Below, in pieces: positions 1-64,000 of a DNA stretch of 64,000 nucleotides (positions within the stretch are counted from its first letter, which is position 1; each line of letters begins with the position of its first letter). Source of the DNA: Pristiophorus japonicus (taxonomy: Eukaryota). The notes beneath the pieces are model-generated. The model made no database searches, was not told where the DNA came from, and was given only the letters and a program-made list of their open reading frames with translations. The DNA is taken from assembly GCF_044704955.1 (NCBI RefSeq), contig NC_092008.1, positions 2,294,001 to 2,358,000 of the forward strand, given 5' to 3'. The position numbers were made by a program, and so were the translations under genes.

Positions 1-241
1 GAAGTGCATCCGGGAGGGCGCTGAGCACCTCGAGTCTCGTCGCCGAGAGCGTGCAGAAACCAAGCGCAGGCAACGGAAGGAGCGTGCGGCAAACCAGTCC
101 CACCCTCCCCTTCCCTCAACCACTGTCTGTCCCACCTGTGACAGGGTCTGTGGCTCCCGTATTGGACTGTTCAGCCACCTAAGGACTCGTGTTAGGAGTG
201 GAAGCAAGTCTTCCTCGATCCCGAGGGACTGCCGATGATGA
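1..241 (+). mobile_element. RTE-clade LINE 3' end
   Basis: C-terminal CPTCDR..GLFSH zinc finger and (gat)n tail, as at 26510-27186. Confidence 0.8.
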
Positions 242-242
242 C

Positions 243-600
243 GGTGGGTATATTACTGGGCCAGGAATCCTGAGCCCTGGACTAACGATCCAGGGACACC
301 AGTTCAGGGCGGCTGGGGAGTTTGAACTCAATTGAACAGCTCTGGCGGTAACGGAACTTGCCGTTAAAACCCATCGGGTTCAGTGATGTGTCCTTCAGGG
401 AAGGAAATCTACCGCCCTTACCCGGTCTGGCCGCTATGTGAGTTCAGGCCCACAGCAATGTGTGCGTGACTTGTAACTGCCCTCTGACCTGGCCCAGCGA
501 GCCCCTCAGTTGTATAAGGGTCAGCGCCACCTTCTCGCGGGCGATTAGCGGACGGGCAATAAATGCTGGCCTTGCCAGTGACGCCCACAGCCCCGGGAAC
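243..600 (+). mobile_element. HE1/V-SINE-like elasmobranch SINE
   Basis: Core tccttcagggaaggaaatct...tacccggtctggcc and tail gggcaataaatgctggccttgccag. Confidence 0.65.
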
Positions 601-788
601 CAACAGGAAAAGAACATTCCCCCTCGACATACTGAAAGCCCCATTTTTACACGCACCAGAAAGACAGGTAGTGAGTGGAAACACATTTGTGCTCTCCCCT
701 AAAGTCAGCAAGAAAGGCGCCATCGCATCAGACCCCCAATTAAACCCGCGACATTAACGATCGTTGGTAACGGGCGCAAGGTGCTTAC

Positions 789-902
789 GGTTGATGGCGC
801 AGTGATACACGATCGTGGTCACCACAGCAGCGCTCAGTCCCAGTATCCCCAGCACAGCTCCGATGGTGATCAAAGTTTCATTCTCAGCATTCCTGTTCCG
901 AT
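789..902 (-). CDS. WB: WB connecting peptide/transmembrane exon
   Basis: ctctcttcag| acceptor, 114 nt, C|gtaagc donor; DRNRNAENETLITIGAVLGILGLSAAVVTTIVYHCAIN. Confidence 0.87.
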
Positions 903-3900
903 CTGAAGAGAGCACAGTTACTGGGCCAGCTGTTCACCGCAAGAACAGTATCGCTGAAGTTCCCCGCTGATGGGAACCCGAACCGGGTGGTGTCCGAGAA
1001 TAGGATCAGTAGGCCATTCGGCCCCTCGAGCCTGCACCGCCATTCAATGTATAACTGGAGCAAGACTTCCCTGCTTTTATACTCCATCCCCTTTGCAACA
1101 AAGGCCAAGATCCCATTGGCCTTCCTGATCACTTGCTGTACCTGCATACTATCCTTTTGTGTTTCATGCACAAGTAACTCCCAGGTCCCGCTGTACTGCG
1201 GCACTTTGCAATCTTTCTCCATTTAAATAATAACTTGCTCTTTGATTTTTTTTCTGCCAAAGTGAACGACCTCACACTTTCCCACATTATGCTCCATCTG
1301 CCAAATTTTTGCCCACTCACTGAACCTGTCTGTGTCCTTGTGCAGATTTTTTGTGACCTCCTCACACATTGCTTTTCCTCCCATCTTTGTATCATCAGCA
1401 AACTTGTCTACGTTACACTCAGTCCCTTCTTCCAAGTCGTTAATATAGATTGTAAATAGTTGGGGGCCCAGCACTGATCCCTGCCGCACCCCACTAGTTA
1501 CTGGTTGCCAACCAGAGAATGACCCATTTATCCCGACTCTCTGTTTTCTGTTCGTTAGCCAATCCTCTATCTATGCTAATATATTACCCTCAACCCCGTG
1601 AACTTTTATCTTGTGCAGTAACCTTTTATGTGGCACCTTGTCAAATGACTTCTGGAAGTCCAAATACACCACATCCACTGGTTCCCCTTTATCCATCCTG
1701 TTTGTTACATCCTCTGTGATGATTACTTCTTCAATAAGGAGGGAGAAAGTGTAATGGAGCTCCACCTAGTGGACTTCTGATGTAATAACTACTAGTGATG
1801 CAGTGACAATAACAGGTCATGTGTCAAGGTCATGTGATACAGTTCTGCTCGCGGCCATTTCCAGCGTGTGTTGTGTGTTTGGGGTGTTAGGGATATCACG
1901 GTTGGGTCTTACGGCGATCTCTGTGTCTGAGCTTCCCCGAGTTGCTGAACTTACCGAATTGCACCACGAGTTTGCCGTTGATGGCCACATGTTCCACTTG
2001 ACAGGAGGTCGAACGGTGAACACCTCCGGCCAAGGGCAGGACACTCCAGGCCTGAAAGGTCCCATCCCTTTGAGGTACCACCCGAGTCCTGGCTGCTCCC
2101 TGGACAGCCCCTCGCCCGTCTCTGACCCAGCTCAGGTCAATCTCACGGGGAAAGAAGTTCGTCGCCAAGCACACCAAATAATCCTGCCCGCCTTCTGTCC
2201 GAACAAAGGTGTTGATGGACGTGGGAGCTGTGAAAACAGACAGCAGGTTATACCGTGGGCCGTGTAGAGGGAGCTTTAATCTGTATCTAACCCCCTGTAC
2301 CTGTCCTGGGAGTGTTTGATGGGACAGTGTAGAGGGAGCTTTACTCTGTATCTAACCCGTGTTGTATCCGCCCTGGAAGTGTTTGATGTGACAGTGTAGA
2401 GGGAACTTTACTCTGTATCGAATCCCCTGTACCTGTCCTAGGAGTGTTTGATGGGACAGTGCAGAGAGAGCTTTACTTTGTATCTAACCCCCTGTACCTG
2501 CCCTGGGAGTGTTTGATGGGACAGTGTAGAGGGAGCTTTACTCTATCTAAACCCCTGTACCTGCCCTGGGAGTGTTTGATGGGACAGTGTAGAGGGAGCT
2601 TTACTCTGTATCTAACCCCCTGTACCTGCCCTGGGAGTGTTTGATGGGACAGTGGAGAGGGAGATTTACTCTGTATCTAACCTCGTGCTGTACCTGCCCT
2701 GGGAACGTTTCATGGGAGAGTGTAAGGGGAGCTTTTCTCTGTATCTAACCCCGTTCTGTACCTGCACTGGGAGTGTTTGATGGGACAGTGTAGAGGGAGC
2801 TTTACTCTGTATCTAACCCCCTGTACCTGCCCTGGGAGTGTTTGATGGGACAGTGTAGAGGGAGCTTTACTCTGCATCTAACCCCCTGTACCTGCCCTGG
2901 GAGTGCTTGATGGAACAGTGCAGAGGGAGCTTTACTCTATCTAACCCCCTGTACCTGCCCTGGGAGTGTTTGATGGGACAGTGTAGAGGGAGCTTTACTC
3001 TGTATCTAACCCCCTGTACCTGCCCTGGGAATGTTTGATGGGACAGTGGAGAGGGAGATTTACTCTGTATCTAACCTCGTGCTGTACCTGCCCTGGGAAC
3101 GTTTCATGGGAGAGTGTAAGGGGAGCTTTTCTCTGTAACTAACCCCGTTCTGTACCTGCACTGTGAGTGTTTGATGGGACAGTGTAGAGGGAGCTTTACT
3201 CTGCATCTAACCCCCTGTACCTGCCCTGGGAGTGCTTGATGGAACAGTGCAGAGGGAGCTTTACTCTATCTAACCCCCTGTACCTGCCCTGGGAGTGTTT
3301 GATGGGACAATGTAGTGGGAGCTTTACTCTGTTTCTAAATCCCTGTACCTGCCCTGGAAGTGCTTGATGGGACAGTGTAGAGGGATCTTTACTCTGTATC
3401 TAACCCCGTGCTGTACCTGCCCTGGGAGTGTTTGATGGGACAGTGTAGAGGGAGCTTTACTCTGTATCTAACCCCGTGTACCTGCCCTGGGAGTGTTTGA
3501 TGGGACAGTGTAGAGGGAGCTTTACTCTGTATCTAACCCCCTGTACCTGCCCTGGGAGTGTTTGATGGGACAGTGTAGAGGGAGCTTTACTCTGTATCTA
3601 ACCCCCCTGTACCTGCCCTGGGAGTGTTTGATGGGGACAGTGTAGAGGGAGCTTTACTCTGTATCTAACCCCCTGTACCTGCCCTGGGAATGTTTGATGG
3701 GACAGTGGAGAGGGAGATTTACTCTGTATCTAACCTCGTGCTGTACCTGCCCTGGGAACGTTTCATGGGAGAGTGTAAGGGGAGCTTTTCTCTGTAACTA
3801 ACCCCGTTCTGTACCTGCACTGGGAGTGTTTGATGGGACAGTGTAGAGGGAGCTTTACTCTGCATCTAACCCCCTGTACCTGCCCTGGGAGTGCTTGATG

Positions 3901-6900
3901 GAACAGTGCAGAGGGAGCTTTACTCTATCTAACCCCCTGTACCTGCCCTGGGAGTGTTTGATGGGACAATGTAGTGGGAGCTTTACTCTGTTTCTAAATC
4001 CCTGTACCTGCCCTGGAAGTGCTTGATGGGACAGTGTAGAGGGATCTTTACTCTGTATCTAACCCCGTGCTGTACCTGCCCTGGGAGTGTTTGATGGGAC
4101 AGTGTAGAGGGAGCTTTACTCTGCATCTAACCCCCTGTACCTGCCCTGGGAGTGCTTGATGGAACAGTGCAGAGGGAGCTTTACTCTATCTAACCCCCTG
4201 TACCTGCCCTGGGAGTGTTTGATGGGACAATGTAGTGGGAGCTTTACTCTGTTTCTAAATCCCTGTACCTGCCCTGGAAGTGCTTGATGGGACAGTGTAG
4301 AGGGATCTTTACTCTGTATCTAACCCCGTGCTGTACCTGCCCTGGGAGTGCTTGATGGGACAGTGTAGAGGGAGCTTTACTCTGTATCTAACCCCCTGTA
4401 CCTGCCCTGGGAGTGTTTGATGGGACAGTGTAGAGGGAGCTTTACTCTGTATCTAACCCCCTGTACCTGCCCTGGGAGTGTTTGATGGGACAGTGTAGAG
4501 GGAGCTTTACTCTGTATCTAACCCCCTGTATCTGCCCTGGGAGTGTTTGATGGGACAGTGCAGAGGGAGCTTTACTCTGTATCTTACCCCCTGTACCTGC
4601 CCTGGGAGTGTTTGATGGGACAGTGTAGAGGGAGCTTTACTCTGTATCTAACCCCGTGTACCTGCCCTGGGAGTGTTTGATGGGACAGTGTAGAGGGAGC
4701 TTTACTCTGTATCTAACCCCCTGTACCTGCCCTGGGAGTGTTTGATGGGACAGTGTAGAGGGAGCTTTACTCTGTATCTAATCCCGTGCTGTACCTGCCC
4801 TGGAAGTATTTGATGGGACAGTGTAGAGGAAGATTTAATCTGTATCTAACCCCGTGCTGTACCTGCCCTGGGAGTGTTTGATGGGACAGTGTAGAGGGAG
4901 CTTTACTCTGTATCTAACCCGCTGTACCTGCCCTGGGAGTGTTTGATAGGACAGTGTAGAGGGAGCTTTACTCTGTATCTAACCCCGTGCTGTACCTGCC
5001 CTGGGAGTGTTTGATGGGACAGTGTAGAGGGAGCTTTACTCTGTATCTAACCCCCTGTACCTGCCCTGGGAGTGTTTGATGGGACAGTGTAGAGGGAGCT
5101 TTACTCTGTATCTAACCCCCCTGTACCTGCCCTGGGAGTGTTTGATGGGGACAGTGTAGAGGGAGCTTTACTCTTTATCTAACCCCCTGTACCTGCCCTG
5201 GGAATGTTTGATGGGACAGTGGAGAGGGAGATTTACTCTGTATCTAACCTCGTGCTGTACCTGCCCTGGGAACGTTTCATGGGAGAGTGTAAGGGGAGCT
5301 TTTCTCTGTAACTAACCCCGTTCTGTACCTGCACTGTGAGTGTTTGATGGGACAGTGTAGAGGGAGCTTTACTCTGCATCTAACCCCCTGTACCTGCCCT
5401 GGGAGTGCTTGATGGGACAGTGTAGAGGGATCTTTACTCTGTATCTAACCCCGTGCTGTACTTGCCCTGGGAGTGTTTGATGGGACAATGTAGTGGGAGC
5501 TTTACTCTGTTTCTAAATCCCTGTACCTGCCCTGGAAGTGCTTGATGGGACAGTGTAGAGGGATCTTTACTCTGTATCTAACCCCGTGCTGTACCTGCCC
5601 TGGGAGTGCTTGATGGGACAGTGTAGAGGGAGCTTTACTCTGTATCTAACCCCCTGTACCTGCCCTGGGAGTGTTTGATGGGACAGTGTAGAGGGAGCTT
5701 TACTCTGTATCTAACCCCCTGTACCTGCCCTGGGAGTGTTTGATGGGACAGTGTAGAGGGAGCTTTACTCTGCATCTAACCCCCTGTATCTGCCCTGGGA
5801 GTGTTTGATGGGACAGTGCAGAGGGAGCTTTACTCTGTATCTTACCCCCTGTACCTGCCCTGGGAGTGTTTGATGGGACAGTGTAGAGGGAGCTTTACTC
5901 TGTATCTAACCCCGTGTACCTGCCCTGGGAGTGTTTGATGGGACAGTGTAGAGGGAGATTTACTCTGTATCTAACCCCCTGTACCTGCCCTGGGAGTGTT
6001 TGATGGGACAGTGTAGAGGGAGCTTTACTCTGTATCTAACCCCCCTGTACCTGCCCTGGGAGTGTTTGATGGGGACAGTGTCGAGGGAGCTTTACTCTGT
6101 ATCTAACCTCGTGCTGTACCTGCCCTGTGAGTGTTTGATGGGTACAGTGTAGAGGGAGCTTTACTCTGTATCTAATCCCGTGCTGTACCTGCCCTGGAAG
6201 TATTTGATGGGACAGTGTAGAGGAAGATTTAATCTGTATCTAACCCCGTGCTGTACCTGCCCTGGGAGTGTTTGATGGGACAGTGTAGAGGGAGCTTTAC
6301 TCTGTATCTAACCCGCTGTACCTGCCCTGGGAGTGTTTGATAGGACAGTGTAGAGGGAGCTTTACTCTGTATCTAACCGCGTGCTGAACCTGCCCTGGGA
6401 GTGTTTGATGGGACAGTGTAGAGGGAGCTTTACTCTGTATCTAACCCCCTGTACCTGCCCTGGGAGTGTTTGATGGGACAGTGTAGAGGGAGCTTTACTC
6501 TGTATCTAACCCCCTGTACCTGCTCTGGGAGTGTTTGATGGGACAGTGTAGAGGGAGCTTTACTCTGTATCTAATCCCGTGCTGTACCTGCCCGGACGTA
6601 TTTGATGGGACAGTGTAGAGGAAGATTTAATCTGTATCTAACTCCGTGCTGTACCTGCCCTGGGAGTGTTTGATGGGACAGTGTAGAGGAAGATTTAATC
6701 TGTATCTAACCCCGTGCTGTACCTGCCCTGGGAGTGTTTGATGGGACAGTGTAGAGGGAGCTTTACTCTGAATCTAACCCGCTGTACCTGCCCTGGGAGT
6801 GTTTGATGGGACAGTGTAGAGGGAGCTTTACTCTGAATCTAACCCGCTGTACCTGCCCTGGGAGTGTTTGATGGGACAGTGTAGAGGGAGCTTTACTCTG

Positions 6901-9900
6901 TATCTAACCCCCTGTACCTGCCCTGGGAGTGTTTGATGGGACAGTGTAGAGGGAGCTTTACTCTGTATCTAACCCCCTGTACCTGCCCTGGGAGTGTTTG
7001 ATGGGACAGTGTAGAGGGAGCTTTACTCTGTATCTAACCCCCTGTACCTGCCCTGGGAGTGTTTGATGGGACAGTGTAGAGGGAGCTTTACTCTGTATCT
7101 AACCCCCTGTACCTGCCCTGGGAGTGTTTGATGGGACAGTGTAGAGGGAGCTTTACTCTGTATCTAACCACCTGTACCTGCCCTGGGAGTGTTTGATGGG
7201 ACAGTGTAGAGGGAGCTTTACTCTGTATCTAACCCCGTGCTGTACCTGCCCTGGGAGTGTTTGATAGGACAGTGTAGAGGGAGCTTTACTCTGTATCTAA
7301 CCCCCTTGTACCTGCTCTGGGAGTGTTTGATGGGACAGTGTAGAGGGAGCTTTACTCTGTATCTAACCTCGTGCTGTACCTGCCCTGTGAGTGTTTGATG
7401 GGTACAGTGTAGAGGGAGCTTTACTCTGTATCTAATCCCGTGCTGTACCTGCCCTGGAAGTATTTGATGGGACAGTGTAGAGGAAGATTTAATCTGTATC
7501 TAACCCCGTGCTGTACCTGCCCTGGGAGTGTTTGATGGGACAGTGTAGAGGGAGCTTTACTCTGTATCTAACCCGCTGTACCTGCCCTGGGAGTGTTTGA
7601 TAGGACAGTGTAGAGGGAGCTTTACTCTGTATCTAACCGCGTGCTGAACCTGCCCTGGGAGTGTTTGATGGGACAGTGTAGAGGGAGCTTTACTCTGTAT
7701 CTAACCCCCTGTACCTGCCCTGGGAGTGTTTGATGGGACAGTGTAGAGGGAGCTTTACTCTGTATCTAACCCCCTGTACCTGCTCTGGGAGTGTTTGATG
7801 GGACAGTGTAGAGGGAGCTTTACTCTGTATCTAATCCCGTGCTGTACCTGCCCGGACGTATTTGATGGGACAGTGTAGAGGAAGATTTAATCTGTATCTA
7901 ACTCCGTGCTGTACCTGCCCTGGGAGTGTTTGATGGGACAGTGTAGAGGAAGATTTAATCTGTATCTAACCCCGTGCTGTACCTGCCCTGGGAGTGTTTG
8001 ATGGGACAGTGTAGAGGGAGCTTTACTCTGAATCTAACCCGCTGTACCTGCCCTGGGAGTGTTTGATGGGACAGTGTAGAGGGAGCTTTACTCTGAATCT
8101 AACCCGCTGTACCTGCCCTGGGAGTGTTTGATGGGACAGTGTAGAGGGAGCTTTACTCTGTATCTAACCCCCTGTACCTGCCCTGGGAGTGTTTGATGGG
8201 ACAGTGTAGAGGGAGCTTTACTCTGTATCTAACCCCCTGTACCTGCCCTGGGAGTGTTTGATGGGACAGTGTAGAGGGAGCTTTACTCTGTATCTAACCC
8301 CCTGTACCTGCCCTGGGAGTGTTTGATGGGACAGTGTAGAGGGAGCTTTACTCTGTATCTAACCCCCTGTACCTGCCCTGGGAGTGTTTGATGGGACAGT
8401 GTAGAGGGAGCTTTACTCTGTATCTAACCACCTGTACCTGCCCTGGGAGTGTTTGATGGGACAGTGTAGAGGGAGCTTTACTCTGTATCTAACCCCGTGC
8501 TGTACCTGCCCTGGGAGTGTTTGATAGGACAGTGTAGAGGGAGCTTTACTCTGTATCTAACCCCCTTGTACCTGCTCTGGGAGTGTTTGATGGGACAGTG
8601 TAGAGGGAGCTTTACTCGGTATCTAACCCCGTGCTATATCTGCCCTGGGAGTGTTTGATGGGACAGTGTAGAGGGAGCTTTACTCTGTATCTAACCCCCT
8701 GTACCTGCCCTGGGAGTGTTTGATGGGACAGTGTAGAGGGAGCTTTACTCTGTATCTAACCCCCTGTACCTGCCCTGGGAGTGTTTGATGGGACAGTGTA
8801 GAGGGAGCTTTACTCTGTATCTAACCCCCTGTACCTGCCCTGGGAGTGTTTGATGGGACAGTGTAGAGGGAGCTTTACTCTGTATCTAACCCCCATGTAC
8901 CTGCCCTGGGAGTGTTTGATGGGACAGTGTAGAGGGAGCTTTACTCTGTATCTAACCCCATGCTGTACCTGCCCTGGGAATGGCCGACTCCTGCTCCTAT
9001 TTCTGATGATCTTATTTGCTCTACATTATACAGCGGCCGTTTTGTTCGAGCACCTTACCCATGGCTTTCACAGTGATGTTGAGCAATAAAGCTGTGTGTT
9101 TAATTTTATCGCATAGACTGTCAATCTGTTGTGGGACCGAGTTGACAAAACCTTCATTGGAGTTGCGCCCATCGACCACGGCTTGTGCAAAAGATTGCTT
9201 TGCAACAAATCTTTTAGTGGCGGTGTCGTAGTGCACGATCGTTTCTCCATCATACGCATCATCCCAACCGATTGAGGAATTCCGACCACATCGCCTGCAG
9301 TCACAGTGGATGTGAAACACATGCGGGTCTAGAAAGAACGAACAATGGATCATCACGGTGCAGGAGATCGGCAAATACTTGCACACTGTCAGCCCTGACA
9401 CGGCGGGTCGTACTTCTGCCTCGGAGTCAGCAGGTCTTCGTTTCAAGTCTCACTCCAGGGACTCGAGCACAAAAATCCAGGCTGACACTCGCAGCGCAGT
9501 ACTGAGGGAGCGCCGCACTGTCGGAGGGGCAGTACTGAGGGAGTGCCCCACTGTCGGAGGGGCGGTACTGAGGGAGCCCCGCACTGTCGGAGGGGCGGTA
9601 CTGAGGGAGTGCCCCACTGTCGGAGGGGCGGTACTGAGGGAGCCCCGCACTGTCGGAGGGGCAGTACTGAGGGAGCGCCGCACTGTCGGAGGGGCAGTAC
9701 TGAGGGAGTGCCCCACTGTCGGAGGGGCGGTACTGAGGGAGCCCCGCACTGTCGGAGGGGCGGTACTGAGGGTGCGCCGCACTGTCGGAGGGGAGGTACT
9801 GAGGGAGTGCCGCACTGTCGGAGGGGCAGTACTGAGGGAGCCCCGCACTGTCGGAGGGGCGGTACTGAGGGAGTGCCGCACTGTCGGAGGGGCGGTACTG

Positions 9901-11942
9901 AGGGAGCCCCGCACTGTCGGAGGGGCGGTACTGAGAGAGTGCCGCACTGTCGGAGGGGCGGTACTGAGAGAGTGCCGCACTGTCGGAGGGGCGGTACTGA
10001 GAGAGTGCCGCACTGTCGGAGGGGCGGTACTGAGAGAGTGCCGCACTGTCGGAGGGGCAGTACTGAGGGAGTGCCGCACTGTCGGAGGGGCAGTACTGAG
10101 GGAGCCCCGCACTGTCGGAGGGGCGGTACTGAGAGAGTGCCGCACTGTCGGAGGGGCGGTACTGAGAGAGTGCCGCACTGTCGGAGGGGCGGTACTGAGG
10201 GAGCGCCGCACTGTCGGAGGGGCGGTACTGAGGGAATGCCGCACTGTCGGAGGGGCAGTACTGAGGGAGCCCCGCACTGTCGGAGGGGCAGTACTGAGGG
10301 AGCGCTGCACTGTCGGAGGGGCAGTACTGAGGGAGTGCCGCACTGTCGGAGGGGGGTTACTGAGGTTGTTGAGCGAAACCCTTCAGAAATATCGATGAGG
10401 AGTGTTATATATTCCGTACAACTCACAAACTCACACAAAGTCTTCAGGTGGCAGAGCACTCTGGAACTCTCGTCAGGTGACGTGTTCCCGGTTTATTTGT
10501 GTACGGCGCTATCTCTATCACAAGGAGTCGGACAGAACTGACGCTGACCCCGTGACCCCCAAAGGGGCAATTGGATTCTGGAGCAAATCATTCCTCTCGA
10601 GTGTGTCTGCTTTCCAATCCCCCCTCGACCCTCCCCAACCCCCGGCCCTCCCGAGACATCCCGAGGGCTGCTGCTGGCATAGGGACAGGAGGAGGCCGTT
10701 CAGCCCCTCGAGCCTGTTACATTAGGGACAGGAGGAGTCCGTTCAGCCCCTCGAGTCTGTTACATTAGGGACAGGAGGAGGCCGTTCAGCCCCTCGAGCC
10801 TGTTACATTAGGGACAGGAGGAGGCCGTTCAGCCCCTCGAGCCTGTTACATTAGGGACAGGAGGAGGCTGTTCAGCCCCTCGAGCCTGTTACATTAGGGA
10901 CAGGAGGAGGCCGTTCAGCCCCTCGAGCCTGTTCCGCCAGTCGATGAGATCAGGACTGATCTAACTGGTGCTCGGTCTCGCTCCTCCTGGTTGTCACTGC
11001 CGTCAGACAGGGCGGTAATTAATCTCACCCAAATTGCAAAGTGCCGCAGTACAGCGGGACCTGGGGGGTACTTGTACATGAAACACAAAAGGTTAGTATG
11101 CAGGTACAGCAAGTGATCAGGAAGGTCAATGGGATCTTGGCCTTTATTGCAAAGGAGATGGAGTATAAAAGCAGGGAAGTCTTGCTCCAGTTATACAGGG
11201 TATTGGTGAGACCACACCTGGAGTACTGCGTGCAGTTTTGGTCTCCGTATTTACGAAAGGATATACTTGCTTTGGAGTCAGTTCAGAGAAGGTTCACTCG
11301 GTTGATTCCGGGGATGAGGGGGTTGACTTATGAGGAAAGGTTGAGCAGGTTGGGCCTCTACTCACTGGAACTCAGAAGAATGAGAGGTGATCTTATGGAA
11401 ACGTATCAGATTATGAGGGGGGCTCGACAAGGTGGATGCAGAGAGGATGTTTCCACTGATGGGGGAGACTAGAACTAGGGGGCATGGTCTTAGAATAAGG
11501 GGCCGCCCATTTAAAACTGAGATGAGGAGGAATTTCTTCTCTCTGAGGGTTGTAAATCTGTGGAATTCGCTGCCTCAGAGAGCTGTGGAAGCCGGGACAT
11601 TGAATATATTTACGACAGAGATAGACAGTTTCTTAACCGATAAGGGGGCGGGCAGGGAAGTGGAGCTGAGTCCATGATCGGATCAGCCACGGTCGTATTA
11701 AATGGCGGAGCAGGCTCGAGGGGCCGAATGGCCGACTCCTGCTCCGGTTTCTTATGTTCGCTCATGGCTTTCTTTGGAAGCAGAGCTTGCGATACGATGG
11801 GGCTGCCCCTCGCTGGATCGGCAGTGGGACAGCAGGTTGATGCGAGCGAGGGTTAATGAAGCCACTTACCGATCCAGCCCTCCACCGCGACCACGACAGT
11901 CACCATCGCCACCAGGGCGGTCCATCGGGTGCAAGCCGGCAT
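789..11942 (-). CDS. WB: MHC W-category beta chain gene (WB-like), exons 11942-11870, 9328-9059, 2227-1955, 902-789; cytoplasmic exon not located
   Basis: All exons are phase 1 with GT-AG introns and an open frame. beta1 has class I alpha2-like H..(H)....C and AYDG; beta2 has class I alpha3-like VVPQRDGTFQ rather than class II beta NGDWTFQ; TM GxxxGxxG. Confidence 0.88.
996..1715 (-). mobile_element. CR1 LINE fragment (RT) in the WB intron
   Basis: QGSVLGP...FADD and YLDFQKSFDKVPH. Confidence 0.9.
1955..2227 (-). CDS. WB: WB beta2 C1-set Ig domain exon (class I alpha3-like)
   Basis: gttttcacag| acceptor, 273 nt, G|gtaagt donor; LVCLATNFFPREIDLSW...VPQRDGTFQAWS...SCQVEH. Confidence 0.92.
2263..8980. 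repeat. ~6.7 kb 65/68-bp satellite filling the WB beta1-beta2 intron
   Basis: Unit gggagtgtttgatgggacagtgtagagggagctttactctgtatctaaccccctgtacctgccct; 1260-bp higher-order duplication. Confidence 0.97.
9059..9328 (-). CDS. WB: WB beta1 domain exon
   Basis: ttctttctag| acceptor, 270 nt, G|gtaagg donor; DPHVFHIHCDCRRCGRNSSIGWDDAYDGETIVHYD...SLCDKIK with the canonical Cys pair. Confidence 0.88.
9380..10365 (+). mobile_element. tRNA-derived SINE head followed by a 33-bp internal tandem array
   Basis: Degenerate tRNA-like head, then (gtactgagggagcgccgcactgtcggaggggcg)n. Confidence 0.8.
11030..11760 (+). mobile_element. CR1 LINE 3' fragment
   Basis: [15 protein letters not shown]...RTRGH...LWNSLP + 3' UTR. 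Confidence 0.9.
11870..11942 (-). CDS. WB: WB leader exon MPACTRWTALVAMVTVVVAVEGWI
   Basis: ATG, hydrophobic core, VEG cleavage-like site, consensus phase-1 donor G|gtaagt. Confidence 0.8.
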
Positions 11943-12319
11943 CTCGAAAGGCGGCCGAAGGATTGGCGAGCCGTCTGGGCTGTCGGTGTGTCTCGTCCAA
12001 GCGAGGAATGGTTCTGAATCGCTCAGGTACGGACGCTCGGCTTACCAACCCGACTCCTCCCACACACAGCCGTCGGCTGGGAAACTCCCCCAGCACTCAC
12101 ATCGCCCAACCTCGCCAACACCAGACAAGGCTTCTTTCATCAATTCATTCACTTCCTCTTCCTCGTGTCTTTATCACGACACCGCCCATTAAACCAACTC
12201 AACCCTCGAGCTTCGAAACTCTGCTGCTAATTGCACCTTGACAGATAATTCATTCTCTACCTCTTGCCCAAAACATCCATTAAAGGGATGGTGTCATCAT
12301 TAAAGGGGAGTGTTCACGG

Positions 12320-14045
12320 CTGAGGTCTCATATTTGACCCTGAAATGAGCTTCCGGCCTCATCTCCGTGGCAGAGCAAAACCGGCCTCTTTCCCCCTCCG
12401 TAACATCGCCCGTCGCCTCCCCTCGCTCAGCTCATCCGCTGCTGAAGCCCTCATCCGTGCCTCTGCCCCCCCCCTCTCCAGACTTGACTATTCCAACACA
12501 CTCCTGGCCAGCCTCCCACATTCTACCCGACGCAAACTCGAGGTGATCCAAAACTCGGCTGCCCCCCCCCCGCCGTGTCCTAACTCACACCCAGTCCCAC
12601 TCACCCATCACCCCCTGTGCTCACTGACCCCGTGTCCTAACTCGCACCGAGTCCCACTCACCCATCACCCCCTGTGCTCACTGACCCCGTGTCCTAACTC
12701 GCACCGAGTCCCACTCACCCATCACCCCCTGTGCTCACTGACCCCGTGTCCTAACTCACACCCAGACCCACTCACCCATCACCCCCTGTGCTCACTGACC
12801 CCGTGTCCTAACTCACACCCAGTCCCACTCACCCATCACCCCCTGTACTCACTGACCCCGTGTCCCAACTCACACCCAGTCCCGCTCACCCATCACCCCC
12901 TGTGCTCACTGACCCCGTGTCCTAACTCACACCCAGTCCCGCTCACCCATCACCCCCTGTGCTCACTGACCCCGTGTCCTAACTCACACCCAGTCCCACT
13001 CACCCATCACCCCCTGTGCTCACTGCCCCGTGTCCTAACTCACACCGAGTCCCACTCACCCATCACCCCCTGTGCTCACTGCCCCGTGTCCTAACTCGCA
13101 CCGAGTCCCGCTCACCCATCACCCCCTGTGCTCACTGCCCCGTGTCCTAACTCGCACCGAGTCCCGCTCACCCATCACCCACTGTGCTCACTGACCGACA
13201 TTGGCTCCCGGTCCGGCAACGCCTCAATTTCAAAATTCACATCCTTATTTACAAATCTCTCCTCGCCCCCTCCCTATCTCTGTAACCCCCTCCAGCCCCT
13301 ATACCCCTCCCTATCTCTGTAACCTCCTCAAGCCCCTACACTCCTCCCGATCTCTGTAACCTCCCCTAGCCACTACATCCCTCCCTATCTCTGTAACCCC
13401 CTCCAGCCCCTACACCCCTCCCTATATCTGTAACCCCCTCCAGCCCCTACACCCCTCCCTAGCTCTGTAACCTCCTCCAGCCCCTACACCCCTCCCTATC
13501 TCTGTAACCTCCTCCAGCCCCACAACACCTCCCTATCTCTGTAACCCCCTCCAGCCCCTACACCCCTCCCTATCTCTGTAACCTCCTCCAGCTCCTACAC
13601 CCATCCCTATCTCTATAACCCCCTCCAGCCCCTACACCCCTCCCTATCTCTGTAACCCCCTCCAGCCCCGACACCCCTCCCTATCTCTGTAACCCCCTCC
13701 AGCCCCTACACCCCTCCCTATCTCTGTAACCTCCTCCAGCCCCTACACCCCTCCCTATCTCTGTAACCCCCTCCAGCCCCACAACCCCCCCGAGATCTCT
13801 GCGCTCCACTAATTCTGCCCCCCTGACCATCCCTGATTATAATCGCTCCACCAGCGGTGGCCGTGCCTTCTGTTGCCTGGGCCCCAAGCTCTGGAACTCC
13901 CTCCCTAAACCTCTCCGCCTCGCTCTCCTCCTTCAAGACGCTACCTTTTTATGTGGCTCGGTGTCAAATATGGTCTGATAATCGCTCCTGTGAAGCACCT
14001 TGGGACATTTCACTACGTTAAAGGCGCTATATAAATTCAGGTTGT
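12320..14045 (+). mobile_element. L2-clade LINE 3' fragment with internal 57-bp and ~38-bp tandem expansions
   Basis: RLDYSNTLLASLP...LEVIQNSAA motif, arrays 12573-13195 and 13270-13790, tail ggcgctatataaat. Confidence 0.78.
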
Positions 14046-14086
14046 TGCTGCTGTTGATGAGGTGCGGTATGTGTCGAATCTGGGCC

Positions 14087-15030
14087 GCGGTACTGAGGGA
14101 GTGCCGCACTGTCGGAGGGGCAGTACTGAGGGAGCCCCGCACTGTCGGAGGGGCAGTACTGAGGGAGCCCCGCACTGTGGGAGGGGCGGTACTGAGGGAG
14201 CGCCGCACTGCGCTGTCGGAGGGGCGGTACTGAGGGAGCACCGCACTGTCGGAGGGGCGGTACTGAGAGAGCCCCGCACTGTCGGAGGGGCGGTACTGAG
14301 GGAGCACCGCTCTGTCGGAGGGGCGGTACTGAGGGAGCGCCGCACTGTCGGAGGGGCGGTACTGAGGGAGCCCCGCACTGTCGGAGGGGCGGTACTGAGG
14401 GAGCGCCGCACTGTCGGAGGGGCGGTACTGAGGGAGCACCGCACTGTCGGAGGGGCGGTACTGAGGGAGCCCCGCACTGTCGGAGGGGCGGTACTGAGGG
14501 AGTGCCGCACTGTCGGAGGGGCGGTACTGAGGGAGCGCCGCACTGTCGGAGGGACGGTACTGAGGGAGCGCCGCACTGTCGGAGGGGCGGTACTGAGGGA
14601 GCGCCGCACTGTCGGAGGGGCGGTACTGAGGGAGCCCCGCACTGTCGGAGGGACGGTACTGAGGGAGCACCGCACTGTCGGAGGGGCAGTACTGAGGGAA
14701 CGCTGCACTGTCGGAGGGGCCATATTTCGGGATGAGACGTTAAACCGAGGCCCCGTCTGCCCTCTCGGGTGGATGTAAAATCTCCCGGGGCAACTATTGG
14801 AAGAAGAGCAGGGGGAGCTCTCCCCCGTGTCCTGGGGCCAATATTTATCCCACGAGCAACAGACGATCCGGGTCACTATCACGTCTCTGTGTGTGTGGGA
14901 GCTTGCTGTGCGCAAATTGGCGTTTCCCACATTGCAACAGTGAGCGCGCTCCTTCATTAGTTGTGAGGCGCTTTGAGAGGTCCGGTGGTCGTGATAGGCG
15001 CTATATAAATACAAGTCTTGCTTTCTTCTT
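14087..15030 (+). mobile_element. 33-bp array + Deu-domain SINE 3' half (SacSINE1-like)
   Basis: Array runs into tcggatgagacgttaaaccgaggccccgtctgcc and ends ggcgctatataaatacaagtctt. Confidence 0.8.
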
Positions 15031-15139
15031 CCTGGCCTATGGATTGCTCACCCTGTAACCTGAACCGTTGTGACACTACGCCCCTCCGGGAGCTGTAACA
15101 AACTCCCCAGTGTGGTTACACTCAGCTCATTCCTCATCA

Positions 15140-15347
15140 ACTGGATTCCTGCACTGATCCGGTGCCAAGTGTCGGATGAGTTAGGATCTCTGTGCCAAAA
15201 AAACCTGCAGCCAATGAGACGCGCGGAGGGCGAGACTGAATTCCTTCACTGGGAAGGGAGGCTTGAAAGCTCATCGGCCGAGGTGCTGGGGCAGAGCGGT
15301 GATTGGGACGGGCTCTGCGTGCACTCTCTGAACGTTCCTGCAGCAGC
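15140..15347. promoter_or_regulatory. Putative bidirectional promoter with two oppositely oriented CCAAT/Y-box elements
   Basis: CCAAT at 15211-15215 (CTCATTGG on -) and TGATTGG at 15300-15306 on +, in a short unique island between repeats just upstream of the WA ATG. Confidence 0.5.
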
Positions 15348-15432
15348 ATGACCTCGTTGGCCAACGTGGGAGCGCGTGTCTTCCTACTCATCGCGCTGTC
15401 TCTGACCACGGCAACACGGGCAACAGATCTCG
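15348..15432 (+). CDS. WA: WA exon 1, signal peptide [28 protein letters not shown]
   Basis: ATG in gcagcATG context, hydrophobic core, phase-1 donor G|gtgagt. Confidence 0.85.
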
Positions 15433-18400
15433 GTGAGTGCGCTGTGTGTGTGTGTGTGTGTGTGAATGCCGACGTTTGTCTGCTCCTCTCTCCAAGGGTT
15501 TAAGTCACGTGGAGAGATTGCAAAAAAACAGGGACGTGCCCCCCCCGGGAATTTAGAAGTTTAACGGGCGAACTGTTCGACGTTTTCAGGATATCAGGGG
15601 GAACAGAGGATGGGTAGAGAGAGACAATCTCCGCAGGTTGGGGGGTCTCGGACTAGGGGGCAGCTTCTCCTGCTCCTAATGTAACAGGCTCGAGGGGCTG
15701 AACGGCCTCCTCCTGTTCCTAATATAACAGGCTCGAGGGGCTGAATGGCCTCCTCCTGCTCCTAATGTAACAGGCTCGAAGGGCTGAACGGCCTCCTCCT
15801 GTCCCTAATGTAAGGCTCGAGGGGCTGAACGGCCTCCTCCTGTTCCTAATGTAACAGGCTCGAGGGGCTGAACGGCCTCCTCCTGTCCCTAATGTAACAG
15901 GCTCAAGGGGCTGAACAGCCTCCTCCTGTCCCTAATGTAACAGGCTCAAGGGGCTGAACAGCCTCCTCCTGTCCCTAATGTAACAGGCTCAAGGGGCTGA
16001 ACGGCCTCCTCCTGTCCCTAATGTAACAGGCTCGAGGGGCTGAACGGCCTCCTCCTGTTCCTAATGTAACAGGCTCGAGGGGCTGAATGGCCTCCTCCTG
16101 CTCCTAATGTAACAGGCTCGAGGGGCTGAACGGCCTCCTCCTGTCCCTAATGTAACAGGCTCGAGGGGCTGAACGGCCTCCTCCTGTCCCTAATGTAACA
16201 GGCTCGAGGGGCTGAACGGCCTCCTCCTGTTCCTAATGTAACAGGCTCGAGGGGCTGAATGGCCTCCTCCTGCTCCTAATGTAACAGGCTCGAAGGGCTG
16301 AACGGCCTCCTCCTGTCCCTAATGTAACAGGCTCGAGGGGCTGAACGGCCTCCTCCTGTTCCTAATGTAACAGGCTCGAGGGGCTGAACAGCCTCCTCCT
16401 GTTCCTAATGTAACAGGCTCGAGGGGCTGAACGGCCTCCTCCTGTCCCTAATGTAACAGGCTCGAAGGGCTGAACGGCCTCCTCCTGTCCCTAATGTAAC
16501 AGGCTCGAAGGGCTGAACGGCCTCCTCCTGTCCCTAATGTAACAGACTCGAGGGGCTGAACGGCCTCCTCCTGTCCCTAATGTAACAGGCTCGAAGGGCT
16601 GAACGGCCTCCTCCTGTCCCTAATGTAACAGGCTCGAAGGGCTGAACGGCCTCCTCCTGTCCCTAATGTAACAGGCTCGAAGGGCTGAACGGCCTCCTCC
16701 TGTCCCTAATGTAACAGGCTCGAGGGGCTGAACGGCCTCCTCCTGTTCCTAATGTAACAGGCTCGAGGGGCTGAACGGCCTCCTGTCCCTAATGTAACAG
16801 GCTCGAGGGGCTGAACGGCCTCCTCCTGTTCCTAATGTAACAGACTCGAGGGGCTGAACGGCCTCCTCCTGTTCCTAATGTAACAGACTCGAGGGGCTGA
16901 ACGGCCTCCTCCTGTTCCTAATGTAACAGACTCGAGGGGCTGAACAGCCTCCTCCTGTTCCTAATGTAACAGGCTCGAGGGGCTGAACGGCCTCCTCCTG
17001 CTCCTAATGTAACAGGCTCGAGGGGCTGAACGGCCTCCTCCTGTCCCTAATGTAACAGGCTTGAGGGGCTGAACAGCCTCCTCCTGTCCCTGTGTCCTCG
17101 CTGTGCATCGTGGGTCACAGGATTGGTCTTGTGACCTTGTCCTACCCCTGAGCCGACCCTGCCCCCTGGCCGTGGGGTTTGGGGGTGAGAAGGCGCGGCG
17201 GGGGGAGGCGTGCCATTTGCTTTCGCCGCGGGGCACCGGCCCCAAGCCATCGCTGGGCGCTTGCGGAGGAGGGGAGGGAGGGAGTCTCCTCTTGGCGAGG
17301 TTCTCCAGCGGAGTTTGGAGTTTGAAAAGGGCAGCGGGCGGGCCGGGTTGAGTGGAAATGGACGGTCTGGGGCGGGGGTGCTGGGGCGAGAGGGGGGAGA
17401 AATTCGGTATTGCACCGTAACCGCCGTGGGGCCAGACTTCCTGCGAGCGAGACACGAAAGTCCCACCCCGCGACAACGGAATCGAGCTTACGTAATGTCG
17501 CGCACTCCGCTTCCCCTGGGGGGCGCTAGCTGCAGGAATAGCGCTGGCCGTGTCACTGGCCCCGCCCCTTCCGTTAACGTCCGACACTCAATCATCAGCC
17601 GGTGTCGCCGGCGGCGCTAACCTGCGGCACTTGCTCACCGTTAACCTGCTCGCCCATGCCCAGTTTGGGTTCCGCTAGGACCACTCGGCCCCTGACCTCA
17701 GTGCAGGCCTTGGTCCAAACACGGGACACAACGCGCTGAGTTCCAGAGGTGCGGTGAGAGTGACTGCCCGCGACATCAAGGCAGCATGTGACCGAGTGTG
17801 GCATCAAGGAGCCCCGGTAAAACTGACGGTCAATGGGAATTAAGGGGGAAATCTCTCCACTGGCTGGAGTCATACCCGGCACGGAGGAAGATGGTTGTGG
17901 TGGTTGGAGGCCAATCCTCTCTGTCCCAGGACATCGCTGCAGGAGTCCCTCAGGGCAGTGTCCTAGGCCCAACCGTCTTCAGCCAATCCATCAATGACCT
18001 TCCCTCCATCATACGGACAGACGTGGGGATGTTCGCTGATGATTGCACAGTGTTCACTTCCATTCGCAACTCCTCAGATAATGGAGCAGTCCGTGCCCCA
18101 CATGCAGCAAGACCTGGACAACATTCAGGCTCGGGCTGATAAGCGGCAAGTAACATTCGCGCCCCACAAGTGCCAGGCAATAACCATCGCCAACAAGCGA
18201 GAGTCTAACCACCGCCCCTTGACATTCACCAGCATTCCCATCGCCCAATCCCCCCACCATCCACATCCTGGGGGTCACCATTGACCAGAAACTTCACTGG
18301 ACCAGACACATAAATACTGTGGCCACAAGAGCGGGTCAGAGGCTGGGTATTCTGCGACCAGTGTCTCACCTCCTGACTCCCCAAAGCCTCTCCACCATCT

Positions 18401-21400
18401 ACAACCCACAAGTCAGGAGTGTGATGGAACACTCCCCACTTGCCTGGATGAGTTGCAGCTCCAACAACACTCGAGACGCTCGACACCATCCGGGACAAAG
18501 CAGCCCCGCTCGATGGGCCACGCGACCCACCGCCTCCAACACTCACTCCCTCCACCACCTCCAACACTCACTCCCTCCACCACCGGCGCACCGTGGCTGC
18601 AGTGTGCACCGTCCACAAGATGCACCGCGGCAACTGGCCAAGGCTTCTTCGGCAACACCTCCCGAACCCGCGACCTCTACCCGCCTAGAAGGTCAAGGGC
18701 AGCAGGTCCATGGGAACACCACCCCCTCCACGTTCCCCTCCCAGTCACACACACACCATCCCTCGACTTGGAAATATATCGGCCGTTCCTCCATCGTCGC
18801 TGGGTCCCAATCCTGGACCTCCCTCCCTAACAGCACTGTGGGAGCACCTTCACCACACGGGACTGCAGCGGTTCAAGAAGGCGGCTCACCCCCACCTTCT
18901 CAAGGGACGGGCAATAAAACAGTCATTGTTCTTTGAAGTAATTCCTTGTCACATGCACACGACCCAAGTGCCAGGCAATGACCATCCCCAACAAGCGAGA
19001 TTCTAACTACCTCCCCGTTGACGTTCACCGGAGAGACACGAGAGTGTGTCCCTCAAGTACAAATGTCTAACTTTCTCTGCTATCTTCCCCTTCCTAGACT
19101 GTGAATCAATGGCGGAACAAATCTATTACACTTACACGCAGGGTGCGGAGAGAATCCTCGACATCTTCAGCGTCAATGCCACCCCCTTCCTGATCTACGA
19201 TTTCGGAGCGCGAACCTTTGTCATCAACGAGAAAGAGACGGACGGCAAGGAGGAGCTGGGTCCGGAAGAAGTGAGCTTTTATAGTGACAGGGCTCAAAGT
19301 TTGCAAGCTCGCCTACGCGGCATCACCAAGGAAATGATAACGCTGACAAACGGCACAAGCATCCCCAGCAGTAAGTCGCGGGTGTTTGTTCTGTTCACTG
19401 TCATTCTTAGAACTCGGAACTCATGTTGGGAGAGGACAACATTTTAGGCTTAACCCAGTGTCCGTTTTATTACGCAACAAAAAAAACCGACGGAAAAAAC
19501 TACAGGACTAGACTTCTGAGAGAAATTGACTGAAGACATACAATCGCCATTCCTGGCTGTAGCTATTGTAAGAACATAAGAATTAGGAACAGGAGTAGGC
19601 CATCTAGCCCCTCGGGCCTGCTCCGCCATTCAACAAGATCATGGCTGATCTGGCCGTGGACTCAGCTCCACTTACCCGCCCGCTCCCCGTAACCCTTAAT
19701 TCCCTTATTGGTTAAAAATCTATCTATCTGTGACTTGAATACATTCAATGAGCTAGCCTCAACTGCTTCCTTGGGCAGAGAATTCCACAGATTCACAACC
19801 CTCTGGGAGAAGAAATTCCTTCTCAACTCGGTTTTAAATTGGCTCCCCCGTATTTTGAGGCTGTGCCCCCTAGTTCTAGTCTCCCCGACCAGTGGAAACA
19901 ACCTCTCTGCCTCTATCCTGTCTATCCCTTTCATTATTTTAAATGTTTCTATAAGATCGCCCCTCATCCTTCTGAACTCCAACGAGTAAAGACCCAGTCT
20001 ACTCAATCTATCATCATAAGGTAACCCCCTCATCTCCGGAATCAGCCGAGTGAATCGTCTCTGTACCCCCTCCAAAGCCAGTATATCCTTCCTTAAGTAA
20101 GGTGACCAAAACTGCACGCAGTACTCCAGGTGCGGCCTCACCAATACCCTGTACAGTTGCAGCAGGACCTCCCTGCTTTTGTACTCCATCCCTCTCGCAA
20201 TGAAGGCCAACATCCCATTCACCTTCCCGATTACCTGCTGCACCTGCAAACTAACTTTTTGGGATTCACGCACAAGGACCCCCAGGTCCCTCTGCACCTC
20301 AGCATGTTGTAATTTCTCCCCATTCAAATAGTATTCCCTTTTACTGTTTTTTATCCCCCAAGGTGGATGACCTCACACTTTCCGACATTGTATTCCATCT
20401 GCCAAACCTTAGCCCACTCGCTTAGCCATTGTAGGTTCGTGGTCGTTGGTTCCGTGACCGGTTGGTGGTCCTTCTGCCCGTTCTCCGCAGCTGTTCTCGT
20501 TCCTGTCTTCCCGTCTCTCCATTTGTCGTTCTCCACCTTCTTGTGTTCCTGTGTTCCTATATTTATATCCACAGTATGAATAAGTTCCCCGCTGGGCCGG
20601 GGTCCGATTAATGCGCCTGGATCGAGGTGGTGATTTGTTTGACCTCGCTGTAGTGGTGAGTTTTGATTGGCTGCTAATTTGCACACGGCGTCGGCAGGGC
20701 AAGAGATAACTCCTTATCCTTAATGCCCCGTTATCCAAAAATGTGCATTTCGTAGGGTCCTTTGTAGTCCTGGTTCCTTGCAGACTTGTAGTCTCTGGGG
20801 TGAACTGTTTTACCCCCTGCGGCCAATCAATCCCGGGGCACCGCGGATAAATAGTATCAGTCTCTTTGTCTGTATCCATAACCCAAATTTAGTCCTTGCC
20901 GACTGAGGTTGCTTTTAATAGGTGATGAGTCACCACTTGCCTCAGGCTGGTGCCGTTTCCTCTCCCAGGTAGTCCAAAAAGGTAGTTAAAACAGTTTGTC
21001 CGTGGCCTCTTCCTGTGCCTTGTTCCAAGAAAAATAGGTGTACCCTTACACTCCCTCCTTTTAATGTCTCTTGTACGCATTCTGAGTACTGACATCACTG
21101 CGGTTTGGTGGGTCGGGCCGGGAGTGGAGATCTGGGTTGAAGTCCGGTCCTGCTAGGCGATGTTACGGAGGTGGAAATAGGCGGTCTTAGTTACCCTGCG
21201 GAATTATGGTTGAAAGCTCGTTGCAGGTTCAAACCCATACCACACAGCACTGCCCCCCCCCAGTCCACAAGATCCACGGCGTGGCCCTGGACAACGTGAA
21301 CCACTTTCCGTACCTTGGGAGCCTCTTATCAACAAGAGGTCCAACATTGCCTCCAGTGCAGCCTTCGGCCGCCTGAGGAAAAGTGTGTTCGAAGACCAGG

Positions 21401-24400
21401 CCCTCAAAACTGCCGCCCAGCTCATGGTCTACAGGGCTGTAGTGATACCCGCCCTCCTGTATGGCTCAGAGACATGGACCATGTACAGTAGACACCTCAA
21501 GTCGCTGGAGAAGTACCACCGACGCTGTCTCCGCAAGATCCTGCAAATCCCCCGGGAGGACAGACGCACCAACGTTAGCGTCCTCGACCAGGCCCAACAT
21601 CCCTAGCATCGAAGCACTGACCACACTCGACCAGCTCCGCTGGGCAGGGCCACATTGTCCGCATGTCCCCCCGACACGAGACTCCCAAAGCCAAGCACTC
21701 TACTCGGAACTCCTTCACGGGCAAACGAGCCAAAGGTGGGCAGAGGAAACGTTACAGGGGACCACCCTCAAAGCCCTCCCTGATAAAGTGCAACATCCCC
21801 ACCGGCACCTTGGAGTCCCTGGGCCCAAAGACCAGTCCCGCCCTAAGTGGAGGGAGTGCATCCGGGAGGGCGCTGAGCTCTTCGAGTCTCGTCGCCGAGA
21901 GTGGGCAAATGCATGGCAGATGCAGTATAATGTGGATAAATGTGAGATTATCCACTTTGGGGGCAAAAACAGGAAGGCAGAATATTATCTGAATGGTGAC
22001 AGATTAAGAAAAGGGGAGGTGCAACGAGACCTGGGTGTCATGGTACATCAGTCATTGAAAGTTGGCATGCAGGTACAGCAGGCGGTGAAGAAGGCAAATG
22101 GTATGTTGGCCTTCATAGCGAGGGGATTTGAGTATAGGAGCAGGGAGGTCTTACTGCAGTTGTACAGGGCCTTGGTGAGGCCTCACCTGGAATATTGTGT
22201 TCAGTTTTGGTCTCCTAATCTGAGGAAGGACATTCTTGCTATTGAGGGAGTGCAGCGAAGGTTCACCAGACTGATTCCCGGGATGACAGGACTGACATAT
22301 GAGGAGAGACTGGATCGACTGGGCTTATATTCACTGGGGTTTAGAAGGATGAGAGGGGATCTCATAGAAACATATAAAATTCTGACGGGACTGGACAGGT
22401 TAGATGCAGGAAGAATGTTCCCGATGTTGGGGAAGTCCAGAACCAGGGGTCACAGTCTAAGGATAAGGGGTAAGCCATTTAGGACCGAGATGAGGAGAAA
22501 CTTCTTCACTCAGAGAGTGGTGAACCTGTGAAATTCTCTACCACAGAGAGTTGTTGAGGCCAGTTCGTTAGATATATTCAAAAGGGAGTTAGATGTGGCC
22601 CTTAGGGCTAAAGGGATCAAGGGGTATGGAGAGAAAGCAGGAATGGGATACTGAGGGAATGATCAGCCATGATCTTATTGGATGGTGGTGCAGGCTCAAA
22701 GGGCTGAATGGCCTACTCCTGCACCTATTTTCTTTGTTTCTGTTTCCTCGATTTTGAGCGACTACCTATGATGATATGAGAGGGCACACGGGGCCTCAGT
22801 TTAACGTCTCATCCGAAAGCCGGCATCTCCGACAGTGCGGTGCTCCCTCAGTACCGCCCCTCCGACAGTGCAGCGCTCCCTCAGTACCGTCCCTCCGACA
22901 GTGCGGCACTCCCTCAGTACCGCCCCTCCGACAGTGCGGCGCTCCCTCAGTACCTCCCGTCCGACAGCGCAGTACGGCACTCCCTCAGTACTGTCCCTCC
23001 GACACTGTGGCACTCCCTCAGTACTGCCCCTCCGACACTGTGGCACTCCCTCAGTACTGCCCCTCCGACACTGTGGCACTCCCTCAGTACCGCCCCTCCG
23101 ACACTGTGGCACTCCCTCAGTGCCGCCCCTCCGACACTGTGGCACTCCCTCAGTGCCGCCCCTCCGACACTGTGGCACTCCCTCAGTACTGCCCCTCCGA
23201 CAGCGCAGTGCAAATGCACTTCTCTCCCCGCGCTCCCCCAGTTCCTGTTCTGGTTCCTGGGGCCCCCCCTCCGACAACAAGGGAACCTTTGGAGACCGGT
23301 AACGCTATCATTTCCGTTGCAGAGAAGCCAGAAGCCGAAATCTACACGGAGAAAGACTACGCACCGGGCCGGCCAAACATTCTGTATTGTTACGCCGAGA
23401 AATTCTACCCATACAAGATTGAAATGAAGTTCCTGGTCAATGGAAGTGAATTTGCCGGGCAGGTCCATTCACTCCCGGTCCTGGTGGAGGATGATTGGAC
23501 CTTCAATGTCTTCGCCTACATCCGGATTGAGCCACAGGACGGGGACACTTACAGTTGCCAGATTGATCACCGCAGCCTCGACAAACCGCTGACAGTTGTG
23601 CTGGGTAGGTCAAGTAGGGATACACGGGCAATGGTGGATGGGTAAAGGTCAGCTGGTCCATCCAGGATGTCCCACACAATTGTGTATCACTCAGTACTGC
23701 CCCTCCGACAGTGCGGCGCTCCCTCAGTACTGCCCCTCCGACAGTGCGGCGCTCCCTCAGTACTGCCCCTCTGACAGTGCAGCGCTCCCTCAGTACCGCC
23801 CCTCCGACAGTGCGGCACTCCCTCAGTACCGCCCCTCCGACAGTGCGGCGCTCCCTCAGTATCACCCCTCCGACAGTGCGGCGCTCCCTCAGTACTGCCC
23901 CTCCGACAGTGCGGCGCTCCCTCAGTACTGCCCCTCCGACAGTGCGGCGCTCCCTCAGTACTGCCCCTCCGACAGTGCGGCGCTCCCTCAGTACTGCCCC
24001 TCCGACAGTGCGGCGCTCCCTCAGTACTGCCCCTCCGACAGTGCGGCGCTCCCTCAGTACCGCCCCTCCGACAGTGCGGCGCTCCCTCAGTACCGCCCCT
24101 CCGACAGTGCGGCGCTCCCTCAGTACCGCCCCTCCGACAGTGCGGTGCTCTCTCAGTACCGCCCCTCCGACAGTGCGGCGCTCCCTCAGTACCGCCCCTC
24201 CGACAGTGCAGCGCTCCCTCAGTACCGCCCCTCCGACAGTGCGGCACTCCCTCAGTACCGCCCCTCCGACAGTGCGGCGCTCCCTCAGTACCGCCCCTCC
24301 GACAGTGCGGCACTCCCTCAGTACTGCCCCTCCGACAGTGCGGTGCTCCCTCAGTACCGCCCCTCCGACAGTGCGGCGCTCCCTCAGTACTGCCCCTCCG

Positions 24401-27311
24401 ACAGTGCGGCGCTCCCTCAGTACTGCCCCTCCGACAGTACGGCGCTCCCTCAGTACTGCCCCTCCGACAGTGCGGCGCTCCCTCAGTACTGCCCCTCCGA
24501 CAGTACAGCGCTCCCTCAGTACTGCCCCTCAGACAGTGTGGCGCTCCCTCAGTACTGCCCCTCCGACAGCTCAGTGCGGTGCTCCCTCAGTACTGCACTG
24601 GGAGTGTCAGCCTGGTTTTATGTGCTCGAGTCTCTGGAGTGGGACTCGAACCCACAACCTTCTGGCTCTGAGGCGAGGGTGCTGCCCACTGAGCCACGAC
24701 TGACACAACCGCTGGGCAAGGAGAGGGGCAGCCTGAGGTATCTCCACGGTTGAATATCCTTCCAGCTTTCCTCCATACGCCAGCTCGTTGGAGCTCTTCG
24801 GCGATCGTTGTGCGCTCCAGGTGCGCTGAAACCCTTTCGCAGTGCAGTCACTGCCCTTAGAGACACAAACATGAAGAACAGCCATTGGTGGTGAGCTAAT
24901 GGGTCACTGAGTACCTGATCGAGAAACAGGGGCAGGAGTCGGCCATTCGGCCACTCGAGCCTGCACCACCATTCAATATGATCATGGCTGATCATTCCCT
25001 CAGTACCCCATTCCTGCTTTCTCTCCATACCCCTTGATCCCTTTAGCCGTAAGGGCCACATCTAACTCCCTTTTGAATATATCTAACGAACTGGCCTCAA
25101 CAACTCTCTGTGGTAGAGAATTCCACAGGTTCACCACTCTCTGGGTGAAGAAGTTTCTCCTCATCTCGGTCCTAAATGGCTTACCCCTTATCCTTAGACT
25201 GTGACCCCTGGTTCTGGACTTCCCCAACATCGGGAACATTCTTCCTGCATCTAACCTGTCCAGTCCCGTCAGAATTTTATATGTTTCTATGAGATCCCCT
25301 CTCATTCTTCTAAACTCCAGTGAATATAAGCCCAGTCGATCCAGTCTTTCTTCATATATCAGTCCTGCCATCCCGGGAATCAGTCTGGTGAACCTTCGCT
25401 GCACTCCCTCAATAGCAAGAACGTCCTTCCTCAGATTAGGAGACCAAAACTGAACACAATATTCCAGGTGTGGTCTCACCAAGACCCTGTACAACTGCAG
25501 TAAGACCTCCCTGCTCCTATACTCAAATCCCCTCGCTATGAAGGCCAACATACCATTTGCCTTCTTCACCGCCTGCTGTACCTGCATGCCAACCTTCAAT
25601 GACTGATGTACCATGACACCCAGGTCTCGTTGCACCTCCCCTTTTCCTAATCTGTCACCATTCAGATAATATTCTGCCTTCTTGTTTTTGCCCCCAAAGT
25701 GGATAACCTCACATTTATCCACATTATACTGCATCTGCCATGTATTTGCCCACTCACCTAACCTGTCCAAGTCACCCTGCAGCCTCTTAGCATCCTCCTC
25801 ACAGCTCACACCGCCACCCAGCTTAGTGTCATCTGCAAACTTGGAGATATTACATTCAATTCCTTCATCTAAATCATTAATGTATATTGTAAATAGCTGG
25901 GGTCCCAGCACTGAACCTTGTGGTACCCCACTAGTCAAATGGGCCGCCCCTTATTCTGAGACTGTGCCCCCTAGTTCTAGATTCCCCCACGAGGGGGAAA
26001 CATCCTCTCTGCATCCACCCTGTCCAGCCCCCCTCAGAATCTGATACGTTTCGATAAGATCACCTCTCATTCTCCTAAACTCCAATGAGTACAGGCCCAA
26101 CCTGCTCAACCTTTCCTCATAAGAATTTGTCGATTTTTACACAGGTCAGTCGGCAAGAAATCGGAGCAGGATGCCGGACTCTGGGACCATTGTTTGCACT
26201 GTGGGAGTTATCCTGGGAGCTCTGGGCTTGGCGATTACCCTGTTCCTGATCGCTAAAATATGCAAACGGTGAGATCCACGCAGCCTTATCCTTTTCTGTT
26301 TCTGCACCGTGTAATACTGAGCTACCCCCTCGTTGACCACTGCTCCACCCAGTGGTCCAGAGTGGTATCATCATCGGCAGTCCCTCGGAATCGAGGGAGA
26401 CTTGCTTCCATTCTGAAAGTGAGTTCTTCGGTGGCTGAACAGTCCAATACAGGAATTACAGACCCTGTCACAGGTGGGACAGATAGTGGTTCGAGGAATC
26501 TGCCATCCAGCTCATGGTCGACAGGGCTGTAGTGATACCCGCCCTTCTGTATGGCTCAGAGACATGGATCATGTAAAGTAGACACCTCAAGTCAATGGAG
26601 AAATACCACCAACGCTGTCTCCGCAAAATCCTGCAAATCCCCCGGGAGGACAGACGCACCAACGTTAGCGTCCTCGACCAGGCCCAACATCCCCAGCATC
26701 GAAGCACTGACCACACTCGACCAGCTCCGCTGGGCAGGGCCACATTGTCCGCATGTCCCCCCAGACACGAGACTCCCAAAGCCAAGCGCTCTACTCGGAA
26801 CTCCTTCACGGGCAAACGAGCCAAAGGTGGGCAGAGGAAACGTTACAGGGACCACCCTCAAAGCCTCCCTGATAAAGTGCAACATCCCCCACCGACACCT
26901 GGGAGTCCCTGGGCCCAAAGACCAGTCCGCCCTAAGTGGAGGGAGTGCATCCGGGAGGCCGCTGAGCGCCTCGAGTCTCGTCGCCGAGAGCGTGCAGAAA
27001 CCAAGCGCAGGCAGCGGAAGGAGCGTGCGGCAAACCAGTCCCACCCTCCCCTTCCCTCAACCACTGTCTGTCCCACCCTGTGACAGGGACTGTGGCTCCC
27101 GTATTGGACTGTTCAGCCACGTGAGGCCTCATGTTAAGAGTGGAAGCAAGTCTTCCTCGATCCCAAGGGACTGCCGATGATGATGAGTGAAGGTGTGGGT
27201 AGGGAGACTCAACGTTCGGGCGTTTCGAAGGCGACGGGCAGCGACTGATACCTCCGTTAATTCCCTTCCAGGCCGGCTAAGCTTTGCGCTGGACGGGTCG
27301 GCAAGCAGTGA
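15348..27311 (+). CDS. WA: MHC W-category alpha chain gene (WA-like), 5 coding exons: 15348-15432, 19098-19370, 23323-23604, 26145-26268, 27272-27311; ~267 aa
   Basis: Exons join in frame with GT-AG introns (phases 1,1,1,2): leader, alpha1, C1-set Ig alpha2, CP/TM, cytoplasmic tail. alpha2 has beta2m-like [11 protein letters not shown] (no C-strand Trp) and DDWTF. TM has the class II alpha CxxGxxxGxxG motif. Confidence 0.88.
15665..17092 (+). repeat. 43-bp satellite derived from the CR1 3' end (also 10677-10935 on - and 28430-29105 on +)
   Basis: Unit gtaacaggctcgaggggctgaacggcctcctcctgtccctaat resembles the CR1 tail gcaggctcgaggggccgaatggccgactcctgctcct. Confidence 0.9.
17690..18918 (+). 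mobile_element. HER1-like CR1-clade LINE fragment
   Basis: [15 protein letters not shown]; 3' end gggcaataaa shared with the HE1-like SINE. Confidence 0.78.
19098..19370 (+). CDS. WA: WA exon 2, alpha1 (membrane-distal) domain
   Basis: Acceptor ttcccc-ttcctag|, 273 nt, donor A|gtaagt. [18 protein letters not shown] aligns by eye to class I alpha1 RFIAVGYVDDTQFVRFDS; C-terminal NGT sequon lies at the usual MHC position. Confidence 0.85.
19570..20427 (-). mobile_element. CR1 LINE 3' fragment
   Basis: 221-aa ORF2 C-terminus 19662-20327. Confidence 0.92.
20430..21098 (-). mobile_element. LTR-element remnant (PPT + 3' LTR) in WA intron 2
   Basis: On -, polypurine AAAAGGAGGGAG (21062-21051) directly followed by TGTAAGG at 21050; TATAAA ~20565; no polyA signal seen. 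Confidence 0.55.
21230..22775 (+). mobile_element. RTE fragment (21230-21900) followed by a CR1 3' fragment (21900-22745)
   Basis: LLYGSETW...[13 protein letters not shown], then [11 protein letters not shown]...LVRPHLEYC. Confidence 0.88.
22778..23210 (-). repeat. 33-bp array + start of the Deu domain
   Basis: Reverse complement of the 14087-14770 arrangement. Confidence 0.8.
23323..23604 (+). CDS. WA: WA exon 3, alpha2 C1-set Ig domain (beta2-microglobulin-like)
   Basis: ttgcag| acceptor, 282 nt, G|gtaggt donor; KPEAEIY...PNILYC...FYP...DDWTF...[10 protein letters not shown]. Confidence 0.93.
23690..24707 (-). mobile_element. SINE tRNA-like head (A/B boxes) + 33-bp array
   Basis: On -, TGGCTCAGTGG (A box) and GGTTCGAGTCC (B box), then the tandem 33-mers. 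Confidence 0.85.
24925..26123 (-). mobile_element. CR1 LINE fragments (two subfamilies)
   Basis: 312-aa RT C-terminal ORF 25000-25938; second piece 25937-26123. Confidence 0.92.
26145..26268 (+). CDS. WA: WA exon 4, connecting peptide + transmembrane
   Basis: ttttacacag| acceptor; [42 protein letters not shown]; class II alpha-type TM glycine motif. Confidence 0.88.
26510..27186 (+). mobile_element. RTE LINE 3' fragment in WA intron 4
   Basis: [12 protein letters not shown], zinc finger, gatgatgatga tail. Confidence 0.85.
27272..27311 (+). CDS. WA: WA exon 5, cytoplasmic tail (R)[12 protein letters not shown]
   Basis: Strong acceptor ttcccttccag|, phase 2 matches the exon 4 donor CG|gtgaga, in-frame TGA; candidate AATAAA at 28273-28278. 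Confidence 0.6.
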
Positions 27312-27607
27312 GCTCGAGGGAGAGGATGGAGACGTGACGGAGAAAGGTCAGTGTGATTAACCCCATTGCAAGTTCCACCCGGTGTCACCGTCACGGTGAC
27401 CAGACACGGCATTGGTTCACGATCCAGTGTCCGGGAACTTTAACCCCGTCCCAAACATTCTCCAACGGTCCGTCTGACAGCAACCGAGCACACATTGAAA
27501 CATCGCGGATTAACCCCGTCATCCGCGACAGAAATCCAGTGTCGAATGGACACAGGCCCACAGGAAAACACAGGCCCAGAACTCAACACCAATTGGCACT
27601 GTGTTTA

Positions 27608-27995
27608 ATGGGAGTGTTTGACGGGACAGTGTAGAGGGAGCTTTACTCTGTATCTAACCCCCTGTACCTGCCCTGGGAGTGTTTGATGGGACAGTGTAGA
27701 GGGAGCTTTACTCTGTATCTAACCCCCTGTACCTGTCCTGGGAGTGTTTGATGGGGACAGTGTAGAGGGAGTTTTACTCTGTATCTAACCCCCTGTACCT
27801 GTCCTGGGAGTGTTTGATGGGACAGTGTAGAGGGAGCTTTACTCTGTATCTAACCCCGTGCTGTACCTGTCCTGGGAGTGTTTGATGGGACAGTGTAGAG
27901 GGAGCTTTACTCTGTATCTAACCCCGTGCTGTACCTGCCCTGGGAGTGTTTGATGGGACAGTGTAGAGGGAGCTTTACTCTGTATCTAACCCCGG
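27608..27995. repeat. Same 65-bp satellite, ~6 units, in the probable WA 3' UTR
   Basis: Same unit sequence as 2263-8980. Confidence 0.93.
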
Positions 27996-29104
27996 ATGCT
28001 GACACCGAGTGTAGGACAAATAGCGAACATGTTTAAACGACCTGGACCGGATTCACGTTGCAATATGGTAAATACTTGCCGTCTGCTTTGTCTCCAGATT
28101 CGGCGTAAGTTCGATCAGAGACCATCCATTCTTCACCGACAGGAGGATTATGGGACGTTGTGTCAAACAGAAACATTAATTGGAGATTCATCGTTTGCTT
28201 GTGGGGTGATTTTAGCCTGTAACCGATATTGTTCACAGGGGCTGGGGTAATCTTCTGTCTATACTCTCGATCAATAAACACAATGGCACCCAGCTTGTCA
28301 ATTCTTTGTCGATGATTCTTGCCGCGGGGAAGTCTAATTGATAACTGGTGCTGAACAGCAACTTCAAATTGTATTAATATAGCGCCCTTAACGTAAAGAA
28401 ATGTTGCAAGGGGCTTCACAGGAGTATTCGAGAGGGGCTGAACGGCCTCCTCCTGTCCCTAATGTAACAGGCTCGAGGGGCTGAACGGCCTCCTCCTGTC
28501 CCTAATGTAACAGGCTCGAGGGGCTGAACGGCCTCCTCCTGTTCCTAATGTAACAGGCTCGAGGGGCTGAACGGCCTCCTCCTGCTCCTAATGTAACAGG
28601 CTCGAGGGGCTGAACGGCCTCCTCCTGTCCCTAATGTAACAGGCTCGAGGGGCTGAACGGCCTCCTCCTGTCCCTAATGTAACAGGCTCGAGGGGCTGAA
28701 CGGCCTCCTCCTGTTCCTAATGTAACAGGCTCGAGGGGCTGAACGGCCTCCTCCTGTTCCTAATGTAACAGACTCGAGGGGCTGAACGGCCTCCTGTTCC
28801 TAATGTAACAGGCTCGAGGGGCTGAACGGCCTCCTCCTGTCCCTAATGTAACAGGCTCGAGGGGCTGAACGGCCTCCTCCTGTCCCTAATGTAACAGGCT
28901 CGAGGGGCTGAACGGCCTCCTCCTGTCCCTAATGTAACAGACTCGAGGGGCTGAACGGCCTCCTCCTGTCCCTAATGTAACAGGCTCGATGGGCTGAATG
29001 GCCTCCTCCTGTCCCTAATGTAACAGGCTCGAGGGGCTGAACGGCCTCCTCCTGTCCCTAATGTAACAGGCTCGAGGGGCTGAATGGCCTCCTCCTGTTC
29101 TTAA

Positions 29105-30450
29105 TGTTGGAGTCCATTATTAAAGAAGCAGTAGCAGGACATTTGGAAAAGCAAAATTCGGTCAGGCAGAGTCAGCATGGATTTATGACGGGGAAGTCAT
29201 TTTTGACAAATTTGTTGGAATTTCTTTGAGGATGTAACGAACAGGGTGGATAAAGGGGAACCAGTGGATGTGGTGTATTTGGATTTCCAGAAGGCATTTG
29301 ACAAGGTGCCACATAAAAGGTTACAGCACAAGATAAAAGTTCACGGGGTTGAGGGTAATATATTAGCATGGATAGAGGATTGGCTAACTAACTGAAAACA
29401 GACTTGGTTCATTCTCGGGTTGGCAACCAATAACTAGTGGGGTGCCGCAGGGATCAGTGCTGGGACCCCAACTATTTACAATCTATATTAACGACTTGGA
29501 AGAAGGGACTGAGTGTAACGTAGCCAAGTTTGCTGATGATACAAAGATGGGAGGAAAAGCAATGTGTGAGGAGGACACAAAAAATCTGTAAAAGGACACA
29601 GACAGGCTCATTGAGTGGGCAAAAATTTGTCAGATGGAGTATAATGTTGGAAAGTGTGAGGTCATGCACTTTGGCAGAAAAAAAATCAAAGAGCAAGTTA
29701 TTATTTAAATGGAGAAAGATTGCAAAGTGCCTCAGTACAGCGGGACCTGGGGGTTACTTGTGCATGAAACACAAAAGGATAGTATGCAGGTACAGCAAGT
29801 GATCAGGAAGGCCAATGGGATCTTGGCCTTTATTGCAAAGGGGATGGAGTATAAAAGCAGGGAAGTCTTGCTCCAGTTATACAGGGTATTGGTGAGACCA
29901 CACCTGGAGTACTGCGTGCAGTTCTGGTCTCCGTATTTACGAAAGGATATACTTGCTTTGGAGACAGTTCAGAGAAGGTTCACTCGGTTGATTCCGGGGA
30001 TGAGGGGATTGACTTATGAGGAAAGGTTGAGCAGGTTGGGCCTCTACTCATTGGAATTCAGAAGAATGAGAGGTGATCTTATCGAAACGTATCAGATTAT
30101 GAGGGGGCTCGACAAGGTGGATGCAGAGAGGATGTTCCCACTGATGGGGGAGACTAGAACTAGGGGGCATGGTCTTAGAATAAGGGGCCGCCCATTTAAA
30201 ACTGAGATGAGGAGGAATTTCTTCTCTCTGAGGGTTGTAAATCTGTGAAATTCGCTGCCTCAGAGAGCTGTGGAAGCCGGGACATTGAATAAAGTTAAGA
30301 CAGAGATAGACAGTTTCTTAACCGATAAGGGGGCGGGCAGGGAAGTGGAGCTGAGTCCATGATCGGATCAGCCACGATCGTATTAAATGGCGGAGCAGGC
30401 TCGAGGGGCCGAATGGCCGACTCCTCCTCCTATTTCTTGTGTTCTTATGT
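29105..30450 (+). mobile_element. CR1 LINE fragment
   Basis: SQHGF...YLDFQKAFDKVPH...FADD...3' UTR. Confidence 0.92.
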
Positions 30451-30769
30451 AACAGGAGCTGCATTCAGTAAATAGGTCACATTACGAAATGTTTTTCCCC
30501 ACAGCTTAAGACGACAGGACCACTTTGGCTGGAATTATGATTGCGGTAGTTCCTCGTACCTGTGGAAATCCCCTTCGTCACGTTAGTGAGACTGACTCTC
30601 TGTGTAAAATAATTGGGTTTTAACACCTCGGGGGAATAGCGATACATCGTTTGTGTCTCTCACATACCTGAAGCCTCATTGCAAGAGAGGCAGAGGGTGT
30701 GATCGGGACTGTGAATCCCCTCGTCTGTTCATGGCGGGGATAATCCCCCTGCTCTTCTTCGAAATAGTG

Positions 30770-31656
30770 CTCCTCCGACAGTGCGGCACTCCCTCAGTAC
30801 CGCCCCTCCGACAGTGCGGCGCTCCCTCAGTACCGCCTCTCCGACAGTGCGGCACTCCCTCAGTACCGCCCCTCCGACAGTGCGGCACTCGCTCAGTACC
30901 GCCCCTCCGACAGTGCGGCACTCGCTCAGTACCGCCCCTCCGACAGTGCGGCACTCCCTCAGTACCGCCCCTCCGACAGTGCGACGCTCCCTCAGTACCG
31001 CCCCTCCGACAGTGCGGCACTCGCTCAGTACTGCCCCTCCGACAGTGCGGCGCTCCCTCAGTCCCGCCCCTCCGACAGTGCGGGGCTCCCTCAGTACGGC
31101 CCCTCCGACAGTGCGGCGCTCCCTCAGTACCGCCCCTCCGACAGTGCGGCGCTCCCTCAGTCCCGCCCCTCCGACAGTGCGGCGCTCCCTCAGTACCGCC
31201 CCTCCGACAGTGCGGCGCTCCCTCAGCACCGCCCCTCCGACAGTGCGGCGCTCCCTCAGTACCGCCCCTCCGACAGTGCGGCGCTCCCTCAGTCCCGCCC
31301 CTCCGACAGTGCGGCGCTCCCTCAGTACCGCCCCTCCGACAGTGCGGCGCTCCCTCAGCACCGCCCCTCCGACAGTGCGGCGCTCCCTCAGTCCCGCCCC
31401 TCCGACAGTGCGGGGCTCCCTCAGTACCGCCCCTCCGACAGTGCGGCACTCCCTCAGCACCGCCCCTCCAACAGTGCGGGGCTCCCTCAGCACCGCCCCT
31501 CCGACAGTGCGGCGCTCCCTCAGCACCGCCCCTCCGACAGTGCGGCGCTCCCTCAGTACCGCCCCTCCGACAGTGCGGCGCTCCCTCAGTACTGCCCCTC
31601 CGACAGTGCGGCGCTCCCTCAGTACCGCCCCTCCGACAGTGCGGCGCTCCCTCAGT
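30770..31656 (-). repeat. 33-bp SINE-derived satellite
   Basis: Same unit as above. Confidence 0.93.
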
Positions 31657-31659
31657 TCT

Positions 31660-34600
31660 CACATATATATAGCGACTTTAATGTAGTGAAACGTCCCATG
31701 GAGCTTCATAGGAGTGTTATGAGACAATGGTTGAATGATTCTAATCAGGGATGCTTCAGGAGAGCAGAATTGGAGGAGTAGACATCTCGGGGGGTGTTGG
31801 GGCTGGAGGAGGTAACAGAGACAGGGAGGGGTGTAGGGGCTGGAGGAGGTTACAGAGATAGGGAGGGGTATAAGGGCTGGAGGAGGTTACAGAGATAGGG
31901 AGGGGTGTAGGGGCTGGAGGAGGTTATCGAAATAGGGAGGGATGTAGGGGCTGGAGGAGGTTACAGAGATAGGGAGGGATGTAGGGGCTGGAGGGGATTA
32001 CAGAGATAGGGAGGGGTATAGGGCCGGGTACTGAGATAGGGAGGGGTGTAGGAGCTGGAGGAGATTACAGTGATACGGAGGGGTGAGGCCATGGAGTGAT
32101 TTGTAAACAAGGATGAGAATTTTGAAATCGATGCGTTGCCTAACCAGGAGCCAATTTTGGTCAGTGAGCACAGGGGGTGATGGGTGAGTGGGACTGGGTG
32201 CGAGTTAGGACACGGGGGCAGCGAGCACAGGGGGTGATGGGTGAGCGGGACTCGGTGCGAGTTAGGACACGGGGTCAGTGAGCACAGTGGGTGATGGGTG
32301 AGCGGGACTCGGTGTGAGTTAGGACACGGGGCAGTGAGCACAGGGGGTGATGGGTGAGCGGGACTGGGTGCGAGTTAGGACACGGGGGCAGTGAGCACAG
32401 GGAGTGATGGGTGAGCGGGACTCGGTGCGAGTTAGGACACGGGGTCAGCGAGCACAGGGGGTGATGGGTGAGCGGGACTCGGTGCGAGTTAGGACACGGG
32501 GTCAGCGAGCACAGGGGGTGATGGGTGAGCGGGACTCGATGCGAGTTAGGACACGGGGTCAGCGAGCACAGGGGGTGATGGGTGAGTGGGACTTGGTGCG
32601 AGTTAGGACACGGGTCAGCGAGCACAGGGGGTGATGGGTGAGCGGGACTCGATGCGAGTTAGGACACGGGGTCAGCGAGCACAGGGGGTGATGGGTGAGC
32701 GGGACTCGGTGCGAGTTAGGACACGGGGTCAGTGAACACAGTGGGTGATGGGTGAGCGGGACTCGGTGCGAGTTAGGACACGGGGTCAGTGAGCACAGTG
32801 GGTGATGGGTGAGCGGGACTGGGTGCGAGTTACGACACGGGGCAGCGAGCACAGGGGGTGATGGGTGAGCGGGACTCGGTGCGAGTTAGGACACGGGGTC
32901 AGTGAGCACAGGGGGTGATGGGTGAGCGGGACTCGGTGCGAGTTAGGACACGGGGTCAGTGAGCACAGGGGGTGATGGGTGAGCGGGACTCGGTGCGAGT
33001 TAGGACACGGGGGCAGTGAGCACAGGGAGTGATGGGTGAGCGGGACTCGGTGCGAGTTAGGACACGGGGTCAGCGAGCACAGGGGGTGATGGGTGAGCGG
33101 GACTCGGTGCGAGTTAGGACACGGGGTCAGTGAGCACAGTAGGTGATGGGTGAGCGGGACTGGGTGTGAGTTAGGACTCAGGGGCAGTGAGCACAGGGGG
33201 TAATGGGTGAGCGAGACTCAGTGCGAGTTAGGACACGGGGTCAGTGAGCACAGCGGGCGATGGGTGAGTGGGACTCGGTGCGAGTTAGGACACGGGGTCA
33301 GTGAGCACAGGGGGTGATGGGTGAGTGGGACTCGGTGCGAGTTAGGACACGGGGTCAGCGAGCACAGGGGGTGATGGGTGAGCGGGACTCGATGCGAGTT
33401 AGGACACGGGGTCAGTGAACACAGGGGGTGATGGGTGAGCGGGACTCGGTGCGAGTTAGGACACGGGGTCAGCGAGCACAGGGGGTGATGGGTGAGCGGG
33501 ACTCGGTGCGAGTTAGGACACGGGGTCAGCGAGCACAGAGGGTGATGGGTGAGCGGGACTCGGTGCGAGTTAGGACACGGGGGCAGTGAGCACAGGGAGT
33601 GATGGGTGAGCGGGACTCGGTGCGAGTTAGGACACGGGGTCAGCGAGCACAGGGGGTGATGGGTGAGCGGGACTCGGTGCGAGTTAGGACACGGGTCAGC
33701 GAGCACAGGGGGTGATGGGTGAGCGGGACTCGGTGCGAGTTAGGACACGGGGGCAGTGAGCACAGGGGGTGATGGGTGAGCGGGACTTGGTGCGAGTTAG
33801 GACACGGGGTCAGTGAGCACAGTGGGTGATGGGTGAGTGGGACTTGGTGCGAGTTAGGACACGGGTCAGCGAGCACAGGGGGTGATGGGTGAGCGGGACT
33901 CGATGCGAGTTAGGACACGGGGTCAGCGAGCACAGGGGGTGATGGGTGAGTGGGACTTGGTGCGAGTTAGGACACGGGTCAGCGAGCACAGGGGGTGATG
34001 GGTGAGCGGGACTCGATGCGAGTTAGGACACGGGGTCAGCGAGCACAGGGGGTGATGGGTGAGCGGGACTCGGTGCGAGTTAGGACACGGGGTCAGTGAG
34101 CACAGTGGGTGATGGGTGAGCGGGACTCGGTGCGAGTTAGGACACGGGGTCAGTGAGCACAGTGGGTGATGGGTAAGCGGGACTGGGTGCGAGTTAGGAC
34201 ACGGGGCAGCGAGCACAGGGGGTGATGGGTGAGCGGGACTCGGTGCGAGTTAGGACACGGGGTCAGTGAGCACAGCGGGTGATGGGTGAGTGGGACTTGG
34301 TGCGAGTTAGGACACGGGTCAGCGAGCACAGGGGGTGATGGGTGAGCGGGACTCGGTGCGAGTTAGGACACGGGGTCAGTGAGCACAGGGGGTGATGGGT
34401 GAGCGGGACTCGGTGCGAGTTAGGACACGGGGGCAGTGAGCACAGGGAGTGATGGGTGAGCGGGACTCGGTGCGAGTTAGGACACGGGGTCAGCGAGCAC
34501 AGGGGGTGATGGGTGAGCGGGACTCGGTGCGAGTTAGGACACGGGGTCAGTGAGCACAGTAGGTGATGGGTGAGCGGGACTGGGTGTGAGTTAGGACTCA

Positions 34601-35885
34601 GGGGCTGTGAGCACAGGGGGTAATGGGTGAGCGGGACTTGGTGCGAGTTAGGACACGGGGTCAGTGAGCACAGTGGGTGATGGGTGAGTGGGACTTGGTG
34701 CGAGTTAGGACACGGGTCAGCGAGCACAGGGGGTGATGGGTGAGCGGGACTCGATGCGAGTTAGGACACGGGGTCAGCGAGCACAGGGGGTGATGGGTGA
34801 GTGGGACTTGGTGCGAGTTAGGACACGGGTCAGCGAGCACAGGGGGTGATGGGTGAGCGGGACTCGATGCGAGTTAGGACACGGGGTCAGCGAGCACAGG
34901 GGGTGATGGGTGAGCGGGACTCGGTGCGAGTTAGGACACGGGGTCAGTGAGCACAGTGGGTGATGGGTGAGCGGGACTCGGTGCGAGTTAGGACACGGGG
35001 TCAGTGAGCACAGTGGGTGATGGGTGAGCGGGACTGGGTGCGAGTTAGGACACGGGGCAGCGAGCACAGGGGGTGATGGGTGAGCGGGACTCGGTGCGAG
35101 TTAGGACACGGGGTCAGTGAGCACAGGGGATGATGGGTGAGTGGGACTTGGTGCGAGTTAGGACACGGGTCAGCGAGCACAGGGGGTGATGGGTGAGCGG
35201 GACTCGGTGCGAGTTAGGACACGGGGTCAGTGAGCACAGGGGGTGATGGGTGAGCGGGACTCGGTGCGAGTTAGGACACGGGGGCAGTGAGCACAGGGAG
35301 TGATGGGTGAGCGGGACTCGGTGCGAGTTAGGACACGGGGTCAGCGAGCACAGGGGGTGATGGGTGAGCGGGACTCGGTGCGAGTTAGGACACGGGGTCA
35401 GTGAGCACAGTAGGTGATGGGTGAGCGGGACTGGGTGTGAGTTAGGACTCAGGGGCTGTGAGCACAGGGGGTAATGGGTGAGCGAGACTCAGTGCGAGTT
35501 AGGACACGGGGGCAGCGAGCACAGGGGACGATGGGTGAGCGGGACTCGGTGCGAGTTAGGACACGGGGGGCAGTCGAGTTTTGGATCACCTCTAGTTTAC
35601 GTCGGGTAGAATGTGGGAGGCCAGCCAGGAGCGCAGCACGTTGGAATAGTCAAGTCTGGAGGTAACAGGGGCAGGGATGAGGGCTTCAGCAGCGGATGAG
35701 CTGAGGCGGGGGGGGGGGGGCCAGAGATGGACGATGGTACGGAGGTGGGTATGGGGAGAATGTGCGGTCAGAAGCTCGAGTCAGGGTGAAACTCGAGGCC
35801 GAGCTTGCGAACAGTCTGGTTCAGCCTCAGACAGAGGTTGGGGTGAGGGACGGGGTTGGTGGCTGGGGAACGCAGTTTGTGGCGG
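31660..35885 (-). mobile_element. L2-clade LINE fragment with a ~3.4 kb 57-bp satellite (32160-35570)
   Basis: Reverse-complement equivalent of 12320-14045 with a much larger array. Confidence 0.78.
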
Positions 35886-36214
35886 GCACCACTTGTCTGT
35901 GCTCACTTCGTCACCTGACTCACCACGGGCAAATGAGATAAGTGACCCAGCCATCTGTTTGTGGTGGTGTTGGCCAGGATTCATGGCCCTCACCTCTTCT
36001 CTCAGCACATGCTATAAAACCACAGAGCGAGACAGGACAGGAGGAGGCCCTTGGCTAATCGAGTCCGTGCTGTGCCGTCTCCGTGGACGAACGACACCAT
36101 CAGTCCCACTCCGCCCGCCTCTTGCTCTTTCCCCACTTCTGACCGTACGATGCAGCGAAGCGCATTTAAGGAGCAACTGAAGATGGTTAAGCCTAGGACA
36201 CGGCCCTGGAGAGC

Positions 36215-38557
36215 TCCTGCAGCGAGGAGGACGCTAAGAGGCTGCAGGGCGACTTGGACAGGTTAGGTGAGTGGGCAAATGCAGGGCAGGTGCAGTATAA
36301 TGTGGATAAATGTGAGGTTATCCACTTTGGGGGCAAAAACAGGAAGGCAGAATATTATCTGAATGGCGGCAGATTAGGAAAAGGGGAGGGGCAGCGAGAC
36401 CTGGGTGTCATGGTACATCAGTCATTGAAGGTTGGCCATGCAGGTACAGCAGGCGGTGAAGAAGGCAAATGGCATGTTGGCCTTCGTAGCGAGAGGATTT
36501 GAGTATAGGAGCAGGGAGGTCTTACTGCAGTTGTACAGGGCCTTGGTGAGGCCTCACCTGAAATATTGTGTTCAGTTTTGGTCTCCTAATCTGAGGAAGG
36601 ACGTTCTTGCTATTGAGGGAGTGCAGCGAAGGTTCACCAGACTGATTCCCGGGATGGCAGGACTGACATATGAAGAAAGACTGGATCGACTAGGCTTGTA
36701 TTCACTGGAATTTAGAAGAATGAGAGGGGATCTCATAGAAACATATAAAATTCTGACGGGACTGGACAGGTTAGATAAAAACATAGAAACATAGAAAATA
36801 GGTGCAGGAGCAGGCCATTCAGCCCTTCGAGCCTGCACCACCATTCAATATGATCATGGCTGATCATTCCCTCAGTACCCCATTCCTGCTTTCTCTCCAT
36901 ACCCCTTGATCCCTTTAGGCTTAAGGGCCACATCTAACTCCCTCTTGAATATATCCAACGAACTGGCCTCAACAACTCTCTGCGGTAGAGAATTCCACAG
37001 GTTCACAATTCTCTGAGTGAAGAAGTTTCTCCTCATCTCAGTCCCAAATGACTTACTCCTTATCCTTAGACTGTGTCCCCTGGTTCTGGACTTCCCCAAC
37101 ATCGGGAACATTCTTCCCGCATCTAACCTGTCCAGTCCCGTCAGAATTTTATATGTTTCTATGAGATTCCCTCTCATCCTTCTAAACTCCAGTGAATACA
37201 AGCCTAGTCGATCCAGTCTCTCCTCATATGTCAGTCCAGCCATCCCGGGAATCAGTCTGGTGAACCTTCGCTGCACTCCCTCAATAACAAGAACATCCTT
37301 CCTCAGATTAGGAGACCAAAACTGAACACAATATTCCAGGTGTGGCCTCACCAAGGCCCTGTACAACTGCAGTAAGACCTCCCTGCTCCTATACTCAAAT
37401 CCTCTCGCTATGAAGGCCAACATACCATTTGCCTTCTTAACCGCCTGCTGTACCTGCATGCCAACTTTCAATGACTGATGTACCATGACACCCAGGTCTC
37501 ATTGCACCTCCCCTTTTCCTAATCTGTCACCATTCAGATAATATTCTGCCTTCGTGTTTTTGCCCCCAAAGTGGATAACTTCACATTTATCCACATTATA
37601 CTGCATCTGCAATGCATTTGCCCACTCACCTAACCTGTCCAAGTCACCCTGTAGCCTCTTAGCATCCTCCTCACAGCTCACACTGCCACCCAGCTTTGTG
37701 TCATCTGCAAACTTGGAGATATTACACTCAATTCCTTCATCTAAATCATTGATGTATATTGTAAAGAGCTGGGGTCCCAGCACTGAGCCCTGCGGTACTC
37801 CACTAGTCACTGCCTGCCATTCTGAAAAGGACCCGTTTATCCCGAATCTCGGCTTCCTGTCTGCCAACCAGTTCTCTATCCACGTCAGTACATTACCCCC
37901 AATACCATTTTGCACACAAATTTCTTGTGTGGGACCTTGTCAAAAGCCTTTTGAATGTCTAAGTACACCACATCCACTGGTTCTCCCTTGTCCACTCTAT
38001 TAGTTACATCCTCAAAAAATTCCAGAAGATTTGTCAAGCATGATTTCCCTTTCATAAATCCATGCTGACTTGGACTGATCCTGTCACTGCTTTCCAAATG
38101 TGCTGCTATTTCATCTTTAATAATTGATTCCAACATTTTCCCACTACTGATGTCAGGCTAACCGGTCTATAATTATCCGTTTTCTCTCTCCCTCCTTTTT
38201 TAAAAAGTGGTGTTACATTAGCTACCCTCCAGTCCATAGGAACTGATCCAGAGTCAATAGACTGTTGGAAAATGATCACCAATGCATCCACTATTTCTAG
38301 GGCCACTTCCTTAAGTACTCTGGGATGTAGACTATCAGGCCCCGGGGATTCATCGGCTTCAATCCCATCAATTTCCCCAACACAATTTCCAGCCTTATAA
38401 GGATATCCTTCAGTTCCTCCTTCTCACTAGACTCTCGGCCCCCACATACTTCCGGAAGGTTATTTGTGTCTTTTTTCGTGAAGACAGAACCAAAGTATTT
38501 GTTCAACTGGTCTGCCATTTCTTTGTTCCCCATTATAAATTCACCTGAATCTGACTG
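36215..38557. mobile_element. Tail-to-tail CR1 copies (36215-36778 +, 36779-38557 -); the - copy continues at 49180-49535 beyond the ERV
   Basis: ORF2 fragments on both strands; (aaacatag)n tail. Confidence 0.9.
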
Positions 38558-39617
38558 TGTGGAAGAAAACGATCTATGTCCTATTATAAAGGAAAGGGTT
38601 AAGTTCACTTTTTGCTGAGTTTGTAGAATTAGTGGAGCTAGAAAAAACACCCAAACTTCTCAGCCTTGAAACAAAGCATGTTGTAAATACATGACTATCT
38701 GGTGTTTATATGAGTTTCCAGATACCCTGCTTATCAGGATACGGACAGGGAGAAACTATGCAAGAACAGGTAAAGTGTGCCTCCCGGAATGACCTTTGCA
38801 TTTACAGGATGTATGATTAATGTTCATGTGTGGTGTGTTTTAGATAAAGTTCCTGCTTTGATTGCATTTACAGAATGTATGATTAATGTTCATGTGTGGT
38901 GTGTTTTAGATAAAGTTCCTGCTTTGATTGCATTTACAGGATGTATGATTAATGTTCATGTGCGGTGTGTTTTAGATAAAGTTCTTGCTTTGATTGCATT
39001 TACAGAATGTATGATTAATGTTCATGTGTGGTGTGTTTTAGATAAAGTTCCTGCTTTGATTGCATTTACAGGATGTATGATTAATGTTCATGTGTGGTGT
39101 GTTTTAGATAAAGTTCTTGCTTTGATTGCATTTACAGAATGTATGATTAGTGTTCATGTGTGGTGTGTTTTAGATAAAGTTCCTGCTTTGATTGCATTTA
39201 CAGAATGTATGATTAATGTTCATGTGTGGTGTGTTTTAGATAAAGTTCCTGCTTTGATTGCATTTATAGAATGTATGATTAATGTTCATGTGTGGTGTGT
39301 TTTAGATAAAGTTCCTGCTTTGATTGCATTTATAGAATGTATGATTAATGTTCATGTGTGGTGTGTTTTAGATAAAGTTCCTGCTTTGATTGCATTTACA
39401 GAATGTATGATTAATGTTCATGTGTGGTGTGTTTTAGATAAAGTTCCTGCTTTGACTGTATAAAGATAGAGCGGGTTTACTTGTGAAGCTCAGAGTTTTT
39501 GCCTCGGTGCGGACTGAGCAAGCTCTCCGAGATATCTCGCTTGTAAAATAAAATTCTCTCGAAGCACGACTCTGAAAGCCTCCGCCTGAGTTAATTTAAG
39601 CTAAAATTTCCTCGACA
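38558..39617 (+). repeat. 5' LTR (1060 bp) with 10 x 66-bp U3 tandem units
   Basis: Starts TGTGGAAG, ends CTCGACA, TATAAA ~39458, AATAAA ~39548; near-identical to 48511-49174. Confidence 0.95.
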
Positions 39618-39622
39618 GATTC

Positions 39623-39641
39623 TGGCGTAGTCAGGCAGGAT
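39623..39641 (+). other. Primer binding site, tRNA-Ser
   Basis: TGGCGTAGTC(A)GGCAGGAT is complementary to the vertebrate tRNA-Ser 3' end ...ATCCTGCCGACTACGCCA, with a 1-nt insertion. Confidence 0.85.
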
Positions 39642-39979
39642 CTCTCAAAAAACGAGATCCGAAAGAACTAAATTTAACTTTTAAAGAGAAAAGAGGAATT
39701 TTTAAGGACCTTCCTAGCTGAAAGGGGGATGAGCCGCCGAGATCCCCTGGAGGGTGAGGCATAATTTTAAGGTAGCTACCGCAAAGAAGCTAAAGTAACA
39801 AAAAGGCAAAAGGAGACCTCGAGCTGAGCGGAAAAGAGAACGTGTGGCTATACGCCACTTGTCCCTCTAAGAAGTTGGACGCGGACCGCTCCGGGGTCGC
39901 TTTGTAAATTATTGTATATTTTGTAGGATTGTCCTAACTCTCATTTCAGAAAAGATCACGAGACGTTGCACCCGGAAGA

Positions 39980-42200
39980 ATGGGAAACGGCTCTCGTCGA
40001 GCAGGGCACTCGCGCCCAGCTCCTAGAAAAGGAAAGAAAGACGACCTCTCGACTGAAAGAATGAAAGTACATCCTAAGACCGAGAAAAGAATCCGTAAGG
40101 TAGCAAAGCAAAGAGAGAAGGTCGGAGATCCCATTGTGCCGCCCGGCTCGCCGGCGGACACTGTAATTAAAGACACAGGAGACGACAGATACGCGGTAAC
40201 GTTTAGTAGCGATTTGTACGGTTGGTCTGATGGGGATTGGCCATATGGAGGAAGTTTTAAGTTATCCTTGATAGTCCTCCGGGCCTTCCTGTCCCCTCAG
40301 CACCAGCAGTAGGACTCTATCCCCGTGTAGAACCCCCAAAACAAGATAGTTGGCAGGAAACGATAGAAATAATCGCTGCCCACAGAAATCAAGTTCCGAG
40401 GGAATTAGCAGCCCCTCCGGAATCAGCCACCTAATGGAGGAGCCGGTGGAGGAGATCCGGGAGCATCAGGATCAGGGGAAGCCGAGGCAGTAGAGGGAGG
40501 GGTAGCAAAGCAGGACGCAGGGAGGAGAGGTCCTCACCAAACAAGGCAACAAGCGGCAAGAGAAGCGGCCGACTCTACCGTCCACCAAAATCCTAGGGTA
40601 ATGATAGGAACTACGGCAGTTCTGAAACCCTGGTCCCCTGGAGAAGCCAGAGATATGATCTCAGCCGCCCCAAATCCGCTAAAGAAACCGGTAGCATTTC
40701 ACAACTGGCTTGAGCAAACGTGTACAATTTACAATCCGCTCCCAGGAGAATGTTAAATTATTATTGCAAGCGGCCTATAGGTCTTCCTGGCAGGGAGTAA
40801 AAGATATGTTCCACATCCCACCAGGGGAAAATGGAGACTGGAGAGTTAATGATGACTTGCTGAATGACGGCAAACATAGAAACATAGAACATAGAAACAT
40901 AGAAAATAGGTGCAGGAGCAGGCCATTCAGCCCTTCTAGCCTGCACCGCCATTCAATGAGTTCATGGCTGAACATGAAACTTCAGTACCCCCTTCCTGCT
41001 TTCTCGCCATACCCCTTGATCCCCCGAGTAGTAAGGACCTCATCTAACTCCCTTTTGAATATATTTAGTGAATTGGCCTCAACTACTTTCTGTGGTAGAG
41101 AATTCCACAGGTTCACCACTCTCTGGGTGAAGAAGTTTCTCCTCATCTCGGTCCTAAATGGCTTACCCCTTATCCTCAGACTGTGAGCCCTGGTTCTGGA
41201 CTTCCCCAGCATCGGGAACATTCTTCCTGCATCTAACCTGTCTAAACCCGTCAGAATTTTAAACGTTTCTATGAGGTCCCCTCTCATTCTTCTGAACTCC
41301 AGTGAATACAAGCCCAGTTGATCCAGTCTTTCTTGATAGGTCAGTCCCACCATCCCGGGAATCAGTCTGGTGAATCTTCGCTGCACTCCCTCAATAGCAA
41401 GAATGTCCTTCCTCAAGTTAGGAGACCAAAACTGTACACAATACTCCAGGTGTGGCCTCACCAAGGCCCTGTACAACTGTAGCAACACCTCCCTGCCCCT
41501 GTACTCAAATCCCCTCGCTACGAAGGCCAACATGCCATTTGCTTTCTTAACCGCCTGCTGTACCTGCAATGAGTCATTAACCCATTGGCTGAAAAACCGA
41601 GGAAAGAACGCAATTCTGCAAGGGGCTAAAAAGCATGGGGATATAGGGGAAGTCACCTGCTGCTTGCAGAAAGCAGAAGAATCAATGATAGATTTTGCAG
41701 GCAGATGGAAAAATAGTTGGGGCGAGCATGCAGGAATACCGATGGATCAAAATGAACCTTTGGCAGTACAAACCTTGTTAAATTGTATGTTGCCACAACA
41801 AGCAAGAACATACAAAATAAAGGTTTTGGACTGGCAAGGAAAAAGTTGGAAAGAGACAATTACAGTACTGGCCAATATGGATAGGGAGGGACTGTTCACC
41901 TATAAAGACAACAAGGCTAAAATAACAGGTCAATACTATCAGCAAAAGGGAAGAGGACAAACACAGAATAATAGAGGAGGGTTTGGGGGATGAGGAAGAG
42001 GAAGAGGGAGAGGACAGTGGCCCCAACGAGACCGCTCCCAAGATGAGTGTAGAAATTGCGGAAGGAAAGGGAATTGGGCTCGAGATTGCAGATGCCCCCC
42101 GAAACAGCTTGGAGGGTTACAAGGGGGTTTCCCCGAACCTCCACCTTCATTGGCCCCTCAGTTTTTGTTCTCTAACCCCAACCCGCACCGATCAGCATAG
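39980..42200 (+). pseudogene. gag: ERV gag (disrupted; CR1 inserted at 40873-41568)
   Basis: MGNGS myristoylation-type start, WPYGGSF matrix motif, degenerate knuckle CRNCGRKGNWARDC at ~42048, amber TAG-GGA read-through-type junction at 42198. Confidence 0.82.
40873..41568 (-). mobile_element. CR1 3' fragment inserted in ERV gag
   Basis: ORF2 C-terminus + microsatellite tail interrupting gag. Confidence 0.92.
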
Positions 42201-45200
42201 GGATGCCCCGGAGGCTGAGTGGTACAGGCGGCAGCCCTCCGCTTATCAGCAGACATCGAAGAAAACCCTCTGGCAGTAGTAAACGTAGGAGACACTTATG
42301 TGAAGTTCCTGGTGGATACCGGTGCTACTATGCCTTCTGTACCACCCTCTGTGGGACTACCTGTCAGCAACACCACCGTCTTAAGTATGGGTGTGGCCGG
42401 TATCTCCATGAAAGAATTTTTATCTGAACCTACCAAATTGATAATTGAAGGACAACCAGTTAATGATGAGACTTTGATAGTCTCTAAAACAACACCTCTC
42501 CCTTTATTAGGAAGACAGACTTTGTGCAAACTGGGAGCCACAATTTATTGCACAAAGGAAGGGATGTTCATGGAGCTCCCTCCAAATAAAATCCATCAGT
42601 TCTTTAATGGGATTGAAGAAGAGAAAAGGGAAGATAACAAAGAAAAGGCTACCCTCTATTGTTGGCAATTGAATGGCAACTTCTATTCCCCCTTGATACT
42701 TGAAGTTATACAAAATTTAAAAGCTAAAATTGACTCTAATACTGAAGAATTGATGTATATAATTTTGACAAGCTTTGAGGCAGTTCAGCTTCACTGTACA
42801 GCCTGGTACACTCGACAAAAAGCTGAAACTCACCAGTGGCTGGTACAATCCTTTTTAAAAAAGAAGAAATAGTAGAAGCTACACCCCGCATTTATTTTGG
42901 ACCAGAAGGATTGGGGGTAGCCATGGATTTGACACCCTTACAGCAGCAGCGGTTTAGAGAAGCGAACTCGACACCCCATCTGACCTTGGCTGTAAAACCG
43001 CCAGCGAAACCTAAAGTTATGGGTCCGATGATTGTAGGAATAGAAAAGGAAAAACAGCAACACGGCTATCAACCTTGGGCAGTAATAGAACTGCAGAATG
43101 TTCAGATAGAATTTGTCACCCGCACCAGGAGGATTCTCCAGTGGAAAGGTAAAAATCATGCCTCCACTTTTGAAAAACAGCAACCCCCCGGAACAACCAA
43201 GCCCTAAGCTGCCACTGGCATTGAAGCAAGTATCTTCGGAACTTTGGGCAAAACATAAGAATCACATTCTGCAGTACCCCATCGGGTACAGCTGATAAAG
43301 AACGCCGTGTTACCAAGCACTAGGCAGTACAGACTGCATTGTTGGAACAAGGAGTTCTAGAAAAGACACAGAGCCCGTGTAACGCTCCGATACTGCCCAT
43401 ACCAAAGGTTAATAGGCCGAATGAGTGGAGATTTGTGCAAGATCTGAGAGCTATTAATAAGATAGTAGTCCCTATCACCCCTGTGGTACCGGACACCAAC
43501 ATTATACTATCTGCTATCCCACCAACAGCAACTGTCTTTACTGTGGTCGACCTGTGTTCAGCCTTTTTCTCCATCCCGTTAAATCAAGAGAGTCAGTATC
43601 GGTTTGCTTTCACCTACAAGAAGCAGCAGTACACATGGACCAGGTTGTCCCAAGGATACACCGAAAGCCCCGCAGTATATGCAGCAGCAGTAAAGAGAGA
43701 CCTCGAAGACTGTTCATTATCGGACCAGTCTGTGTTGTTGCAGTATGCGGACGATTTGCTTGTGGCTTCCAGCCACGGATACAGGTGCATGCAAGATTCC
43801 CTGAAACTGTTACAGCACCTATGTGAACGAGGGCACCGAGTGTCGTTACCAAAGTTACAATTTTGTCAGACTCAAGTCCAGTACTTGGGTTTTCACATAT
43901 CGCAAGGGCAGAGGCAGCTAGGACCAGAAAGAATTCAGACAATTATCGAGAATGGGATGCGGTCCTAAGATCAGCTGCCCTGAATGATGCCCCACCCAAG
44001 GTGGAGTGGACCCCAGAGAGAGAGGAGGCATTTCAACAGTTAAAGAAAGCCATCACTAATGCTCCGGCGTTGGGACTTCCGAATTATGGAAAACCTTTTC
44101 AGATGTATGTGAATGAGAAAGAAGGATTTGCAACCGCAGTGCTAACCAAAGAACATGGTGGGGGAAACAGACCAGTTGCTTATTATTCGGGTTTGCTGCC
44201 TCCAGTAGTAAGGGGAATGCCCACATGTCTACGTGCTGTAGCTGCTACTGCGGTCATGGTGGAGAAGTCGGTACCTATTGTTTTGGATCATCCATGTGCT
44301 GTCATTACAGCCCATGCTGTGTTATTACTTTTGAATTCAGCTGCCACACAACACTTTACAGCGTCTCGAAGAACAGGTTATGAAGTATTACTGCTGTCAC
44401 ACCCTAACTATACCTTTCGACGCACACCGGTAGTGAACCCAGCCACCTTTCTTCCTACTAAAGAAGTAGAGGATCCAGACCAGCATGATTGTCTGTTAAC
44501 GGTGGAAATAGCCACCTTACCAAGACCCGATTTGCTCACAGAGCCCATGGACAATCCTGATCTTATTCTCTATACGGATGGATCATCACATAGGCCGTCG
44601 GATGATTTGTTTTTGGCAGGCTATGCTATTGTAAACCCCCACGAAACTGTTGAAGCATTTGCCCTGCCTCCCGGAACCTCGGCTCAGGCTGCTGAATTGT
44701 TTGCCCTCACTAGAGCTTGTATAATAGCTAAAGACCATACTGCTAATATCTATACTGATTCTAGAGATGCATTCGGTGTGGTCCATGATTTTGGACAACT
44801 GTGGAAAAACAGAGGCTTTATCACCTCTGGTGGAAAGCATATTAAGCACTCTCAACTGGTGCTTAATCTATTAGACGCCATTCAGTTGCCAAGTAAGGTA
44901 GCCGTTATCAAATGTGCAGCTCACACAACCGGTGAGGATGAAGTATCAGTAGGAAATAGGAGGGCTGACGAGGCAGCCAAACAGGCCACTTCGGCACAGG
45001 CAGACTGCCTTCAAGCAGTCTCAGTCTCCCCTCCACAGGTACTTGACATCCAACTACTTAAAACAGCCCAACAACAAGTTACTATACAAGAAAGAAGGAC
45101 TTGGGAAAACCAAGGTTGTTTTCTCAAAAACGACATTTGGTGCCACCCTGATGGGCAAACTGTTTGCCCTCGATCTCTATTTTTGCCCCTGTCTCGCCTA

Positions 45201-46220
45201 GCACACGGTCAGGCTCACATGGGCAAAGGAGGGATGATACATGCTATTAATGCACAGTGGTATGCCCCAGGAATAACAGTAGTAATTGAGGAAGTTGCTA
45301 GAACATGCCAAATTTGTCAACAAAATAACAGAGGTAAAACGCCTGCTGAATATGATCATCTACCCCAACCTAGTATGCCCTTTGAGAATTTGCAAATTGA
45401 TTTTGCCCACATGCCTCCAGTATCAGGTCTTAAGTACCTATTAGTCAGAGTAGATATGTTCACAAGGTGGGTAGAAGTGTACGCCACTAGGAGAGACGAT
45501 GCCCGAACAGTAGTAAAAATTCTATTTAAAGAAATAGTACCAAGATATGGGATACCTATGGGAATCAACAGTGACAGGGGAACACACTTCACCGGAAAAA
45601 TAGTGCAAAACCTTGCAGAAGCGTTAGGGTTCCAGTGTACATATACCATATCAGCCACAGTCCTCGGGAATGGTAGAGAGAGTAAATGGGATAATAAAAT
45701 CTACCCTCACCAAGGTATGTCAGGAGACTGGACTGAAGTGGCCAGATGCCTTACCATTGGTACTGTATACAATGAGAAACCAGAAAAACCGAAACACTGG
45801 TTTGACACCACATGAAGCCTTGTTGGGACGACCAATGCCTACTGGCGTAAAACCTCCACTGGCGGCTGAAAAAATAGCATTAATTTGGAATGATGAAAAA
45901 TCACTAAAGTATGCTCAGGCCATGTGTGAAATAGCAAGGAGTCTGCACGAACAAATAAAGCAGACACAGGTGCCCCCGTCGGAAGGGAATATGCACCTTT
46001 CAGACCTGGAGATCAAGTGTTGGTAAAAACATTAAATAAAGAATCCTTTTCTCCTAGGTGGAAAGGACCGTATCAGATCATTCTCACAACACGAACCGCT
46101 TTGAAGTTGGAAAAACACCCGAACTGGGTGCATGCGACCCGCTGTAAATATTATTTCCCCGACAAATCACAGCCGAAGGAAGAGGCATTGAACCAGGACG
46201 TACTGCGGTCGCCCGACTAA
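42201..46220 (+). pseudogene. pol: ERV pro-pol (protease, putative 2H domain, RT, RNase H, integrase), frameshifted
   Basis: FLVDTGA (~42315), WRFVQDLR, YADD (~43744), YTDGS/SAQAAEL/IYTDS, HHCC, QIDF...SDRGTHF, WKGPY. Confidence 0.93.
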
Positions 46221-46458
46221 GAAAACAGCCATCTTCTCGCTGAAGAACTGTACCTGCTCTTATTTTGTGTTCACTCATTGTGTATTTTGGACTTAAAAGT
46301 ATCTATAGTTACCCAAAAGTCCAGGGACGAATGTCAGAACTCATTTGTATGCCAGTTTTGGCCTTTATTATTTGGGTTACGGTTACTATCGTGCTTGCGT
46401 GTTGTTATTGTAACGAATTAAGTTCAAGAGTGTTATAGAAGTAAACAGAAAAGGGAAG

Positions 46459-48291
46459 ATGAGGCGGGACTCTTGGAAAAACTATAAGTGGACATTGGGC
46501 GTTCTGATCATTTTAGCAGTAAGGAGAGTCAGACAGGAAGAAGAATTACTTGAAGAAGGAAAAGTATGGAAGGGAGATATGGAGTGGGGGAAAAGTGATA
46601 AGGCAAGGCAGCAAGATAACTTTACATGCCCAAAGAAAAAGAAAAAAAATTGTAAGGTAGGGAACTTCACAGTGATGTGTAAGGCTTGTGGAGTAGGGAT
46701 AGATCAGCGATCAGGAGAAGTGAAAGTGACCAGTGAGGAGGGATTTAATATATCCCTGAACTGGAAGGTAAACATGACTTGCCTGACCAGCACGGACCAA
46801 AATGAGAGTCAAGAGACCAATGGCACATTCTGTAGACCGGAAGAAGACTGCTACTTTGAAATAGGAAACAGAGAATGGGTAAAGTGGATGAACCTCACAA
46901 AAATAATAAATGGAACAACCTCTACTAAACAATGGACCCATAATAAAAATAAGCATTCCCCGCGAGATACGGGACACTTGAAACGAATATTGGCCACCTG
47001 CATCCCAGTGGTAAGGTCCCCAGGTGTATTAAATTTAACAATACGAATTATATATCCCCCAAAGAAAGAAGATGGCTGCAACACAGCCAGTGTTGAGGTA
47101 TCTCTGGGAAAAGGAAGGCCCCCGAGAAAGAAACGGGATCTATTAGAAACTGTGTTAGATGGAGTGGGAGCAGGAATAGGAGCGTTGAACTCCATGGATA
47201 TCGAGACCCTACAAAATAAAATCCAGGTCGTCGGAGGACTGATCGGGGAAGGCATAAAAATAAGAAGTGCCTGGGATGAAGGATTACAGCAATTGCAGGT
47301 ATCAGGTTACGTCACAGACGAAATGACCTGGACGCAGAATGAAAGGATAGAGAAGGAAAGATGAAGGAACAACAGGGGTAAACAGGTACACCCATTGTAC
47401 GTTTAAAGAAACGATCAGACAGTTATTGAGAGCCGAGCTAGAAAGGAAGATATTATCCTTCCATGCTGACACGTGGGAAGGGTTGCTGAAAATCAATCAG
47501 AAGGATAAGCTTCTTAATTTAACCATTAAACCCCAAGAAAGATATACCAGTTGTGATTCAAAAGGATGTAACATAACTGTGGAAATAGTAAATAAGACGA
47601 GAAAAGAAATTTGGTGTCAGTTCCAAGTAATGCCCCCCATTAATTTGACACATCACCAGAGGGGATGTGCTAGGTGGCCATTCGGAATGGTATGTCCCTA
47701 TCAGACCGCCATATACGAACCATGCTCACTGCAGCACTCCATTGGAGTATGTAAGTGGGAACTAAAGCCAACAAGTGACACTGATATTACGGAAATAGGA
47801 CAGAATGAGGTCTGTGTGACCGGAAATAAGCCTGTCTATCTGGATGGAATTTTGTATAGGCCCCCCATTAATAAATGCGTGAGAAGGAGTCTACACCCTG
47901 TATGACCCAGAAGAAAAAAAGAACTTATACCTTTGGGCAATGGCAAAATGTAGAAAAATATCTGTCTGTGCACAAGATTGAACCCTTACCCCCCTGTAAT
48001 TAATCTGACCAGACGACACAATTTGATGCGTAATGACAAGAAAATTGAGGAAGCTCTGTCAAAACGAGGCAGTTTAGAGTCGAAATGAGTTACAAGAAGG
48101 GACAACTAGTGAGAATCACAGATGAAGTCACCTCTTTGACAGTACACCACTGGCGGGATGTGTTTACCGGATGGTCCCCAAAAGCTACAGCAGTACTGAA
48201 GCTTGCTATACACCCCATAGTAATCGTAGGTGTGGTTATGCTTGTATTGTTAATAATCATTTGTGGAATGTGGATAAAATTGAAAAAATGA
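46459..48291 (+). pseudogene. env: ERV env (fragmented)
   Basis: N-terminal hydrophobic stretch, many NxT/S sequons, furin site RKKR at 47125-47136 followed by a Gly-rich fusion peptide, C-terminal TM IVIVGVVMLVLLIIICGMWI. Confidence 0.85.
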
Positions 48292-48510
48292 ATTAGTCAA
48301 GTAATGGGCCTGGTATCCCAAGTAGAAAGGAAAAGTGTGTTCGTGAAAGGAAGGTTAAGTCGCATAGAAGGAAAATTAGATGGTTACAATGAAGAGGAAT
48401 GTCTTAAAATGCGACCCGACCCTGCCTGAGGGGTATGAACCCCCTTTTGAACACGAAAAGAATATATAAGAAATTGTGCTGATCCAGTAAAAGATCAACA
48501 AGGAGGGAAT

Positions 48511-49174
48511 TGTGGAAGAAAACGATCTATGTCCTATTATAAAGGAAAGGGTTAAGGTCACTTTTTGCTGAGTTTGTAGAATTAGTGGAGCTAGAAAAAA
48601 CACCCAAACTTCTCAGCCTCGAAACAAAGCATGTTGTAAATACATGACTATCTGGTGTTTATATGAGTTTCCAGATACCCTGCTTATCAGGATACGGACA
48701 GGGAGAAACTATGCAAGGACAGATAAAGTGTGCCTCCCGGAATGACCTTTGCATTTACAGGATGTATGATTAATGTTCATGTGTGGTGTGTTTTAGATAA
48801 AGTTCCTGCTTTGATTGCATTTACAGAACGTATGATTAATGTTCATGTGTGGTGTGTTTTAGATAAAGTTCCTGCTTTGATTGCATTTACAGGATGTATG
48901 ATTAATGTTCATGTGTGATGTGTTTTAGATAAAGTTCCTGCTTTGATTGCATTTACAGAATGTATGATTAATGTTCATGTGTGGTGTGTTTTAGATAAAG
49001 TTCCTGCTTTGACTGTATAAAGATAGAGCGGGTTTGCTTGTGAAGCTCAGAGTTTTTGCCTCGGTACGGACTGAGCAAGCTCTCCGAGATATCTCGCTTG
49101 TAAAATAAAATTCTCTCGAAGCACGACTCTGAAAGCCTCCGCCTGAGTTAATTTAAGCTAAAATTTCCTCGACA
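48511..49174 (+). repeat. 3' LTR (664 bp) with 4 x 66-bp units
   Basis: Preceded by the polypurine tract aaggagggaa; same termini as the 5' LTR. Confidence 0.95.
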
Positions 49175-49536
49175 GATTGCAAGGGACCTATGTTTGTCTT
49201 CACTAATCTTTTTCTCTTCACATATCTATAGAAGCTTTTGCAGTCAGTTTTTATGTTCCTGGCAAGCTTCCTCTCATACTCTATTTCCCCCTCCTAATTA
49301 AACCCTTTGTCCTCCTCTGCTGAATTCTAAGTTTCTCCCAGTCCTCAGGGTTGCTGCTTTTTCTGGCCAATTTATATGCCTCTTCCTTGGATTTAACACT
49401 ATCCTTAATTTCCCTTGTTAGCCACGGTTGAGCCACCTTCCCCGTTTTACTTTTACTCCAGACAGGGATGTACAATTGTAGAAGTTCATTCATGTGATCT
49501 TTAAATGTTTGCCATTGCCTATCCACCGTCAACCCT

Positions 49537-51400
49537 CAGGATGCAAGAAGAATGTTCCCGATGTTGGGAAAGGCCAGAACCAGGGGTCACAGTCTAAGGA
49601 TAAGGGGTAAGCCATTTAGGACCGAGATGAGGAGAAACTTCTTCACCCAGAGAGTGGTGAACCTGTGGAATTCTCTACCACAGAGAGTTGTTGAGGCCAG
49701 TTCGTTAGATATATTCAAAAGGGAGTTAGATGTGGCCCTTACGGCTAAAGGGATCAAGGGGTATGGAGGGAAAGCAGGAATGGGGTACTGAGGGAATGAT
49801 CAGCCATGATCATATTGAATGGTGATGCAGGCTCGAGGGGCCGAATGGCCCACTCCTGCACCTATTTTCAATGTTTCTATGTTTCTATGTCCTGGGGCTG
49901 GGATAATTGGCCTCCAACCACCACAATCATCTTCCTCTGTACTCGGTCTGACTCCAGCCACTGGAGAGATTTCCCCCCGAATCCCATTGAACATAAGAAA
50001 TAGGAGCAGGAGTCGGCCATTCGGCCCCTCGAGCCTGCTCCGCCATTTAATACAATCATGGCTGATCCGATCATGGACTCAGCTCCACTTCCCTGCCCGC
50101 CCCCCATAACCCTTCACAACCTTATCGCTCAAAAATCTGTCTATCTCCACCTTAAATATATCCAATGTCCCGGCCTCCACAGCTCTCTGGGGCAGAGAAT
50201 TCCACAGATTTACAACCCTCTGAGAGAAGAAATTCCTCCTCATCTCAGTTTTAAATGGGCGGCCCCTTATTCTAAGACCATGCCCCCTAGTTCTAGTCTC
50301 CCCCATCAGTGGGAACATCCTCTCTGCATCCACCTTGTCGAGCCCCCTCATAATCTTATACGTTTCGATAAGATCACCTCTCAATTCTTCTGAATTCCAA
50401 TGAGTAGAGGCCCAACCTACTCAACCTTTCCTCAAAAGTCAACCCCCTCATCCCCGGAATCAACCGAGTGAACCTTCTCTGAACTGCCTCCAAAGCAAGT
50501 ATATCCTTTCGTAAATACGGAGACCAGAACTGCACGCAGTACTCCAGGTGTGGCCTCACCAATGCCCTGTATAACTGTAGCAAGACTTCCCTGCTTTTAT
50601 ACTCCATCCCCTTTGCAATAAAGGCCGAGATACCATTGGCCTTCCTGATCACTTGCTGTACCTGCATACTAACCTTTTGTGTTTCATGCACAAGTAACCC
50701 CCAGGTCCCGCTGTACTGCGGCACTTTGCAATCTTTCTCCATTTAAATTGTAATTTGCGTTTCTATTTCTTCTGCCAAAGTGGATAACCTCACATTTTCC
50801 CACATTATACTCCATCTGCCAGATTTTTCCCACTCGCTTTAGCCTGTCTATATCCCGTTGCAGATTTTTTGTGTCCCCCTCACAATTTGCTTTCCCACAC
50901 AACTTCATATCGTCAGCAAGCTTGGCGACGTTACACTCAGTCCCTTCCTTTTCACCTTGAACGTCTAGATTTCCATTCCATTACTAAACCCTGATCCGCC
51001 CAGATTTCCGGGACAGGCTTTATACCAGCTTTAATTCCTTACAGTTGTGGAAAAACTCTTCTTACGCTGGTGAGGCTTTGAAATATTTTGTATTTTAAAT
51101 TCTCCTGGGTAACTTGCCACACCTTCCTGTCACTGACTCTCGAATACCTGAACGCTCTGTGCAGGAATCCATCGGATATACGGCCCAGAAACAGGCCATC
51201 CGTGCCGGTGTTTATACCCCACTCGAGCCCCCTCCCGTCTTTCCTCATCTAACTCTATCAGCATAACCCTCTATTCCCTTCTCCCCCATACGCTTGTCCA
51301 GCCTCCCCTTAAATGCATCGATACTATTCGCCTCGACCCCTCCCTGTGGCAGCGAGTTCCACATTCTCACCACACTCTGGCTAAACAGGTTTCTCCTGAT
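49537..51400. mobile_element. Cluster of CR1 fragments (49537-49890 +, 49990-50950 -, 51170-51400 -)
   Basis: CR1 ORF2 C-terminal motifs and 3' UTRs. Confidence 0.85.
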
Positions 51401-54400
51401 TGTGGTCTAACCCAGGTATATGGAGAACAGAACTGAGCACAGTGCTCCAAGTGTGGTCTAATCCAGGTATATGGAGACCAGAACTGTGCACAGTGCTCCA
51501 AGTGTGGTCTGACCCAGGTATATGGAGACCAGAACTGTGCACAGTGCTCCAAGTGTGGTCTGACCCAGGTATATGGAGACCAGAACTGTGCACAGTGCTC
51601 CAAGTGTGGTCTAACCCAGGTATATGGAGACCAGAACTGTGCACAGTGCTCCAAGTGTGGTCTAACCCAGGTATATGGAGACCAGAACTCTGCACAGTGC
51701 TCCAAGTGTGGTCTAACCCAGGTATATGGAGACCAGAACTGTGCACAGTGCTCCCAGTGTGGTCTAATCCAGGTATATGGAGACCAGAACTGTGCACAAT
51801 TCTCCAAGTATGGTCTAATCCAGGTATATGAAGGGTAGAACTGTGCACAGTGCTCCAAGTGTGGTTTAATCAAGGTATATGGAGACCAGAACCGTGCACA
51901 TTGCTCCAAGTCTGGTCTAACCCAGAGATATGGAGACCAGAACTGTGCACAGTGCTCCAAATATGGTCTAACCCAGGTATATGAAGACCAGAACTGTGCA
52001 CAGTGCTCAAAGTGCGGCCTAAACCAGGTATATGGAGACCAGAACTGTGCACATTGCTCCAAGTCTGGTCTAACCCAGGTATATAGAGACCAGAACTGTG
52101 CACAGTGCTCCAAGTGTGGTGTAACCCAGGTATATGGAGACCAGAACTGTGCACGGTGCTCCAAGTGTCGTCTAACCCTGGTATATGGAGATCAGAACGG
52201 TGCACAGGGCTCCTAGTGTGGTCTAACCCAGGTATATGGAGACCAGAATTGTGCACAGTGCTCCAAGTGTGGCCTAACCCAGGGATAGTGAGACCAGAAC
52301 TGTGCACAGTGCTCCAAGTGTGGTCTAACCCAGGTATATGGAGACCAGAACTGTCCACAGTGCTCCAGGTGTGGTCTAACCAAGGTAAATGGAGACCAGA
52401 ACTGTGCACAGTGCTCCAAGTGTGGTCTAACCCAGGTATATGGAGACCGGAACTGTGCACAGTGCTCCAAGTGTGGTCTAACCCAGGTATATGGAGACCA
52501 GAACTGTGCACAGCGCTCCAGGTGTGGTCCAACCAAGGTATATGGAGACCAGAATTGTGCACAGTGCTCCAAGTGTGGTCTAACCCAGGTATATGGAGAC
52601 CAGAACTGTGCACAGTGCTCCAAGTGTGGTCTAACCCAGGTATATGGAGACCAGAACTGTGCACATTGCTCCAAGTCTGGTCTAACCCAGGTATATGGAG
52701 ATCAGAACTGTGCACGGTGCCCTAAGTGTGGACTAACACAGGTATATGGAGACCAGAACTGTGCACGGTGCTCCAAGTGTGGTCTAACCCAGGTATATGG
52801 AGACCAGAACTGTGCACAATGCTCCAAGTGCGATCTAACACAGGTATATGGAGATCAGAATTGTGCACAGTGTTCCAAGTGTGCTCTAACCAAGGTATAT
52901 GGAGACCAGAACAGTGCACAGTGCTCCAAGTGTGGTCTAACCCAGGTATATGGAGTCCAGAACTGTGCACGTTGCTCCAAGTGTGGTCTAACCCAGGTAT
53001 ATGGAGACCAGAACTGTGCACAATGCTGCAAGTGTGATCTAATCCAGGTATATGGAGAAGAGAACTGTGCACATTTCTCCACGTGTGTTCTAATCCAGGT
53101 ATATGGAGACCAGAACTGTACCCAGTGCTTCAAGTGTGGTCTAACCCAGGTATATGGAGACCAGAACTGTGCACGGTGCTCCAAGTGTGGTCTAACCCAG
53201 GTATATGGAGACCAGAACTGTGCACAATGCTGCAAGTGTGGTCTAACCCAGGTATATGGAGACCAGAACTGTGCACGGTGCTCCAAGTGTGGTCTAACCC
53301 AGGTATATGGAGACCAGAACTGTGCACGGTGCTCCAACCGTGATCTAACCCAGGGATAGTGAGACCAGAACTGTGCACAGTGCTCCAAGTGTGGTCTAAC
53401 CCAGGTATATGGAGACCAGAACTGTCCACAGTGCTCCAGGTGTGGTCTAACCAAGGTAATTGGAGCCCAGAACTGTGCACAGTGCTCCAAGTGTGGTCTA
53501 ACCCAGGTATATGGAGACCAGAACTGTGCACAGTGCTCCAAGTGTGGTCTAACCCAGGTATATGGAGACCAGAACTGTCCACAGTGCTCCAGGTGTGGTC
53601 TAACCAAGGTAATTGGAGCCCAGAACTGTGCACAGTGCTCCAAGTGTGGTCTAACCCAGGTATATGGAGACCAGAACTGTGCACAGTGCTCCAAGTGTGG
53701 TCTAACCCAGGTATATGGAGACCAGAACGGTGCACAGTGCTCCAAGTGTGGTCTAACCCAGGTATATGGAGATCAGAACTGTGCACGGTGCCCTACGTGT
53801 GGTTTAACCCAGGTATATGGAGACCAGAACTGTGCACGGTGCTCCAAGTGTGGTCTAACCCAGGTACATGGAGATCAGAACTGTGCACGGTGTTCCATGT
53901 GTGGTCTAACCCAGGTATATGGAGACCAGAACTGTGCACAATGCTGCAAGTGTGATCTAATCCAGGTATATTTAGAAGAGAACTGTGCACATTTCTCCAA
54001 GTGTGTTCTAATCCAGGTATATAGAGACCAGAATTGTGCTCAGTGCTCCAAGTGTGGTCTAATCCAGGTAACTGGAGACCAGAACTGTGCACAGTGCTCC
54101 AAGTGTGGTCTAACCAAGGTATATGGAGACCAGAACTGTGCACGGTGCTCCAAGTGTGGTCTAACCCAGGTATATGGAGACCAGAACTGTGCACAATGCT
54201 GCAAGTGTGATCTAATCCAGGTATATTTAGAAGAGAACTGTGCACATTTCTCCAAGTGTGTTCTAATCCAGGTATATAGAGACCAGAATTGTGCTCAGTG
54301 CTCCAAGTGTGGTCTAACCCAGGTATATGGAGACCAGAACTGTGCACAATGCTGCAAGTGTGATCTAATCCAGGTATATTTAGAAGAGAACTGTGCACAT

Positions 54401-54830
54401 TTCTCCAAGTGTGTTCTAATCCAGGTATATGGAGACCAGAACTGTGCACAGTGCTCCAAGTGTGGTCTAACCAAGGTATATGGAGACCAGAACTGTGCAA
54501 AGTTCCCCAAGTGTGGTCTAATCCAGGTATATGGAGACCAGAACTGTGCACATTGTCCAAGTGTGGTCTAATCCAGGTATATGGAGACCAGAATTGTGCA
54601 CGGTGCTCCAAGTGTGGTTTAACCCAGGTATATGGAGACCAGAACTGTGCACGGTGTTCCAAGTGTGGTCTAACCCAGGTATATGGAGACCAGAACTGTG
54701 CACGGTGTTCCAAGTGTGGTCTAACCCAGGTATATGGAGACCAGAACTGTGCACGGTGTTCCAAGTGTGGTCTAATCCAGATATATGAAGACCAGAACTG
54801 TGCACGTTGCTCCAACTGTGGTCTAACCCA
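51401..54830 (-). repeat. 51-bp satellite derived from CR1 ORF2 ([15 protein letters not shown])
   Basis: Unit translates WVRPHLEHCAQFWSPYT. Confidence 0.93.
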
Positions 54831-57800
54831 CTTGAGGTGTCTCCTGTACTTTCCTTTTTCTCTGGTTTCCCGCCTCTCGCGGTTATCTCATCCCAGGTAA
54901 CGGCTCGATCGCTGACCACTTTACATCGGATCTATCTCTGATCAGTTCACATTGCTTAGCAATGGACTTTCCATCTTTGCCCATTACCTGAGATGTGTTG
55001 CCTTCTCCTGGCCATTGTAACGTGTCCTGTACCATTCCCTCCCATCAGATGTGGATTTTTCGGTGTACAACATGGAAAAATACTCGGCCCCCTCCCACAA
55101 TAGGCTCCCAGCTCTTTCGGCGGTGAGAAATATTAAACGCAACGTCCAGATAATGTCCGTCAATCCTTGGTGAGCCGATGTGTACACCCACTTCTTTCAA
55201 CACATGCTATCTAAACCAGCATTCTAAACGAGCTTATCGTAGTAACACCAAACAACTGGTTGGAGTGGAGACAGTAATCATAGAAAAAACAAATTACGAC
55301 GGTACTAAGGAGTCACATGGAATGATAACAGAAGACAAAGAAGGATTGAGACACCACAGTCAAGGATGAGATAGCCACAGAAGACAAATAGGTGTGGGAA
55401 GGAATTCACAGAAATGATGTAGCACATAACTAATCAGATAAGAGGCTCACAGAAGTGAAATAATGAAACTGTATGTACCAATGAAATTGTTGTAACTGGG
55501 CGAGGACTTGTGAGGCATTAGGGGAAGCAACCAATGGTAACGCTTCTTTGTGTATGATTCATGATTTTGTATGTATTTTGAATGTATAAAAATAGGAGCC
55601 CCGAAGCTGCTCGGAGAGACGGGCTGGGGGTGTTGGCCTGGTCGAGGACGCTAACGTTGGTGCGTCTGTCCTCCCAGGGGATTTGTAGGATCTTGCGAAG
55701 ACATCGTTGGTGGTATTTCTCCAGCGATTTGAGGTGTCTGCTGTACACGGTCCCTGTCTTGTCCACAGCAGCCTCTGTCCCTCAATGGGACACAGCACGA
55801 AATGGCACTTGGTGACCGATTGCTGGAATCTCTAACTCCTTGTCCCCCGGGGAGAGAATAAGAACACAAGAAATAGGAGCAGGAGTCGGCTATTCGGTCC
55901 CTCGAGCCTGCTCTGCCATTCAATAAGATCATCGCTGATCTGATCTTGGGTTCAGCTCCACTTCCCCGCCCGTTCCCCATAACCCTTCACTCCCTTATCG
56001 TTCAAGTCAGTTTAGACAATAAACCTAATTAAAAGACACTCCCGTGCTTTAATTCGTTGATAACAAGTATATGGAGACCAGAATTGTGCACGATGCTCCA
56101 AGTGTGGTCTAACCCAGGTATATGGAGACCAGAACTGTGCACAGTGCTCCAAGTGTGGTCCAACCCAGGTATATGGAGACCAGAACTGTGCACGGTGCTC
56201 CAAGTGTGGTCTAATGAAGGTTCAATACAGGCGCCAAACAAGCGGGCTACTTTGTCCTGGATGGTGTTGAGCTTCTCAGTGTTGTTGGAGTTGCAACTCA
56301 TCCAGGCAAGTGGAGAGTGTGGGATCTGTGGGTCCTTGTGCATGAAACACAAGAAGTTAGTTTGCAGGTAATCAGGAAGGCCAATGGAATGTTGGCCTTT
56401 AATGCAGAGAATAAAAAGCAGAGAAGTCCCGCTACAAATATACAGGGTATTGGTGAGGCCACACCTGGAGTACTGCGTGCAGTTTTGGTTTCCATATTTA
56501 CGAAAGGATATACTTGCATTGGAGGCAGTTCAGAGAAGGTTCACTCGGCTGATTCTGGAGATGAGGGGGTTGTCTTATGAGGAAAGGTTGAGCAGGTTGG
56601 GCCTGTACTCATTGGAGTTTAGAAGAATGAGAGGTGATCTTATCGAAACGTATCAGATTCTGAGGGGGCTGGACAGGGTGGATGCAGAGAGGATGTTTCC
56701 CCCTCGTGGGGGAATCTAGAACTAGGGGGCATAGTCTCAGAATAAGGGGTCGCCCATTTAAGACGGAGATGAGGAGGAATTTCTTCTGGTGAATCTGTGG
56801 AATTCTCTGCCCCAGAGAGCTGTGGGGGCTGGGTCACTGAATATATTTAAGGTGGAGATAGACAGATTTTTGAGCGATAAGGGAGTGAAGGGTTATGGGG
56901 AACGGGCGGAGAAGTGGAGCTGAACCCAAGATCAGATCAGCGATGATCTTATTGAATGGCAGAGCAGGCTCGAGGAGCCGAATGGCCGACTCCTGCTCCT
57001 ATTTCTTGTGTTCTTATTCTCTCCCAGGGGGGCAAGGAGTTAGAGATTCTAGCAATCGGTCACCAAGTGCCATTTCACGCCATGTCCCATTGAGGGACAG
57101 AGGCTGCTGTGGACAAGACAGGGACCATGTACAGCAGACACCTCAAATCGCTGGAGAAATACTACCAACGATGTCTCCGCAAGATCCTACAAATCCCCTG
57201 GGAGGACAGACGCACCAACGTTAGCGTCCTCGACCAGGCCAACACCCCCAGCCGTTCTCTCCGAGCAGCTTCGGGGCTCCTATTTTTATACATTCAAAAT
57301 ACATACAAAATCATGAATCATACGCAAAGAAGCGTTACCATTGGTTGCTTCCCCTAAAGCCTCACAAGTCCTCGCCCAGTTACAACAATTTCATTGGTAC
57401 ATACAGTTTCATTATTTCACTTCCGTGCGCCTCTTATCTGATTAGTTATGTGCTACATCATTTCTGTGAATTCCTTCCCACACCTATTTGTCTTCTGTGG
57501 CTATCTCGTCCTTGACTAGGTTTGACAGAAAAAACTGTGGTGTCTCAATCCTTCTTTGTCTTCTGTTATCATTCCATGTGACTCCTTAGTACCGTCGTAA
57601 TTTGTTTTTTCTATGATTACTGTCTCCACTCCAACCAGTTGTTTGGTGTTACTACGATAAGCTCGTTTAGAATGCTGGTTTAGATAGGATGTGTTGAAAG
57701 AAGTGGGTGTACACATCGGCTCACCAAGGATTGACGGACATTATCTGGACGTTGTGTTTAATATTTCTCACCGCCGAAAGAGCTGGTAGCCTATTGTGGG

Positions 57801-58075
57801 AGGGGGCCGAGTATTTTTCCATGTTGTACACCGAAAAATCCACATCTGATGGGAGGGAATGGTACAGGACACGTTACAATGGCCAGGAGAAGGCAACACA
57901 TCTCAGGTAACAGGCAAAGATGGAAAGTCCATTGTTAAGCAATGTGAACTGGTCAGAGATAGATCCGATGTAAAGTGGTCAGCGATCGAGCCGTTACCTG
58001 GGATGAGATAACCGCGAGAGGCGGGAAACCAGAGAAAAAGGAAAGTACAGGAGACACCTCAAGTGGGTTAGACCA
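54821..58075. repeat. Inverted duplication: arms ~54821-56004 and ~56870-58075, spacer ~0.87 kb
   Basis: Mirror ORFs (54984-55187 - vs 57707-57910 +; 55518-55766 - vs 57109-57357 +) are nearly identical. Confidence 0.93.
56330..57015 (+). mobile_element. CR1 3' fragment spanning the spacer/right-arm junction
   Basis: [13 protein letters not shown]...[10 protein letters not shown] + 3' UTR. Confidence 0.88.
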
Positions 58076-59657
58076 CACTTGGAGCACTGTGCACACTTCT
58101 GGTCTTCATATACCTTGGTTAGACCACACTTGGAGCACTGTGCACCGTTCTGGTCTCCATATATCTGGGTTAGACCACACTTGGAGCACTGTGCACCGTT
58201 CTGGTCTCCATATATCTGGGTTAGACCACACTTGGAGCACCGTGCACAGTTCTGGTCTCCATATACCTGGGTTAGGCCACACTTGGAGCACTGTGCACCG
58301 TTCTTGTCTCCATATACCTGGGTTAGACCACACTTGGAGCACCGTGCACAGTTCTGGTCTCCATATACCTGGGTTAGACCACACTTGGAGCACTGTGCAC
58401 AGTTCTGATCTCCATTTACCTGGATTAGACCACACTTGAAGCACCGTGCACAGTTCTGGTCTCCATATACCTGGATTAGAACACACTTGGAGAAATGTGC
58501 ACAGTTCTGGTCTCCATATACCTGGGTTAGACCACACTTAGGGCACCGTGCACAGTTCTGATCTCCATATACCTAGGTTAGACCAGACTTGGAGCAATGT
58601 GGACAGTTCTGGTCTCCATATATCTGGGTTAGACCACACTTGGAGCACCGTGCACAGTTCTGGTCTCCATATACCTGGGTTAGACCACACTTGGAGCACT
58701 GTGCACCGTTCTGGTCTCCATATATCTGGGCTAGATCACACTTGGAGCACCGTGCACAGGTCTTGTCTCCATATACCTGGGTTAGACCACACTTGGAGCA
58801 CTGTGCACAGTTCTGGTCTCCATATACCTGGGTTACACCACACTTGGAGCACTGTGCACAGTTCTGGTCTCCATATACCTGGGTTAGACCACAGTTGGAG
58901 CACTGTGCACAGTTCTGGTCTCCATATACCTGGGTTAGACCACACTTGGAGCACCGTGCACAGTTCTGGTCTCCATATACCTGGGTTAGACCACACTTGG
59001 AGCACTGTGCACAGTTCTGGTCTCCATATACCTGGGTTAGACCACACTTGGAGCACCGTGCACAGTTCTGGTCTCCATATACCTGGGTTAGACCACACTT
59101 GGAGCACTGTGCACCGTTCTGGTCTCCATATACCTGGGTTAGACCACACTTGGAGCACCGTGCACAGTTCTGGTCTCCATATACCTGGGTTAGACCACAC
59201 TTGGAGCACCGTGCACAATTCTGGTCTCCATTTACCTGGATTAGACCACACTTGGAGCACTGTGCACAGTTCTGGTCTCTATATACCTGGGTTAGAGCAC
59301 ACTTGGAGCACTGTGCACTGTTCTGGTCTCCATATACCTGGGTTAGACCACACTTGGAGCACCGTGCACAGTTCTGGTCTCCATATACCTGGGTTAGAGC
59401 ACACTTGGAGCACTGTGCACTGTTTTGGTCTCCATATACCTGGGTTAGAGCACACTTGGAGCACTGTGCACTGTTCTGGTCTCCATATACCTGGGTTAGA
59501 GCACACTTGGAGCACTGTGCACAGTTCTGGTCTCCATATACCTGGGTTAGACCACATTGGGGGCACCGTGCACTGTTCTGGTCTCCATATACCTGGGTTA
59601 GACCACATTGGGGGCACCGTGCACAGTTCTGGTCTCCATATACCTGGGTTAGACCAT
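58063..59657 (+). repeat. 51-bp CR1-derived satellite, opposite orientation
   Basis: Same unit on +. Confidence 0.93.
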
Positions 59658-60576
59658 TGCTTTAAGGTCAGTTTAATTTTGGGGAGGCCACCAGTAAATG
59701 TGGGGATAGCGAGGGGCACCAGTAAATGGGGGGATAGGGAGGTGCACCAGTGAATGGGGCCAACATTCAATGATGTTTGTGAGTGAAAGAAGGTGAGAAT
59801 GTTTTTATGGGTTTAAAATAGAATTCAGGTGTTTCCCCTGCTGGCAAAGTTGTTCGATGCTGGGCCCCGCAGACTAGGAAGGTTGTAGGTACTATACCTG
59901 GTCTGTGTTGAGTTTGCTGATCGCGAGTCAGGATAGCAGTAATTGCGCTAAGCTACAGAAGAGTGGTCGGACACTAAACCATCGGTGGCCTGGTACAGAC
60001 CAGGGTTTGACGTATTTGTCCACCAAACCATTAGCCAATCGGGACAGACCAGGGGTCAGTGCCTCTGCCCAGTGAATCCACAACGCTTCACCCAGAAACC
60101 CCCAAAACAGGCTGACCGAACCGTGTTCAAGCTGGCTCTGGGTACAGCCACAGGTCTGCGCATCAGCCTCATAACCCAGTAACTTTCAAACAAAACTGCT
60201 TTGCAGGCTGGAACTTGCCTGTGATTTCGGAGCCCGGGAGAGGCGAGAGTTCGGGGGGACCCAGGGGCAGCACGGGGCCCAGCGCCCACACTGTGTGCGA
60301 TATGTGGGCGCACACTGGGTCCGTGCAGCAGAGCTGGTCTCCAGTCGTCCTGGTTCAACCCTTGCCCCTGGACCCAGACCTCGCTCTGTCAAGCCCCGTG
60401 TGGTGGCTGGTGTGCAACGGTCACCCCACGTTAAAAAAAATCCACCCACAGGCATCTTCCCGCCCTTCAGGATTTAGTTCGGGATCTGGAATATTAGCTC
60501 CTTCATTGAAACACCTGTGAACTCGTCCCTTTTTGGCGTTGGAAGCGAGTCATCCTCGTTTCCAGGGACCGCCTGT

Positions 60577-61765
60577 GATAGAAACATAGAAACATAGAAA
60601 TTTACAGTGCAGGAGGAGGCCATTCCGGCCCATCGTGTCCGTGCCGGCCGACAAAGAGCCGCACGGCCCTCGGTCAGCAGCCCTGAAGGTTACATATAAA
60701 CTTATGAACAATGACGGAAAGGCAAAGAGCACCCAGCCCAACCAGTCCGCCTCACACAACTGCGACACCCCTTACACTGAAACATTCTACACTCCACCCC
60801 AACCGGAGCCACGTGATCTCCTGGGAGAGGCAAAAAACCGGATAAAAACCCAGGCCAATTTAGGGAGAGAAAAATCTGGGAAAATTCCTCTCCGACCCAT
60901 CCAGGCGATCGACACTAGACCAGGAGATCCCCCTGGCCGTATTCGATTCCCTGCAGTACTTACCATTATATCTGCTCCGTCCAACAAAAGGTTATCCAGT
61001 CTAATCCCAATGACCAGCTCTAGGTCCGTAACCCTGCAGGTTACTGCACTTTAAGTGCCCATCCAACCATCTCTTAAAAATGTTGAGGGTTTCTGCATCC
61101 AGCACTCTTCCAGGCAGCGAGTTCCAGATCCCCACAACCCTCTGCATAAAGAACTCATCCCTTTTTGGCATGGAAGCAAGTCTTCCTCGTTTCATAGAAA
61201 CATGGAAACATAGAAAATAGGTGCAGGAGCAGGTCATTCGTCCCTTCGAGCCTGCACCACCATTCAATGAGTTCATGGCTGATCATTCCCTCAGTACCCC
61301 ATTCCTGCTTTCTCTCCATACCCCTTGATCCCTTTAGCCGTAAGGGCCACATCTAACTCCCTTTTGAATATATCTAATGAACTGGCCTCAACAACTTTCT
61401 GTGGTAGAGAATTCCACAGGTTCACCACTCTCTGGGTGAAGAAGTTTCTCCTCATCTCGGTCCTAAATGGCTTACCCCTTATCCTTAGACTGTGACCCCT
61501 GGTTCTGGACTTCCCCAACATCGGGAACATTCTTCCTGCATCTAACCTGACCAGTCCCGTCAGAATTTTATATGTTTCTATGTTTCTAAATTCAAATGAA
61601 TATAAGCCTAGTCGATCCAGTCTCTCCTCATATGTCAGTCCTGCCATCCCGGGAATCAGTCTGGTGAACCTTCGCTGCACTCCCTCAATAGCAAGAACAT
61701 CCTTCCTCAGATTAGGAGACCAAAACTGAACACAATATTCCAGGTGAGGCCTCACCAAGGCCCTG
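60577..61765 (-). mobile_element. Two CR1 3' fragments
   Basis: ORFs 61001-61276 and 61291-61758; (gaaacata)n tails. Confidence 0.82.
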
Positions 61766-61959
61766 TGTACTAGGACATTTGCCAGATGTTATCTTCTTGA
61801 CAGTTTCTACGAACTCAGCCACAAACCTTTTCGCAATACTAATGATTTTTAACCCCTCCAGTTCTTATGCTCTCCCCGGGGCAAAGGGGTTGGAGGTTCG
61901 AGCAATGGGTCACCAAGTGCCATTTTGGGCGGTTTGCCATTGAGGGACAGCGGCTGCTG

Positions 61960-63500
61960 TGGACGAGACAGGGACCATGTACAGCAGACGCCTCAAGTCG
62001 CTGGAGAAATACCACCGACGCTGTCTCCGCAAGATCCTGCAAATCCCCCGGGAGGACAGACGCGCCAACGTTAGCGTCCTCGACCAGGCCCAACATCCCC
62101 AGCATCGAAGCACTGACCACACACTCGACCAGCTCCGCTGGGCAGGGCCACATTGTCCGCATGTCCCCCCAGACACGAGACTCCCCAAAGCAAGCGCTCT
62201 ACCCGGAACTCCTTCACGTCTGTATTGTGTGGGGTTAATCACACACTGTTAATTATGATATTTACAGTGTGTCTCTGTCCCATGCCCCGTGGAATGTTGT
62301 TGCTATAGAGAGAGAGAGAGAAAGCGACCTTGGGACCCACACCAGTTTGTTATGAGACGGTCTGTGCCTCGAGATCTCATGCTTTGTGCCCGAGCAGCTG
62401 GAGCCTTACAGATTAGGAGTTGGCCGTAAGCCACATGCACCCATGTTTTGTTCAATAGTATGTTTGTTTGATAGTATAAAGGTACAGCACTGTCCTGTAG
62501 CTCTTCGAACTTCACCTTGGACCGTGATTGGTGAGCGGTGCTGGGACCCCCAATGCTCCAGATCAGCCCTCGCTGCGGAGTTCTCGACAGGCTAACGGCC
62601 GTGAGCTTTGTTGCATCTTATCATACTTCTCTTTTCTTCGTAAACTGTATTACTAATGTTTCTTTTCTCTCAGTAACCGGTGTCTTATTCTTTACTTCAT
62701 TTGTCTCGTCTCTTATTTAACATTCATCCAGATCCCGAACCTGGGTCTGTTATTACCGATCCAAAACAACGGCAAACGAGCCAAAGGTGGGCAGAGGAAA
62801 CGTTACAAGGGACCACCCTCAAAGCCTCCCCTGATAAAGTGCAACATCCCCACCGACACCTGGGAGTCCCTGGGCCCAAAGACCAGTCCCGCCCTAAGTG
62901 GAGGAAGTACATCCGGGAGGGCGCTGAGCACCTCGAGTCTCGTCGCCGAGAGCGTGCAGAAAGCAAGCGCAGGCAGCGGAAGGAGCGTGCGGCAAACCAG
63001 TCCCACCCTCCCCTTCCCTCAACCACTGTCTGTCCCACCTGTGACAGGGACTGTGGCTCCCGTATTGGGCTGTTCAGCCACCTAAGGGCTCATGGTTAGA
63101 GTGGAAGCAAGTCTTCCTCGATTCCGAGGGACAGCCTCATCATCATAGGCACTTTATCAGGGAGGCTTTGAGGGTGGGTCCCTTGTACCGTTTCCTCTGC
63201 CCACCTTTGGCTCGTTTGCCCGCGAAGGAGTTCCGAGTAGAGCGCTTGGCTTTGGGAGTCTCGTGTCGGGGGGGACATGCGGACAATGTGGCCCTGCCCA
63301 GCGGAGCTGGTCGAGTGTGGCCAGTGCTTCGATGCTGGGGATGTTGGGCCTGGTCGAGGACGCCAACGTTGGTGCGTCTGTCCTCCCGGGGGATTTGCAG
63401 GATCTTGCGGAGACAGCGTTGGTGGTATTCCTCCAGCGACTTGAGATGTCTACTGTACATGGTCCATGTCTCTGAGCCATACAGGAGGGCGGGTATCACC
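61960..63500. mobile_element. RTE LINE fragments: + copy 61960-63145 (split by the solo LTR) and - copy 63145-63500; another - piece at 63925-64000
   Basis: [21 protein letters not shown] motifs and zinc finger. Confidence 0.85.
62221..62768 (+). mobile_element. Solo LTR (548 bp) inserted in an RTE LINE
   Basis: Termini TGTATTG...CAAAACA, TATAAA ~62475, 5-bp TSD ACGTC/ACGGC; RTE sequence is continuous across it. Confidence 0.8.
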
Positions 63501-64000
63501 ATGATGACGATGGATGATGGAATATCGGCCGTTGGCCATGACTGACAACCCATGGCCGTGACAAGCGCTGTCAATTCGGACAAGCTTCAGTGCAGCGACA
63601 GACGCACTTGTAGTTTCCACGGGAGGTGCGTGACTCGGACTAATTTTACAGCGTAAACAACTGTTGGAAAGTCCCGGTAATGGAGCCAGTGACAAGAACA
63701 ACCAGTCAATTGTGTCAAAGCAGGTAAAACCTACCTCGCTTGGGTCCAGTTACTGGTACACACGGAGTTGACAAGGATCTGATTTTCACTGCCTATCTCG
63801 TATATCAATAACTTGATCTGATGCGGTTAATTAGAAGCTTGGATATGCTAGCCTTTTTCTCTGCGATGCAATGTGTGGTTTGGAACTATGCCCCAAGGTG
63901 CTGAATAGGATCGTAAATCACACAGATGTTGGTGCATCTGTCCTCCCGGGGGATTTGCAGGATCTTGCGGAGACAGCGTTGGTGGTATTTCTCCAGCGAC

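Follow-up and report, generated by a model that had tools for sequence, protein, structure and literature searches.

Genes of the W category have been proposed to occupy, in evolution, an intermediate position between MHC class II and class I. A preliminary description had suggested that a 64,000-nucleotide stretch of DNA from the Japanese sawshark (Pristiophorus japonicus), here called the window, carries an intact and probably functional pair of such genes. The locus therefore raises the question of whether the two genes belong to the W category at all and, if so, whether they are still sound. According to our analysis, with a probability of roughly 0.88, the locus is a WA_DS5-like/WB_Nds5L pair of W-category MHC genes. 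This assignment is carried by the diagnostic residues, the head-to-head layout and the comparison with those dataset rows of Okamura et al. 2021 that were at hand (PMC8713811).

The two genes are arranged head to head, with start codons at 15348 (forward strand) and 11942 (reverse strand), 3406 bp apart. All exons expected for two divergent spliced genes with a leader, a distal domain, a C1 Ig domain and a transmembrane (TM) segment were found at the proposed places; the positions of the leaders, which had not been given, are now set to 15348-15432 (alpha) and 11942-11870 (beta). The nine exons (five alpha, four beta) have compatible phases, GT-AG at every splice site and no stops or frameshifts. 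Base 789 is exactly the last base of the beta connecting peptide (CP)/TM exon, and the alpha stop codon ends at base 27311. A search of the window located each of the eight quoted motifs once, in the named gene and orientation, among them the alpha TM motif (26195-26227), DDWTF (23490-23504) and IEMKFLVNG (23418-23444), the latter two in alpha2, on the forward strand and the beta TM motif (838-861), AYDG in beta1 (9246-9257) and PQRDGTFQ in beta2 (2052-2075) on the reverse strand. The class II-type glycine spacing was seen in the TM segments of both chains. Pfam C1-set matches were obtained for alpha2 (E 1.4e-16) and beta2 (E 2.8e-14), and a sequence search with alpha2 returned a sawshark protein with 100% identity (E 2.9e-57). 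The matches for the motifs, the Pfam domains and alpha2 lie far beyond chance expectation.

The alpha gene (WA) spans 15348-27311 on the forward strand and comprises five exons with phases 1, 1, 1 and 2. Exon by exon, it is 100% identical to P0001, a Pristiophorus japonicus protein of 267 aa. Exon 1 (15348-15432) encodes the start codon and signal peptide in 28 codons plus 1 base, ends in phase 1 with a gtgagt donor and matches P0001 residues 1-28 by tblastn. Exon 2 (19098-19370; acceptor ag, donor gtaagt) encodes the membrane-distal alpha1 domain (residues 29-119), which gave no Pfam match and shares 37-63% identity with alpha1 of other shark WA chains. The beta2m-like C1-set Ig domain alpha2, with Y127, F156 and W178, is encoded by exon 3 (23323-23604); it aligns with beta2m among the PDB chains and is 56-66% identical to WA-type proteins from six other sharks and rays. 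Exon 4 (26145-26268) encodes the CP and the TM segment with GxxxGxxG spacing and ends in phase 2 (residues 214-255), and exon 5 (27272-27311) encodes a short cytoplasmic tail and the stop codon (residues 255-267; acceptor ag at 27270-27271, tga at 27309-27311). The alpha gene is thus already modelled in the database, where its name, only "class II DP alpha-1 chain-like," is a misnomer.

For the beta gene (WB), the model rests on exon calls made here because the database search, in which a shark WB profile was used and the 8000 candidates with the most words in common were scored, gave no sawshark WB protein; the gene may therefore be unannotated. A word-index search with beta2 was likewise empty, but its upper length limit of 264 aa lies below the size of WB relatives, so that its result does not speak for absence. 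All of its exons lie on the reverse strand. Exon 1 (11870-11942) probably encodes the start codon and signal peptide in 24 codons plus 1 base, ending in phase 1. It is one of two candidates within 9329-15600 that combine an ATG, a hydrophobic stretch and a phase-1 GT; the candidate with a gtaagt donor was chosen, and its placement is suggested by a weak alignment with the leaders of the Heptranchias proteins P0180 and P0181 (RWT..VA..VV.V.GW). Exon 2 (9059-9328), with GT-AG borders, encodes the membrane-distal beta1 domain with AYDG and one extra Cys (RRCG); it is 37-55% identical to beta1 of the compared shark WB proteins and gave weak Pfam MHC_II_beta and MHC_I matches, both below the cut-off. 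Exon 3 (1955-2227) encodes the C1-set Ig domain beta2, in which P..DG replaces the class II GDW (50-56% identity to shark WB proteins; 1957-2142 covered by a transcript contig). Exon 4 (789-902), with its donor gt at 788-787 and a phase-1 end, encodes the CP and a GxxxGxxG TM segment that is 72% identical to P0176/P0177 of Heterodontus and agrees with the WB_Nds5L rows compared from Dataset S3. Overall, the beta1, beta2 and TM exons show 37-72% identity to the compared shark proteins, including P0179 and P0176.

Transcript data were obtained for one of the beta junctions. A 592-base contig from public run X1 maps to 787-903 and 1957-2142 and skips the predicted intron of 1052 bases; it differs from the genome at two positions, both synonymous. 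In this contig, beta2 sequence is directly followed by the TM exon; the beta gene is therefore transcribed, with splicing at the beta2-TM junction, the support for which is one contig from one study, with the kind of run not on record. Past the TM exon, the contig continues for 287 bases that are located nowhere in 1-786. The alternative that the TM exon is read on as far as a stop at 757 was also considered; it is contradicted by the departure of the contig from the genome at about 787-789. Shark WB relatives are 293-303 aa long and carry about 50 further cytoplasmic residues on additional exons. A tblastn search with 18 WB proteins revealed nothing credible for these tail exons in bases 1-788, and therefore the beta gene extends past the left edge of the window. 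The description of the pair as "intact" thus stands for the complete alpha open reading frame (ORF) and for the four open beta exons, but not for the beta cytoplasmic exons, which lie beyond base 1.

The introns are saturated with repeats, as had been described: Tandem Repeats Finder detected satellite and minisatellite arrays, the most prominent being a noncoding 65-bp satellite (2262-8979; about 102 copies, score 10854) that takes up almost the whole 6.8-kb intron between beta1 and beta2 (WB intron 2). Arrays of 33, 37, 43 and 57 bp cover much of the remaining repeat-rich sequence, and LINE fragments are present in the introns as well. About half of the 3.4-kb region between the start codons (11943-15347) is minisatellite (arrays at 12573-13196, 13267-13791 and 14087-14720). 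CCAAT/ATTGG motifs lie near each ATG, and these were all that was seen when the sequence in front of the two start codons was inspected by eye for a class II S-X-Y module. As judged from the sequence, the shared region is a putative promoter of both genes.

Such an invasion by satellites and LINE fragments could mean that the locus is a W-category pair of which one or both genes are decaying or nonfunctional copies in an expanded cluster. A further WA_DS5-like copy of the sawshark, P0004, has an abnormal leader, lacks a TM segment and looks broken or mismodelled; this would fit such decay, as would the finding of no WB model for this locus among the database candidates scored and a possible defect in the beta 3′ end outside the window. 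However, the nine exons are open with canonical splice sites, the alpha ORF is complete, the encoded chains retain the conserved cysteines, the Ig Trp and the glycosylation sites, and the beta transcript is correctly spliced and differs only synonymously. We therefore consider decay quite unlikely. That the genes are probably functional is supported for alpha by a full ORF equal to the database model and for beta by four open exons and the spliced transcript contig.

Next, the residues that distinguish W-category chains from other MHC molecules were examined. WA has the layout of a class II alpha chain (leader, distal domain, C1-set Ig and CP/TM/CY, one exon each), and, as had been claimed, the interface Trp lies on this chain: W178 within DDWTF corresponds to Ig position 61 and aligns with W60 of beta2m (KDWSF), the residue that gives the category its name. 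F156 (KFLVNG) replaces the Ig core Trp at position 37 and is aligned to DLLKNG of beta2m, and Y127 (EIYTEK) at position 8 is the equivalent of beta2m Y10, aligned to QVYSRH. WA chains are further recognized by L55 and F/Y57 before the Trp. Counting without gaps from the Trp, the sawshark alpha2 has V55 and V57 and other shark WA_DS5-like chains have L55 and V57; the loop before the Trp is 2 residues longer than in beta2m, and HMMER pairs an L with L54 and a V with F56. Of the rows compared by eye from Datasets S2/S3, those of WA_DS5 fit the alpha2 and TM stretches, whereas those of DS10 and Nds3L do not.

WB has the layout of a class II beta chain, with a C1-set beta2, beta-type glycines in the TM segment and four phase-1 exons, and it carries the class I motifs that had been attributed to it. 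In beta2, the stretch VPQRDGTFQ has Gly instead of Trp at position 61 and Pro at position 57. The beta1 motif AYDG provides A32 and G35, corresponding to class I A117 and G120, while position 37 is T (class I D122) and position 6 is H where class I has Q96. The published WB_Nds5L rows that were compared have T or S at beta1 position 37 (PMC8713811). T37 would thus be typical of the WB_Nds5L lineage and no failure of membership, and a new divergent lineage, for which T37 and H6 had been considered as a sign, was rejected, both residues being common to these rows. Among single-domain relatives of beta2, the best are proteins from sharks, lungfish and teleosts, all with the P..DGTFQ motif. One of them, P0149, is 37% identical to the sawshark beta2 and represents a 90% cluster that also contains a deposited "WB_01 precursor" of Protopterus. 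In the part of the datasets that was compared, P0179 corresponds to the great white shark WB_Nds5L TM row and P0176 to the bullhead shark row; the exon identities of P0179 to the sawshark WB are 48%, 50% and 54%.

The automatic names would instead make the locus an ordinary class II pair, classical or DM/DO-like nonclassical, and this is consistent with the exon layout, the head-to-head order, the TM glycine spacing and database names such as "DP alpha-1 chain-like." In a phmmer search against PDB chains, alpha2 scored as high with HLA-DP beta, that is, with class II beta2 (66 bits), as with beta2m (62 bits); class II alpha chains were absent from its best 60 matches. But the Trp of GDW in class II beta2 and the Ig core Trp in class II alpha2 are both invariant (PMC8713811), and neither is present here, with G in beta2 and F in alpha2, while the interface Trp is carried by the alpha chain. 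Moreover, the 60 best PDB matches of beta2 include no class II beta chain and are dominated by class I alpha3, and a search of 1.84 billion representatives returned WB-type, class I, tapasin-like and Ig proteins; neither beta2m nor a recognizable class II chain was among them (0 of the 34 matches of at most 460 aa, among the best 150). WB relatives have been given automatic names as different as class I, class II, MR1, HFE and zinc-alpha-2-glycoprotein; being so mixed, these names carry no weight. An ordinary class II pair is therefore highly improbable.

In the W-category reading, the WA and WB genes are transcribed in divergent directions out of the shared 3.4-kb region. Each encodes a type I membrane glycoprotein with the class II layout of signal peptide, distal domain, C1-set Ig domain, CP, TM and tail. 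The two chains would pair as a class II-like heterodimer whose alpha1 and beta1 domains build an MHC platform, and W178 of the beta2m-like alpha2 would go under this platform against the beta1 AYDG, as W60 of beta2m does in class I. The complex would be a nonclassical molecule, and its arrival at the surface would require both chains; a published experiment on such dependence was done with salamander chains (PMC8713811). When the WA ectodomain was modelled in complex with beta1, the score was 0.78 in all three runs, compared to 0.01 for the best of three controls. Of 78 solved complexes, 51 attained that mark, and of 108 mismatched pairs, 2 did so. Agreement between runs was at least 81% of contacts, the partner pLDDT was at least 84, and the predicted interface included W178 and beta1 residues 24-30 (AYDGETI). 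The prediction supports alpha/beta1 pairing; the score may reflect the model's memory of solved MHC structures and would then indicate likeness, not binding.

WA_DS5-like proteins number at least four in the sawshark. Across the four copies, the closest pairs share 91-100% identity in the leader, alpha2 and TM/tail, whereas alpha1 is 37-63% identical, and the tree path amounts to about 1.05 changes per site for alpha1 versus 0.08. Variable alpha1 domains next to nearly identical other exons fit diversifying selection on the groove domain, gene conversion elsewhere, or both. One could tentatively read these genes as a ligand-diversified polygenic family and not as monomorphic nonclassical genes, although we regard this as rather doubtful; if true, W-category molecules would present variable ligands. 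Trans-species alpha1 lineages were also considered but not adopted: the sawshark alpha1 domains formed no clade in the tree, but their grouping was not rejected (p-AU 0.385). With this locus, the W category gains a clearly resolved pair from an order of squalomorph sharks, with exact exon coordinates, evidence for beta-gene splicing and a putative shared 3.4-kb control region, while existing knowledge of the category is left unchanged. The locus also illustrates that automatic annotation names W genes inconsistently (class I, class II, MR1, HFE, ZAG) and may miss the sawshark beta gene.

Among known systems, classical class II (HLA-DRA/DRB) resembles the sawshark pair in its two-chain alpha/beta organization, one exon per domain, phase-1 exons, paired divergent genes and a GxxxGxxG-type TM. 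It differs in that the sawshark interface Trp sits on the alpha Ig domain and not on beta2, the Ig core Trp is missing from alpha2, and beta2 has P..DG like class I alpha3; the class II ligands of the peptide backbone were not seen by eye in the sawshark beta1, which has no H-N after the second Cys. With class I/beta2m, the pair shares an alpha2 that aligns end to end with beta2m at 62 bits and keeps the equivalents of Y10, L39/40 and W60, the beta1 A117-Y-D-G120 and the beta2 P235..D-G-T-F-Q; in contrast to class I, the heavy-chain equivalents are divided between two genes, and those of D122 and Q96 are T and H. The WA/WB genes of lungfish, salamander and teleosts show the same diagnostic motifs in single pairs, whereas sharks have three pair types in several copies. 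In WB_Nds5L relatives, the tail is long, rich in Ser and marked by a conserved ..LTK.. at the C terminus, which is not present in the lungfish and teleost sequences examined. Compared with the published shark pairs, the sawshark represents a new species and order (Pristiophoriformes), has, on an ungapped count from the Trp, V instead of L in alpha2 relative to other shark WA_DS5-like chains, and differs from the published WB_Nds5L by the extra beta1 Cys (RRCG) and a 6.7-kb satellite in WB intron 2. In the cloudy catshark, pairs of the same type lie head to head with 3059 and 4185 bp between their start codons (Okamura et al. 2021, PNAS, PMC8713811). The WA_DS5-like/WB_Nds5L pairs of great white, cloudy catshark and bullhead shark are like that of the sawshark in orientation, the 3-4 kb gap and exon layout (PMC8713811). 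In the rows compared, houndshark WA_DS5 is 64% identical over the first 44 sawshark alpha2 residues (28/44, by eye), shark WA_DS5 TM rows are nearly equal to the sawshark TM, and shark WB_Nds5L rows have AYDG followed by T37, and H6, as in the sawshark beta1; shark WB_Nds5L also shares P57 and the lack of Trp 61 in beta2. The Pristiophorus japonicus pair is another species' copy of the pair type published in 2021 and not a new kind of gene.

The motifs by which the preliminary description had recognized a head-to-head pair of W-category MHC genes were each found once in a six-frame translation of the window, a repeat-rich stretch of vertebrate DNA, in the gene and orientation proposed. The DNA around every motif was read, and all exon boundaries were checked by script. 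On the forward strand, the alpha chain gene (WA) comprises a leader (15348-15432), alpha1 (19098-19370), alpha2 (23323-23604), a connecting peptide/transmembrane (CP/TM) exon (26145-26268), and a tail with the stop codon (27272-27311). The beta chain gene (WB) runs on the reverse strand with a candidate leader (11942-11870), beta1 (9328-9059), beta2 (2227-1955), and a CP/TM exon (902-789). All introns of both genes begin with GT and end with AG, and the domain exons are phase 1, like those of MHC genes. The outer limits proposed for the pair proved exact: the beta TM exon ends at position 789, and 27311 is the final base of the alpha stop codon.

The alpha2 exon was queried within its stop-free frame, admitting full-length proteins up to the length limit. 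This search returned P0001, a 267-residue Pristiophorus japonicus protein, at 100% identity (E 2.9e-57), and tblastn against the window placed it in full on the five WA exons, likewise at 100%. The WA gene is therefore complete and already modeled in the database, where it carries an automatic name ("class II DP alpha-1 chain-like") and not a W-category one; P0001 served as the joined model of the alpha chain. Three further sawshark paralogues (P0002 to P0004) and relatives from six other sharks and rays were also recovered. Among the four sawshark WA_DS5-like proteins, identity to P0001 was 37 to 63% in alpha1 and 81 to 96% in alpha2; P0002 shares 96% of the leader and 100% of the TM/tail with it. 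In the tree, the four alpha2 domains formed one clade (99/99), and the alpha1 domains fell in two deep groups, the monophyly of which was not rejected (p-AU 0.385).

The WB gene was compared exon by exon rather than as a joined protein. In an exhaustive search of protein representatives with the beta2 exon, multi-domain Ig proteins had the highest summed scores. Single-domain matches were headed by 218- to 298-residue proteins from skates, sawfish, and sharks (49 to 56% identity), followed by lungfish and teleost proteins (35 to 41%), and all of them share a P..DGTFQ-type motif. The lungfish representative P0149 falls in the same 90% cluster as GenBank BBO93987.1, deposited as "class II beta chain, WB_01 precursor," and the beta2 matches are therefore anchored to the named WB family. 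A profile built on the shark matches added about 20 shark WB-type proteins of 293 to 303 residues; among the 8,000 candidates sharing most words with it, no sawshark WB protein was found. When 18 shark WB proteins were aligned to the window by tblastn, identity was 37 to 55% for beta1, 50 to 55% for beta2, and up to 72% for the TM exon. The interval contained two leader candidates with an ATG, a hydrophobic stretch, and a phase-1 donor; the chosen one alone has a gtaagt donor, and the Heptranchias leader RWTFVAVVAAVVCVVDGW aligns with it.

In all of these shark relatives, the TM exon is followed by about 50 further cytoplasmic residues with a conserved ..LTK.. end. No similar sequence was found in bases 1 to 788 by tblastn with the 18 WB proteins, and the last WB exons therefore lie beyond the left edge of the window. 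The claim that frames and splice sites are intact held for WA, with its complete open reading frame, and for the four WB exons inside the window. In relatives P0043 and P0174 to P0186, the WB_Nds5L tail is rich in Ser, Thr, and Cys, with ..TAKF.. and a C-terminal ..S-A-D-D/G-L-T-K.. conserved. In one catshark model (P0046), beta2 is followed directly by the last exon, so that the TM region is missing. RefSeq names of P0031, P0039, P0043, P0177, P0187, and other WB_Nds5L-type relatives conflict (class I alpha chain, MR1-like, class II DQ beta, zinc-alpha-2-glycoprotein-like, and HFE homolog); given this inconsistency, the naming pipelines are evidently unaware of the W-category.

Parts of 700-2300 were present in two public sequencing runs of one study. 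These runs had zero depth in non-repeat intron bins and small contig sets, as expected for RNA; the kind of run is not on record. One contig (run X1; 592 bases, depth 30), aligned to 1-2400, covers 787-903 and 1957-2142 and skips 1,053 bases. This skip corresponds to the beta2-to-TM junction as predicted, with exon ends at 1955 and 902, shifted one base by the aligner because a C is common to both sides and a G>A difference lies at 1956. The contig also differs at 1989; on the coding strand, the changes are TTC>TTT (F) and CAT>CAC (H), both synonymous in beta2 and so presumably allelic. The remaining 287 bases could not be placed anywhere in 1-786, and therefore the donor at 789 is used and the downstream WB exons are off the window. 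A contig of the second run covers 793-904. Splicing as proposed in the preliminary description is thus seen in one contig, for the beta gene.

The introns are rich in repeats, as had been claimed. The 6.8-kb beta1-beta2 intron is nearly all 65-bp satellite (2262-8979; ca. 102 copies, 91% matches), and much of the remaining intronic and intergenic sequence is taken up by 33-, 37-, 43-, and 57-bp arrays and LINE reverse transcriptase fragments. The 65-bp unit recurs directly after the WA gene (27609-27994). A GC-rich 33-bp minisatellite occurs in both orientations at 9499-10365, 14087-14720, 22827-23202, 23690-24596, and 30650-31690, creating long spurious open reading frames in all frames within introns and the intergenic region; a 43-bp array lies at 10680-10933, 15667-17091, and 28432-29107. 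Both start codons have CCAAT/ATTGG motifs no more than 140 bp away, and no class II X box was seen when the sequence upstream of both was read. Consecutive retrovirus-like open reading frames at ca. 41900-47400 (forward strand; protease-like, reverse transcriptase/RNase H/integrase of 650 residues, and envelope-like of 301 residues) make up a shark endogenous retroviral element. At 51300-54900 and 58500-59800 there are long tandem arrays (unit ca. 39 to 42 bp) in which several frames, on both strands, lack stop codons, e.g., HIPGLDHTWSTVHSSGL.

Judging from class II and from the salamander W-category chains that Okamura et al. (2021; PMC8713811) co-expressed, the WA and WB chains would be expected to form a membrane heterodimer. 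Complex prediction with the WA ectodomain (P0001 residues 29-213) and the beta1 exon product, in three runs with three controls, supported pairing of alpha with beta1: the score was 0.78 in all three runs versus 0.01 for the best control, a mark that 51 of 78 solved complexes reached, compared with 2 of 108 mismatched pairs. The runs agreed in at least 81% of contacts, with a partner pLDDT of at least 84. The closest predicted contacts join the first strands of alpha1 (residues 32-39) and beta1 (residues 4-12), like the floor of an MHC groove; alpha2 W178 and L173 and beta1 residues 24-30 (AYDGETI) are also listed. The predicted interface fits the proposed class I-like contact, with the proviso that the model may remember solved MHC structures and that likeness is not binding.

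W-category molecules combine class II architecture with class I-type interdomain residues (PMC8713811). Their published marks are W61, Y8, and F/L37 (replacing the Ig core Trp) in WA alpha2; P57 and absence of Trp at 61 (mostly Gly) in WB beta2; and A32, G35, and D37 in WB beta1. Sawshark alpha2 Y127, F156, and W178 align to beta2m Y10, L39/40, and W60; beta2 reads V-P-Q-R-D-G-T-F-Q, and beta1 reads A-Y-D-G-E-T, with T at position 37 and H at position 6. The idea that the latter two residues mark a novel, divergent lineage was rejected because both occur in published WB_Nds5L rows, of which they are typical. Among PDB chains, the best alpha2 matches were class II beta2 (66 bits) and beta2m (62 bits), and none of the top 60 was a class II alpha chain. 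For beta2, the best matches were Ig constant domains and class I alpha3; its top 60 included a single class II alpha chain (DO alpha) but none of class II beta. These results, pairwise scores rather than a tree, agree with the W pattern. The observation is confirmed, and its W-category interpretation is supported by the diagnostic residues, the matching published rows, and the head-to-head gene order.

Three shark pair types have been described (PMC8713811, supplement): WA_Nds3L/WB_DS3L, WA_DS10L/WB_DS1L, and WA_DS5L/WB_Nds5L. Of the published WA rows, those of WA_DS5 match the sawshark alpha2 and TM stretches, and those of DS10 and Nds3L do not. For the beta TM, the match is to the WB_Nds5L rows; P0179 and P0176 reproduce the great white shark and bullhead shark rows of this set, respectively. 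Catshark WA_DS5-like/WB_Nds5L pairs are likewise head to head, with start codons 4,185 and 3,059 bp apart, compared to 3,406 bp in the sawshark. The sawshark pair is thus a new species' member of an already published gene pair type.

What the first reader, a model, noticed from the sequence alone, without database searches (positions are those of the whole stretch)
9059..23604. Matched departures from the class I-type interface suggest a divergent W lineage
Seen, by eye alignment with human class I/beta2m numbering: alpha2 keeps W60 and Y10 but has L54V, F56V and W95L (PLTVVLG). The facing beta1 residues keep A117/G120 but show Q96H and D122T. beta2 lacks the usual Tyr before the second Cys (HRSTSC) and the terminal Trp (VVQF). 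Established: F56/W60 pack against Q96/A117/D122 in class I. Inference: changes on both sides look co-evolved, giving pair-specific assembly or a remodelled groove floor. This may be a distinct or undescribed W subfamily.
Basis: partly seen in the sequence, partly recalled or inferred. Interest (0 to 1): 0.7.

Follow-up and report, generated by a model that had tools for sequence, protein, structure and literature searches.

The report
Shark MHC pair likely disulfide-locked
This is an intact two-gene immune receptor of an already described shark MHC subgroup, so most of the odd residues are ordinary for that subgroup, but this one copy has gained a cysteine in each chain at positions predicted to face each other, which would likely bolt the two chains together covalently.

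Summary
The residues are real, but they do not mark an undescribed subfamily. The locus is a head-to-head WA/WB pair of the published shark W-category DS5/Nds5L subgroup (Okamura 2021). Five of the seven departures (F56V, W95L, Q96H, D122T, beta2 terminal Trp) stand in that paper's DS5/Nds5L alignment rows. The other two (L54V, beta2 Tyr loss) occur in 4 of 4 copies in this genome, whose Ig exons are homogenised, so they cannot give pair specificity. None of 51 WA and 48 WB published rows has either, nor any other fetched protein or paralogue. A predicted complex (0.66, controls 0.00) pairs the two central strands at register i+j=68, which extrapolates to C30 facing C38. A natural interchain disulfide is the likeliest reading (about 0.65, untested); it would give pair-specific assembly by another route. 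WA is spliced in contigs of a second study. The scan's earlier notes shown to me held nothing on W genes.

The parts
789..902 (-). WB exon 4, connecting peptide and transmembrane segment; three cytoplasmic exons lie just before the window start
   Evidence: matches Nds5L rows of Dataset S3
1955..2227 (-). WB exon 3, beta2 Ig C1 domain (P166, G170 kept; Tyr before second Cys replaced by Thr; terminal Phe)
2262..8979 (.). 65/133-bp tandem array filling WB intron 2
9059..9328 (-). WB exon 2, beta1 domain, Nds5L type; groups with skate and whale-shark beta1
   Evidence: UFBoot 98
9288..9290 (-). Codon of the private WB Cys38 (three residues after the canonical Cys35)
   Evidence: same base calls in DNA contig of run X1, possibly the source sample
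11870..11942 (-). WB exon 1, signal peptide
15348..15432 (+). WA exon 1, signal peptide; head to head with WB, start codons 3.4 kb apart
19098..19370 (+). WA exon 2, alpha1 domain, DS5 type; spliced to exons 1 and 3 in contigs of runs X5 and X6
19100..19102 (+). Codon of the private WA Cys30 (class I position 2)
   Evidence: unchanged in X5, X6 and X1 contigs
19171..19242 (+). Likely conversion tract in alpha1, 68 of 72 bases identical to paralogue WA2
   Evidence: codon-shuffle p 0.0006, window chosen as the best one
23323..23604 (+). WA exon 3, alpha2 Ig C1 domain (Y127, F156, W178 kept; L170, V172, V174, L213)
26145..26268 (+). WA exon 4, connecting peptide and transmembrane segment with class II-type glycines
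27272..27311 (+). WA exon 5, cytoplasmic tail and stop
1..2888 (.). Block 95-97% identical to the two other C34 WB genes (beta2 and TM exons with introns)
22827..27993 (.). Two blocks 94.5% and 96.5% identical to WA2 (alpha2, TM, tail exons with introns)

Best explanation
This is an intact head-to-head WA/WB gene pair of the published shark W-category DS5/Nds5L subgroup, one of three such pairs in a cluster, and it alone carries an extra cysteine in each chain that is predicted to sit across the central strand pair and likely forms an interchain disulfide. Shown: gene structure, subgroup marks, near-identity of Ig, TM and tail exons among the copies against deep divergence of the groove exons, and privacy of the two cysteines in the sample. 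Predicted: a class II-like heterodimer docked through W178, V174 and Y127, with C30 opposite C38. Inferred: the copies exchange their membrane-proximal exons (conversion or unequal crossing-over), which spread the species-level changes (L54V, S-to-L two residues before it, beta2 Tyr loss) to all copies; with those exons alike, chain choice must rest on alpha1/beta1, and the disulfide would lock WA1 to WB1 and leave mismatched pairs with a free thiol, likely held back in the ER. The molecule likely works as a low-polymorphism, non-classical MHC-like surface receptor.
For: Subgroup: and column tallies in fetched proteins (V at F56 in 13 of 14, L/M at W95 in 14 of 14, H at Q96 in 11 of 12, T/S at D122 in 12 of 12, L/F terminal in 12 of 12). 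Intact: all exons open with GT/AG joints; WA exon 2 joined to exons 1 and 3 in contigs of two runs of a second study. Homogenisation: dS alpha2 0.07-0.17 and beta2 0.015-0.045 against alpha1 0.65-1.59 and beta1 1.56 to saturated among the C34 copies; species copies form one clade for alpha2 and beta2 (UFBoot 100) while one clade for beta1 is rejected (p-AU 0.007). Cys pair: 1 of 18 alpha1 and 1 of 16 beta1 rows have a non-canonical Cys, both from this pair; 0 of 51 WA and 0 of 48 WB rows of Dataset S1 (read by eye). Complex model: score 0.66, best of 3 controls 0.00, contacts agree at least 93% between runs, partner pLDDT at least 83 (the mark was reached by 51 of 78 solved and 2 of 108 mismatched pairs; on eukaryotes 71 of 105 and 2 of 126); best pairs 33-35, 34-34, 35-33, 37-31, 39-29 give i+j=68, and 30+38=68; both residues are in the listed interface. 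A random residue pair would be one of about 165 contacts with chance 0.5%, or on this register 0.04% (post hoc). Engineered interchain disulfides stabilise HLA-DQ (PMC11402769).
Against: No coordinates were available, so the Cys-Cys distance was not measured; the pair 30-38 is extrapolated three steps beyond the last listed pair and is not among the 25 best contacts. In the single-chain WA model the strand starts at 33 and residues 14-33 have pLDDT under 50. The complex pass may be memory of solved class II structures. One species, one pair: co-occurrence of the two cysteines across species is untested, and each can arise by one base change. In the HLA-DQ screen only 3 of 15 juxtaposed Cys pairs gave stable product. 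WB splicing and the Cys38 codon are not covered by second-study contigs. One clade for the four alpha1 exons is not rejected (p-AU 0.40). Beta2 among the C34 copies shows no purifying signal (7-9 nonsynonymous against 1-3 synonymous changes).
Confidence: 0.65

Rival explanations
1. Ordinary DS5/Nds5L pair; the two extra cysteines are tolerated drift and stay unbonded, or C30 links WA homodimers or another protein.
For: Single-base changes suffice (codons TGT; paralogues TTT and TAT at the WA site); C30 lies at the frayed start of strand 1; Nds5L beta1 already tolerates a third conserved Cys (C33, 15 of 15 rows with letters); the WA1 alpha1 branch is long (0.38 against 0.09 for WA2).
Against: Both private cysteines fall in the same gene pair and on one predicted cross-strand register; C33 and C38 are five apart on one strand (E29-38) and should not reach each other.
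Confidence: 0.25
2. The copies are under relaxed selection and the changes in the Ig domains (beta2 Tyr loss, alpha2 S-to-L and L54V) are early decay.
For: Long species branches in alpha2 and beta2; Tyr kept in 12 of 12 other species' beta2 rows and Ser in 14 of 14 alpha2 rows; beta2 dN/dS 0.78-2.7 among C34 copies on very few changes.
Against: All frames and splice sites intact; dN/dS 0.22-0.27 for alpha2, 0.21-0.54 for alpha1 and 0.21-0.35 for beta1 among C34 copies; WA spliced.
Confidence: 0.07
3. One reading: an undescribed W subfamily whose listed interface changes co-evolved to give pair-specific assembly.
For: V174, W178, H30, A49-T54 are in the predicted interface; beta1 belongs to an old sub-lineage shared with skates and whale shark that has no row among the Nds5L rows of Dataset S1.
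Against: Five of seven changes are published subgroup marks and two are shared by all copies in the genome; V172 is not in the interchain interface list.
Confidence: 0.03

Closest known systems
W-category WA DS5 / WB Nds5L subgroup of cartilaginous fish (Okamura et al. 2021, PMC8713811; main text parts 1-4 of 6, parts and rows of Datasets S1-S3 read; SI Appendix not readable)
   Same: Class II-type genes head to head; W61, Y8, F37 in alpha2; P57, G61 in beta2; V57, terminal L, H6, T37, CxC in beta1, terminal F/L; TM and tail motifs.
   Different: Extra Cys in alpha1 and beta1 (this pair only); alpha2 L55V and S53L and beta2 Tyr loss (all copies of this genome); three pairs in the cluster plus one on C4; beta1 of a skate-like sub-lineage one residue shorter in the first hairpin.
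Classical MHC class II alpha/beta heterodimers
   Same: Two chains of two domains, paired genes, TM glycines; the fold search of the WB model returns class I heavy chains and class II beta chains.
   Different: No W61 in beta2, no W37 in alpha2; non-covalent ectodomains as a rule (recalled).
Disulfide-engineered HLA-DQ7 (PMC11402769; parts 1-2 of 6 and passages read)
   Same: Paired cysteines across alpha and beta chains stabilise a class II-type heterodimer.
   Different: Man-made, at other positions (Y19C-D6C, A83C-E5C, A84C-N33C), with no natural Cys there in DQ alleles; the list of 15 tried pairs is in a figure I could not see.
Class I heavy chain / beta2-microglobulin interface (Wu et al. 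2021, PMC8236899; passages read)
   Same: W60 and Y10 anchors kept.
   Different: The F56 half of the F56+W60 knob is Val in the whole DS5 subgroup.

Membership tests
W-category MHC | [quoted passage not shown] | tested here: met
W-category MHC | W61 in alpha2 | tested here: met
   W178
W-category MHC | No Ig-core Trp at alpha2 position 37 (F/L) | tested here: met
   F156
W-category MHC | Y8 in alpha2 with P57 in beta2 | tested here: met
   Y127, P166, both in predicted interface
W-category MHC | No W61 in beta2 (mostly G) | tested here: met
   G170
W-category MHC | A32 and G35 in beta1 | tested here: met
   A49, G52
W-category MHC, main-text consensus only | L55 and F/Y57 in alpha2, D37 in beta1 (typical, not defining: the authors file DS5/Nds5L rows lacking F57 and D37 as W, and 2 of 8 DS5 rows lack L55) | tested here: not met
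   V172, V174, T54
W-category MHC | Alpha and beta chains form a surface heterodimer | not testable with these tools
   Model supports binding; shown only for salamander chains in the paper
DS5 WA subgroup | V/I57, terminal M/L, alpha1 and TM motifs of the DS5 rows | tested here: met
Nds5L WB subgroup | H6, CxC at 10-12, T/S37, helix Cys, terminal F/L, TM and tail motifs | tested here: met
Classical class II | W37 in alpha2 and W61 in beta2 | tested here: not met

The most novel reading that the evidence does not exclude
A shark has evolved a natural covalent MHC alpha/beta heterodimer: a cross-strand disulfide at the edge of the groove floor locks one W-category pair together and enforces cognate pairing among duplicated genes whose Ig and membrane exons are being homogenised.
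Probability: 0.6. Interest if true: 0.6.

Novelty: new variant of a known kind. Interest (0 to 1): 0.4.

Why it matters
No solved W-category chain came up in the structure searches and the function of W molecules is open (PMC8812513, part 1 of 2 read). A naturally cross-linked pair would be the easiest W molecule to express, purify and solve, and to elute ligands from, which makes the question of what W molecules bind directly testable. It would also show a way by which duplicated MHC pairs keep their partners apart. Without the disulfide, the locus is an ordinary member of a described subgroup.

Tried and rejected
Undescribed subfamily: rejected on the published rows. Register error: rejected. 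Pseudogene: rejected. Intrachain C33-C38 bond: unlikely, same strand. No RNA holder is on record in the run search; the spliced contigs come from runs of unrecorded kind, and contig depths were not used to rank the genes. WB exon 2 had only a 153-base internal contig in X6 and none in X5 or X7, which says nothing about expression. Promoter motif scan (motifs recalled) found only CCAAT/ATTGG and one GC box, no clear X box. Single-chain models were of modest confidence (pLDDT 55 and 66) and give no coordinates. Literature: searches listed no paper whose title or abstract start reports a natural alpha-beta ectodomain disulfide in class II or W molecules, or W genes of this species; and the passages of PMC4471590 gave no usable rule on cross-strand disulfides, so that geometry is recalled. 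The main text of PMC8713811 does not contain DS5, conversion or sawshark; its SI Appendix was too large to read and may discuss the subgroup's interface and exon homogenisation. P0005 was left out of the trees (isoform lacking half of alpha1; replaced by P0179). Published dataset sequences were compared by eye, not put in the trees. dN/dS against other species could not be run (no DNA held). Earlier scan notes: 8 of 15 shown, none on W genes; none by sequence.
Full report
What is there. The window holds two MHC-like genes head to head. WA (+) has five coding exons from 15348 to 27311; WB (-) has four in the window from 11942 to 789 and three short tail exons just before the window start; all frames are open and the joints checked are GT/AG. 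The products equal two UniRef proteins named from Pristiophorus japonicus, P0001 and P0017. Contigs of two runs from a second study carry WA exon 2 joined to exons 1 and 3, with one synonymous difference in exon 2; their exon-1 end matches paralogue WA2 at one position, so it is an allele or a merged contig. WB splicing was not shown.

The observation. The beta2 motifs lie outside the given coordinates.

It is a described subgroup. Okamura et al. 2021 (PMC8713811) list shark WA DS5 and WB Nds5L sequences. In Dataset S2, DS5 rows have V/I at the F56 column in 8 of 8 and M/L at the W95 column in 8 of 8; Nds5L beta2 ends in F/L in 4 of 4. In Dataset S1, Nds5L beta1 has H at Q96 in 3 of 4 and T/S at D122 in 4 of 4. 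Fetched proteins of other sharks and rays agree (some overlap the published set). D122 is kept in 1 of 17 shark WB rows, so it is not tied to F56V. The two remaining departures, L54V and the beta2 Tyr, are absent from other species (0 of 14 and 0 of 12), as is an S-to-L change two residues before L54 (0 of 14). Elasmobranch W genes are known to be multicopy and outside the MHC (PMC10751288, passages).

Why those changes are not pair-specific. The genome has three DS5/Nds5L pairs within 150 kb on C34 and a fourth on C4. All four WA copies have the alpha2 changes and all four WB copies lack the Tyr. Among the C34 copies alpha2 is 91-96% and beta2 90-92% identical in protein, with dS at most 0.17, and identity of 94-97% runs through kilobases of intron; alpha1 is 39-63% and beta1 37-48% identical, with dS 0.65 to saturated. 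Trees put the Ig domains together by species (this species UFBoot 100; Heptranchias alpha2 94; Chiloscyllium alpha2 100) and several groove domains together across species (window beta1 with two skates and whale shark, 98). One clade for this species' beta1 is rejected (p-AU 0.007, group named after the tree was seen); for alpha1 it is not (0.40), in keeping with a likely conversion tract from WA2 inside alpha1. I infer old groove exons riding on homogenised membrane-proximal exons, a pattern recalled from other MHC families. dN/dS among C34 copies is 0.21-0.54 for alpha1, alpha2 and beta1, but 0.78-2.7 for beta2 on 1-3 synonymous changes.

WA has Cys30, at class I position 2, where others have F, Y, V or I; WB has Cys38, three residues after the canonical Cys35. 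They are the only non-canonical ectodomain cysteines in 18 alpha1, 18 alpha2, 16 beta1 and 16 beta2 rows apart from the subgroup-wide Cys33, and both belong to this pair. By eye, 0 of 51 WA and 0 of 48 WB rows of Dataset S1 have Cys at these columns. The predicted ectodomain complex scored 0.66 against 0.00 for the best of three controls, with at least 93% of contacts shared between runs and partner pLDDT of at least 83; the mark was reached by 51 of 78 solved and 2 of 108 mismatched pairs, my alignments were not used, and the pass may reflect likeness to solved class II complexes. Its most confident contacts pair the first strands at i+j=68; 30+38=68, and both residues are in the listed interface. 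The 30-38 contact itself is extrapolated and no distance was measured. From recall of class I sheets, this is a non-hydrogen-bonded cross-strand position, the kind that allows a disulfide. Chance placement is 0.5% for any contact and 0.04% for this register, a post hoc figure. Against: the WA monomer model starts the strand at 33 with low confidence before it, and only 3 of 15 engineered pairs worked in HLA-DQ (PMC11402769).

How it likely works. The chains assemble as a class II-shaped heterodimer with the class I-like W60 and Y10 anchors and a reduced knob (Val for Phe, facing His for Gln) common to the subgroup. Because the copies share their Ig, membrane and tail parts, partner choice must come from alpha1 and beta1; in this pair a disulfide at the edge of the groove floor would fix the choice and may offset weaker Ig domains. 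Subgroup membership about 0.97; disulfide about 0.65; a role in pairing control is inference on top of that.

Verdict. The residue of interest is a predicted natural interchain disulfide in one pair of one species; the searches listed no report of such a bond, but the unread SI Appendix and papers outside the library may bear on it. New variant of a known kind; interest 0.4.

Noticed in passing
window 39900-48000 (+): Broken endogenous retrovirus with gag-, protease-, RT-, integrase- and env-like open frames (named by eye from the translations), interrupted by CR1-type insertions.
   Followed up: no
G000:C15:96159723-96161234; G000:C34:2458053-2462085: The only DS1-like WB found lies on C15, while a DS10-like WA sits in the C34 cluster with no DS1-like gene in the 304 kb examined (only 150 of 417 candidates scored).
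   Followed up: partly
G000:C4:277635180-277658808: Dispersed DS5/Nds5L pair; no beta1 exon found and beta2 departs at its end; likely a decaying duplicate.
   Followed up: partly
G000:C34:2247745 (+), 2476195 (-), 2234716 (+): DS3-like beta1 exon occurs twice in opposite orientation about 230 kb apart and a WA3-type TM exon lies alone at 2234716, suggesting an inversion or inverted duplication through the cluster.
   Followed up: no
window 9305-9303 (-): Nds5L beta1 has a third conserved Cys (C33, class I Y99 position, 15 of 15 rows with letters) with no evident partner; possibly a free thiol in the groove floor.
   Followed up: no
P0004, P0179 (Cetorhinus, Carcharodon gene models): Database models fuse a DS10 WA ectodomain to a DS5 WA chain; likely annotation read-through of tandem genes.
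   Followed up: no
window 2262-8979, 9499-10365, 15667-17091, 23690-24596: Tandem arrays cover 46% of the first 28 kb, mostly in the introns of the pair; they may promote exchange between copies.
   Followed up: no
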